A DNA stretch of 64,000 nucleotides from the NCBI RefSeq assembly GCF_032444005.1, contig NC_091288.1:12772001-12836000 (forward strand), in the 5' to 3' direction. Below are positions 1-64,000 of this stretch, one piece after another. The notes beneath the pieces are model-generated. The model was not told where the DNA came from, made no database searches, and worked only from the letters and a program-made list of their open reading frames with translations. The stretch is from Ranitomeya imitator (Eukaryota). The stretch's first letter is position 1. The number at the start of each line of letters is the position of its first letter. The position numbers and the translations under genes are program-made.

Positions 1-2214
1 CACTGTGCCTGGGGGCATGACAGCCCTCTCTGATATGGAGGCATCATGGCTGGAATCATGGTGGCTGTCAATGATATGGAGGTACCATGGCTAGGAGCAG
101 TGTGGCTATGGTGTGGATGCACCGTGGCTGAGAACATAGTGGCTCAGACATTAAGATGTGGGGACTGACTCCATCCACCTTGCCTAAATCTGATCCTGTG
201 TCTGACTCCCACATTACACCACCATGGATGAATCAGATAATTGGCACGTGCCTGGCTCTGACACAGGGGCCCTGTGACCAGCACTGATCTGGGGGCCCCT
301 CAGCTAGTTATGTTATATGAGGCATGGTGGCTGACATGGATATCAGGATACCATGACATATTGTGATATTTATTGTGCTGTCACTTTAGGGGGCTGTGAT
401 TTGTCTTCTATGTCTTGTGGGGATACCAGCTAAGCTCATTCTCCCTTACAGAGAATATGGAAGAAGACCCCAAAGTACTGAATCCAAGGGCCATAGATAT
501 GTCACAGAGACACAACTAAGAAGCCCCCACCCCGACTCGCCCTGATTTGTGGCCCCATTGCAGTCTTGATCAATGCTGATCACATCCCTGTATAAACAGA
601 ACATGGGTGGAATCGCTCTCGGGTCACACAAGGCAAATGTTAGCACTAAGTTATAGGTTCAGTCCTTTCCTTCACCAAACAGTCCCCTCCATGGGAATGT
701 AAACTGTACAGAGCGGGTGGGTCGGGGAGCGAGGCCTCGGCTGAGCCATGGGTGTTATTTGGGGCGTGCTGCGAGCTCGGTGCTAGCACAAGGTGAGGTT
801 GCCGGATCCTTATAAACCGGCTTATCTGCATTATTCCTGCCGGAGTAGTTTACATTACGGGTGTGAAGAGAGCGGAGAGGTGAAGTCATGTTTACCACCC
901 ATTTATCCATCTTATTCTCTGAAATCAAAGCTCTGGAATTACTCTGATGTAGTAGAGCCCAGATGTCATTTATTTTTTTGTGTTGTTTGGCTTTGGCTCA
1001 ATTACCCCTAAAAAAAACTCATAACCTCCATAAAAAAGTGAGCAGTTCTGCAACCTTATAATATACATTGTGCGCCCATTCACCATTAACATCATGACCT
1101 CTGCTTGCTGTCAGTGACTGGGTTCATTGTTATTAGAGCACCTGGAAAGCTGAACAAACCTAATAATTGTGTCCAGTCTACATGTACAGATACATTGTAG
1201 CAAATTGTGCTGTGGAGGCTGCTGCTCAGGATACAATGTAACAAAAGCACGCTTCCATTTACTGACCGCAAACAGAGCTCTTGAAAATGGTAATGAATTG
1301 AAACAAAATAGTAAATGACAAAGCTATAGAACTTTCCGTTATAAGACGGGAGGAGCGGGCGAGAGGTGGCTGTGCAGGACATCCATTGCTTATTGTAGGC
1401 CTATAATATATTCCTCTGGGCCCCATTAGGACCCATGCACCCAGTGGAGCCCATTACATAGAGTATGTACAGCAGCTCGGAGCACCGTATTTTCCCCGAG
1501 AAGCCATTGCTGCCTTGTTCTGCGTTTATCAGGAATGGCCAATTTGTGACAAATCTACCATGACTTCACTCAATTTCCTCTGCTCAATATTTACCAACCA
1601 TCACGAGAAATTTTGCTCAAATTCTGGCAGAGCAACTTTAAGCGAGGCCGTACCATTCCTAATCTTACTATAGTTAAATTTTGTGCATATTCTGACTTTT
1701 AATGGATGCTCAAAATTAACCCCTTAGCGAGCTGTGACGGGTGTGAGCGAGCGCATGGGGCATCGTACAGCAGCAGCCGGACTTTTAATCTCATTAGTTA
1801 GATGCTGCTGTGAATCGGTGACATTTAAAAAGTTTCAAACAGTTCGGCCGTCAATAGTATTGATAAAAATGCCATCACCACCAAAATACAGCCCCTCGGC
1901 CCACCGACACACAGCTTCATACAGTAATGAATAACAAGCATTACAAGAAAATGGTGACACATTTTTTATACAAAAGAAAAAGGATCCAAAACAGAAGCTA
2001 ACTATAAGTTTAGTGTCCCTGTAATTGCACTCAGATAGAGAATTATTGTCTCCGGTCAGTTTTTGTGCACAATAAACATTGTAAAAACAAAACCCCAAAA
2101 AATGGTGAAATCACATTTTTTTCACATTTTACTTGGTACATTATGGTGGCTCTTCTATTATTGACCTGTATTATTATATTATTAGTGGGCTAGGCTATAT
2201 TAACATTTGGAAAC

Positions 2215-2330
2215 AAAACAAAACCCGGCACTCAACTTTGCGGTGAGGTTAAAGGTGGATTTATTCAATCCCAGTATATGACAAGACGTTTCGGTCCCAA
2301 CCAGAGACCTTCATCAATTACGTACAGAGG
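2215..2330 (-). mobile_element. Penelope-like element 3' terminal fragment with decayed hammerhead motif
   Basis: Minus strand reads UUGAUGA-A-GGUCUC(UGGUU)GGGACC-GAAA-CG-UC, then AATAAA, then TTGAGTGCC; same layout as the arms of the 2676-3252 element. Confidence 0.55.
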
Positions 2331-2675
2331 GATAAGTTATTTTGACTGAGAAATGGTTCTTCAAGCCAATAAGGTGGATAGTAGATTAGAAGTCATTTGA
2401 ATGAGATAGATGCAGCCTGTGTCGTGGCTGCTGGCGCAGAATCCACCGCAGTACAGTACAGGGGTGTGGTTGTGTCTTCTTCCCATCCTCCACGGTGCGG
2501 TTGTGTAGAGTGTCCCCGCAGGGGTTATGACGCCCTCCCTTCATGTGCGGTTGTGTAATGTGCCCCCGCTGTGGTTATGACGTGCCCCTCCGGGGTGGGA
2601 TTGTGGTGCCTTCCCCTGCGGTGCGGTTCTTTAGTGTGCCTGGTGTACAGTTTTGAAGTGTGCCCCCGCTGTGGT

Positions 2676-3252
2676 TATTAAAGATGAATGAAACTTGGCA
2701 CTCAATTTTTGAGAAGAAAAGCTTCTTAGTTTATTGATGCATCCAGACAAACAAAACCGCAAAACGTTTTCGGTCCACACCGGACCTTCGTCAGAGCGTT
2801 TCTTAGACATTGACTGGATGAGGAAGCTAATGAGCCTGAATGAGCGTCAGCCAGAGCACGGGATATAGGAGCTGCAGTCTGCTGCAGGATCACAAAGGAA
2901 GGTGAAGCGCCAGAGGAGAGGCACAAAGCCTGGAGGGAGTAACGGCGCTGGATCCTGAGCGCTAGTAGTGCAGAGCAGAGGAGAGCGACTCCCTCCAGGC
3001 TTTGTGCCTCTCCTCTGGCGCTTCACCTTCCTTTGTGATCCTGCAGCAGACTGCAGCTCCTATATCCCGTGCTCTGGCTGACGCTCATTCAGGCTCATTA
3101 GCTTCCTCATCCAGTCAATGTCTAAGAAACGCTCTGACGAAGGTCCGGTGTGGACCGAAAACGTTTAGCGGTTTTGTTTGTCTGGATGCATCAATAAACT
3201 AAGAAGCTTTTCTTCTCAAAAATTGAGTGCCAAGTTTCATTCATCTTTAATA
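2676..3252. mobile_element. 577-bp palindromic Penelope-like element (two inverted hammerhead-containing terminal copies)
   Basis: Arms 2676-2940 and 2988-3252 (265 bp, 1 mismatch), 47-bp spacer; each arm reads outward as hammerhead motif - AATAAA - TTGAGTGCC. Confidence 0.75.
3127..3174 (+). ncRNA. Minimal type I hammerhead ribozyme-like motif (antisense twin at ~2754-2801)
   Basis: Stem I CGCU/AGCG; core CUGACGA 3134-3140; extra A; stem II GGUCC/GGACC; GAAA 3157-3160; palindromic AACGUU stem III; putative cleavage after U3166. Activity untested. Confidence 0.6.
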
Positions 3253-6200
3253 TACGGGGTGGACACCCTACTTGAGCACCGCCAACCCTCATATCTACTG
3301 AGTGCCGTATTTCCTTACCGTATCCCGCTGTGGTTATGACGGCCTCCCTCCATGGTGCGGTTGTGTAGTGTGTCCCCGCTAAGGTTATGACTCCCTCCCT
3401 CCATGGTGCGGTTGTGTAGTGTACCCCTGCTGAGGTTAGGATGCCCTTCCTCCATGGTGCGGTTGTGTAGTGTGCTCCCGCTGAGGTTATGATGCCCTCC
3501 CTCCATGGTGCGGTTGTGTAGTATGCCCCCGCTGCGGTTATGATGCACTCCCTCCATGGTGCGGTTGTGTAATGTGCCCCCACTGAGGTAATGACGCCCT
3601 CCCTCCATGGTGCAGTTGTGTAGTGTGCCACCACTGAGGTAATGACGCCCTCCCTCCATGCATCAGTTGTGTAGTGTGCCCCCAATGAGGTAATGACGCC
3701 CTCCCTCCATGGTGCAGTTGTGTAGTGTGGCCCCGCTGTGGTTATGATACCCTCCCTCCATAGTGCGGTTGTGTAGTGTGCCCCCGCTGAGGTTATGATG
3801 CTCTCCCTCCATGGTGCGGTTGTGTAGTGTGCCCCCGCTGAGGCTATGATGCCCTCCCTCCATGGTGCGGTTGTGTAGTGTGTCCCTGCTGAGGTTATGA
3901 TGCCCTCCCTCCATGGTGCGGTTGTGTAGTGTGCCCCCGCTGAGGTTATGATGCCCTCCCTCCATGGTGCGGTTGTGTAGTGTGCCCCCGCTGCGATTAT
4001 GATGCCCTCCCTCCATGGTGCGTTTGTGTAGTGTACCCCTGCTGCGCTTATGATGCCCTCCCTCCATGATGCGGTTGTGTAGTGTGCCCCCCGCTGTGGT
4101 TATGATGCCCTCCCTCCATGGTGCCGTTGTGTAGTGTGCCCCCACTGCGGTTATGATGCCCTCCCTCCATGGTGCGTTTGTGTAGTGTACCCCTGCTGCG
4201 CTTATGATGCCCTCCCTCCATGATGCGGTTGTGTAGTGTGCCCCCCGCTGTGGTTATGATGCCCTCCCTCCATGGTGCCGTTGTGTAGTGTGCCCCCACT
4301 GCGGTTATGATGCCCTCCCTCCATGGTGCGTTTGTGTAGTGTACCCCTGCTGCGCTTATGATGCCCTCCCTCCATAGTGCAGTTGTGTAGTGTACCCCCG
4401 CTGTGGTTATGACGCCCTCCCTCCATGGTGCGGTTGTGTAGTGTGCACCCGCTGAGGTTATGACGCCCTCCCTCCATGGTGCGGTTGTGTAGTGTGCCCC
4501 CGCTGAGGTTATGACACCCTCCCTCCATGGTGCGGTTGTGTAGTGTGCCCCCGCTGCGGTTATGAGGCCCTCCCTCCATGGTGCGGTTGTGTAGTGTGCC
4601 CCCGCTGCGGTTATGATGCCCTCCCTCCATGATGCGGTTGTGTAGTGTGCGCCCGCTGCGGTTATGATGCCCTCCCTCCATGGTGCGGTTGTGTAGTATG
4701 CCCCCGCTGTGGTTATGACGCCCTCCCTCTATGGTGCGGTTGTGTAGTGTGCCCACGCTGAGGTTATGGCACCCTCCCTCCATAGTGCGGTTGTGTAGTG
4801 TGCCCCCGCTGCGGTTATGAGGCCCTCCCTCCATGGTGCGGTTGTGTAGTGTGCCCCTGCTGCGGTTATGACGACCTCCCTCCGGGGTGGGATTGTGGTG
4901 CCTGCCCCCGCGGTGCGGTTGTGTAGTGTGCCCCCGCTGAGGTTATGATGCCCTCCCTCTATGTGGTGCGGTTGTGTAGTGTGCCCCCGCTGCGGTTATG
5001 AGGCCCTCCCTCCATGGTGCGGTTGTGTAGTGTGCCCCCGCTGCGGTTATGAGGCCCTCCCTCCATGGTGCGGTTGTGTAGTGTGCCCCCGCTGCGGTTA
5101 TGAGGCCCTCCCTCCATGGTGCGGTTGTGTAGTGTGCCCCTGCTGCGGTTATGACGACCTCCCTCCAGGGTGGGATTGTGGTGCCTGCCCCCGCGGTGCG
5201 GTTGTGTAGTGTGCCCCCGCTGTGGTTATGACGCCCTCCCTCCATGGTGGGGTTGTGTAGTGTGCCCCCGCTGCGGTTATGACGACCTCCCTCCATGGTG
5301 CGGTTGTGTAGTGTGCCCCCGCTGTGGTTATGATGCCCTCCCTCCATGGTGCGGTTGTGTAGTGTGCCCCCGCTGAGGTTATGACGCCCTCCCTCCATGG
5401 TGGGGTTGTGTAGTGTGCCCCCGCTGTGGTTATGATGCCCTCCCTCCATGGTGCGGTTGTGTAGTGTGCCCCCGCTGTGGTTATGACGACCTCCCTCCAT
5501 GGTGCGGTTGTGTAGTGTGGCCCCCGCTGCGGTTATGACGACCTCCCTCCATGGTGGGGTTGTGTAGTGTGCCCCCGCTGTGGTTATGACGACCTCCCTC
5601 CATGGTGGGGTTGTGTAGTGTGCCCCCGCTGTGGTTATGACGACCTCCCTCCATGGTGGGGTTGTGTAGTGTGGCCCCCGCTGTGGTTATGATGACCTCC
5701 CTCCATGGTGAGGTTGTGTAGTGTGGCCCCCGCTGTGGTTATGACGACCTCCCTCCATGGTGGGGTTGTGTAGTGTGGCCCCGCTGTGGTTATGATGCCC
5801 TCCCTCCATGGTGAGGTTGTGTAGTGTGGCCCCCGCTGTGGTTATGATGCCCTCCCTCCATGGTGAGGTTGTGTAGTGTGCCCCCGCTGTGGTTATGATG
5901 CCCTCCCTCCATGGTGCGGTTGTGTAGTGTGCCCCCGCTGTGGTTATGACGACCTCCCTCCATGGTGCGGTTGTGTAGTGTGGCCCCCGCTGCGGTTATG
6001 ACGACCTCCCTCCATGGTGGGGTTGTGTAGTGTGCCCCCGCTGTGGTTATGATGCCCTCCCTCCATGGTGCGGTTGTGTAGTGTGCCCCCGCTGTGGTTA
6101 TGACGACCTCCCTCCATGGTGCGGTTGTGTAGTGTGGCCCCCGCTGCGGTTATGACGACCTCCCTCCATGGTGGGGTTGTGTAGTGTGCCCCCGCTGTGG

Positions 6201-7149
6201 TTATGACGACCTCCCTCCATGGTGGGGTTGTGTAGTGTGCCCCCGCTGTGGTTATGACGACCTCCCTCCATGGTGGGGTTGTGTAGTGTGGCCCCCGCTG
6301 TGGTTATGATGACCTCCCTCCATGGTGAGGTTGTGTAGTGTGGCCCCCGCTGTGGTTATGACGACCTCCCTCCATGGTGGGGTTGTGTAGTGTGGCCCCG
6401 CTGTGGTTATGACGACCTCCCTCCATGGTGGGGTTGTGTAGTGTGGCCCCCGCTGTGGTTATGATGCCCTCCCTCCATGGTGAGGTTGTGTAGTGTGCCC
6501 CCGCTGTGGTTATGATGCCCTCCCTCCATGGTGAGGTTGTGTAGTGTGCCCCCGCTGCGGTTATGAGGCCCTCCCTCCATGGTGCGGTTGTGTAGTGTGC
6601 CCCTGCTGCGGTTATGACGACCTCCCTCCGGGGTGGGATTGTGGTGCCTGCCCCCGCGGTGCGGTTGTGTAGTGTGCCCCCGCTGAGGTTATGATGCCCT
6701 CCCTCCATGGTGAGGTTGTGTAGTGTGCCCCCGCTGCGGTTATGACGCGCCCCTCCGGGGTGGGATTGTGGTGCCTGCCCCCGCGGTGCGGTTGTGTAGT
6801 GTGCCCCCGCTGAGGTTATGATGCCCTCCCTCCATGGTGAGGTTGTGTAGTGTGCCCCCGCTGCGGTTATGACGCGCCCCTCCGGGGTGGGATTGTGGCG
6901 CCTTCCCCCGCGGTGCGGCTCAGACACGCGCCCTCATAACATATTTAACCCTTTGAGCAATGTGTTTCCCCAGCAGCCTCGTATATCCCACTGTCGCGGG
7001 CTGTCAGCACGGATTGTCCTCAGTCACGGAATAAAATGTGAACTGGAGAAAACACGGAGAATTCCTGTCATTCAATCAATGGGAAGAGCTCACGCTGGAC
7101 AGGCGGCGCACAGACAGCCCTACTGCCTGACCGGGGCCTTCCATCTCCC

Positions 7150-7620
7150 CCGGTGGCCATTTTGTTGTACGGTGGAAATAAAGTTTTCCTTTCAGTAAAA
7201 ATATAATGAGAAACTGTCATTTGTGTCCGCCATGGTGGAAGTATCGATGATACAATACTTTTCTGTCACGATAGATGCAGTTTTGGTTTTTTCTTCGCAC
7301 AGACGCCATGTTGTTGTACGGCGGAAGTGTGAGCGGGAGGCGCCATATTGCCTGACTGCCTCGCAGGACGGGAAGCCGAGAGTCTGGGCGGGGAGCGGCC
7401 GCCTGTCACTGACGGACACCGAGAAGCAGCTTCATCCTTCCGTGAGGTGAATCCCCCCGCAGCCAGGAGCCGCCATGATCCTGCTGGAGGTGAACAACCG
7501 CATCATCGAGGACACCCTGAGCCTCAAGTTCGAGAACTCCGCGGCCGGGTGAGTGCGGGGGAGGAGGGCGGCGGCCGGTGGGACCGGGTGCTACTGTAAC
7601 AACCCCCCAGCGGTGACAGG
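7150..7620 (+). promoter_or_regulatory. CpG-rich TATA-less housekeeping promoter of ARPC2
   Basis: CpG-dense; ETS/GABP-type GCGGAAGT 7321-7328; YY1-type GCCATNTT at 7156-7163, 7305-7312, 7342-7349; no TATA box seen. TSS not determinable from sequence. Confidence 0.7.
7475..7548 (+). CDS. ARPC2: ARPC2 coding exon 1 ([25 protein letters not shown])
   Basis: GCCGCCATG Kozak context; donor GG|GTGAGT. Confidence 0.97.
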
Positions 7621-10600
7621 AAGCCCTCCCGGACTGTAGGGATGTGGCCATTCACTGACAGCAAGCAGAGATGGGAGGCTGGTGGTGTTTGCCCACATTC
7701 ATGGATTCCAGTCCAGAGCTGTTACTTCTCACAGCTGGGGGTTTGTTACAGCAGCATCCTGTGAGGCGCAGGCTGTTGGGGCCATGCTGGGAGTTGTAGT
7801 GTTACAGCAGCTGCAGGAGATGCCTGACCCCCGCCCCTGTCATCTCCAGACTGATACATTGTAACCACCTGTCCCTGTGTTCAGAGAATTATCAGCACCA
7901 AATGCAACTGTAACAAACCCGCAGCTGTGAGGCGGGAAAAACTGTTACTCCCCCTCTGTACTTAAATGTTTCCATTCCCTGACAGCAAGCAGGGAGGGAG
8001 ATGAAGTGAAGCACACGGAGCAGCCGTCCATCGTGGATTTTTCTGACGCTCCAGTGTTGAGACATTTGGCATTTTTACGCTTTGCCCCGCCTACTATTGT
8101 AGATGGGTGTGGCTTATCAGGGGCGGGGCCCAGGTGGATGGGTTATGTTATAAAGGACCACCCGGATGTTTGACTTGTCAGTGATGTGCGGACGCTGCCC
8201 CCATCATGGCGTCCCCTCTGGATACATATATATATATATACCCTCAGTAGAGGAAGTGGGGAGACGTCGTTCGCGTCACTTCCTCTTCTCTGCTGCATTT
8301 CAGGACAAGCCCCATCGTGTCCGCAGCGAGCGCTGTCCCCGGAGCCGTGCTCATACTCGTCCCAGCAATGTGCACGGCTCCAGTAGTTCCCAGTGTAGTG
8401 AAAGCCGGGGCTGGTGGTATTATCAGATTGGGGGGGCCGTGCTCTCACCCCCTCTGCTCAGCTGTCTTCACCCATACGAGCCCCCCCACCTACCTGCTCG
8501 CTGTCTACTTAAAGGGGCTTTCCGGGTTTAGACTATTGATGCATCATCAGGGCAGTATTATCAGATGCTTCATTAATTTTCTGAGGCTGCCTGACGTAGC
8601 CCCCCGCCCTTTCACTTAGTGGTTGGACCCCCTACTCGCAGTAGTTTTCTGCTCCTGCTGAAGGCTTCACAGTGAAGGTGTGCTTATAAAGGAAGCAATA
8701 ATTATCCCTTGCTTCTGATCTTCGTCCGTGAGACTAGAAAAGAACGAACCGACCAGCGATCACGTAACGCTGCAGCCAATCATCAGCCTCAGGTGTCCTC
8801 TGTCCCGGAGTGCTAGAGAGAAGGGCAGAATTTGGAGATATTGAAGGCTTTCATCTATGACGAGCACAGATTACCAATGTCACGCTTTAAGGAATATCAG
8901 AGACCCCTTTAGCACTGATTCTGTGGACAGTAGTAACTTTTTACCCGAATATACCCCTTTAAGTAAACTGCACACAGGTTGGCTCACACCAGGTTTGCTG
9001 CCCCTTCCAACAATTGATCGGGGGTCTGACGATGCTGATCTAACAGTCATCATCATCGTCTTTATTTTTATGTAGCGCTAACATATTCCGCAGCACTTTA
9101 CAGCTTTACACACATTATCATCGCTGTCCCCAATGGGGCTCACAATCTACATTCCCTATCAGTACGTCTTTGGAATATGGGAGGAAACCAGAGAACCCGG
9201 AGGAAACTCACGCGAACATGGGGAGAACATACAAACTCTTTGCAGATGTTGTCCTTGGTGGGGTTTGAACCCAGGACTCCAGCGCTGCAGTGCTAACCAC
9301 TGTGCCACCGTGCTGCCCATAGTGTTGGTTTATGCTAATAAATGGCCCATTAACACTCAAAACCCAGAAAGTCCCTTAAAAATCTGTTGGTAACGTCAAG
9401 CCGTCCCCCCTCACTGCATACTGGCGGTGTTGTGTGGCCCCTCTCCTGAGCGTGCTCTGTCCTGGCGGTGCCACATGGCACATCTTCCGAGCGCGGTCCC
9501 TCTTGGCGGCACCCATCCCCCACGCTCACTCTGTCCTAGCACTGCGCTGGACCTGTATGGGCCGATGTTGCCGTAAATTGCGCCTGTCGTTATATTTCCC
9601 ATAAATCGCATGTATACGTGTGATATCGGCAGTCGTATTCCCTTCTCCACCTTCCATCACTTAGTTCGTCTCTTTAGAAATGTTCTGAATCTTCCTCAGT
9701 GGCCGACAGATCAGTCCAAAGTAATAAAATAATAATAATTCTGCAGCACTTCATAATTCTGAGCTGAGAATGCAGAATAACATAGGTTCACCACAAGAGG
9801 AGTGAGGCCTGTGCTTACAGTCTACGAATAGGGCAGAGGGGGGATGCGGCTGCAGGCTCTCTCCATTGGAGGCTGGTATAGTCAGTGGTGATACAAAGAT
9901 GACGCAGTAGGAAGTTAGTAGCTGTTATCTTCTGCATCGGGTGGATCAGCTGATGTCGGCTTCCAGTCTTCATTTTTCACCTGTTCATAATTTTTTTTTT
10001 TTTTCCTTTCCTTTTGTAGGAACAAGCCGGAGGCTGTGGAGGTGACATTCGCAGGTGACACTTCTATTTTTTTTTTTTTATATCATGTCAGTTATAATGC
10101 AGCTCGTCTGTGGTTCCACCTGTTATTGCCATTTTATAAAGTGACAGCATGTTCCTGGGATAATCTAATCCGTCATTTTATGACCGGTGGGGTCTGAAGC
10201 TCTGGGAGAATGAAGACGATGCAGAGCTGATTTATGGTTTTATGTCCTTCACTGCACCAGGAAAACAAGGACACAGCACTAAAACAGCTCTGTAGCCCCT
10301 GTATTTTCCAGTTCAGTGGGGCCACCACCGATGACAAAGTGATGGCTTATCCTGGCGATTTGTAACCATTGTACAACATGAGAATTCCCTTTAATGAGAC
10401 TGTCCAATCTGCAGGCAAAAAAAAAGTCCCAAGCCACCATTTCTGCGCTTAATACACCAAGCCTCAGAGCTAGATGGAATATTGTGGGCTGGCGTAATTC
10501 TGCTCAGGGTTTGTTACAATGCATCAGTGCAGGATCATGTATCTCCCTTCTATCATGTACTCTCCTGTACTGATACATTGTTACAAGCTCCACTGCAGCA

Positions 10601-12209
10601 GAATCGAGTGCAGTCGTACATTATTGAGCAGCACAACGAGCCGTTAACTAGTGATTTATCGTTGTGTAATCCTGGACGTGTCCTGTAATTGCTGCTCATC
10701 AGGGTGGATTTGTGTCACCAGCAGCGGCTGAGTCTCCATAGTGGAGAGGAAATGGGGTGTCTACATGCAATAAAGTTACACAAACTTCACATCTGTATCT
10801 TGTTTTTTTTCTTTTCTTTGTCCATTTGAATCCACATGACCCAATGAGTTTATATGACACCACTCCCTGTCCTGTATGTACAGTCTACAGCTCCCACTGA
10901 GGTTGTTACATAGCGTCTGGATGATTAACCTAATGATGTGATTTTCTCCCTCTCCCCCTTGTAGACTTTGATGGCGTTCTGTATCACATCTCCAACCCTA
11001 ATGCCGACAAGGCGAAGGTGATGATCAGCATCTCTCTGAAATTCTACAAGGAGCTGCAGGATCATGGGGCCGATGAGGTGCGTGCCAAAAGTTAGAATTC
11101 AGAGGTTCAGGGGCCACATATGGGTAATTATTCATTTTATTTCACCCTCTTTCATATATTCCGTTATGTTTAATGAAGGAAGCCGTCACCCCCAAAATCG
11201 ATGGTGAGGTAAGCTCACCGTCATCAGGGGCTTATCTACAGCATGCTGTAATGCTGTAGATAAGCCCCCGATGTTACCTGAAAGAGGAGAAAAAGAGGTT
11301 ATATTACACTCACCCAGGGGCGGTCCTGCTGCTGGTCCGGTCAAATGGGTGTCTCAGGTCCACTCCGGCGCCTCCTATCTTCATTCCATTACGTCCTCTT
11401 CTGGTCTTCACACCGCGGCGCAGGCGTGCTTTATCTCCCTGTTGAGGGCAGAGTAAAGTACTGCAGTGCGTAGGCGCTGGGCCTCTCTGACTTTTCCGGC
11501 GCCTGTGCACTGCAGTACTTTGCTCTGCCCTCAACAGGGAGATAAAGTACGCCTGCGCCAGAGCCACGGCGTGAAAACCAGAAGAGGACGTCATGGAATG
11601 AAGATGGGAGGCGCCGGAGTGGACCTGAGACACCCATCGGAGCAGGACCGCCCCTGGGTGAGTATAATCTAACCTCTTTTTCTCCTCTTTCAGGTAACAT
11701 CGGCGGCTTATCTACAGCATAAGCCCCTGATGACGGTCAGCTTACCTCACCATCAATTTTGGGGGTGACAGGTTCCCTTTAAAGGGATTGTTTCGTGAAT
11801 ATAATGGAGCTGAAGGTTGGAAGATTCCTCTCCTTTCCCCATAAAGGGGAGACGCTGCTATTTCCAAATCCCATTCTTTTTCTGAAGGCTTCCCAAAGTC
11901 CCAGCTGATCAAACACTGATACATGGTTACAAACTTCAGCAGTGACACCAGGACAAAGTCAAGTTTTCAGTCCCTGTAGTTGGGGAGAAATGAGCAGCAA
12001 GCAGTGATGTTGAATTTGGTAAAGCAAGAACGTTTGTTACGAAGTGCAGGGAGGTGAATGGAGGATACACCGCCGGCCCCTCCACACCAGCAGACCCCAG
12101 GGGCATTGCTTCACATTCACTTTCCTTTACAGTCCTCCATAGTCTCATGCACAGCAGGGTGATCTCCTGTGGGGGAGGGGGATTACATTATTTGTAGTTA
12201 CATTGACCC

Positions 12210-12243
<34 letters not shown>

Positions 12244-15200
12244 TAGCATCCGATTAGGGGGATTTCTGTGGTTCCCTGTTGGTTTGTTTGGTTTTTTTTT
12301 TTTGTACTGCACAAAAGGAGAAAGTTATTCAGGATTTATTTTGCTGCTGACGTCTGCAGAAAACGTTTCTGGTGTGGGAAAATCTGTGTGTTGTTCTGTG
12401 AAGACAATGCTGGCGGCCATCAGTGCAGAGACCCTTCACTGATCTCTGTGTGACTGTCGGGCTGGCCACTTACACAACAGCAGGTGATTAGGCTCTGATA
12501 AGCGGCTATGGCAAAGTGCTAGGACCCCAAGTGATCAGCTTCGATCTGTACGGAAACATTGAGTTCTCATTTCCTCTGCAGTGCCTCCACAGGAGAAATT
12601 AAGTATTACACCATGTCATGTCATTGGGTTGTCTACTAGAGGGATGCTCCTTATCATTCTCTTTTGGATCCCCTTTATTAACCCCATAGTACCAAGCTAA
12701 AAACCAGCGAATATATTTATACCAGACGCTGTGTATCCGTGGCTCCATCTAGTCGCCGGCTTCACATTCGGGCACAGCGGTTATGTCTTCTGGAAAGACT
12801 CTGTAACATGCAGAAAACATGGCTGTCATAGTGGGGGTGGGACTGCCCCTATTGTCGCCTGGACTAGTGATGGCGTTTGTGCATTACGTGGGCCGCATTG
12901 AGTTTAGGGTCCCTGCTGGGTGAGTGGGCGCTCGCTAATGAGTGCTGGGTGAGTGGGCGCTCGCTATTGAGTGCTGGGTGAGTGGGCGCTCGCTGAGTGC
13001 CGTGTACCCGGCCGCTGCATTGCTGGTATAATCAGGAGGCGGCAGGGATTGTGCTCGGATTTCTCCACAATTGATGCACTTCTCATTTTTAACCCCTTTA
13101 TTTGGTCCTAATTAAAAAATCAAACGATAACCACATTTTTGCTCGGCTGTTTCCACCTCTGCGTGCAGTGTCTGCCCACAGTTTGCAGTCCACTGTTTTT
13201 TTGCTGGTTGTTCTCCTGGTGTCGTACATGACGCCGCTGATCTCCCTCATATTCTTCCCATCTGTTACTGTAGCAATGAGCAGAGATCCTTGTATGGCAG
13301 AAAGGACGTCTTGTGATGTGTGCGGTCAGGGCAGGAAATGTGTCACTTCCTGAGTCGCTTAGCTCAGCTACATCACTGGTGTAAGTGCTGTCCACAGCCC
13401 GACGTGTATGCAGTCATCCTAGGACTGCAGCGTAATGCATATTCATGGTATATGGCTGCAGATGATTACACCATTTGCTGACTCCAGCGAGTGTACGGCT
13501 GCAGGTGGTTACGCCGTGTGCAGACCCCAGCGAGTGTACGGCTGCAGGTGGTTACGCCATATGCTGACCACAGCGAGTGTACGGCTGCTGGTGGTTACGC
13601 CGTATGCTGACCCCAGCGAGTGTACGGCTGCAGGTGGTTATGCCATATGCTGACTCCAGCGAGTGTACGGCTGCTGGTGGCTACGCCGTATGCTGACCCC
13701 AGCGAGTGTACGGCTGCTGGTGGCTACGCCGTATGCTGACCCCAGCGAGTGTACGGCTGCAGGTGGTTATGCCGTATACTGACCCCAGCGAGTGTACGGC
13801 TGCAGGTGGTTAGGCCATATACTGACCCCAGCGAGTGTACGGCTGCAGGTGGTTAGGCCGTGTGCAGACCCTGGCGAGTGTACGTCTCCTTTTTGTTCAC
13901 ACAGTTAATACTTTATAGTTGCTCTGATAGCTGATCGTTTTGTTTGTTCTTAATTCTCAGGTACTGAAGAACATCTATGGAAGTTTCCTAACCTCTCCTG
14001 AGCCTGGTAAGATTTTGTCTGATTTTTTTCCTGATAACATGCATTTCTGTATGTTATCAGGCACATCGGCCTCGTTTTCACCACGCCACAATACAGCTCA
14101 TGAACTGGCATAGTGTTGTCATACCAGTGTACAATGCATTTTTTCACTTTATATTGTGATCTTTGGAAAGCACTGATAAAAAAAACATTTTCTGGTGCCA
14201 CCATGTGATGGATTTCTCTCTTCTCCTCAGGTTACAATGTATCTTTGCTTTTTGATCTGGAGAATCTTCCTTCCAACCGCGACGCCATGATCCACCAGGC
14301 CGGTATGCTCAAGAGGAACTGCTTCGCCTCAGTGTTTGAGAAATACTTCAGATTCCAGGAAGAAGGAAAAGATGGCGAGAGGAGAGCCGTAATCCACTAC
14401 CGGGAGGACGAGACCATGTGAGTCCTTCATGACGAGCCCCGAACTATAACCGAGCCGATATGGTCACCCTTAATAATGCAAGAATATAACTACTATAATA
14501 CTGCCCCTATGTACAAGAATATAACTATTATAATACTGCTCCTATGTACAAGAATATAACTACTATAATACTGCCCCTATGTACAAGAATATAACTACTA
14601 TAATACTGCCCCTATGTACAAGAATATAACTACTATAATACTGCCCCTATGTACAAGAATATAACTACTATAATACTGCCCCTATGTACAAGAATATAAC
14701 TACTATAATACTGCCCCTATGTACAAGAATATAACTGCTATAATTCTGCTCGCATGTACAAGAATATAACTACTATAATACTGCTCCTATGTACAAGAAT
14801 ATAACTACTATACTACTGCCCCTATGTACAAGAATATAACTACTATAATACTGCCCCTATGTACAAGAATATAACTACTATAATACTGCTCCTTTGTACA
14901 AGAATATAACTACTATAATACTGCCCCTATGTACAAGAATATAACTACTATAATACTGCCCCTATGTACAAGAATATAACTACTATAATACTGCCCCTAT
15001 GTACAAGAATATAACTACTATAATACTGCCCCTATGTACAAGAATATAACTACTATAATACTGCCCCTATGTACAAGAATATAACTACTATAATACTGCC
15101 CCTATGTACAAGAATATAACTACTATAATACTGCCCCTATGTACAAGAATATAACTACTATAATACTGCCCCTATGTACAAGAATATAACTACTATAATA

Positions 15201-18200
15201 CTGCCCCTATGTACAAGAATATAACTACTATAATACTGCCCCTATGTACAAGAATATAACTACTATAATACTGCCCCTATGTACAAGAATATAACTACTA
15301 TAATACTGCCCCTATGTACAAGAATATAACTACTATAATACTGCCCCTATGTACAAGAATATAACTACTATAATACTGCCCCTATGTACAAGAATATAAC
15401 TACTATAATACTGCCCCTATGTACAAGAATATAACTACTATAATACTGCCCCTATGTACAAGAATATAACTACTATAATACTGCCCCTATGTACAAGAAT
15501 ATAACTACTATAATACTGCCCCTATGTACAAGAATATAACTACTATAATACTGCCCCTATGTACAAGAATATAACTACTATAATACTGCGCCCTATGTAC
15601 TGTATAATACTATTCTGTCACTTGTCTGTCATTTAAATCAGTTATTACTTCTAGGTATGTGGAAGCTAAGAAGGACCGGGTGACGGTGGTGTTCAGCACA
15701 GTATTTAAGGACGATGATGATGTGGTTATAGGGAAGGTTTTCATGCAGGTTAGTATGTGACTGCTGTATAGTAATATTGTCGTCGGTGGTCAGTCTTGTC
15801 TTCGAGTACAGCACAGACTAGAGTTGTGTTGATGGTGGTGACCCTCTGGATATGTTTTCACCTGTTGCCAGTACAGATGAGCTTGAGTAGTTAGGGAACG
15901 TCTTTCACCCAGTCTTTATTTGCAGGAGTTTAAGGAGGGACGCCGCGCCAGTCACACCGCACCTCAGGTTCTTTTCAGCCATCGGGAGCCTCCCCTGGAG
16001 CTGAAGGACACGGACGCAGCAGTGGGAGATAACATTGGATATATCACATTTGGTGAGTGCACACTATGGACACGACTATAATATCAACACTGCAGACAAT
16101 CACTGATTGCACCTTCATTCACAGCAGGTCATTTACATGTGGATTTCTGGAAAGGGCTGAGCAGCACTAATGCCCCACATGACTCCTGCATTTCTTACGT
16201 CTTCTTTTGTATCCTTAGTGCTCTTCCCACGTCACACCAACGCCAACGCACGGGACAACACCATCAATCTCATTCACACGTTCCGGGACTACCTGCACTA
16301 CCACATCAAGTGCTCCAAGGTGGGTTCTCTGCACATCCCCGCTCCTGGGTGCCCCGATACATGTTATGGCCGTTATTGACGTCATCAAAAAAAATGTGAG
16401 GTTTTACATTTAATGCCCTTGTTTCTTCTTTCTTTAAAGGCTTACATTCATACTCGCATGAGAGCAAAAACCTCAGACTTCCTCAAGGTTCTGAACAGAG
16501 CTCGTCCGGACGCAGAGAGGAAGGAGATGAAGACCATATCGTGAGTTGATATGATTATGGGGTAGCCTCTTAAAAACGGGTGATAACTTCTTGATTGGTG
16601 CTGTGACTCCTACCAATTCCCCCTTTTTTAGTGTACCCATCTTACCGGTTGGAGACCACCACTCCAGTAGTTATCACTTCTCCTGTGGATATTGTTTGTC
16701 TTTTAACCAGAATACTCCTTTAATTCATTGCAGAATTTAAAAAACAAAAAAAAAAGTTCCTTCAACTTTCTCTTTGTTTCCTTGTCGTTTTCAAGATCTC
16801 TGCTTATTGTCAGTGAACAGGAATATTCTTGTTTATATCCTCACAATGAAAAGTAGTTTATTTCTTTTTTACAGCTGAGGGTTTGCTTCACTTGTATCCA
16901 GTCTATATAATTTACTCACGGCTGACTCATTTTACTTGCGGCAATACTTTGTAAGGACAAACAAACCAGAAATTTGTGCTTATGGTGTATGTACCTCACA
17001 CCAGGCGATGTAGATTAAATTGCAGCAAAGTCTCAGCTGTGAGCAGCATTCGGGGTCTCTGAGTATTTGTGACTGCTCGGAGATTTCGTTTTCCTTGCCG
17101 CAGCTGCATGATTTACAGCTATTAGCCAGCTTGATTACACGTGGGGATTCTCTAGCAACCAGGCAACCCCCACATGTACTCAGGCTGGCTAGCAGCTGTA
17201 AATCATTCAGCTGTGTCAATAAAAACTATTTTTCCGAGCAGTCACAAATACTCGGAGACCACCTGATCAACGAGTACACTCGCTCATCACTAGTTAAGAT
17301 ATGAGTAGAGGTGTATAGAAATGGAGATGCAGAACGTGACGTTACACAACAAATAAACCGCGCAATGTTTTATGTTTCTTCCTTGTTCTACACCCTAATA
17401 AAACCAAATAGTCGCATGTGAGGACGGTGCCAGGTTTGTGTGATGGTGGCGATAAGATCTGCACATACCTGTGGCCAGTGGTATTTATAAGCCCCGGGTG
17501 ATGCAGAGATAACATTCAATATCAGACATTCCCATCTCCTGACGTGGCGGTACTATGTTTGCTGCTCTGTTTGGATTACATAGTAAGGGTAAGTTCACTC
17601 CTTGCATATTCGGTGTCAGGTTTCCACAATTTTGTTTGCAGAAAATCCTCAGTGTAACATAGTTCCAGCTAAAGTGGATCCAAGTTCAACAAATCTCCCC
17701 TACATATAGCTGAAAATATCTGCACAGAAATTGTGCTGTGGTTCCGACATCTGCAGTGTCTTATAGAATTGGGTGCGTTTAAAGGGTCGACATTGACTGT
17801 TAGGATCGCTACTTCCTATAGGTGGCACTAGAGATCCAGTCCTCTTCCCCTGAAGACAGTTTGCATAGAATGGGTGCAGCCCCCCAACTTCTCAATATTT
17901 AGGCTGAATCCTGCAGCAAAATTCATGTGTAACAAAAGCATATTTTTGTTCTCGCACACTACTGAAACATCTGCAGCAAAATGCAACGTATGATCTTACG
18001 CTGGAGATGTATCAGGAGCTCATCAGAGTCCTCCAGGGACCGGTTTACGCCTTGTGGGTTTGGATTTTATGCATTTTTCTAAACTGAAATCCTCCAGCAT
18101 TTCTGCATGTCAAAATTGGGGGCTATTTTCTGAGGTAATTCATGCTTTTTAATGTGCATTTATTTCTGTTAGGAAAGAGCAAAAAAAAAACAATTTCAGG

Positions 18201-20664
18201 CCTGCATTTAACATTCGTGCCAACAAAGGAGCGTTTCCACAACAGAAATTGCAGCTATAAAAAAAAAAATGTAATAAAAGTCAATTTCTGTGCAGATTCC
18301 ACATTAAAATGCAACATGTGGATGAGATTTATTTGAAAATTATTTTTGCTTGTACTGTAAAATACTGCAGCTTTTTCGTGGATATAATCCTGGCGTTCAG
18401 GGATTGTCATCGGAAAGAGACCTGTTGGTTAAACTCAGCTTTATGCGATCAATATATATATTTTTTTTATTTTTCCCGTATTACTATCTTTATTAAAAAA
18501 TGTTAAATCTTGTCGTTTTCACACCAGCCACTGGGGTATTTAAGACTCCTCTTTCATGTCATTTTATGACATCCGCATGCAAATTAGGAGCAATAGACCG
18601 ACCCACTCATTTTTTTTTTTTTCCATTGAAGCATCTAATGAGCATGTGCAGAATTCAGTGTGAAGGAAGGGGGAGCAGGTGTGCTGTGACATCCCCCAAT
18701 ATGATGAGTGGATCCGGTTTATAAGTATTACCCATCATTGTAATCCTGCCTGTGCTGAAAACTTTTCCTAAATCTGAAAGGACAAAAAATGAGCCTAAAT
18801 GCACCAGTGGCTGCCATGTAAAAATTGAGTTTTCTATTTTTTGGGTTTTTTTTTTTCAATAAGGAATGCGATTTAAAAAAAAAAAACATGTAGCACAAAA
18901 CCTGGTTTAATCAGTGTGAGCAGAAATCAACCTCTTCTCTTTAAAATCTGCACCAAGTACAGAGAGTGTGAACCAAGCCCAAAGATACAGCCAGAAATAA
19001 AAGTGCAAGGGGAACTCGTCATAAGAATTTTGTGTTTACCAGTTGACAACGTTACAAATTGCACCAAATTTATCCCAAATTCACACACATTCCATACTAT
19101 TAAACGCATTTTTCTTTTTTACTACTTTGCGCCTCTTTTACAACTTATGAGCAAGACATAAAATACAGCAAAATCACAATATAAGTTTGACACTTGCTAC
19201 ATAAATGTTCCCTCATTGTGGCTGGTGGTCTCTAGAGATCTGTTCAGTCCCTTTATGGATTAGGTGCCGCTCGCTCAGATACTGTCTGATTCCAGCAGAG
19301 AGGGGCTGTTAGGGGTTCTCGCCTCTTACTGTTAAAGGGGCGGTGATAAATTGCAAGAGTCTTTAATAGATATGGATACATTTTATCCAAGGTATCTTTG
19401 AGATTGGGTCTTATTAAAAGCTTTGCACCATTTCCCACCTATAGCCTCGGAGTTACCCTGACTTAAGCTGTCTGCAGAACGAGTTAATGAAGAATCCATC
19501 ATTGAGCTTGTTGTGGCGGGAGCATACACCTTCTATGTTCCTTTCTGCTGATTTATAACCCCATCAAACTCCCTATAAGAACGAGTTCACTGACTGATTC
19601 TCATTTGGCTCATTCTTCTGCCGGCATTAGACAGTCTAAGGCTATGTGCACACGTTGCAGATTTGGCTGCTGATTTTTCCACATCGTTTTTGAAAAATCC
19701 ACAGGTAAAACAAAACGGATTTACCATGGAATTCCTATTGTGGAGCAGGTGTAAACCGCTGCAGAATCCGCACAAAGAATTGACATGCTGCGGAAAATAC
19801 AATGTTTTCCGCACCATGGGCACTGTGGATTTGGTTTTCCATAGATTTACATGGTACTGTAAATTCATGGAGAACAGCTGCGAATCCGCAGCCGAATCTG
19901 CAACGTGTGCACATAGCCTTACAATAAAGACTATAGAAGGCAAACGGTGCAATATATGCTTCTTGGAACTCAATTTCAAAAATTATATTTGACCTTGTTA
20001 AAAACAAAAATTGCCACAAATGGGTCAATATATGTTAGTAGTACATGTAGACTGAGGGGGTCTTTGTGCGTTTTTTTTTAATGAAAGCTGAGGATCCTGT
20101 ATTTTATGGCCCTGTCAGCTTTCTGGTTTTCCTCCCGTCCCTCTGTTGCTCCTCTTGGACATGTGTGATCTATTTTCTATCTGGGCGCTCTCACTCCTCT
20201 CGTTCTTGGGGTTTTTCCTAGTTTGGATTGACGCAGTCAGATCCATGCAGATAATTATCCATACTGATGAGAAGAATTGTAACACCCAGGTGTCAGTTTA
20301 TTGCTACATTTCCAGGAGGATTAACTCAGGGACGGCTTATCATACGGTCTGAGACACGGCATTGTAATAAACATTTACTAACCGGATGCCTGGAGCGCTG
20401 CCGCTCCACCTTTAAAGGGATTGTTTGGGGCTGTTGGTTGTACCCTGTGACCTTCATGCCGCTCCTGAAGCTACAACTCCCAGGATGAGCAGATAGCAGC
20501 GTCTCTATATGTTATTTCAGCATAACAGCCTTGTCGGAATATTGCAGGTCCTCTGAGAAATGTGTAAACTTCCATATGCTGGATTACCAGATGCTAGATT
20601 AAAGGAATTTAACGAAAACTTTTTATTTTTTATTTTTAGGGGAAAGACCTTTGCCGCTCGTTGA
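7475..20664 (+). CDS. ARPC2: Actin-related protein 2/3 complex subunit 2 (p34-Arc), complete 10-exon CDS, 300 aa
   Basis: Exons 7475-7548, 10020-10054, 10965-11077, 13961-14006, 14231-14417, 15655-15748, 15926-16052, 16219-16319, 16440-16540, 20640-20664, all GT-AG, sum 903 nt. Protein runs [47 protein letters not shown]...KEMKTISGKTFAAR*, recognisably ARPC2. Confidence 0.98.
8509..8962. mobile_element. T2/Kolobok-type MITE (degenerate)
   Basis: TTAA-AGGGG...CCCCT-TTAA termini. Confidence 0.5.
9047..9318 (-). mobile_element. tRNA-derived SINE (V-SINE-like)
   Basis: Minus strand begins GGGCAGCACGGTGGCACAGTGGTTAGC (A box), GGTTCAAACCC (B box), ends GCGCTACATAAAAATAAAGACGATGATGATGA. Confidence 0.85.
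10020..10054 (+). CDS. ARPC2: ARPC2 coding exon 2 ([11 protein letters not shown])
   Basis: Long T tract + TAG acceptor; donor G|GTGACA; 35 nt, keeps frame. Confidence 0.96.
10965..11077 (+). CDS. ARPC2: ARPC2 coding exon 3 ([11 protein letters not shown]...QDHGADE)
   Basis: AG/GT boundaries, 113 nt. Confidence 0.97.
11170..11782. mobile_element. T2/Kolobok-type palindromic MITE
   Basis: Long inverted arms; right end GGTGACAGGTTCCCT-TTAA, left end degenerate; same family as 44022-44661. Confidence 0.85.
12211..12242 (+). repeat. C32 homopolymer
   Basis: 32 consecutive C in ARPC2 intron 3. Confidence 0.9.
12915..13000. repeat. 29-bp tandem repeat x3
   Basis: TGCTGGGTGAGTGGGCGCTCGCTAATGAG unit. 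Confidence 0.85.
13482..13885. repeat. 43-bp minisatellite, ~9-10 copies, ARPC2 intron 3
   Basis: CCCAGCGAGTGTACGGCTGCAGGTGGTTACGCCGTATGCTGAC unit. Confidence 0.95.
13961..14006 (+). CDS. ARPC2: ARPC2 coding exon 4 ([15 protein letters not shown])
   Basis: CAG acceptor, GTAAGA donor, 46 nt. Confidence 0.95.
14231..14417 (+). CDS. ARPC2: ARPC2 coding exon 5 ([14 protein letters not shown]...HYREDETM)
   Basis: CAG acceptor, GTGAGT donor, 187 nt. Confidence 0.97.
14477..15600. repeat. 35-bp AT-rich minisatellite, ~32 copies, filling ARPC2 intron 5
   Basis: GCCCCTATGTACAAGAATATAACTACTATAATACT unit; right half nearly homogeneous. Confidence 0.98.
15655..15748 (+). CDS. ARPC2: ARPC2 coding exon 6 ([31 protein letters not shown])
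   Basis: TAG acceptor, GTTAGT donor, 94 nt. Confidence 0.97.
15926..16052 (+). CDS. ARPC2: ARPC2 coding exon 7 ([17 protein letters not shown]...IGYITF)
   Basis: CAG acceptor, GTGAGT donor, 127 nt. Confidence 0.97.
16219..16319 (+). CDS. ARPC2: ARPC2 coding exon 8 (VLFPRHTN...HYHIKCSK)
   Basis: TAG acceptor, GTGGGT donor, 101 nt. Confidence 0.97.
16440..16540 (+). CDS. ARPC2: ARPC2 coding exon 9 ([33 protein letters not shown])
   Basis: AAG acceptor, GTGAGT donor, 101 nt. Confidence 0.97.
19637..19921. mobile_element. PIF/Harbinger-type MITE
   Basis: TAA-GGCTATGTGCACACG...CGTGTGCACATAGCC-TTA terminal inverted repeats. Confidence 0.8.
20640..20664 (+). CDS. ARPC2: ARPC2 coding exon 10 (SGKTFAAR*)
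   Basis: T-rich tract + TAG acceptor, TGA stop at 20662-20664. Confidence 0.95.
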
Positions 20665-20967
20665 CCGCGTGGCTGACAACAATTCAATACCGTTAAAAAA
20701 AAAAAAAGCACCAATCACCCCTGGTGTCAGATTTCCAGGCGTAACGGTTCCAGTGTGACCCTCGGGGTAACGTTTAGTGAAATCCAATCTATTTGAAGCC
20801 GTGCTTTGCCAAGACCGAAATCGGATAAAGCAGGAACGGGACGTGCTCCATTTCTTCACGTCCCTCTACCCGGCGACATGTTCTGCTTTCTGTACTCGTT
20901 TCTTACACACACAAAAAGAAAATCCTGGTGAAAATTCGTTGTGCAAATTATGTTTTTGGAATTGTTA

Positions 20968-20973
20968 AATAAA
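20968..20973 (+). terminator. Probable ARPC2 poly(A) signal AATAAA
   Basis: First canonical hexamer I found after the stop (~300 nt), followed by U/GU-rich sequence. Confidence 0.6.
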
Positions 20974-21433
20974 TCTTTCTATCCTATGTGTCGTTATGTA
21001 ACTTGTTCACAACATGGCTCTTAAAGGAGATGTGGGGGGGGGTGGCGGGAGGGGTCTATAAACTCCATTAGGGAGGGGGATCCTCATTATTTTGCCAGAG
21101 AAGAGAACGTTTTTGCAGGACCCAACATGGGCAAATCATTGATCTCAGTGGGCGATGTGTAATTCTTACTTTCTCCTGCGGAGGAGCTGTAGCGAGATTA
21201 CAGCACATCGCTGGGGGGGAGGGGGGCACCAAGAAAATCCTCTAATTTGGCAAATGAAAGTTATTGGTGTTTTTTTTTTTTTTTTTTTTTTTTTTTGTAG
21301 TTTATAGGACGTACAGTAAAGTATCGATTCTCTTCACTTTTCAGGATCTCGGCTTCCATACTTGCTGTGCAGGTTAATATGGAGCCACAAGGTTGCTATT
21401 CAATGTCAGCAAGCAGCAATCTTGCAAAAAAAA

Positions 21434-22235
21434 TACTATATATATATTGCGGGGAGGAAGGAGCGGCCATTTTGCCCCCGAACTGTGCCCGTCGCTATAG
21501 ATATATATATCTATCTATATCTATAGCGACGGGCACAGTTCGGGGGCAAAATGGCCACTCCTTCCTGCCCGCAGTCAGTGCCCGCTCCATACGCCCCTCC
21601 AGTCAGCCCTCACACAGGGTTAATGGCAGCGCTAATGGACCGCGTTATGCCGCGGTGTAACACTCCATTAACGCAGCTATTAACCCTGTGTGACCAACTT
21701 TTTACTATTGATGATGTGTATGCAGCATCAATAGTAAAACGATCTAATGTTAAAAATAATAATTAAAAAAAAGGTTATTCTCACCCTCCGACGTCGCCCG
21801 CTGTCCTCGGCAGTGCAAGCGGCAGGTTCCGGTGCTAAGAATGCTATGCGAGAAGGACCTGCCATGACGTCACAGTCATGTGACCGCGACGTCATCACAG
21901 GTCCTGCGCTCATACCAACCCTGGGGCCGGAAGCTGCCGCCTGCACCACACACAGGCGCCAGGACTACAAGGGGCCCTCGGAAGGTGAGTATATGTTAAT
22001 TTTTTATTTTAAGTCTTTTTTAACCACGCATATAGTGCCCACATTGCTATATACTACATGGTCTGTGTTACATACTGCGTGGGCTGCGTTATATACTACA
22101 TGGCTGCTATGTACTACGTGCCCACTTATATACTATGTGGGCAATGTTATATACTGTGTGGGCTGTGTTATATACTGTTTGTGCTGTGTTATATACTGCG
22201 TGGCCTGTATTAACGCATCGGGAATTCAAGAATAT
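21434..22235 (+). mobile_element. Truncated non-autonomous Helitron copy with terminal inverted duplication
   Basis: Homologous to 25270-25985 (GCAGTCAGTG..CCGCGTTATGCCGCGG..TATACTACGTGG repeats); lacks the 3' CTAG end; hairpin 21449-21572 at the left end. Confidence 0.65.
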
Positions 22236-22937
22236 GTCATGGCCAACTCGTATACAGTCAAATAAGGCAGCACACTGCGGCGCTAAAACATGGAAACCTG
22301 AAAATTGAACTGCATAACTGCACTAGAAATATGAAAAATTGAGAGCGTTTAGCACATGAATTGGCCCAGGTCAGTGCCATTCTGATAAACTCTTAGTAGG
22401 GGTTCTCATACTCTGAACCCAAATATGTGTAAATTCCGATAATCTGGCGTTGCATGAAATTCCATCCTGTTGTCAATACCTGGAGTCAGTCTGGTCTGTG
22501 TCTGACAGTTTTAGTCCAGTGCCGGACTAATCGACACCAGTTGTCATATGCCGGATTAGCAGACATTCTGCACAGTAACTATATTGTCCAATAACTATAT
22601 TGCTGCCATTTTCCCCGATCGACTATGCCCCGGTCAGGAAGAGCGAGACGACTCGTGGTTTATAATGTGCTCGGAAGTGATGTTCATACCCGTCCTAACC
22701 TCACCCACTTTTCTCGCTACTTGTGAAGTGTTGCAAATAATACCATTATTCTCTGTATTATAGTGACCTAAAGACATTAATAAATTCTTCCCTTTATTTG
22801 AATATAGAGTCCAATAGTCCAGAATCTGATGGTCTGGAAATTCTTATATTCCAGGACGCGACATTAGAACAGCAGGGAATCGTTGTTCTATTTCTGCATT
22901 ACTAATACAAAGCCACAGATAAGTAGTTCTTATTAGT

Positions 22938-22943
22938 TTTATT
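22938..22943 (-). terminator. Candidate poly(A) signal of type I keratin
   Basis: AATAAA on minus strand ~27 nt after the stop; a second one at 22793-22798. Confidence 0.5.
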
Positions 22944-22969
22944 TATAGATCCTGTTCACATTCGCCATC

Positions 22970-23061
22970 TTATTTAATGGTGTCTTCAGATGACGCAGAC
23001 ACTACTTTTCCGTCCACGATCTCGTGCTGGGTCACAGTCACCTTCTGTATAGTGCTTGGTG
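22970..23061 (-). CDS. Type I keratin exon 8 ([30 protein letters not shown])
   Basis: Pyrimidine tract + CAG acceptor; K18-like IVDGKVVS tail motif; TAA at 22972-22970. Confidence 0.88.
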
Positions 23062-24757
23062 CTGTGGGGGAGACACAGAATTAATCACAGTAAGCTTTTC
23101 AATTAGTGAATATAATGTAAAATTCCACTGATCTGGGAATCTTCTCACAGCTGAGGGTTTGTTACAGTTGTATTCTGGGAGCTACACCATGCAGACTTTA
23201 GCCTGATACATTGTAACACTCCGGAAAGGAGAGACTCTTCTGATGTGTTCAGCTCAGAGTATTGGCCTGGTTTGATACAATTGTTAGAAACCATCAGCTG
23301 TAACAATGTTCTAGTCATTGGCAGCAAGCATGTGTTTTAAAATGGTAACAATATACAAGCCCTGATTCATCACTGCGTATTTTTTCTGGCATAACCATGG
23401 TTTTAACAGTGACTTTATTTGATCATTGTTTAATTTGCACATTTAAGTTATCTTTACTTGGTTTTGACTTTTTCACTATTTTGTCTGCGGTTTTCATTAT
23501 AGAGATATTTTGGTGTAATTCATTTATCACTGCAAAATCTCTACCCATCTTTGTGCAGTGGTGCTCCAGTAGTGGAGTGCAAAATCTTTTGCACAGTTAA
23601 ACTAAAGTGTCGCTTTCTGCGCTAATAAGGTAAGATCCAAAATTATGAATTGGAAGCCCAAGAGGGTAAATTTGTTGTGCAACTGGTCCGAGACGGTTAA
23701 CTTGTCCACTGCAGGTAAAAATCTACGTCAGACACCTAAGTGTAAAATCATAGAAGTTGCAGATTGTTGCTCTCAACAGACAAGTTCAAAAATGTGCTCG
23801 ACCTTAAAATTGTTCTTTATTTCAATCTTTTATCCTAACTTTTGGGGTAAAGTCATAAACGATGCTAAAATGTTGCAAACTTTGCTGATGCACATTGGCA
23901 AACCATTTTTGCAATTGAATCAGATGAAAACATTTGCAAATCCTATCAGCAATGAAAAGAAAAAGGAAACCTTAAAATATAAAATAGAAGTTAAGAAAGA
24001 GTGCAAGTTAAAAAAACAAACACCAAAAACTAGACAATAAAAGGTGTTAGTGCGATAATGATTTGGGTACAAAATGTTTAAAGATCGATCTCCATATATA
24101 AAAAGTTTTCAGTTCTCCATCATCTAAAGGAGGAATGGGGGCATTCACATGTACATATCTATGGGGGCTATATATGCAGTGACCATAGAGGATCATCCCA
24201 TATTCTTTACTAGCCAGACCAAAAATCAATATAATTTAATTTAAAAACCATTCAGATGTGAATAGCAGCTAATAAGCAATTGCAATGTAAGCAATTTCCT
24301 TACATGCAGTATATATTAGGCTAGGGTTATATAGCGGGATTGTTCCTTTGCTGATGTCACTATTACGGCTCATACCCACTTGCGAGAAAAGAAAAAAAAA
24401 AAGGTCCGTAATCTGGACCGAAAAAATTGGATGCAAACTATGCAATTGTCATGCGAGTTCAATGCGATTTTTAATCGCACCATCCGTATGACATCTGTAT
24501 GCAATGCGGTTTTTTTTCTCTGCAACTATTTTTGTACAATCATTTACAGGACCATTTACAGTGTTCTGTGCCACAGAATGGTAATGTCTCTGTAAAAAAG
24601 GGACGGAAAATGGATGGTCCGTATTCCGCACTGATTGACTTGAATTGGCGAGACTCGCAGCATGCTGCAATTTTTTTTTTCTCAGTCCGATTTCAGCTGA
24701 GAAAAAAATAGCAAATGAGATGCCACCTATTGAATAACATTGGTCAGAGTGCAATCC

Positions 24758-24792
<35 letters not shown>

Positions 24793-27700
24793 CGGATTGC
24801 ACTCGTCCGTTTTTCTCGCAAGTGGGTATGAGCCCTAAGTCTCACAATAGGAGAAAATTAGGGGAGCGAATCCAGGAGAAAATATTTTAAGGATGGGATC
24901 ATTGTGCAGCAATTATCAGCCCCATCGGCTACTTGTTCTTACTAATTCTGTGATTTTTTTTTTTATAATCCTTTCATAAGTTCAGATTTTCCTTTTCTTA
25001 CCTAATATTCACTTACCGCCTTTTGCTGGAGACTCTGGACCGTTCCTGAAACGCAAAATCTGAATATTAGTTTAAATAATATATATTCCAAGACATCTAC
25101 TATGTAATTGTCTAAGGATCACTTCCGTCTTTCTGTCTGTCACGGATATTCATTGGTCGCGGCCTCTGTCTGTCATGGAAATCCAAGTTGCTGATTGGTC
25201 TCGCCAGCTGCCTGTCATGGCTGCCGCGACCAATCAGCGACGGCCACAGTCCGATTAGTCCCTCCCTACTCCCTTGCAGTCAGTGACCGGCGCCAGCTCT
25301 ATACTCTCCGCAGTCAGCGCCTACTCCATACTCCCCACAGTCAGTGCTCACACAGGGTTAATGCCAGCGGTAACGGACCGCGTTATGCCGCGGGTAACTC
25401 CGTTACCTCCACTATTAACCCTGTGTGACCAAGTTTTTACGATTGATGCCGCCTATGCAGAGATGCATTGCGAAATTACCCAGAAGACTTAGTGGTCTCG
25501 CGAGACCACTTAGTGATCTGGGTAATTTCGCAATGCATCCTGAGAACGCAAGATGGCGGCAGCCGCGCGCGCATTGCCAGAGGTTTGCTGGATTTACGCT
25601 GGATCCCGCCAGTGGGTGAGTATATATAACTGTTTATTTTAATTATTTTTTTTAACAGGGATATGGTGCCCACACTGCTAAATACTACGTGGGCAGTGTT
25701 AGATACTGCGTGGCTGCTATATACTACGTGGCCACTTAGATACTATGTGGGCTGTGTTATATACTACGTGGGCTGTGTTATATACTATGTGGGCTGTGCT
25801 ATATATTACGTGGCCAGTGTTACATACTACGTGGGCTGTGTTATATACTGCGTGGCTGCTATATACAGTGTGAGCTGTGTTATATACTACGTGGGCTGTG
25901 TTATATACTGCGTGGCTGCTATATACAGTGTGGGCTGTGTTATTTACTGCGTGGCCTATATTAACGCATTGGGTATTCTACAATATGTATGTATATAGCA
26001 GCCATATGGTATATACCACAGGCCACATAGTACTCCTATATACTACGTGGCCTGTGCTATGTACTATGTGGCTGCTATATACATACCTACATACATATTC
26101 TAGAATACCCGATGCATTAGAATTGGGCCACCATCTAGTACCTTAAATAAAAGCCCCTAATCGATCTCCCCCATAGATAAAAATGTAATTGGGACCAACA
26201 TGTTGCGGATTTTAGCATTTGATTTGCGCAGATAAAATCCGGCATGCAATAAGATTCCTGCATGTGGATTAGATTTTCGCTCGGCGTGTGAATTTATGTT
26301 GCAGATTTTATTCCTTTTAACTTAAGCAATGGATAAATCTGCGGAGAATGCGCACGGTACTTGTGGGAAGTTTATGGCCTATTTTGCTAGAGATCTGCTG
26401 TGTATAATAATTATATAATTTCGGTATTTTTAATAATATCTAAAGTGAGAGCAGAGTCATCTTTCTGAGCTCTGCTTGCGGCTGTTACTTGTCTGTGGCT
26501 CCTTCCAGCAGGGTGCGGTAGGCGTGGATCTCATTCTCCAGCTTGGATTTTAGGTTCAGGAGCGCGTCGTAGTCCCTGACTTGCCGCTCGATGTCAGAAC
26601 GACAGGCGGCCAGCTCGTCCTGGAGGCGCGTCAGGAGGCGATTCAGCTCCGTCAGGTTGGATCCGTAGTGATTCTCTGTGTCCTTCAAGACGTGATCTAA
26701 AGAGTCCACCTGGGAATGAAGCAAAATGAAGGGGAGTCATGGGGCAGACGGCATCCTGTAAACCAAAATGGCGCAATTTGTATGTGAATTTTATGCCAAA
26801 GCGACAAGTAACAACACTTAAACATTTTCCACTCTCTTCAGTGCATCCTAAATCCCACACTCGAGGGTCCTCCTCACCGTTTTTTGGAGGGTCTGACGTT
26901 CCATCTCTAAAGCCTGTAGCTGGCGCCGGAGGTCGGCCGCCTCTGTCTTGGCTTGGTCCAGCGCCTTTGTGTTCGCGCTTGTCTCCTTGGAAAGGGAATC
27001 AAACTGCGGCAAAGAAGAAGAACTTTAAGGCCATGTTCACATGTTGCATTTTTTGCTGCCTTTTTATGCCAATTTTAAGCCGTTTTACAGTACCAGAAAA
27101 AGCAATGAAAGTTCAGGAATCAAATGCACAAATATTGATTTCTTTTCCTTCATGATTTGGAAAAACTGCTGCGTTTTTGCAAACTGCAGCTTGTCGTCAC
27201 TTCTTTAAGCGTTTTTGAAGCATTTTTTCACCCATAAAAAGTAATGGGTAAGTGCAAAAAACGCAGCAAAAAAATGCAGGTATCAGGGTTTGCAATGAAA
27301 AAGAAAAAATAATCTTCAGCATGGATCTTCTAAAAAGTCAATTTATTGAAAACACTTTAAAATGCAAACATTTGCAAAAAAAAAAAAAGAAAGGATGGGG
27401 GTCCCAGGTGGTCAACGCCGACGCGTTTCGACCATCAGGTCTTAGTCATGGCATGATAATGGAACCACATATTAACATTTTATACAACACAGAACCAGGT
27501 TCTGGACTACGCCCTTGACCAAGGCGGCTCCGTGCATGGACATCATTGCACTGTTGAGGGATTGGTGAGCTGACTTATTTTCTTCCCATTTTTTTCCTTT
27601 TTCCCTATTTTGGTATCAGGGTTTGGCGCAAGGAAGTTGCATCATGATTTTCTTTGGGGAGGAACTAAACTACATCAGCATGCACAAGAGACAACAAAAA

Positions 27701-30700
27701 GCAGCAAAACCTGTTTTTTGTGAGCAGTTTCTTTATTGGCAAGAGAGCAGTAAAGAAAAAAAACGCAACGTGTGAACATAGCCTAATTGTAAACTCATCG
27801 TCCAGTTATATCCTGATGAGAGCGAAGTTCCAGAAACCACAGAGGGAGTAACTGGGGCTTCATCGCCCTGCGGAGACCCTGGATCACACCCTCCAGTCTA
27901 ATCTGCAGCTACAAAGTCCTCATTTGATAAAGGAGCAAAACTGATACACTGTATTATGCCAATTGCTATTTTCTCTGTGCCTCTCCCCTTCTTTTTTAGC
28001 CTGGAGTGCTTAGACAGCAGAATAACACGACAACATAATCACAACATAATGGTTCATAAAGTGGAACCTCAAATTGAGGGTATGTGCACACCTCCGGATT
28101 TTTAGCGTTTTTTTTTTTTGCGGAATTTAGCCATAAAAACGCTATAAATCTGCTAAAAAAAGCTAACATTATGCATCCTATCATTTATAATGCATTCCGC
28201 ATTTTTTGTGCATATGTTAGCGTTTTTTTCCGCAAAAAAAACTCATACCGCAAAAAATCCGGACATGCTCTATCTTTTTGCGGATTTTCTGCGGATTTCC
28301 TATCAAAATGGACATTCCGGAAAAATCCGCAAAAAATCCGCGCAAAAAAAGCGTCAAACGCGCAAATTTCGCAAGAAATCCGCGCAAAAAAAGCACGCGG
28401 ATTTCTGGCAGAATTCTCTGGATTTTGTCAGGAAAAAATCCTGACGTGTGCACATACCCTAAAAGGGCTGATAATACTCTTTTAAACTCTGGGATTTTGG
28501 CACCCAATTTGCAGAAGGTTCACTTAACTGTGTGGCCAAACAAAATTACTAGAAGCCCCTCTCTTCCAGATATGAGTGGTCCCAGCACTTAGGCCGCCAC
28601 ATATGTCTCAAAAATGTGGCATCAGGAGATAATTAAAAGTGAGCTACCCCATTAAGAATAATACATTATTTAATATTATACTACATTGTTACAATGACTC
28701 CATTTGTGCGTTATAGATATATACTGGGCAAATTTGATTTGACTTGTATTTTTTGCTCTTGCCTTGTTCTGATAAGCGTTCTCCGCATCTGCCCGGTTCT
28801 GCTCGGCCATTTTCTCATACTGGCTGCGGATTTGAGCGATGCTTTCGTTCAGGTCTGGTTTTTTTGGTGCGTCCACTTCAACCCTTACATCATTAGTGGC
28901 TATGAGCGCCTGCATGGCCGCCACTTCCTGTAAAATAGAAAAGGAAGATACGATCACTAGATGGCGGAACTAATATCCGTGTCTAATAAATGAAAGCTGC
29001 ACTCGGAAGCGCTATAATATGTAAACACTGAATATATGAGACTGGAACTGCATCACTGCTGTAGAAAACCTGCATCATAGAGCTTGATGCTGCCTGTCCT
29101 TATCACTGTAGGCTTACAGCCCGGGAGAGGCATCATGTTAGGTTTAGGGTCCCAACAAAGAGGTACACCTTGACGCTGTTGTTGGGCACAAATAAATTGG
29201 CCAATTTGTGCACTAAGCACCTTCATTATTTAACATGCTTTCTACAGCAATAATGCGATTTCATATATTCAATGTTTACATATAACATTTCAGAGCGCAG
29301 CTGCAATTTGTTATATAGAGCGGCTCTTCGCTCGCTCCTGTTCAATCTTGTCTTTTTCTGTTTGTCAGCAAAATGGTGACAGATTTCATACGTCAACCAG
29401 CAGAATTCTGAATGCAGCTTTGGATGTGATTGGAGTGTAAGAGAAGATGTACAATGTACATGATGAAGCCGAGTGTTTACAAAGTTACTCAACTTCTGTA
29501 TGTAATCTGTGAGCAGAAAGCCCCACACTGCTACATAATGTCAGATGAAAGAAAACCAAACATACAGAATATACAGGGCCGATCCCGGATGAGGAGCGCA
29601 CCCGCTAGATAAATATGACAACTCTGTACACAGAAGGGGAGGATTTCTCATCAAGTGACATTACTGAACTGAGATAAATAATAATGAGGAGACAGAATCA
29701 GATAAGTATTATATTTGTAATATATTGTACCTAGGAGCAGTATTATAGTAGTTATATTCTTGTACATAGGAGCAGTATTATAGTAGTTATATTCTTGTAC
29801 ATAGGAGCAGTATTATAGTAGTTATATTCTTGTACATAGGAGCAGTATTATAGTAGTTATATTCTCGTACATAGGAGCAGTATTATAGTAGTTATATTCT
29901 CGTACATAATAGCAGTATTATAGTAGTTATATTCTTGTACATAGGGGCAGTATTATAGTAGTTATATTCTCGTACATAGGAGCAGTATTATAGTAGTTAT
30001 ATTCTTGTACATAGGAGCAGTATTATAGTAGTTATATTCTTGTACATAGGAGCAGTATTATAGTAGTTATATTCTTGTATATAGAGGCAGTATTATAGTA
30101 GTTATATTCTTGTACATAGGAGCAGTATTATAGTAGTTATATTGTACATAGGGGGCAGTATTATAGTAGTTATATTCTTGTACATAGGGGCAGTATTATA
30201 GTAGTTATATTCTTGTACATAGGAGCAGTATTATAGTAGTTATATTGTACATAGGGGGCAGTATTATAGTAGTTATATTCTTGTACATAGGGGCAGTATT
30301 ATAGTAGTTACATTCTTGTACATAGGGGCAGTATTATAGTAGTTATATTCTTGTACATAGGGGGCAGTATTATCGTAGTTATATTCTTGTATATAGGAGC
30401 AGTATTATAGTAGTTATACTCTTGTACATAGTAGTATTATAGTAGTTATATTCTTGTACATAGGGCAGTATTATAGTAGTTATATTCTTGTACATAGGGG
30501 CAGTATTATAGTAGTTATATTCTTGTACATAGGGGCAGTATTATAGTAGTTATATTCTTGTACATAGGGGGCAGTATTATAGTAGTTATATTCTTGTACA
30601 TAGGAGCAGTATTATAGTAGTTATATTGTACATAGGAGCAGTATTATAGTAGTTATATTCTTGTACATAGGGGCAGTATTATAGTAGTTATATTCTTGTA

Positions 30701-33700
30701 CATAGGGGCAGTATTATAGTAGTTATATTCTTGTACATAGGGGCAGTATTATAGTAGTTATATTCTTGTACATAGGGGGCAGTATTATAGTAGTTATATT
30801 CTTGTACATAGGAGCAGTATTATAGTAGTTATATTGTACATAGGGGCAGTATTATAGTAGTTATACTCTTGTACATAGGGGCAGTATTATAGTAGTTATA
30901 TTCTTGTACATAGGGGCAGTATTATAGTAGTTATATTCTTGTACATAGGAGCAGTATTATAGTAGTTATATTGTACATAGGGGGCAGTATTATAGTAGTT
31001 ATATTCTTGTACATAGGGGGCAGTATTATAGTAGTTATATTCTTGTACATAGGGGAGCAGTATTATAGCAGTTGTATTCTTATACGTAGGCTATCTACAG
31101 CATGCACTCACCTCCTTGTGATCCCTATGTAGATGAGCCAGCTCTTCTCTCAGATTCTCTACCTCAGACTCGAGTTTCATCCTCAGGAAGTTGGTGTCAT
31201 CTATCATCTTGCGCAGTCCCTGGGTGTCCTTGTGCACCCCATCACAGATGACCTGTTCTGCTTCCAGCCTGCAGACACCATTATTAATAACAGTGCGTTG
31301 TGGTCACACATATTACATTTCATGTATAAATGTCATGTTTCTGTTAGTTGAGGAACTTCATAGCATAGAGTCTTTATTGCTGGGGACCCTGCACCAACTA
31401 ATATGTAACAGAAGGTGAGAACACGTCTCCTGAAATACTTTGTGCTGCTGAGCGTAGTGCAAACGATTAGAAACAGGAGGAGTTTTACGTCTTGTTTGAT
31501 GACGATTATTTCTTAGACTTCATATGAAGATGTCACATTTCCGGTCTCTGACGTGAACTCGAAGTGTAGTAGAGATGAGTGAACTTGTTCGGAAATCTTT
31601 CGCCAACATCAAAGTCGGCACGAACGTTACTCATTCAGATTCATGTTCGGATTCCCGAGTAGAGATGAGCGAATTTGCTCAAGTTCCCTCTTATTCGGCA
31701 AGCTATAACCCTTGCCGAATAAGCTGCGGAGGAAACCCGGCTTCCTGGACTGCGCCGGCCGATCAGCTTATCGGCGCCGCAGCTGCATGTGTCGTGGCTG
31801 TGTCACAGTCGCAGCACATGCATGGAGAACCGTTTTTTACATTATTTAATTAAAAAAAAAAACTGCAAGGGGACCCCTCTATTCTTGATAACCAGCCTTG
31901 CCAAAGCTGACAGCTAAGGGTTGCAGCTGTTAGTTTTGCCTGGCTGGTTATTAAAAATATAGAGGAGCCCACTCCATACTCCCATCAGCCGCCGCCTGCC
32001 CTCACTGTTATTAGTGACAGCAGGCATAGGCTGATGGCGTCAGGTGATGGGAATACTACTCCCAGTGACTGGAGGTAAACCTTTTACTCTGATCACAGCT
32101 GCAGGCTCATGTTGTCATCTGACAGCATGGGATACTTAGCTCTGACCAGCGGTAATGATTTTACCACCGATCAGAGTCAGTGTTTGTCGCGCTGTCATGC
32201 ACACTGAATGTTCGGGCCCGCATTCAATTAAATGGGATTCGGGTACCCGAACCAAACTTTTTGTGAACTGGTCGAATTCCTCGAACCCGAATATCCAGAG
32301 GTTCGCTCATCTCTACCTAGGACATTAGCAGTTACTCACTTAACTTTGAAGTCGTCCGCTGCCAGCCTGGCATTGTCAATTTGCAGCAGGAGTTTGGCGT
32401 TGTCCATATTCAGATCTTCCACCTTCAAGAAGAACCCAGAAAGTGAAAATTGAAGGAAGTGATCCTTATTAGATCTGCTATAAAATCCTGATGATTGGGC
32501 TCTGATATCTGGCGATCCCCCTTCCTATGTGGTGATATCTTTACTCCTAAATGGTGGCATCACATGGGCACTGTGTAGAGCGATTGTTGCATTGTTTGGG
32601 TACTGTATACGTGATATTATTGCACTTTTTTTTTTCTCTTTAGTGTTTTACTGATATTGAGAGTATGGGGTGTTTTTACTTTAGCACCATATGGCATGGT
32701 GTTGCGAGTAGGGTATGGTCGTATTTTGGAGCTCCAGGAGGGTATTGCTTGAATGCCATATGCATTGTTTAGTAGTATTATTTAAGCAAACGTATTTGGA
32801 ACAATATTTTCTGTGGGCACGATGTAGTTATCTGGACTATGACAGTATTGTTTGGGCTCTGTATCACGCTATTTGTGACTTTTATGGCAATATTATTTTC
32901 TCACTATATAGCAGTATTAATTGTGTATGTCAGTGTCATTTGGGTTCTATAGGGTGCTGTAATGCGCTATTATAGGAACCCTGTATGGTGGTATTAATGT
33001 GTAACTAGTATTTGTACAATATATGGTAAGATCATTTATACCGTATATCATGACATTATTTGAGCCCTGTTTGGTGGTATTAATGCACAGTATGTGGTAA
33101 TATTATTTGGGCACTGTTTAGATGTATTAATACATTATATTACTAGTGTTTCCACAATATCTGGTGCTATTACTTATTCTGTATGTCGTTACATAATTTT
33201 GGCACTGTATGGCGGTATTAATGCACTGTATTAGTATTTGCATAGTGTATGGTGATATTTTGGGGGATGGTGGATGAACCACAGACGGATGCTCATATCA
33301 CGCTGGTATTTTGCATTTTCTTCTGCTATCAGAGTACAGACAACTGCACATTGTGAGCGCACGGAGCACAATGCCGGTAATGTCTGACAGCGGGCAGAAC
33401 CAGGGATAACTGTGCACAGCAGAAGAGCAGGACGAGATCTGATAGGATCCATCAGTGCAAACCCACAGACAAGAGGATGGTGGTTGTGATCATTGCACCG
33501 ATCCCTATTATGTATCATGATCTGTTCCTGCATTTACAGAAACCAATTATCTCTGGGAAAGTAACTTATTAGACACAGTTTGGACCATGAGGTGACACCG
33601 AGGAGGACCCTGGGCAAGGACCTCATAAGGGCAGTCTGATAGCCCCTCATAATGCACAATTCCACCTGCTTTGGAGACCGACGTGGCCCCCTGACCTCTA

Positions 33701-34304
33701 GGGCCCCTGTGCGGCTGCAGAAGTTGCATCCTGATCACTGATCTCCCACGATTGTACACAACTGGGGAAGCTGCAGTCACATTTGTGTTCTGCGCCTCGG
33801 GGCATCAGGAGGGCACTATGGTCCATGTGATTACACCGCTGATACATGGCGCTCACGGACACCGTGGGCATTGGCTGGTATTTGCCACCATTTGACTGTC
33901 TCCCCCTAATTTTCATGGGGTCTCACCTGCTTTCGCAGCTGTTGCAGAGGTGCCTGGCGAGTCTCCCAGTCTCGAGGCGCCGGGTTCTTCCTGGCAGAGA
34001 TGTCCTCAATCTCATCTTGCAGTTTTCGGTTTTCTTCCTCCAGACCCCGGACGCGTTGGAGGTAACCGGCGAGACGTTCGTTCAGCTCCTGCATCACCTC
34101 TTGATGGTTGTTCTGCAGCAAAGTGTCCAACCCGGAGCGAAGCGAAGGAAGCGAAGACTCCATGGCCGACTTCATTGATTGGAGATCCAAGCCAGAACGC
34201 AATGACTGCAACCTGGAGGGCGACATCCTGAAATCCCCCGACCCCATCTGGCTTGAGGAGCTGCTGCGCCAACTTGGGGCTCCGGAAGACATTTGGAAAG
34301 ACAT
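22970..34304 (-). CDS. Type I keratin, K18-like, complete 8-exon CDS, 416 aa
   Basis: Exons (minus) 34304-33927, 32422-32340, 31268-31112, 28927-28763, 27003-26878, 26709-26489, 25045-25017, 23061-22970; sum 1251 nt, no frameshift. Rod motifs [51 protein letters not shown]; tail TIQKV...IVDGKVVS. Exon sizes 83/157/165/126/221 fit the type I keratin pattern; DDTN, VEVDAPK and the 165-nt exon 4 are K18-like. Confidence 0.93.
24363..24838. mobile_element. PIF/Harbinger-type MITE
   Basis: TTA-CGGCTCATACCCACTTGCGAG...CTCGCAAGTGGGTATGAGCCC-TAA. Confidence 0.8.
25017..25045 (-). CDS. Type I keratin exon 7, 29-nt micro-exon ([10 protein letters not shown])
   Basis: TTTCAG acceptor and GTAAGT donor; 29 nt is the phase-2 to phase-1 bridge needed to put exon 8 in frame. 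Confidence 0.8.
25096..26138 (+). mobile_element. Non-autonomous Helitron, both ends intact
   Basis: Inserted in A|T; 5' TCTACTAT; 3' subterminal hairpin CCCGATGCATTAGAATTGGG followed by CTAG; internal short TATACTACGTGG repeats. Confidence 0.8.
26489..26709 (-). CDS. Type I keratin exon 6 (coil 2 end, ...[20 protein letters not shown])
   Basis: 221 nt, CAG acceptor, donor AA|GTAACA. Confidence 0.93.
26878..27003 (-). CDS. Type I keratin exon 5 ([19 protein letters not shown]...TLQKT)
   Basis: 126 nt, CAG/GTGAGG boundaries, heptad pattern. Confidence 0.92.
27026..27786. mobile_element. PIF/Harbinger-type MITE with nested Penelope-like fragment
   Basis: TAA-GGCCATGTTCACATGTTGC...GCAACGTGTGAACATAGCC-TAA (TAA TSD); unrelated insert ~27380-27600 holds a hammerhead-like motif. 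Confidence 0.75.
28075..28462. mobile_element. PIF/Harbinger-type MITE
   Basis: TGA-GGGTATGTGCACAC...GTGTGCACATACCC-TAA. Confidence 0.8.
28763..28927 (-). CDS. Type I keratin exon 4 (EVAAMQ...[11 protein letters not shown]...AYQNK), GC donor
   Basis: 165 nt; acceptor TACAG; donor AAG|GCAAGA (GC-AG intron). Confidence 0.9.
29723..31086. repeat. 35-bp minisatellite, ~39 copies, type I keratin intron 3
   Basis: Reverse complement of the 14477-15600 unit (AGTATTATAGTAGTTATATTCTTGTACATAGGGGC). Confidence 0.98.
31112..31268 (-). CDS. Type I keratin exon 3 ([26 protein letters not shown]...RDHKE)
   Basis: 157 nt, CAG/GTGAGT boundaries. Confidence 0.94.
31570..32315. mobile_element. Non-autonomous DNA transposon (hAT-like termini)
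   Basis: TAGAGATGAGTGAAC...GTTCGCTCATCTCTA inverted termini; a second left terminus at 31660; no clear TSD. Confidence 0.55.
32340..32422 (-). CDS. Type I keratin exon 2 ([28 protein letters not shown])
   Basis: 83 nt, AG/GTGAGT boundaries. Confidence 0.95.
32560..33260. repeat. Degenerate AT-rich tandem repeat, type I keratin intron 1
   Basis: Recurring TATTATTTGGGCACTGTATGGTGGTATTAAT-like units; reverse-complement relative of 45800-46620. Confidence 0.6.
33927..34304 (-). CDS. Type I keratin exon 1 (head + coil 1A)
   Basis: ATG at 34304; MSFQMSSG...[26 protein letters not shown]...LRKQ; donor GTGAGA. Confidence 0.93.
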
Positions 34305-34736
34305 GAAGGAGATAGGACGTAGGAAATAAATGGAGTGGTTAAGTTAGGGTCCTCCTGAGGGGTTCAGGTGCTCAGTGATGGTGTCGTGAGCCTTGGGGGG
34401 CTGCAGAAGGAGCAGAGCTGGGGTTGTATGGAGACTCTGTGCAGGACTGATCACAGGTGAGGCAGGTGAGCGCATATACCAGGATGTGCAGTAATATTAA
34501 TGAGGGGGAGGCGCAGACCGTGCAACACAACTCCCCGTGTGCTGGAATCTGTAGCTTCACATTGGTGCAGGGCGACCGGCCACGTAACCCGTCTGTCCCC
34601 ATTTCCTAAACTTTCACCCCCTGGTATCTAGAATGTTTGTAAATTCTGCGTCAAGTTTTCTTCTTTTGATTTTTTTTTTTTTTTTTTTATACTCCCAAGT
34701 CGTGTTTAAGGAACAATGGAAAGATCTTCCATCCTA

Positions 34737-34966
34737 TTAACCCATTACTTTCCAAATTAGAAATTTTCATTTTACGGATTTTTCAGAAAAGGGCGTCCCA
34801 ATATTCAATTCAAAATGACAATGACATGATTTCCTATTTTGAAAACATTCATTTTACAAACATAACACAAAAAATTGGACCTAATCAAAAAAATTATAAA
34901 ATCTTAGTTGCTAGAAGCAAAAGATTAGGCGTCCCGAAAAAAGGACATTGGTAGATAATGGGTTAA
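34737..34966. mobile_element. piggyBac-type MITE in the inter-keratin promoter region
   Basis: TTAA-CCCATTA...TAATGGG-TTAA, 230 bp. Confidence 0.7.
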
Positions 34967-35424
34967 GAGGGTCATCATGGTAGAAAATAAACCAAGGGTC
35001 TATATAGCCCTCAGGAGCTGCTGGATGTGTATGATGGGTCAGATTTTGCCATCGTCCTTCCCTTTACTCCTGGAGGTGATTTCCTGATTTTCTTTTTTCC
35101 TTTTCCATTTTTTATTTTATTTCTTCTTTTTCCTTCTCCTTCCCACTTCATTTAATTTTTGCACATTTGTTAGATGGAATATATGTGAGTGTTTTTCCAG
35201 ATCTCCAAACAGACATAATAAAAGGGGACATTGAAACATTCAGTAACTTCGGCGACTGCGGAGGGGAACTACAAGTTACAGCCTGACCAGACTTGACTGT
35301 CTTTCTTTAATAGTCTATTTTGGAAATTGCTTTTATATATCCACCCCTTATCATGTATCAACTCCAACATTGAGGATCGGCCAAGAGTTTTGATAAAAAG
35401 GAGCACATTTTTTTATATGTCAAC

Positions 35425-35462
35425 TTTAATAATAATAATAATAATAATAATAATTATAATAC
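35425..35462. repeat. (AAT)n microsatellite
   Basis: Direct read. Confidence 0.9.
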
Positions 35463-36075
35463 TTTTTTATTTGAGCAAATTGCACCCAAATATATTAAAA
35501 AGGAGCATCCATTTTTCTTTTATCCATTTTTTTTTTCATGTGGCGACTGTTCTGAATTAAGAAATTGAAATCTAAAAGTTTTTTGACTAATCCTTGTTCA
35601 GTAAACCGTGCTCACTATTCCAGCCATTTGCACAATTTACAACTTTTTTACAACTTTAATTTTTGTGCAATTTGCAACATTTGAGGCTTAATTTTTTACA
35701 AATCTATTTAATAAATATGGGACAAAGTGTTCCTCAGACCCTATAATATATTATTACCGTGGGACCACCTTTCTTGTAGGAAGCGATAGGTGGTGGTTCC
35801 AGTGTCCATGTGCTAGTTATTGGTGGTCTCCGTTCACCGTGGGTCACAGTGGCGGGGAATGGAGGGAGCATTTGCTGATTAGGTGGTGACATCTAGGGAA
35901 GGGTGTGGATTGGAGCCACGATCCGCCCTGATCTCTGGAAGAGGAAGGTTCATTCTAATAATGTGTCAATAAACCAGAAGGAAAAACCAGCAGGTCCCAT
36001 GTGATGCTGCTTAGTGTTATTTCCACTCTTCGCTGCCTGCACCAAGTCCGCCATTTCTCCCGACCACAGGGCACC

Positions 36076-36363
36076 ATGAGTCAATACAACAACCGCTATG
36101 GCGCCACCCGGGGGTTCAGCAGTAGATCCCACGGCTCGCTGTCAGGGCGCCCCGCCATATTCCGGGCAAGCACCGGCTACCAGCCTGGAATGCAGCGAAC
36201 CATCAGTGGCCTGAACCTCTCCCGGGTTACACCGGGGTCCAGCACTTTCCTGCTCTCTTCTCTCCCCACCCTGGAGGTGGACCCCAAACTGCACCAGATG
36301 AGGAACGAGGAGAAGGAGCAGATCAAGGGGCTCAACAATCAGTTCGTCAACTTCATAGACAAG
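36076..36363 (+). CDS. Type II keratin exon 1 (head + start of coil 1A)
   Basis: GCACCATG; MSQYNNRYG...[18 protein letters not shown]; donor GTAAAG. Confidence 0.93.
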
Positions 36364-39300
36364 GTAAAGGTTTATGGGGGGGGGGGCATCAGTCTGGAAT
36401 TAATTTGCAGTGTAGTTGGATGTAATCTATTGTTCCCTGTTATCAGCCATTTCCCAGTTGGGTAGAGGAGGTGATTATAAGGACACATTCATGTTTTGGG
36501 GTCACTATTTCTTTATGGATGATATGCATAAATTCCCTGCAGCCTCTATAAGGCTGGGTTCCCATTGCGTTATGGGACCGCGTTTAACGGACAGTGTTGC
36601 ACGGCGAAATTAACGCCGTGCAACGCATCCGTTAACGCGCCCATTGAAGGCAATGGGAACGCGCTTCACTAGCGCGTGCCATGTTCGGCACGCGCTAGCG
36701 ACGCGCCGGTGATTCCTGGCGCGCCGCGGACGCTGCTTGCAGCGTCCGAGGCGCGCCCGCGGTCCGTTCTCCGCTCTCGCAGATCGGGGATCTGCGAGAG
36801 CGGGGACGTTACCGCGACCCCGACCGCAGCCCCATAGAAAACATTGCGTTAGCGCAATGCGCTAGCGCTAAACGGATTGCACTAACGCAATGTGACCCTA
36901 GCCTAAGGGACGACATCCCCACAAGACAGAGAAGCTGCGGACTTTGGGGTTGGGAAAGTCACAGTATAAAAAAGTAACAGTGAAGTGGAGGAACGGTGAA
37001 ATAATGGGAGCGGCGGCACGGACTGCGGTGAGGACTAGAAAGCTGCTGTAATTAAATTCTCATTGTGAACAATGCCCTAAATGTAACCTTAAGTCCACAA
37101 CTGGAAATGATAGAGAAAAGTCAAAGATGCTATAAGATGTTGACAGGATGAAACGGGTGAAGTGGTCAGAAATGATGTTGAGAGCCCGAACTTTTAAATT
37201 CCTATGTTGCATCTGTGTTCTCTAAGAAAGCAAATGTAATAACTGATCTTTGCTGTGCCATCAAAGAATAAAATAATCCACTCTATCCATAAACAGATGG
37301 TGAGGGAACACTGAGCTAATTTACATGAATGTACATATCCTGGTCCAGATGAATTACATCCTAGGGTACTGAAAGTGTTAGAAGAGGAAATTGCAGAACC
37401 ACTAGCCAGAATCTTTGAAAAATCCTGAAGGACAGGATAAGTCCCAGAAGATTGGAGAAGGGCAAATGGTGTCCCTATCTTCAATAAAGTAAATAAGATA
37501 GAACCCGAAAATTACAGGCCAGGGAGCCTTACTTCTATGCCAGGAAATATCTGTGAAAAAATTATTAAACATCATGTATGTCAGTACTTGGATAAGAATA
37601 CAGTAATTAATCAGTCAGCATGGGTTTGTAGCAAACAAGTCATGCCAGACTAATCTAATTTCCTTCTATGATGGAATCACTGACTGGGTGGAACAGGGAA
37701 ATGCGGTAGATATAGTATATATCCACTTAAGCAAAGCATTTGGTAAAATATTTCATAATATCCTTATTTTAAAAAAATGACCAAGTATGGGATTGACAAG
37801 GCCACGGTTAGATGGATTAAAACTGGCTTTGTGATCATACTCAGAGTGGTGATAAATGGTTGCACATCCAGTTGGAAGAGTGTTTCAAGAGTGGACTACA
37901 AGGCTCTGTCCTGGCCACAGTGTTGTTCATCATCTTTATTAATGATTTAGATGAAGGAATTGAGGGTAAACTGGTTACATTTGCTGATGACAAAGCTAGG
38001 AGGGATAACTAATACTAGAGAATACAGAAATGACTAAAAAAGATCTAAACAAACTGGAACTGTGGGCAACATCTAACTGGTTTTCAACAGGGAGAAATGC
38101 AAGAGTCTAGATCTGGGCAAGAAAAATGAAAAAAGTATATACAGAATAGGAGGAATAGAACTAAGCAACAGCATGTGTAAAGAAGACTTGGGTATATTAA
38201 TAGATCACAGACTGCACAGGAGTCAACAGTGTGATACAGCAGCAAAAAGGCAAACACAGTTCTAGGATGTATTAAGAGAAGCATAGAGTCCAGATCACGT
38301 GAAATAATTATCCTCCTTGGTCAAGCCTCATCTGGATACTGTGTCCTGTTCTGGGCTCCACATTCTAATAATAATTATAATCTTTATTTTTATAGAGCGC
38401 TAACATATTCCGCATTGCTTTATAGTTTGCACATATCATTGCTGTCCCCGATGGGGCTCACAATCTACATTCCCTATCAGTATGTCTTTGGAATGTGGGA
38501 GGAAACCGGATAACCCGAAAGAAACCTACGCAGGACTCCAGCGCTGAAAGGCTGCAGTGCTAACCACTGAGCCACTGAGCTGCCCTACATTCTAAAAAAA
38601 TACATTGAAAAACAGGAGAAAGTTAAGAGAAGAGCAACCAGGATGGTGAGCGGACTGCAAAGTATGTCCTACGGGGAACTGTTACAGCATTTGGGAATGT
38701 TTAGCTGCAAAAAAAATAAGAGGAGACTTAATAGCTGTCTTCAAATATCTGAAGGGCTGTCACAGTGTAGAGGGATCATCATTTGCACAAGGAAACACGA
38801 GAAACAATGGAATGAAACTGAATGGGAGGAGACACAGATTAGATATTAGACAAAACTTTTGGACAGTGAGGAAGATCACTGAGTGGAACAGGTGGCCATG
38901 AGAGGTGGTGAGTTCTCCTTCAATGTAAGTCTTCAGAGGCTGGACAGACATCTGTCTGAGATGGTTTAGTGAGTCCTGCATTGAGCCGGGGGTTGGACAC
39001 GAGGACCCCGGAGGTCCCTTCCAACTCTAACATTCTAGGATTCTAATCATTTGTCCACTAAACACATCAGTACAATTCTGGAGAGAAACAAGACGATTTC
39101 TCTTCTTTGACAACAATCAGAGATCTTGTAACTCACGATCAATATGGGAACTTTTCATTCTACAATGATTACGCTTTATTGAGATGCAGCCAGAATCCTC
39201 CGATGTTTTCTCAGGGTCTGGAGCACGTCCATGTTTTGTGATCCCATGTGGCACACAAACCGCAGGACTCCTGTGATCCTGGGCAGGAGACGCTCACAGA

Positions 39301-42300
39301 ATGGTGGGAAAATGATTGTTGGCATCAGAGGAATAATGGTCGGATCTTATTTCATTACTGGGTGATTGTGATTAATGCCCTCAGTAAACACAGACTGCAT
39401 AATCCGCAGGGCCGGACCCTCCCCGCTGCCATTGTGCTGCCAACCTCCTGTACAGGGCGATTACACACCTGTGTGCTCAGTCCGCGATGTTTGCGGTTTG
39501 TGGTCGTGTATAATCTCATGGTACAGATACTGGAGTGGGCACAGTGCCAGGAGGTATATATACACAAAAGATGGAGGGCACCATGGATCAAAGTCAAATA
39601 TAGAGTCGGGATCGATCCCACAGCGTGCAAAAAAATCATTAAATCTGCACAGAGAAAAAGAACATGCTGATAAGGAGATCACCGGAATTGTAAACAACGA
39701 AAACTTTATTAGAGTGTGCACACAGACCAACATTGCTATAAAAACACATAAACAATTCTCAGATTGACACAGCCCCCCCCCACAAAAAGGACAAAAATGA
39801 AGGCTCGTCCCAACAATATGTACAAAACTAGTATGTGTGACCCAAATAGCTGTCAAAAACAAACACAATTGCTGATACTGGCACCTGGTAGGGCAAATTG
39901 ATGCTCAATCCACTGTATCACCGGGCGAGTGGGTGGATATGTCGGAAAATACGTAAAATTCACCAAAAATACCCAAAGAAAGTAAATATCATTTGGAAGG
40001 TTCAGCTATGACATACCTAAGCTTTAATAATAATAATAATGATGATAGTTAAAGTGCATAATCCAGCTAAGGCGTGCGATATAGTATGATCTGCAAAGGA
40101 CAGGAGCCATTCATGCACATATTATACAGATGCTAATCATTGAACACGACCAACCCAGGCACAGATACAGAGGGAAACAATATATATACATTACGGTACA
40201 GGAAAATGTGAGCAGTCATATTGGAAGTCACAAGAGCCAGGATGAGGTCCAAAACAAGGGGAGGGCCGTAGCCCAACGCGCATCGCCACTTATGGTGGCT
40301 TCGTCAGGGGCAGAGAGGGCCACGAAGGCCACGGAACAATTGGCTAGAGAGAGACTTAACAAAACTTTTGGACCCCAGTGCATGCTACCAGCAGAACCCC
40401 CCCCAACTATGCTGATTTAGCTACAATTATGGTGATTTCTATTTTGCAGAAGGGACTGGATGCATCATGTGCAATAAAAAAAGGCTGTCGTTCTCGGCAG
40501 CACATTGTCCTGTGTAAACCAAGAACGATGGCAGCCAATGTGCAGCGGGTGATGTATCACAGATCATTCAATGCACATCGTGAAGTGCAATCTGCCTGTG
40601 CAAATGGGCTGCAACATTGCAAAATGGCCGTTCTGCAGCGCCCATGTGAGACTCCTCGCGATGAAGGATGGACATACTATGGGAGCAACCAGTGATAGAT
40701 GGCCCAGTGTGCACAGGCTGCCATTGTTCTCGCTTTACAGAGAACCATGTGCTGCCGAGAACGACAACCTTTTGTGCTTCTCAAAAGATCATTTACACCC
40801 AATAAACGAGAGTTTCACTTTTTCGTTGGGTGATCGGCTGCCTACCGACGGGGCAAGATGTTCTCGAAATCGATGTTGTTAGGAACGATGCACATGCTGT
40901 AGAAATGGACCTTAGCTCTGGTCGATCACTCAGGGCAGATTCATTGTTGCATTTGCACCTTTTATTGTTTAGTTTTTGGTGTTTTTTTGGTGTTTTTTTT
41001 GCCTTTTACATTTGTGCCTAATTCTTCTTTTAAAGGGAACCTGTCACCCCGTTTTTTCAAGATGAGCTACAAATAGCGTTAAATAGGGGCAGAGCTGTGC
41101 TTTACATTAGTGTATTTTGGAGCCTTTATTCCCCACCTATGCTGCTGAAATACCTTTGTAAAGTCGCCGTTTTGGGCTGTCACTCCCGCTGCTCAGGTCA
41201 TATGGGCGTGGTGACAGCGCGGTTTCTCCCCCAGATCTCCGTTGGTGGCGTAGTGGTGTGCGCATGTCCAACTGGCTAATCCACTGCGCAGCTTGAAGGA
41301 AAATAGCGCGATCTGCGCTATTCAGCCGTTTATCGGTGGGCGCGGCCATCTTTGTGAGGCCGCGCGTGCGCAGATGGTTCTTCTCGGCTTCCCGGGGCTT
41401 CAGGAAAATGGCCGCGGGATGCCGTGCGTGTGCAGATGGCGATCGCGGCGGCCATTTTCCTGCAGCCGAGATGCGAACTTGGCTTCAGGAAAATGGCCGC
41501 CGAGATCTCCATGTGCGCATGCACGGCATCCCGTGGCCATTTTCCTGAAGCCCCGGGAAGCCGAGAAGAACCATCTGTGCACGCGCGGCCTCACAAAGAT
41601 GGCGGCGCCCACCGATAAACGGCTGAATAGCGCAGATCGCGCTCTTTTCCTTCAAGCTGCGCAGTGGATTAGCCACTTGGACATGCGCACACCACTACGC
41701 CACCAACGGAGATCTGGGGGAGAAACCGCGCTGTCACCACGCCCATATGACCTGAGCAGCGTGAGTGACAGCCCAAAACGGCGACTTTACAAAGGTATTT
41801 CAGCAGCATAGGTGGGGAATAAAGGCTCCAAAATACACTAATGTAAAGCACAGCTCTGCCCCTATTTGACTCTATTTGTAGCTCATCTTGAAAAAACGGG
41901 GTGACAGGTTCCCTTTAATTTGCACCTTTTTTAAAGTCTATTTTATTTCTATTCTCCTGTTTATTTTTTAGGTCAGAAATGTGTCAGTTGATTTATTTTT
42001 GTTTTCAAATTCAAAATGTTATTGTTTTTCATATAAGAAAAAAAAAAATCACAATCAGGTAATGCGCCACAGTCCGGAGAATGAGCATGCACAGTCCGAT
42101 TAAGTCATTTAGCATAGACAATCATTCTAATATATAAATGGGGCACAGTCACACATCCCCGTCACTTGGCATTACTTTTGGAAATTAGAAATATTGATGG
42201 AAAGATATAGAAGGAGAGGGGATATGAAGAGGAGGGTCATTGGGGAGACCAAGGAGACCAGGACAACCTGTTAGATCCACAAAAACTCTACTCCCTACTT

Positions 42301-45300
42301 ATCTAAAGGGAAAGATCAGTCAGATCAATTGTCAGAAATATTATATTTTAGCTCGAACACAAGGATTTCCCCAAAATCAGTCTACCCTATTCCTGTACAT
42401 TGGGGATGAGAGGACGGTTTCCCAATGGAGGCGGCTGCAGCGTTTCTTCCCGTGTTTGGGCGGTCAGGGATTCCATGCGGTGAGAAGTGGCCATTTCTAC
42501 AAACCTCTCTTCCGTAGAAGGGGGCTCTATTTTCTTCCAGTCACGTGGGATCACTGTCAGCTTGTAGTTGATGTCATAACAGTGATTTTTTTAGAAACTT
42601 TTTTTGGATAGGGGAAACCTGAAAAGCCACATTTGTCATCTCCCGATGACCTCCTCCCAGAAGACCTTCAGGACTGGGCAAGACCACCATATGTGGGACA
42701 TTGTCCCCTCATGAGCCTCACAACGCCAGCATAAGTCAGAGACCTCAGGATACCATCTATGTGGGCAGAAGGGACCCCCGTACCCCCCAGAGACTATTCT
42801 GTAGCCATGATAGATTTGTGAGAAAGGTGAAAGCATTTGTCCCATTGTTCCCTCGTAAATGTTTGCTGAAGTTCAGTTTCCCGTGCTCTGCAGAAAGGTG
42901 GAGTGTTCCCACGTCAGTAATTTATAAAGAACCGAAATGGCTCGTGCGGGTCCAGATGGGGCTACATGAATTTCTTCAGAAGGGTACAGTGTCCGTGTGA
43001 AATCCGCATGTTTGTCAGTGGATGTACAAGTGTCGAAGTTGCGTGCATTCAAAGACATATGGCGCCTCAAGAGCCCGACCCTCTAAATAAGAACCCCTCA
43101 AATGAGGACAAGTCAATCACAAGTTTCAGATTTGCATAATAAAAAATCTGCAGGGTCTCAAATTTCATTTCGGGTCACATGAACCCGAACAGAACAGCAG
43201 GGTTGGAAAAAAAAAAAAAAAAAAAAAAAAAAAGCAAAAAACAGGCCAAAAACAAAAATAAAGAGCTTTTCTAACTTTGCGCAAAAATTGTAACCCACAT
43301 GCAACATTTTTAGGAATTTGGAAAAAACATGAACTGAAAAATAGAAAAATGCTGAAGTGAATTGGGTCCTTAATTCACTCTCACAGCACCATCTAGTGGA
43401 CATGCATAGTAACTACACTGAGGCAATTCTGTTGGAAATTGAATATTGTTAAAATATTACCAGATTAGCAAAACTCTGTCACCTTGTGCCAAACATTGAC
43501 TCTAATGACTGCCCAGATTTAAGCCTGAATGATATAATGAAATATGTATCTAATTTTTTTTTAAAGTTTTATCTCAAATTGTGTACGATTTATTAGTTAA
43601 TTGTGACTGTCGACATATTGAATTTGTAATTTTGCTGCAGCTGTTTATAAGATGTGAATAATCCTGCGTTAGTTGTATTGTAATATTACACTGTTCTGTT
43701 ACTTTATTGTTCTACATTGACAGTTGCAGTGAGCTCAGAATTTTCACACAACCCCATTGTTTCTATACATGAGGGCAGGTATCCTAATCATTACTAACAT
43801 TCCTACATGCTCAGAAGTTTTTCTATGCAACTTTTTCCTCCAAGGGAAGCGTTTTAGTTTTGCAGTTATAATAATTTGGAATTTTACAATGATCACTGTG
43901 CAACCAAGTTATACTAAGGAGCCCAAGAAAATAAATAAAATGATAAAGGCACAAAGCTCCGATGTTTTTAGAAATCTTGTTTTTCTATTTCTGTTGTTTC
44001 TTTTGTTATTTTGTTGTTATATTAAAGAGAACCTGTCACCCCCAAAATGGAAGGTGAGGTAAGCCCACCAGGATCAGGGGCTTATCTCCAGCATTCTGTA
44101 ATGCATTCTGTAATGCTATAGATAAGCCCCCGATGTATCCTGAAAGATGAGAAAAAGAGGTTAGATTATACTCACAGGAGCAGTCCCGGTTCTGTTCTGG
44201 TCCGATGGGTGTCGCGGTCCGGGGCCTCCCATCTTCTTACGATGACATCCTCTTCTTGTCTTCACGCCGCGGCTTCGGCTCCGGCGTACTTTATCTCCCT
44301 GTTGAGGGCAGAGCAAAGTGCTGCAGTGCGCAGGCGCTGGGCCTCTCTGACCCTTCCCGGCACCTGCGCACTGCAGTACTTTGCCCTCAACAGGGAGATA
44401 AAGTACGGCTGGGCCGAAGCCGCGGTGTGAAAACAAGAAGAGGATGTCATCGTAAGAAGATGGGAGGCCCCGGACCGCGACGCCCATCGTACCAGGACCG
44501 CCTGTGTGTGAGTATAATATAACCTCTTTTTCTCATCTTTCAGGATACATCGGGGGCTTATCTACAGCATTACAGAATGCATTACAGAATGCTGGAGATA
44601 AGCCCATGATCCTGGTGGGCTTAGCTCACCTTCCATTTTGGGGGTAACAGGTTCCCTTTAAATTGTAAAATATCCAGGACGATTCTCCGGCGCCTTCTGG
44701 TGGACGTCTCCCACAATAATAAGTGATTGAACTGAAGAAAATGTCCTCTAAAGAAATGGGAAAAGTACAAATAACATAAGCTCTCAATTCTGCAGAACTA
44801 CAAGTACCAGCAATAACCTCAGACCTTCACCCTGCAAAAGCTCTGTCTTCTGCTGATCTATAAGTACCAGCAATAATTGTAGCATTTACCCCTGCAAAAT
44901 TCTGCACTACAAGTACCAGCAATAATTGCAGATTTTCCCCTGGAAAACCTGATCTGCTGAACTATAAGTACAAGCAATAATTGCAAGCATTCCCCTTGCA
45001 AAAGCCTGAACTACAAGTACCAGCAGTAATTGCAGACCTTCCTCCTGCAAAAGCGCTGTTTTCTGCTGAACTACAAATACCAGCAGGAACTGCAGACTTT
45101 TCCCCTGCAAACACTTTATCTTTTGCGCTGAACTACAAGTACCAGCAATAAATGCAGCCCTCCCTCCCTCCCTGCAATGTCTCTACTATAAGGTCTGTTT
45201 CCATCTTTACAGTCATTTCATTGCTCAAATGCATTAAAGTACACAGTGAAGCAATCTTGCTTCTCCCGTTTTGTGTATACAGCTCCCATGCAGAGTTAGG

Positions 45301-48300
45301 TGTCTCCATGGTAGCAGATGAATCCAATCACCAGGGTAACCTGTTAGATATGATAATCAGTGTTCATTATGTGATTGTTATCTGACAGGTCCGGGACCTG
45401 GAGAGACAGAACAAGATCCTGAAGACCCAACTGCGACTCCTGAAGGAGAAGGACACGTACAAGTCCAACATCGATCAGATCACGCTGGCCTCCGGCAATC
45501 ACCTGAAGCAGCAGATCGATGGCCTCCTGCATGAGAAGGACAAGCTGCAGGCCGAGCTGCAGAACATGCAAGCGGTGGTGGAGGAGCTGAAGAGCCGGTA
45601 TGCCCTGTGACCCAGCGCCAAATAACTGCCCCCAGGCTCGGACTGGCCCACCGGAGAACCGGAGGATTCTCTGGTGGGCCCAGGCACTGACACCTGCTGG
45701 CATACTGGCCAGCAGCTGCCTAGGGCCCCCACTGCTCCAGTCTGCCCCTATAATTCTGCCATAGGGTGCACGAATAATGGCGACACACAACAGTGCAATG
45801 ATGACTGCTGTACTGCTCAAATAATAAATTATAACTATAAAACATGATCTATCAGAAGTAAATAGTATCAGGCATGGCCCATGTCACATGGCCATACATT
45901 GTGTATATATAGTAATAGTGCCTTACACAATAATACTGCTATGTAGCCATCAAATAATAATGCTACAATACATAGCTAAATATATAACTAAAAAATACCA
46001 CCATACAGTGTCTATAGTAATGCCATGTGGTGCATGTAGAATAGTGCCACACACAGCACTCGCGGGCAGGGTCCTCGCCTCCTGGACCAGTTATGACTTG
46101 TATTGTTTAGGATTATTGTACTTGTTTTTATTATGTATACCCCTCCTCACATGTAAAGCGCCATGGAATCAATGGTGCTATAATAATAAATAATAATAAT
46201 GCACAGTGCCATGATAATACTGATAAATAGCGCTCAAATAATAACGCTATAATAACTATAAAATTATACAGTACGACTAAAGAATACCACCGTACAGGGC
46301 CATGCATTGCCCATGTAATACGGCCATTTATCAGGTACAGAATAGTGCTACACACAGTGCCATGATAATATGGCTAGGTTGTGCTCAAGTAATAACTAAA
46401 TCATTAAATAATGCCCGAAAATAAGTATCAAATATTACCTATATAATACTGCAATATAGTGCTAACATAGTAGTGCCTTACTACAGAATCCAAATATTAC
46501 TGCTATATAGTGCTGAAATAGTAACACTATAATGACATTAATATAATGTTATGTATAACTAGATAACATCTCCATATAGTGCAAATATAATATTGCCATA
46601 CAGTGTCATGATAATACTGCTGTAATAAATAACACCCAACCATGGTGGAGGCCCCGGAGTCATTGGTTCATATATCCAGGTCCTCATTATAGCGCCTATA
46701 AACAAAGAGAACAAATATTGTTCAAAAGCATCAGAAAAGATCCGACAAATAGAATTTGTACTTTTAAACATTGGACAGTGTATTATAACTATAACCGCCC
46801 CCCCTCCCCACCTCTCCTCCCCCCTCCGGCATACATCTGCACCCACTTCACTTTCTGTTTTTTTTTCTGCAGATACGAGGATGAAATCAACAAGCGCAAT
46901 CAATTAGAAAATGACTTTGTGCTGACGAAGAAGGTGCGCACTTATTACTTTGCTATTTGATAAAGCTTAATTGGAGGTGGGGGCGCTATAGCATTGATAT
47001 CTATGGCAAATATTGGCCACAGCAATGGTGAAAAGTGGTACTGCAGGTGACACAGGGGAAAAAAATGTATCAAAATTGTAATAAGCTTGAAACCAAAATA
47101 TTTTCCCAAAATGGTGAACATGAAATCATTAGCGGTGACTCTGCTTCTCTGCATAAGTGAATTGTACTTAATATTTATGGACTGATCCAAATTTAAATAT
47201 AAAGTCTCGGACCTCCCCAACATTAGATCACAAGCCTTGTGCTTCACCCCTGAAATAAGGACTCAGGTTAAAGGTACCGACACTTAACTTTAGGGTCTTC
47301 CCATAAAACATTGAGCTGTTTTAACCCCTCAGGACCTGGACGACACCTATCTGCATAAAGTGGACAATGAATCCAAGTTGGAAAGTCTGACCGATGAGAT
47401 TGAGGTTCTGAAGCAGCTGTATAAGGAGGTAATGAACTGACTGTGGGGTCCACAGCTGAGGGTTTGTTACAGTTGATCCAGTCTAAACCATACTCTGGGA
47501 GCTAAACACATCCGCAGCACAACTCTCTCTCTCTCCGTTCTGATGGTTTGTTACAATGTATCAGTGCAGGAAATATGTCCAGGCTTTTTATGTAAATGCA
47601 GGAGATTCAGGAGCTGCAGTCTCAGGTCCACAGCGACAAAGTGACGGTGGAGCTGGACAACAGCCGGGATCTGGAGATGAAGCACATCATGGACGAGGTG
47701 CGGGCGCAGTACCAGAGCATGGCGGAGAAGAGCCGGCAGGAGGCCGAGCACTGGTACAAGAGCAAGGTGCGAGCGTCGACTGGGGGGTCCCGGGGGTCTG
47801 TGTGCACTATAGTGGCAGGATTACTATGGGCCCCGAGTATACAGGACCCCCTGTTATACGGTGGCCCCCCGAGTATACAGGACCCCCTGTTATACGGTGG
47901 CCCCCCGAGTATACAGGACCCCCTGTTATACGGTGGCTCCTCAAGTATACAGGACCCCCTGTTATACGGTGGCCCCCTGAGTATACAGGACCCCCTGTTA
48001 TGTGGTGGCTCCCCGAGTATACAGGACCCCCTGTTATGTGGTGGCTCCCCGAGTATACAGGACCCCCTGTTATACGGTGGCCCCCCGAGTATACAGGACC
48101 CCCTGTTATACGGTGGCCCCCCGAGTATACAGGACCCCCTGTTATACGGTGGCCCCCCGAGTATACAGGACCCCCTGTTATATGGTGGCTCCCCGAGTAT
48201 ACAGGACCCCGTTATACAGTGGCCCCCCGAGTATACAGGACCCCCTGTTATACGGTGGTCCCCCCTAGTATACAGGACCCCCTGTTATATGGTGGCTCCC

Positions 48301-51300
48301 CGAGTATACAGGACCCCCTGTTATACGGTGGCCCCCCGAGTATACAGGACCCCCTGTAATACGGTGGCCCCCAAGTATATAGGACCCCCTGTTATACGGT
48401 GGCCCCCAAGTATATAGGACCCCCTGTTATACGGTGGCTCCCCGAGTATACAGGACCCCTTGTTATATGGTGGCTCCCCGAGTATACAGGACCCCCTGTT
48501 ATGTGGTGGCTCCCCGAGTATACAGGACCCCCTGTTATGTGGTGGTTCCCCGAGTATACAGGACCCCTTGTTATACGGTGGTCCCTGAGTATACAGGACC
48601 CCCTGTTATATGGTGGCCTCCCAAGTATACAGGACCCCTGTAATACGGTGGCCCCCAAGTATATAGGACCCCCTGTTATCTGTCAGCTCATGTTCTCATG
48701 ACTCCGTCCACAGATTGATGATTTGGTGAATCAGGGTAAGCGGGCGAGTGATGAGCTGAAGACTCTGAAGAACGAGATGGCGGATCTCCACCGGATGATA
48801 CAACGTGTCAACAGCGACAATGAGGCCCTAAAGAATCAGGTACGGGGGTCCGGAGTCTGCCCGATCTCTCAGATCCCCAAGGAGCCACCTCTTCTGTGCT
48901 GGACACAAGGTGGCACACAGACAGTGCCAGCGATGGTGCCCACAACACCAAACACATGGTGCCCCCACAACCGCCCCGACAATGGCCCAAAAAGGACGGT
49001 CTCCGCATGTGGTGGGTGCTCAGCCCCTTATATACAATCTAATATACGATAATAGCTGCTGTTAAAGGTGGCAGTGAACGTCTAGGTGGCACCTGGGGGT
49101 ACAGGGATCCGCCGTATCACTATGCCATTATAGAGCTCACCAGGGACCACCATTGCCTCCAGCTGTGTGTACAGCTGCCATACTGACACCAACAGCCGTG
49201 GAGCGGTGTAGATTGGTGAAGTCGCAGAATCTCCGAGTATCTGGACAGACAGACCTGGGCGTCCTCTCTACTGCCCCCTATAGGCGGTGGCTCACAATGC
49301 TCCATTGCTGTATATTGTCGTGCAGTGGACCCACAATCTGCCCAGTTCCATGGAGTCGTCCCTCCCATAGGTGACAAATATAGATAACTACACGGTATAA
49401 ATGAAGCCCCCGAGGGATGAAGCTTCTGCCCGAGGCTTCAGATCCATTTTTCAACCCATTTCCTTCATTTGTAGAGGACCAGTCTGGAGAACAACATCAC
49501 CCACACAGAGGAGAATGGGGAACAAGCGATCCAGAGCGCCAAGGGCCACGCGCAGGACCTGGAGGACGCCCTGAGGAGAGCGAAGCAGGATATGGCGCGC
49601 AAAGCGAAGGAATACCAGGACCTGATGAACACAAAGCTGGCGCTGGACATTGAGATCGCAACGTACCGGAAACTGCTGGAGGGCGAAGAGACCCGGTGAG
49701 TGCAAAGGATGCATTTATGGACATTGAGCTGAATTACATCCTGTGTTATACCCCAGAGCTGCACTCACTATTCTGCTGGTGCAGTCACTGTGTACATACA
49801 TTGCATTACTGATCCTGAGTTACATCATGTATTATACCCCAGAGCTGCACTCACTATTCTGCTGGTGCAATCACTTTATACATACATTACATTACTGATC
49901 CTGAGTTACATCCTGTATTATACCCCAGAGCTGCACTCACTATTCTGCTGGTGCAATCACTTTATACATACATTACATTACTGATCCTGAGTTACATCAT
50001 GTATTATACCCCAGAGCTGCACTCACTATTCTGCTGGTGCAGTCACTGTGTACATACATTACATTACTGATCCTGAGTTACATCCTGTATTATACCCCAG
50101 AGCTGCACTCACTATTCTGCTGGTGCAGTCACTGTGTACATACATTACATTACTGATCTTGAGTTACATCCTGTATTATACCCCAGAGCTGCACTCACTA
50201 TTCTGCTGGTGCAGTCACTGTGTACATACATTACATTACTGATCTTGAGTTACATCCTGTATTATACTCCAGAGCTGCACTCACTATTCTGCTGGTGCAG
50301 TCACTGTGTACATACATTACATTACTGATCCTGAGTTACATCCTGTATTATACTCCAGAGCTGCACCCACTATTCTGCTGGTGGAGTCACTGTGTACATA
50401 TATTACATTACTGATCCTGAGTTACATCCTGTATTATACTCCAGAGCTGCACTCACTATTCTGCTGGTGCAGTCACTGTGTACATACATTACATTACTGA
50501 TCCTGAGTTACATCCTGTATTATACTCCAGAGCTGCACCCACTATTCTGCTGGTGCAGTCACTGTGTACATACATTACATTACTGATCCTGAGTTACATC
50601 CTGTATTATACTCCAGAGCTGCACTCAGTATTCTGCTGGTTGTTAGTGGAATCAGTCTCCCTCCCATTAGTGCAGCTAAGCTCCTATCATGCGGGGGGCA
50701 CTTACTTTTCTTTGGTGTGACAATGTTGTTTCTATTTAGGTTGAACAATCATCCCTCGAATTCTCAGATCTCTGCAGTGGATAAATTGGGTGAGTGTTTT
50801 CTCAGTGTTTTTTCCTCGGTATTTCAGTGCTGGGATTATCTGTGGGTTTTATGATGGGTGAGGTCTGGCTGCTGATTGCAGACCCCAGTAACAAAAATAT
50901 GAGAGCTCTAAGTGGTTACTCTGGCACTCATGCATCTATTCCCATCATGTGCGATACTCTCTGCTCAGCTGTGTATCTAATCCTCTCCTGTGTGATACTG
51001 TCTGCTGAGCTGTGTATCTAATCCCCTTCTGTGTGATACCGTCTGCTGAGCCGTGTATCTAATCCTATCCTGTGTGATACTGTCTGCTGAGCCGTGTATC
51101 TAATCCTATCCTGTGTGATACTGTCTGCTGAGCCGTGTATCTAATCCTCTCCTGTGTGATACTGACTGCTGAGCTGTGTATCTAATCCTATACTGTGTGA
51201 TACTGTCTGCTGAGCCGTGTATCTAATCCTCTCCTGTGTGATACTGACTGCTGAGCCGTGTATCTAATCCTATCCTGTGTGATACTGACTGCTGAGCCGT

Positions 51301-53292
51301 GTATCTAATCCTATCCTGTGTGATACTGTCTGCTGAGCCATGTATCTAATCCTATCCTGTGTGATACTGTCTGCTGAGCTGTGTATCTAATCCTATCCTG
51401 TGTGATACTGTCTGCTGAGCCGTGTATCTAATCCTATCCTGTGTGATACTGTCTGCTGAGCCGTGTATCTAATCCCCTTCTGTGTGATACTGTCTGCTGA
51501 GCCGTGTATCTAATCCTATCCTGTGTGATACTGTCTGCTGAGCCGTGTATCTAATCCTATCCTGTGTGATACTGTCTGCTGAGCCGTGTATCTAATCCTC
51601 TTCTGTGTGATACTGTCTGCTGAGCCGTGTATCTAATCCCCTTCTGTGTGATACTGTCTGCTGAGCCGTGTATCTAATCCTATCCTGTGTGATACTGTCT
51701 GCTGAGCCGTGTACCTAATCCTATCCTGTGTGATACTGTCTGCTGAGCCGTGTATCTAATCCCCTTCTGTGTGATACTGTCTGCTGAGCCGTGTATCTAA
51801 TCTCTTTCTGTGTGATACTGACTGCTGAGCTGTGTATCTAATCCTATCCTGTGTGATACTGTCTGCTGAGCTGTGTATCTAATCCCTTCCTGTGTGATAC
51901 TGACTGCTGAGCTGTGTATCTAATCCTATCCTGTGTGATACTGACTGCTGAGCTGTGTATCTAATCCTATCCTGTGTGATACTGACTGCTGAGCCGTGTA
52001 TCTAATCCTATCCTGTGTGATACTGTCTGCTGAGCCGCGTATCTAATCCCTTCCTGTGTGATACTGACTGCTGAGCTGTGTATCTAATCCTATCCTGTGT
52101 GATACTGACTGCTGAGCTGTGTATCTAATCCTATCCTGTGTGATACTGACTGCTGAGCCGTGTATCTAATCCTATCCTGTGTGATACTGTCTGCTGAGCC
52201 GCGTATCTAATCCCTTCCTGTGTGATACTGACTGCTGAGCTGTGTATCTAATCCCTTCCTGTGTGATACTGACTGCTGAGCCGCGTATCTAATCCCTTCC
52301 TGTGTGATACTGACTGCTGAGCTGTGTATCTAATCCTATCCTGTGTGATGCTGTCTGCTGAGCTGTGTATCTAATCCCTTCCTGTGTGATACTGACTGCT
52401 GAGCTGTGTATCTAATCCTATCCTGTGTGATACTGACTGCTGAGCTGTGTATCTAATCCTATCCTGTGTGATACTGACTGCTGAGCCGTGTATCTAATCC
52501 TATCCTGTGTGATACTGTCTGCTGAGCCGCGTATCTAATCCCTTCCTGTGTGATACTGACTGCTGAGCTGTGTATCTAATCCTATCCTGTGTGATACTGA
52601 CTGCTGAGCTGTGTATCTAATCCTATCCTGTGTGATACTGACTGCTGAGCCGTGTATCTAATCCTATCCTGTGTGATACTGTCTGCTGAGCCGCGTATCT
52701 AATCCCTTCCTGTGTGATACTGACTGCTGAGCTGTGTATCTAATCCCTTCCTGTGTGATACTGACTGCTGAGCCGCGTATCTAATCCCTTCCTGTGTGAT
52801 ACTGACTGCTGAGCTGTGTATCTAATCCCTTCCTGTGTGATACTGACTGCTGAGCCGCGTATCTAATCCCTTCCTGTGTGATACTGACTGCTGAGCTGTG
52901 TATCTAATCCCTTCCTGTGTGATACTGACTGCTGAGCTGTGTATCTAATCCCTTCCTGTGTGATACTGTCTGCTGAGCTGTGTATCTAATCCTATCCTGT
53001 GTGATACTGTCTGCTGAGCCGCGTATCTAATCCCTTCCTGTGTGATACTGTCTGCTGAGCCGCGTATCTAATCCCTTCCTGTGTGATACTGACTGCTGAG
53101 CCGCGTATCTAATCCCTTCCTGTGTGATACTAATTGTTTCTTTCTGCAGCCGGTCTCTTGAATTATGATGGGAAAACTTCTTCTTCTTTGGCACGAAATT
53201 CCCCGAACGCCAAGAAAGTTGTTCTGGTGAAGACGATTGAAACCTCCGACGGTAAACAAGTGTCGGAGGCGAATCACTATTCCCGGGAATGA
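36076..53292 (+). CDS. Type II keratin, K8-like, complete 9-exon CDS, 452 aa
   Basis: Exons 36076-36363, 45389-45597, 46873-46933, 47333-47428, 47602-47766, 48714-48839, 49475-49695, 50740-50789, 53150-53292; sum 1359 nt, all GT-AG. Motifs LEVDP...[45 protein letters not shown], tail [16 protein letters not shown] (K8-type VVKKIETRDGKLVSE). Exon sizes 209/61/96/165/126/221 fit type II keratins. Confidence 0.95.
36549..36906. mobile_element. CpG-rich PIF/Harbinger-type MITE
   Basis: TAA-GGCTGGGTTCCCATTGCG...CGCAATGTGACCCTAGCC-TAA, TAA TSD. Confidence 0.8.
37140..39045 (+). mobile_element. Old 5'-truncated CR1 LINE (decayed ORF2, intact 3' end)
   Basis: Decayed [25 protein letters not shown]; many stops/frameshifts; 3' end GGTCCCTTCCAACTCTAACATTCTAGGATTCTA with ATTCT tail repeats. 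Confidence 0.9.
38368..38586 (-). mobile_element. V-SINE-like copy nested in CR1
   Basis: Homologous to 9047-9318, internally deleted; 8-bp TSD ACATTCTA at 38360-38367 and 38587-38594. Confidence 0.85.
39560..40430 (-). mobile_element. Probable non-autonomous Penelope-like remnant with mutated hammerhead
   Basis: Hammerhead-shaped motif 40271-40311 on minus strand; downstream AATAAA at 39705-39710; boundaries approximate. Confidence 0.45.
41030..41918. mobile_element. T2/Kolobok-type MITE, ~890-bp near-perfect palindrome
   Basis: TTAA-AGGGAACCTGTCACCCC...GGGGTGACAGGTTCCCT-TTAA; mirror-image ORFs in the track confirm the symmetry. Confidence 0.92.
41990..43110 (-). mobile_element. L1-clade LINE 3' fragment (ORF2 C-terminus + 3' UTR)
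   Basis: [28 protein letters not shown] (L1 C-terminal CCHC region) and [22 protein letters not shown]; frameshifted; AATAAA near 41992-41997. Confidence 0.8.
43386..43400 (-). promoter_or_regulatory. Candidate CTCF site
   Basis: Minus strand TCCACTAGATGGTGC. Confidence 0.35.
44022..44661. mobile_element. T2/Kolobok-type palindromic MITE
   Basis: TTAA-AGAGAACCTGTCACCCCC...GGGGGTAACAGGTTCCCT-TTAA; same family as 11170-11782. Confidence 0.9.
44795..45150. repeat. Degenerate tandem repeat (~7 units of variable length)
   Basis: Recurring CTACAAGTACCAGCAATAATTGCAG..CCCCTGCAAA. Confidence 0.8.
45389..45597 (+). CDS. Type II keratin exon 2 ([14 protein letters not shown]...EELKSR)
   Basis: 209 nt, CAG/GTATGC. 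Confidence 0.94.
45633..45749. mobile_element. Short hAT-like MITE remnant
   Basis: CAGGCTCGGACTGGCCCA left end resembles 56621; right end ambiguous. Confidence 0.35.
45800..46620. repeat. Degenerate AT-rich tandem repeat, type II keratin intron 2
   Basis: Recurring AATACCACCATACAGTG / ATAATACTGCCATATAGTGC units. Confidence 0.6.
46065..46200 (+). mobile_element. 3' tail fragment of an L2/CR1-group retroelement
   Basis: GGGCAGGGTCCTC...TGTAAAGCGCCATGG...GCTATAATAATAAATAATAATAAT. Confidence 0.55.
46873..46933 (+). CDS. Type II keratin exon 3 ([20 protein letters not shown])
   Basis: 61 nt, CAG/GTGCGC. Confidence 0.95.
47333..47428 (+). CDS. Type II keratin exon 4 ([11 protein letters not shown]...KQLYKE)
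   Basis: 96 nt, CAG/GTAATG. Confidence 0.94.
47602..47766 (+). CDS. Type II keratin exon 5 (EIQELQSQ...ELDNSRDL...HWYKSK)
   Basis: 165 nt, CAG/GTGCGA. Confidence 0.94.
47828..48678. repeat. 36-bp minisatellite, ~23 copies, type II keratin intron 5
   Basis: GGCCCCCCGAGTATACAGGACCCCCTGTTATACGGT unit; 12-aa periodic ORFs. Confidence 0.97.
48714..48839 (+). CDS. Type II keratin exon 6 (IDDLVNQGK...EALKNQ)
   Basis: 126 nt, CAG/GTACGG. Confidence 0.94.
49475..49695 (+). CDS. Type II keratin exon 7 (RTSLENN...[21 protein letters not shown])
   Basis: 221 nt, TAG/GTGAGT, intact helix-termination motif. Confidence 0.96.
49727..50637. repeat. 86-bp minisatellite, ~10 copies, type II keratin intron 7
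   Basis: GAGCTGCACTCACTATTCTGCTGGTGCAGTCACTGTGTACATACATTACATTACTGATCCTGAGTTACATCCTGTATTATACCCCA unit; ORF starts recur every 86 nt. Confidence 0.97.
50740..50789 (+). CDS. Type II keratin exon 8 ([16 protein letters not shown])
   Basis: 50 nt, TAG/GTGAGT; correct phase 2 to phase 1 bridge. Confidence 0.82.
50960..53130. repeat. 41-bp minisatellite, ~53 copies, type II keratin intron 8
   Basis: TGTGTGATACTGTCTGCTGAGCCGTGTATCTAATCCTATCC unit. Confidence 0.98.
53150..53292 (+). CDS. Type II keratin exon 9 (AGLLNYDG...[23 protein letters not shown])
   Basis: TTTCTTTCTGCAG acceptor; K8-type tail motif; TGA at 53290-53292. Confidence 0.9.
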
Positions 53293-55022
53293 ACCGTGTA
53301 CAGCAGAGCCGACTGTGCGGACCCCCATTGCTGAGCCCTGCAGCCCCCACCTGTCACTGCTGATGTCCCCCACACTGACCTAATAATGTGTGATGAAGCA
53401 GAGCTGGCCTCGCGTCCGGCACCTTCATACTATGCAGCCGCACCAATCACAACTACACCAGGAAAATGCAACTTTCGCTACTGGAGCTATTTAACGTATC
53501 TTAGAAAAAAAGCGACAGAAGTCACTAATACCGGGGGCCAAAACTAATGCAAGCAGGAGGCGTCAGCCCCAGGACAAAGGTGGAGATACTGATGAGAACC
53601 CACCATCACTCCCATCATCCATGAGGACAGGGAGATTGGTGCTTAGTATTATAAATGCACACCGATAAGGCTTGTATAGGGCGCCAGTCACACTGTCACT
53701 TGTAGTGCGCCACGCGTACAGCCTATTAGTGAGGCCCATACTAGTAGATCACGTGGCCGCCTAGTACTACATTAGTGCACCCCACAGGGACACCCCAATC
53801 CCCCAACACTACAGGGCCGGCTGCATCCTGCAAAGATGAAAAATACTCCATATACGAGCCTTTACCATGTGCATTAATAATACTAAGCAGCCCCACCGGC
53901 CTCATGGATGATGGGAGTGGTTGTTGTTCATCAGTATTTTGCACCTTTGTCCTAGGGCTGCTGCAGTGTTCTGGTTTTCTGCCTTTTTCCTGTGATGTTT
54001 AGTATCGATGCCCCGTTCAATGTAGAACTTATTAATATACTTTGTTTCACTCTGTCGATATCTCTGTTTGCTGTGGGGACGTTTGTTTACATCTAAAGGA
54101 TAAACATCTGGATAGATCTAATATTACTCACAGCTGAGGATTTGTCACAATTGTATCCAGTCTAGGAAGCCTCCGCAGAGCAGGGAGATGAATTTTACCT
54201 GCACTGATACATTGAAACAAACTATAATAGAAGACTTCTGCTGGTGATACAATTGTATCCTGTGTAGAGAATTATAACAAAGCAGCGAGAAGCATCAGAT
54301 CTGTGCAGGTTTTCAGCCTCTGGATGTAAGTGACTAATAACTGACAGCAAGCAGAGATCCTGAAACAGGTGAGTGAATAAAACATCATCACATCTCTGCT
54401 TTTCTGCCTTTTTTGTCCAGTTTTGCTTTTGGTTCATATTCCTCGTTCATTGTGATGTTTAAATTTTCGGGATGATTTTTGTGGATTCATCATTTTGTGA
54501 CTTTTTTTGCACAAATTTATTCCAGTCTTCTTCCCTTTGTAGTGATTTTGTATGGACTGGTTTATGTACGTCCTCCCCCAGTTTTTCTTGCGCAAATTTT
54601 GCAACACTTTTTGGAAGAGTCAAAGGTGAAGACCCTTTTTTGTCAGCGAGTAAAATTCATAAATCGCATGCATCATTTTGAAGAATTTTACACAAAAAAA
54701 GCAAAAATACCACCACACATTAAAAAAGGCACAAATAAAAAAATAAAACTGAAGCAAACAAAGGCAAGAAGGCAATAATGAAGTTGGCCCAAAGTTTATT
54801 AGAAAGTTGCAAAACTTTTCCTTTTTACAATGAAACAGAATGTCTGAATGTTATTTTAAAACTTAAGCGGCAGCATTATTAGGTTGTGAGGGGATGAAAA
54901 CAACCCTAACCCCCCATTAATAAACAATTTGTACCAAGACCTCCCCCGCTGTCCCAGCCATGATTTCCATATTCTTTGTATTTGTGTGATTTCTTCCTGT
55001 TTGAAGAATCAGGGTTTTCATG

Positions 55023-55038
55023 GCTCCATCTAGTGGCC
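55023..55038 (-). promoter_or_regulatory. Candidate CTCF site
   Basis: Minus strand GGCCACTAGATGGAGC closely matches the CTCF core by eye. Confidence 0.4.
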
Positions 55039-55607
55039 ATTGCATGTAAGTACCATAGATAGTCAGCAGGAAGAATTCAAAACAGCAACAAGTAAAAAAA
55101 CAACATAACAAAACTGCCAGAGCGGATGCTGTTAACATAAATAACACATTTTAGGAAATTTGTGTATATGATGCCTTAATCGCCCTCAACTTTTTCATTG
55201 GCTCAATAATTGTTTTTAATGACGCAAACTTGTATTAAGATTTTTTGTTTTTTTTTCTTGTATTTCTTAGCTTTTAATAACTTTGCATTAAACTTAAAGC
55301 TCCTCATTTTTTTTTTTTTTTTTAAATGATGAAACTTTATAACTGTAAACCTATATTAGAGCATCCGGATAGGGGGTCTAGAATATGGGGTTGGCCCCTG
55401 GCAGTGGCTGAGAGGTTTGCACTTTGTCTTAGAATGTGCAGCAATGGATGGGTCATAGATCAGTTCGGTGCTTGTCCTCCTGCTCCTTCTACCATCTCTG
55501 AGTGCAAATAAAAGCCAGGACTTTCCTGTGGGTAGAGGTCAGCCTCATGGTGCGGACAGATATAGGAGGAGGCGCCTGATGCAGCCAGCGGTGGGGGTGC
55601 GTAGCAC

Positions 55608-56017
55608 TGAGGCTATGTGCACACGTTGTGGATTTGACTGTGACATTTTCTGTGCCGATTCTGTATTTCTTGGCAGAAAACGCAGGTCAAAATCTGCGTG
55701 TGTTTCTGCAGATTTTGTGCGTGTTTTTTTTTGCGGATTTGCAGCGGATTTTGTGCGGATTTCATGCATTTTTTTACCCTTGCATTTTCCTATAATGGAA
55801 TGGGTGTAGAAACGCTGCAGATCTGCAAAAAGAAGTGACATAGTCCTTTTTTTAATCTGCTGCGTTTTCCATGCAGATTTTTCGGCACCATTAGCACAGC
55901 ATTTTTTTCCCATTGATTTACATTGTACTGTAAATCACTTGCGGATCTGCAGCGAATCTGCGTGGGAAAAAACACTGCGGATCCGCAGGAAATCCGCAAC
56001 GTGTGTACATACCCTGA
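55608..56017. mobile_element. PIF/Harbinger-type MITE
   Basis: TGA-GGCTATGTGCACACGTTG...CAACGTGTGTACATACCC-TGA (TGA TSD). Confidence 0.85.
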
Positions 56018-56699
56018 CTGTTATAGCGCCTGCGCCGTCCAAGATCCAGTCCTGGATTTGGCATTATTTCCATTTTTACATTGTATCTTCGTCTTTAGGA
56101 TGGCGCAACACTTGAATATGATGATGGAATAGAGACCGTCGGCTCCCGCTCCACCATTCACCGGCACCATCTGAGTCTCTACAGGAAGCACAATGGCGAC
56201 ACTAGATGGTGTCTGTTTGGGGAGAAGGATGGACTGGGGGCTTGTGTGGGGTCTCATGCTGCATGGCAATAGCCTGGGTGGGAGCAATGAGGGGCTTCAC
56301 TAGGGGCACCATTTCTGTATGGGGTGTGGATTAGTTCTAAAAATATAAAAGGTCACACGCTGCACTGCACAAGATGTCACTGCATTCTGCCCTTCAGAGC
56401 TGGGAGGTCTGTCCCCGGTGGAGCAGACAGACGACCAACACAGCTGTGCACAAAGAGAGCTGCCATTAGAAGGGCGAGGATTGCCGCAGAAGAGGGACGA
56501 GGGCGAGACGCACTCCAGAAAGTGAAGGGTGAGGATACACAATGGAAGAGACTGCAAGCATATGCCTGAGTGTGGAGAAGAGTGCCACCCCAGACACGGC
56601 TGTAGAATGGTGCCTGAGTGCAGCCTCGGACTGGCCCCTGGGGAACAGGAGAATCCTCCGGTGGGCCCCTGTGCAGGACTGGCCCTCTCACCATTCTAG

Positions 56700-58825
56700 A
56701 TGAACACTATTTCTAAGAAGGGGGCACTGCTAGACCTAATATTAACCAACAGGCCAGACCGCATATCAAATGTAAGGGTTGGGGGTCACTTGGGTAATAG
56801 CGATCACAAAATAATAAGTTTTCATGTATCCTTTAATAAGATGTGTAGTAGAGGGGTTACAAGGACACTAAACTTCAGGAGGGCAAATTTCCAATGGATG
56901 AGAGAGGATCTTGGTGCAATTAACTGGGACGATATCCTGAGACACAAAAATACACAAAGAAAATGGGAGACATTTATTAGCATCCTGGATAGGACCTGTG
57001 CACAGTATATACCGTATGGGATTAAACATACCAGAAATAGGAGGAAACCAATATGGCTAAATAGAGCTGTAAGGGGCACAATAAGGGACAAAAAGAAAGA
57101 ATATAGAGAATTAAAGGAAGTAGGTAGTCAGGAGGCATTAAATAAATACAGAAAATTAAATAAATTCTGTAAAAAGCAAATCAAGGCAGCAAAGATTGAG
57201 ACAGAGAGACTCATTGCCAGAGAGAGTAAAAATAATCCCCAAATATTCTTTAGCTACGTAAAGAGTAAGAAACTAAAAAATGATAGTGTTGGCCCCCTTA
57301 AAAATAGTGTGGGTGAAATGGTGGATGAGGATGAGGAAAAAGCCAATATGCTAAATGACTTTTTTTCATCAGTATTTACACAAGAAAATCCCATGGCAGA
57401 CAATGTGATCAGTGATAAAAATTCCCCACTAAGTGTCACCTGCTTAACCCAGCAGGAAGTGCGGCGGCGTCTAAAAATCACTAAAATTGACAAATCTCCG
57501 GGCCCGGATGGGATACACCCTCGAGTACTGCAGGAATTAAGTACAGTCATTGATAGACCATTATTTTTAATCTTTAAAGACTCCATAATAACAGGGTCTG
57601 TACCACAGGACTGGCGTATAGCAAATGTGGTGCCAATATTCAAAAAGGGGACAAAAACTGAACTCGGAAATTATAGGCCAGTAAGCTTAACCTCTACTGT
57701 GGGTAAAATCCTGGAGGGCATTCTAAGGGATGATATACTGGAGTATCTGAAGAGGAATAACCTCATGACCCAGTATCAGCACGGGTTTACTAGGGACCGT
57801 TCATGTCAGACTAATCTGATCAGTTTCTATGAAGAGGTAAGTTCCGGACTGGACCAAGGGAACCCAGTGGATGTAGTGTATATGGACTTTTCAAAAGCTT
57901 TTGATACGGTGCCACACAAAAGGTTGATACATAAAATGAGAATAATGGGGATAGGGGAAAATATGTGTAAGTGGGTTGAGAGCTGGCTCAGGGATAGGAA
58001 ACAAAGGGTGGTTATTAATGGAGCACACTCGGACTGGGTCGCGGTTAGCAGTGGGGTACCACAGGGGTCAGTATTGGGCCCTCTTCTTTTTAACATATTT
58101 ATTAATGACCTTGTAGGGGGAATTCAGAGTAGAATTTCAATATTTGCAGATGACACTAAACTCTGCAGGGTAATCAATACAGAGGAGGACAATTTTATAT
58201 TACAGGATGATTTATGTAAACTAGAAGCTTGGACTGATAAATGGCAAATGAGCTTTAATGGGGATAAATGTAAGGTCATGCACTTGGGTAGAAGTAATAA
58301 GATGTATAATTATGTGCTTAATTCTAAAACTCTGGGCAAAACCGTCAATGAAAAAGACCTGGGAGTATGAGTGGATGACAAACTCATATTCAGTGGCCAG
58401 TGTCAGGCAGCTGCTACAAAGGCAAATAAAATAATGGGATGCAGTAAAAGAGGCATAGATGCTCATGAGGAGAATATAATTTTACCTCTATACAAGTCAC
58501 TAGTGCGACCACACTTAGAATACTGTGCACTATTAGAGGACTGGGGGGTCTGCAATACCAAGATAGGTTATTACACTTGGGGCTATTTAGTTTGGAAAAA
58601 CGAAGACTAAGGGGTGATCTTATTTTAATGTATAAATATATGGGGGGACAGTACAAAGACCTTTCTGATGATCTTTTTAATCATAGACTTGAGACAGTGA
58701 CAAGGGGGCATCCTCTACGTCTGGAGGAAAGAAGGTTTAGGCATAATAACAGACGCGGATTCTTTACTGTAAGAGCAGTGAGACTATGGAACTCTCTGCC
58801 GTATGATGTTGTAATGAGTGATTAA
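56700..58825 (+). pseudogene. CR1 ORF2 (reverse transcriptase), truncated and disabled
   Basis: 556-aa open frame 56700-58370 stops at TGA where W is expected (GV*VDD); frame continues to YCA, then an internal deletion/frameshift near 58530; C-terminus LGLFSLEKRRLRGDLI...RLWNSLP. Confidence 0.9.
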
Positions 58826-59112
58826 TTACTTAAATTTAAGAGGGGACTGGATACATTTCTGGAAAAGTATAATGTTACAGGGTATATACACTAGATTCCT
58901 TGATAGGGCGTTGATCCAGGGAACTAGTCTGATTGCCGTATGTGGAGTGGGGAAGGAATTTTTTTCCCCAATCTGGAGCTTACTATTTGCCACATGGGTT
59001 TTTTTTGCCTTCCTCTGGATCAACATGTTAGGGCAAGTTAGGTTAGGCTATGGGTTGATCTAGATGGACTTATAGTCTTCCTTCAACCTTAATAACTATG
59101 AATGTTACTATG
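56712..59112 (+). mobile_element. Young 5'-truncated CR1 LINE
   Basis: End of endonuclease domain (ALLDLILTN, GNSDH) through RT (PGPDGIHPRVL, DFSKAFDTV, GVPQGSVLGP, FADD); 3' UTR ends in AATAACTATG-type tail. Confidence 0.95.
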
Positions 59113-59460
59113 TTCTGCACTCTATGCTCAATGTGCGGCATCTCATCAGCCATGTAACAGACTGGCCAGTATATTATTATATAGGAGCATCAGTACAAGT
59201 GATCATGGGTCCCCAGAACGAATGTCACTGATGGGCCCCTGACACCCCAGTCTAACACTGCCTGAGTTTTAACATCCTGACCCTGAAGGACATGAGACCC
59301 CATTTGCAGACTCCTGGCCCACCCAGCCCTCTCTGTGCACCCACATAAAATAGTGCCCCTGCTGAAGCCTCATTGGGTCCTGGCATAATGTAACAGTCCT
59401 TTCATGGCCTCCATGCAGTATGATGTCCCCCCACTTGCATCGCTGGTCTTACATTTCCTT

Positions 59461-59846
59461 TAAGGCTATGTGCACACATTGCGGATTTGCCTGTGGAATT
59501 TTCTGTGCGGATTCTGCATCTCTTGGCAGAAAACGCAGGTTAAAATCTGCGCGTTTTTAATGTGGATTTTGTGCATTTTTGTTGCGGATTTCATGCGTTT
59601 TTACCCCTGCGTTTTCCTATAATGGAATGGGTGTAGAAACGATGCAAGAGCGCACAAAGAATTGACATGCTCCTTCTTTTAATCCACTGTGTTTTCCGTG
59701 TGGAATTTTCCGCACCATTAGCACAGCATTTTTTTCGCATTGATTTACATTGTACTGTAAATCACTTGCGGATCTGCAGCGAATCTGCACAGAAAAAAAT
59801 GCTGCGGATCCGCAGGAAATCTCCACAACGTGTGCACATAGCCTTA
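59461..59846. mobile_element. PIF/Harbinger-type MITE, same family and orientation as 55608-56017
   Basis: TAA-GGCTATGTGCACAC...GTGTGCACATAGCC-TTA; shared interior blocks. Confidence 0.85.
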
Positions 59847-60842
59847 CACTAACAGCTTGCTGCTCCACAACACATCCCGGGGGCTCAGATTCCCTGCTGT
59901 CACTTTCACAATATGATGGCCCCAGTTCACACTCAGAATATGATGCTGCCCGTCCTCTTTCTCCTTCATTGGTAAAAAAAAAACACCTGTACCAATTTCC
60001 AGATGAGCAGAGATCTCTGTTCCCGGCACAGCGGGTGTGATGTAGTGATGTAACCACGTCTCCTGGACCGAGCCTCGGACGGCTCCTCTGTACAATCTGT
60101 CGGTGGCTCGTACGGATGTAACATCAAGCTTGTTGCCTCCTTGTGAGTAACGTTCTTGATCTGTCCACCATGACATCCTATCGTGTATGTACGGGGCTCC
60201 TCATCCTATATCCCAGCAGCCTTTAAACATTTCCTTTAAGATTTTGACTCTGAGATGATCTCTGAGCTAAGACCTCGGTCTGTTATGGAAAGTGGTGACG
60301 CGCCGGTGATTGGTTGCCCGTCCTGGATCCTTCTATCTATAATGAGTCAATGTAATGGCGCGTGATCAGAAACATTGCTGTGAACTCCCGGGGGGCCCGG
60401 ACCCTGCGACATGTCAGCCGGACGGGATTTACACTGAGATGAAAGCATCATTTGTAATCAGTATAAATAGCATCCAGCCATGGCGGCTCATTCCCAGCTT
60501 ATCGGGCAAATAATGGGTCTCACGACCCGAGGAAAGGAATCGCTGCCTTATAAAGGAACGGCGAAAGTCTGAGAACAGAAAGGTCCATAATGTGCCGCAC
60601 ACACCGACCAAAGGAGCAAATCCCCCGACTGACCACCAAGACCCCGAGACATAACAAACACCAACAAAGGAGGTCACTGAGAGGAACATGGACTTATATA
60701 TAATGTCTGGGAACATCTGGGAAATATTAATGTGCAAAACAGTACATGACTCTCAGGCATAAGGAACAAGAAATAAACCTGCAAAATGATAAGCAATAAA
60801 AGTCACAGAGACTGGACTCAAAAGACTACTGCAAATATAGAT

Positions 60843-61380
60843 GTACATAGGAGCAGTATTATAGTAGTTATATTCTTGTACATAGGGGCAGTATTATAGT
60901 AGTTATATTCTTGTACATAGGAGCAGTATTATAGTAGTTATATTCTTGTACCTAGTGGCAGTATTATAGTAGTTATATTCTTGTACATGGGAGCAGTATT
61001 ATAGTAGTTATAATCTTGTACTTAGGGGAAGTATTATAGTAGTTATATTCTTGTACATAGGGGAAGTATTATAGTAGTTATATTCTTGTACATAGGGGCA
61101 GTATTATAGTAGTTATAATCTTGTACATGGGGCAGTATTATAGTAGTTATATTTTTGTACATAGTGGCAGTATTATAGTAGTTATATTCTTGTACTTAGT
61201 GGCAGTATTATAGTAGTTATATTCTTGTACATAGAGGCAGTATTATAGTAGTTATATTCTTGTACATAGTGGCAGTATTATAGTAGTTATATTCTTGTAC
61301 TTAGGGGAAGTATTATAGTAGTTATATTCTTGTACATGGGAGCAGTATTATAGTAGTTATATTCTTGTACTTAGGGGAAG
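60843..61380. repeat. 35-bp minisatellite, ~15 copies, interrupted by Gypsy insertion
   Basis: Same unit and strand as 29723-31086, more diverged. Confidence 0.95.
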
Positions 61381-62114
61381 TGTTGTGAGTTCTGTTTTTG
61401 GGCTCCCTCTGGTGGTTACTGATGGTACTGGGTGATTTGTGTTCTGCTGTCTCTGGTGTCCACCTGTTCTATTAGGATTTGGGAGTTTCCTATTTAACCG
61501 GGCTTTCTTGTCATTTCCCCGCCGGCTATCAAGGTTATCAGAGTGTTTTGTTACCTCAGCTTCTGGCTTCAGTAATCTTCAGGACAAGCTAAGTTTTTGA
61601 TTTTCTTGTTCCACGTTTTGATTTATTTTTGTCTTGTCCAGCTTGCATATAATTGTTTCTTTGCTGCTGGTTGCTCTAGCGGGCTGTAATTGCTCCTCAT
61701 GTTCCATGAGTTGGAACATGAGTTCAAGTAATTACAGGATGGTTTTTTGAAGGGTTTTTTGCTGACCGCGCAGTTTACTTTTGCATCCTCTGCTATCTAG
61801 TTTTAGCGGGCCTCATTTTGCTGAATCTGATTTCATACTGTGTATGTGCCTTCCTCTCATTTCACCGTCATTATATGTGGGGGGCTGCTATTTCTGTGGG
61901 GTATTTCTCTGGAGGCAAGAGAGGTCTGTGTTTCTTCTAATAGGGGAAGTTAGATCTTCGGCTGGTGCGAGACGTCTAGGATCAACGTAGGCACGTTCCC
62001 CGGCTATTGTTATTTGTGTGTTCAGGTTTAGGGTCGCGGTCAGCTCAGGTTCCATCACCCTAGAGCTCGTTGGTGCTTGTCCTTTTGTGATTCCCTGCCA
62101 TTGGAATCATGACC
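61381..62114 (+). repeat. Putative 5' LTR of the Gypsy element
   Basis: Starts TGTTGTGA, ends TCATGACC (canonical CA not intact), followed by a PBS-like GTATAGCCGGC; the 3' LTR is outside the window so the right boundary is inferred. Confidence 0.65.
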
Positions 62115-62300
62115 GTATAGCCGGCCCAAAATGTTTGGGCTGAAGTAGGAGGAAAAGTAGTCTGAGGAAGTTTTTTTTTTTTTTTTCTCCTCTGAGGTTG
62201 CTGCCTAGCCCTAATTGCAGTCTGGCTGATTTTTTTTTTTTTTTTTTTTTTTTCCCCCCCCCTCTTAATCCTTGAATGGCTCTGACCTTAGCTGTTTATC

Positions 62301-64000
62301 ATGGACGTCCAAAGTTTAGCTTCCAGCTTGAATAATCTTGCTGTTAAGGTTCAAAATATACAAGATTTTGTTGTACATGCTCCTATGTCTGAACCTAGAA
62401 TTCCTATTCCAGAGTTCTTTGCTGGAGATAGATCTAGTTTTCTGAATTTTAGGAACAATTGCAAGCTGTTCCTTTCTTTGAAATCTCGCTCTTCTGGAGA
62501 CCCTGCTCAGCAGGTTAAGATTATTATATCTTTCCTGCGGGGTGACCCTCAAAATTGGGCATTTGCATTGGCACCAGGGGATCCTGCGTTGCTTAATGTG
62601 GATGCGTTTTTTCTGGCATTGGGTTTGCTCTATGAGGAACCTAACCAAGAGATTCAGGCTGAAAAAGCTTTATTAGCTCTCTCTCAGGGGCAAGATGAAG
62701 CAGAAATATATTGTCAAAAATTTCGGAAATGGTCAGTGCTTACTCAGTGGAATGAGTGCGCCCTGGCTGCAAAGTTCAGAGATGGCCTTTCTGAGGCCAT
62801 TAAAGATGTTATGGTGGGGTTCCCGGCGCCTACAGGTCTGAATGAGTCCATGACTATGGCTATTCAGATTGATCGGCGTTTACGGGAGCGCAAACCTGTG
62901 CACCATTTGGCGGTGTCTTCTGAACAGGCACCTGAGATAATGCAATGTGATAGAGTTCAGTCTAGAAGTGAACGGCAAAACTATAGGCAGAAAAATGGGT
63001 TGTGCTTTTATTGTGGTGATTCAGCTCATGTTATATCAGCATGCTCTAAACGCACAAAAAAGGTTGATAAGTCTGTTGCCATTAGTACTTTACAGTCTAA
63101 GTTCATTCTGTCTGTGACTCTGATTTGCTCATTATCATCCATTTCCGTCGATGCCTATGTAGATTCAGGCGCTGCCCTGAGTCTTATGGATTGGTCATTT
63201 GCCAATCGCTGTGGGTTTAGTCTGGAGCCTCTGGAAGTCCCTATTCCTTTGAAGGGAATTGACTCTACACCTTTGGCTATGAATAAACCTCAGTACTGGA
63301 CACAAGTGACCATGCGTATGACTCCCGTTCATCAGGAGGTGATTCGCTTCCTGGTACTGTATAATTTGCATGATGTTCTAGTACTTGGTCTGCCATGGTT
63401 ACAAACTCATAATCCAGTCCTTGACTGGAAATCAATGTCTGTGTTAAGCTGGGGTTGTCAGGGGGTTCATGATGATGCACCTCCGATTTCTATCGCTTCA
63501 TCTACTCCTTCTGAGGTTCCTGTATTTTTGTCTCATTATCGGGATGTTTTTGAGGAGCCTAAGCTCAGTTCGCTTCCTCCTCACAGGGATTGCGATTGTG
63601 CTATAGATTTAATTCCTGGTAGTAAATTTCCTAAAGGTCGTTTGTTCAATCTGTCAGTGCCAGAGCATACTGCTATGCGGGATTATGTTAAGGAGTCCTT
63701 GGAAAAGGGACATATCCGTCCATCTTCGTCCCCTTTGGGAGCAGGTTTTTTTTTCGTGGCCAAGAAAGATGGGTCCTTGAGACCTTGTATAGATTATCGT
63801 CTTTTGAATAAGATTACCGTAAAATATCAGTATCCTTTGCCTTTGTTGACTGATTTGTTTGCTCGCATTAAGGGGGCTAAATGGTTCACTAAGATTGATC
63901 TCCGGGGTGCGTATAATCTTATACGAATAAAGCAAGGTGATGAGTGGAAAACCGCATTTAATACGCCTGAGGGCCATTTTGAGTATTTGGTGATGCCTTT
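62301..64000 (+). CDS. Gypsy gag-pro-pol polyprotein, 5' part (open to the window edge, 566 codons)
   Basis: MDVQSLASS...; zinc knuckle CFYCGDSAHVISAC; protease AYVDSGAA; RT IRPSSSPLGAGFFFVAKKDGSLRPCIDYR...KIDLRGAYN..KTAFNTPEGHFEYLVMP; no stop or frameshift found. Confidence 0.93.
   Translation, partial: MDVQSLASSLNNLAVKVQNIQDFVVHAPMSEPRIPIPEFFAGDRSSFLNFRNNCKLFLSLKSRSSGDPAQQVKIIISFLRGDPQNWAFALAPGDPALLNVDAFFLALGLLYEEPNQEIQAEKALLALSQGQDEAEIYCQKFRKWSVLTQWNECALAAKFRDGLSEAIKDVMVGFPAPTGLNESMTMAIQIDRRLRERKPVHHLAVSSEQAPEIMQCDRVQSRSERQNYRQKNGLCFYCGDSAHVISACSKRTKKVDKSVAISTLQSKFILSVTLICSLSSISVDAYVDSGAALSLMDWSFANRCGFSLEPLEVPIPLKGIDSTPLAMNKPQYWTQVTMRMTPVHQEVIRFLVLYNLHDVLVLGLPWLQTHNPVLDWKSMSVLSWGCQGVHDDAPPISIASSTPSEVPVFLSHYRDVFEEPKLSSLPPHRDCDCAIDLIPGSKFPKGRLFNLSVPEHTAMRDYVKESLEKGHIRPSSSPLGAGFFFVAKKDGSLRPCIDYRLLNKITVKYQYPLPLLTDLFARIKGAKWFTKIDLRGAYNLIRIKQGDEWKTAFNTPEGHFEYLVMP

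Follow-up and report, generated by a model that had tools for sequence, protein, structure and literature searches.

Gene content of the locus

The window, by which we mean the whole 64-kb stretch of Ranitomeya imitator DNA that was analysed, contains two keratin genes beside ARPC2, one of type I and the other of type II. Both keratin genes are intact, and the models built here match to the base the span of 22970-53292 that had been claimed for the pair by an earlier, sequence-only reading. The same reading had described the genes as divergent, which proved to be so: the type I gene is on the minus strand, the type II gene is on the plus strand, and their start codons face each other. The features of the locus are as follows.

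About 7475..20664, plus strand: ARPC2 coding region (ORF scan, motif search, Pfam)
22970..34304, minus strand: type I keratin gene, K18-like, 8 exons, 416 aa (hand-built model, alignment to P0001, Pfam Filament, trees)
Type I exons, minus strand: 34304-33927, 32422-32340, 31268-31112, 28927-28763, 27003-26878, 26709-26489, 25045-25017, 23061-22970
25017..25045, minus strand: type I exon 7, 29 nt
28761..28762, minus strand: GC (not GT) splice donor of type I intron 4, exon end AAG and intron start gcaaga, after 28763
34305..36075, no strand: region between the start codons, 1771 bp, presumed shared bidirectional promoter and 5' UTRs
36004..36075, plus strand: in-frame upstream ATG adding 24 residues, used by the 476-aa RefSeq model XP_069588804.1
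36076..53292, plus strand: type II keratin gene, K8-like, 9 exons, 452 aa (hand-built model, Pfam Filament, tree)
Type II exons, plus strand: 36076-36363, 45389-45597, 46873-46933, 47333-47428, 47602-47766, 48714-48839, 49475-49695, 50740-50789, 53150-53292
50740..50789, plus strand: type II exon 8, 50 nt, between two intronic tandem-repeat arrays

The first coding exon of ARPC2 starts with MILLEVNN and the last one ends with GKTFAAR and a stop codon; the Pfam family P34-Arc (PF04045) was matched by the exons at 14209-14418 and 15887-16030. ARPC2 and the type I keratin gene are convergent, with 2.3 kb between their stops. Downstream of the type II gene, from 53.3 to 64 kb, only transposon ORFs were found, and in X. 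laevis and Gopherus the first 10 kb downstream of this gene are free of called genes. A tblastn search of the 64 kb with both proteins recovered no further keratin sequence, in agreement with the earlier statement that the window holds no other keratin.

Structure of the two keratin genes

The ATG of the type I gene is at 34304 and the last base of its stop codon at 22970. Its internal exons of 83, 157, 165, 126 and 221 nt reproduce the classic type I series exactly, and Pfam Filament (PF00038) was detected on exons 1, 4 and 6 (E-values 1.8e-11, 9.5e-13 and 1.7e-17), all above the cut-off of 40 bits. The model and the R. variabilis protein share 98% identity. Splice sites are canonical in both keratin genes with the single exception of the GC donor in the type I gene, where the 165-nt exon length and the reading frame were confirmed by alignment to P0001. 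Read-through of the exon 7 donor yields a protein ending in AKGGK, the tail-less 388-aa 'isoform X2' that is annotated in many species.

The type II gene has its ATG at 36076 and the last base of its stop codon at 53292. Exon sizes of 209, 61, 96, 165, 126 and 221 nt correspond to the classic type II series, and Pfam Filament was above the cut-off on exons 5 and 7. The 50-nt exon 8 is needed because the conserved tail is otherwise out of frame; a direct splice from exon 7 to the last exon was tried and rejected, as it breaks the frame. The complete model, this exon included, agrees in 452 of 452 residues with the public R. imitator protein CAJ0945440.1 (P0284), which confirms the exon. The first intron of the gene measures ∼9 kb and holds retrotransposon ORFs.

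Solved keratin chains allowed a comparison of K5/K1 with K14/K10 (the PDB contains no K8 or K18 chain), in which the type I protein fell on the K14/K10 side (79 bits to K14 2B versus 53 bits to K5) and the type II protein on the K5/K1 side (122 bits to K5 2B versus 55 bits to K14). In the tree, with K14/K16/K19-like proteins as outgroup, the type I gene was placed inside the K18-type group and not with the cluster-1 keratins. It encodes a type I (acidic) keratin of the K18 group. The type II head was less conventional: exon 1 (96 aa) matches no Pfam family, Keratin_2_head (PF16208) included, although this domain is typical of the type II family rather than strictly defining. In precomputed Pfam lists almost all members of the K8-like clade have PF00038 but lack PF16208, a domain that is present in teleost K8. 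The gene encodes a type II (basic) keratin, with K8 proteins as its nearest named relatives.

That either gene, or both, is a pseudogene in decay and preserved by chance is very unlikely. The GC donor, the repeat-filled introns and the long first intron with its retrotransposon ORFs would fit such decay, but the reading frames run uninterrupted across 8 and 9 exons, the exon structure matches that of X. tropicalis, and expression is recorded in Xenopus. Protein identity also remains high: the closest dendrobatid proteins match at 98% and 96%, those of Xenopus at 70–71%.

The region between the start codons

The two start codons of R. imitator are 1772 bp apart, and across eight species (R. imitator and seven others) the start-to-start spacing ranges from 0.29 to 2.5 kb. 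Since this spacing is very short and conserved, it suggests co-regulation of both genes from a shared bidirectional promoter, a role that we presume for the 1771-bp region as a putative element. A search for 8-mers common to the intergenic regions of the eight species returned CAGGTGAG alone, which is uninformative and therefore offers no positive evidence for conserved promoter elements.

Orthologues and linkage to ARPC2

Homologue searches were seeded with type I exon 1 and with a 273-aa stop-free ORF of the type II gene (exon 5 and an open intron repeat; region 3-57), and the final searches with the full-length proteins. Orthologues were found in coelacanth, lungfish, sturgeon, bowfin, all three amphibian orders, turtles and squamates. 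In caecilians the two genes lie on one chromosome-sized contig, which is the sole basis of linkage in that order. No protein from birds, crocodilians or mammals was among the listed top matches for either gene; for birds and mammals, absence here refers to these top protein matches. Logan assembly contigs of public sequencing runs, about 1–1.7 kb long, carry near-full-length orthologues.

The expectation that a keratin would also lie near ARPC2 in other non-mammalian vertebrates was borne out in X. tropicalis, Anolis, the turtle Emys, skate and eel. The first four share the complete triad of type II gene, type I gene and ARPC2; in eel the type I gene adjoins ARPC2, and there is no type II gene within 10 kb. 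The X. tropicalis triad (locus L001) is at 85.21–85.24 Mb of a 91-Mb chromosome record, CM004451.2, and the published coordinates of krt8.2/krt18.3 (NC_030685.2, chr9 85.21–85.23 Mb) are within the range of this locus. Exon numbers of 8 and 9 are the same as in X. tropicalis krt18.3 and krt8.2. The window genes are orthologous to krt18.3 and krt8.2, as follows from the triad at L001 and its coordinates, from the krt8.2 cluster name and from the trees.

Phylogenetic placement

Branching within the type I clade agrees with the species tree across ray-finned fishes, coelacanth, lungfish, amniotes and amphibians (UFBoot 99 / SH-aLRT 95); including skate, whose sequence is on a long branch, support is 92/90. 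Canonical K18 proteins of Mixophyes, caecilians, Pleurodeles, Carettochelys and Latimeria form a clade separate from the ARPC2-linked type I proteins. Hagfish Krt18b was placed outside both K18 clades (97/91), although hagfish and skate are both long-branched and the K18 backbone is not resolved. The type II clade, with coelacanth, sturgeon, bowfin, lungfish, reptiles and amphibians, received 100% support; teleost K8 is its sister group, and K1b/K75 served as the outgroup. This tree does not include canonical tetrapod K8, and the separation of the clade from canonical K8 is based on teleost K8 and on the ranking of matches.

These placements bear on two simpler readings of the locus. The first, a recent frog-specific duplicate of canonical K8/K18 that diverged fast, could be invoked for the modest identity of the type I protein to canonical K18 (about 45–47%), the only observation for which an explanation is required. 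We regard it as extremely improbable. Orthologues with the same neighbours occur in reptiles, fishes and skate, the clade is species-tree-like, canonical K18 of the same species is placed elsewhere in the tree, and an AU test rejected a tree in which all frog K18 were forced into one clade (p = 1.2e-10). For the type II gene, besides the fully supported clade, fish K8-like proteins outscore any second frog K8 against the window protein. The earlier reading, which had taken the pair to be something other than a frog duplicate, was correct on this point.

The second reading equates the pair with the canonical K8/K18 locus (cluster 2), as its head-to-head orientation and its K8/K18-like tails might suggest. 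This is likewise extremely improbable: the flanking gene is ARPC2 and not EIF4B or FAIM2, no further type II keratin is present in the window, and canonical K18 forms a different clade and is on another chromosome in both Mixophyes and Carettochelys. The canonical K18 loci of these two species have no neighbour gene within 10 kb.

The pair as a known second K8/K18-type system

The pair is real but not new. Kimura & Nikaido (bioRxiv 10.1101/2020.05.06.063123; Genomics 2021) have described it as 'subcluster 4' (krt18.2-clade A2 / krt8), and have published both its deep conservation and its loss in birds and mammals; they report the pair as not found in caecilians. The R. imitator genes are the local member of this subcluster, and nothing essential differs between the two: each consists of one type I/type II pair, arranged head to head, away from both big keratin clusters, cluster 1 (SMARCE1..EIF1) and cluster 2 (FAIM2..EIF4B), with the same tree position in a K18-type clade apart from canonical K18. 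The suspicion that the genes carry generic labels was justified, since they go by K18-like, K8-like, ON3-like and krt8.2 names. NCBI's pipeline labels many type II orthologues 'intermediate filament protein ON3-like', the known proteins in question being goldfish ON3 and teleost keratin 8. Teleost proteins that bear the name ON3 or K8 group with teleost K8 in the tree and not in the ARPC2-linked clade; 'ON3-like' is a similarity label and not a statement of orthology.

With canonical KRT8/KRT18 (human 12q13, flanked by EIF4B, with FAIM2 at the cluster's far end) the pair shares the divergent type II/type I order, K8/K18-like tails (one ends EIVDGKVVS), VEVD in the type I linker and an RGFSSRS-type type II head, and both are presumably formers of simple-epithelial filaments. 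The pair differs in its chromosome, in having ARPC2 as a neighbour, in not being at the end of a type II cluster, and in the distance of 0.3–2.5 kb between the start codons of ARPC2-linked pairs. Its type II head is short and not glycine-rich, unlike the canonical counterpart, and the type I helix-termination motif reads EIH.YRTLL versus EIATYRRLL. Human KRT18 has 7 exons, compared to 8 in the R. imitator type I gene.

We consider it highly probable that the two genes are the orthologues of Xenopus krt18.3 and krt8.2, that is, subcluster 4, representing an ancient second K8/K18-type system. The pair, already beside ARPC2, predates the split of cartilaginous and bony vertebrates. It survives in skate, in non-teleost ray-finned fishes, in coelacanth and lungfish, in frogs, salamanders and caecilians, and in turtles and squamates, and is apparently lost in birds, crocodilians and mammals. 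Judging from what is known of the family, the two proteins probably form obligate type I/type II coiled-coil heterodimers, from which simple or apical epithelial cells would build 10-nm filaments, and the close spacing of the genes suggests that both may be driven from the shared bidirectional promoter. Expression is on record for the Xenopus genes: in adult skin of X. tropicalis, krt8.2 is at about 5 TPM and krt18.3 at 11–20 TPM, and Krt8.2 marks apical corneal epithelial cells of Xenopus tadpoles. In R. imitator, krt8.2 was reported as a candidate gene for hindlimb colour (bioRxiv 10.1101/2023.04.20.537757), and the authors of that study were unable to design primers around their SNP.

Origin of the pair

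Two accounts of how the pair came to lie beside ARPC2 were weighed. The one we slightly favour is that it is an ohnologue, on the HOXD paralogon and from the second-round, jawed-vertebrate duplication, of the HOXC-linked KRT8/KRT18. The ancestral locus would then have been one head-to-head pair with a short shared promoter, all keratin loci would be its descendants by whole-genome duplication, and the copy beside ARPC2 would later have been deleted in birds, crocodilians and mammals. A whole-genome-duplication origin, with a mirrored TNS1/TMBIM1 synteny, had also been put forward as a hypothesis by the earlier reading. The other account, that a K8/K18 pair reached the neighbourhood of ARPC2 through an ancient segmental duplication or translocation, we hold to be possible and distinctly less probable.

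Genomic position speaks against a segmental event. Human ARPC2 is at 2q35, on the HOXD-bearing arm, and KRT8/KRT18 are at 12q13 beside HOXC. The three keratin loci of X. tropicalis are on chromosomes 2, 10 and 9, which we take to be the carriers of hoxc, hoxb and hoxd. Both human regions belong to the 2q/7/12q/17q HOX paralogy set of the general literature (Abbasi & Grzeschik). The position of the split between the K18 clades, younger than the hagfish branch but older than the gnathostome radiation, also fits the timing of whole-genome duplication, with the long branches and the unresolved backbone qualifying this reading. In favour of a segmental event, neither the window nor the 10-kb flanks of related loci showed further paralogous neighbours, Kimura & Nikaido report that subcluster 4 shares no synteny with clusters 1 and 2, and Abbasi & Grzeschik argue that the HOX-linked families were not all duplicated together.

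Significance

The discovery value of the locus is small, as the pair already has annotations in public genomes and gene names in Xenopus, and was published in 2020–21. Small additions of the present analysis are the linkage to ARPC2 back to cartilaginous fish, the presence of the pair in caecilians, the eel locus with a type I gene only, and the proposed HOXD-paralogon origin; literature searches found no explicit statement of ARPC2–keratin linkage or of an ohnologue. Work on krt8.2 in colour and cornea benefits from the exact gene model, which includes the microexon, the upstream ATG and the repeats that fill the introns. ARPC2, a constant neighbour from skate to frog, is a simple landmark by which the locus, or what is left of it, can be located in any vertebrate genome, and this landmark makes a whole-genome-duplication origin of the keratin loci testable.

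A divergent keratin pair beside ARPC2

The window sequence is repeat-rich and contains no N. Six-frame ORF scans placed exons of ARPC2 upstream of the keratin exons, on the plus strand, the rod and tail exons of a K18-like (type I) gene on the minus strand from 34.3 to 23.0 kb, and the exons of a K8-like (type II) gene on the plus strand at 36.1-53.3 kb. Pfam matched P34-Arc on the ARPC2 exons and Filament on the larger rod exons scanned. The keratin models were built by hand using splice sites and reading phase, and the 50-nt type II exon 8 was included because the conserved tail is otherwise out of frame.

Gene features of the window
~7475-20664, plus strand: ARPC2 CDS, convergent with the type I keratin
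22970 (end of stop codon), minus strand: type I keratin, 8 exons, 416 aa
23061, minus strand: acceptor of the last type I intron, found by aligning the closest database protein
25045-25017, minus strand: 29-nt type I exon, found in the same way
28761-28762, minus strand: GC donor of the type I GC-AG intron (AAG/gcaaga)
50740-50789, plus strand: type II exon 8, 50 nt, flanked by two intronic satellite arrays
53292 (end of stop codon), plus strand: type II keratin, 9 exons, 452 aa

Junctions are GT-AG throughout both keratin models, with the exception of the single GC-AG intron, and exon lengths follow the classic type I (83/157/165/126/221) and type II (209/61/96/165/126/221) series. The type II model is identical to R. 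imitator CAJ0945440.1, and the type I model shows 98% identity to R. variabilis 'keratin, type I cytoskeletal 18-like isoform X1'. These matches assign the window to R. imitator or a species very close to it. The keratin start codons are divergent with 1772 bp between them, and the stops of ARPC2 and the type I gene lie 2.3 kb apart. The sequence-only reading had reported two intact divergent keratins at 22970-53292, adjoining ARPC2 and with no other keratin in the window. This observation is confirmed: the stop codons end exactly at these two positions, and tblastn found no further keratin sequence within the 64 kb.

In both keratins the rod is complete and carries the helix-initiation and helix-termination motifs. 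Type I retains the linker VEVD motif and the IVDGKVVS tail, and its termination motif is EIH.YRTLL (EIHDYRTLL in the Xenopus orthologue). Type II retains RGFSSRS in the head, LEVDP, the [13 protein letters not shown] end, and a tail resembling that of K8. The type II head is short, not glycine-rich, and gave no Pfam match to Keratin_2_head. Judging by the family, the two proteins would form obligate type I/II heterodimers and assemble into 10-nm filaments.

Donor read-through of the 29-nt type I exon (25011-25045, minus strand) gives a protein ending in AKGGK and a stop, a tail-less isoform from which the conserved IVDGKVVS is removed. NCBI predictions of tail-less 'isoform X2' proteins (380-390 aa) exist for numerous frogs, caecilians, and squamates; the Xenopus proteins as annotated (385 aa) likewise lack the tail. 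In the type II gene, an in-frame upstream ATG (36004-36075, plus strand) would add 24 residues and is taken by RefSeq XP_069588804.1 (476 aa); position 36076 is the start in the 452-aa ENA model and in orthologues from other frogs.

Repeats and mobile elements

One 35-bp minisatellite occurs at three sites (92-98% match) and probably represents the internal repeat array of a mobile element with dispersed copies. The GC-rich 51-bp array is open in several frames, which explains the long spurious ORFs found there. Type II exon 8 sits within a 300-bp gap separating the intron 7 and intron 8 arrays. Large intronic arrays may explain the reported difficulty of krt8.2 primer design in R. imitator (bioRxiv 10.1101/2023.04.20.537757). 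From 53.3 kb to the window end, only the LINE-type and gypsy-type ORFs were seen.

Repeats and mobile elements of the window
3324-6897: GC-rich array, 51-bp unit, ~70 copies, immediately upstream of the ARPC2 start
14479-15600: 35-bp minisatellite, 32 copies, ARPC2 intron, opposite orientation to the other two arrays
29705-31090: 35-bp minisatellite, 40 copies, type I keratin intron 3
37441-38900, plus strand: reverse-transcriptase-like fragments, 9-kb first intron of the type II keratin
47831-48679: tandem array, 36 bp x 24, type II keratin intron 5
49729-50640: tandem array, 86 bp x 10.6, type II keratin intron 7
50934-53131: tandem array, 41 bp x 54, type II keratin intron 8
56700-58800, plus strand: LINE-type reverse transcriptase ORF, 556 aa, downstream of the pair
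60842-61381: 35-bp minisatellite, 15.5 copies, downstream of the pair
62292-64000, plus strand: gypsy-type gag-pol ORF, 569 aa, continuing past the window end

Phylogeny of the two keratins

Full-length searches listed 120 matches per gene. Among these, orthologue-like proteins of both genes cover every anuran family (identity 70-96%), Xenopus (68-71%), caecilians (65-70%), salamanders (60-65%), squamates and turtles (53-64%), and lungfish, sturgeon, paddlefish, coelacanth, gar, bichir, and bowfin (47-54%). All of these groups ranked above canonical K18 (42-48%) or teleost K8. Mammalian, bird, and crocodilian orthologues were absent from the 120 matches listed for either gene.

The type I tree (a careful and a quick version) was rooted with K14/K16/K19-like keratins. 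The clade holding the window gene follows the species tree, with ray-finned fishes, coelacanth, and lungfish branching before amniotes and amphibians (UFBoot 99/SH-aLRT 95; 92/90 with a skate sequence added). Canonical K18 of coelacanth, lungfish, turtle, turkey, frog, salamander, and caecilians falls outside it, and both K18 copies are present in Mixophyes, Carettochelys, Rhinatrema, Geotrypetes, Pleurodeles, Latimeria, and Protopterus. Forcing a single frog type I clade cost 293 log-likelihood units (AU p = 1.2e-10), which together with the branching order argues against a recent frog duplicate. The type II clade (42 rows) unites coelacanth, sturgeon and bowfin, lungfish, reptiles, and amphibians with 100% support; its stem is long (0.67) and its sister is teleost K8.

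Conservation of the locus

X. tropicalis, Anolis carolinensis, the skate Leucoraja, and the turtle Emys share a triad of a type II keratin, a divergent type I keratin, and a convergent ARPC2. For the skate, tblastn identified the unannotated upstream gene as a type II keratin. The head-to-head pair is also found in sturgeon, X. laevis, and Gopherus. The eel retains the convergent arrangement of its K18-like gene and ARPC2, and the 10 kb upstream of the K18-like gene contain a gene with a TPH domain but lack any type II keratin; the type II partner has been lost or moved, consistent with teleosts missing from the type II clade. In the caecilians Rhinatrema bivittatum and Microcaecilia unicolor, the K18-like and K8-like/ON3-like genes share one chromosome-sized contig (371,528,181 and 311,292,523 bp, respectively), and caecilian genes of both types fall inside the ARPC2-linked clades. 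Canonical K18 of Mixophyes and Carettochelys is on chromosomes other than those of the K18-like/K8-like genes, so the pair is not the canonical locus.

The start-to-start distance is 0.29-2.5 kb in 8/8 species. Since this short divergent spacing has been kept for >400 million years, a shared bidirectional promoter is suggested to drive the pair. A single motif was common to the intergenic regions and was uninformative.

Origin of the pair

The sequence-only reading took the pair to be a candidate second simple-epithelial keratin system, possibly an ohnologue of KRT8/KRT18. Judged in its own terms, this interpretation is supported, with the ohnologue origin a plausible part of it. Three points, none of them a test, favour that origin. 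Human ARPC2 lies at 2q35 on the HOXD-bearing arm and KRT8/KRT18 at 12q13 beside HOXC, two regions of the classic paralogy set 2q/7/12q/17q. HOXC and HOXD group together in this set (Abbasi & Grzeschik). The type I tree has cluster-1 keratins outermost, then hagfish, then the two K18 clades. X. tropicalis chromosomes 2, 10, and 9 presumably bear hoxc, hoxb, and hoxd. The three keratin loci of this species are on the same chromosomes (Kimura & Nikaido supplementary table). A single ancient segmental duplication is a possible alternative source of the pair.

Relation to known keratin clusters

The pair is exactly what Kimura & Nikaido describe as 'subcluster 4' (bioRxiv 10.1101/2020.05.06.063123; Genomics 2021;113:1120): one head-to-head krt18 (clade A2)/krt8 set, separate from clusters 1 and 2. 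They report its conservation from sharks through X. tropicalis, its absence from what they found in caecilians, birds, and mammals, and two such pairs in lamprey. Their supplementary table places krt8.2 (GeneID 549551, 9 exons) and krt18.3 (GeneID 100493614, 8 exons) at 85.21-85.23 Mb of X. tropicalis chr9. Our X. tropicalis locus has the same coordinate range, and cluster members of its type II protein carry the name krt8.2. Krt8.2 marks the apical corneal epithelium in Xenopus tadpoles, and krt8.2 has been put forward as a candidate gene for hindlimb colour in R. imitator (bioRxiv 10.1101/2023.04.20.537757); in adult X. tropicalis skin, expression is low to moderate (krt8.2 TPM ~5, krt18.3 TPM 11-20).

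The pair is therefore already known, and the earlier inference is right but not new. To the published account we add the tail-less type I isoform produced by donor read-through, the lost or moved type II partner at the eel locus, the triad kept by turtles and squamates, the possession of both genes by caecilians, and ARPC2 as a constant neighbour back to a cartilaginous fish.
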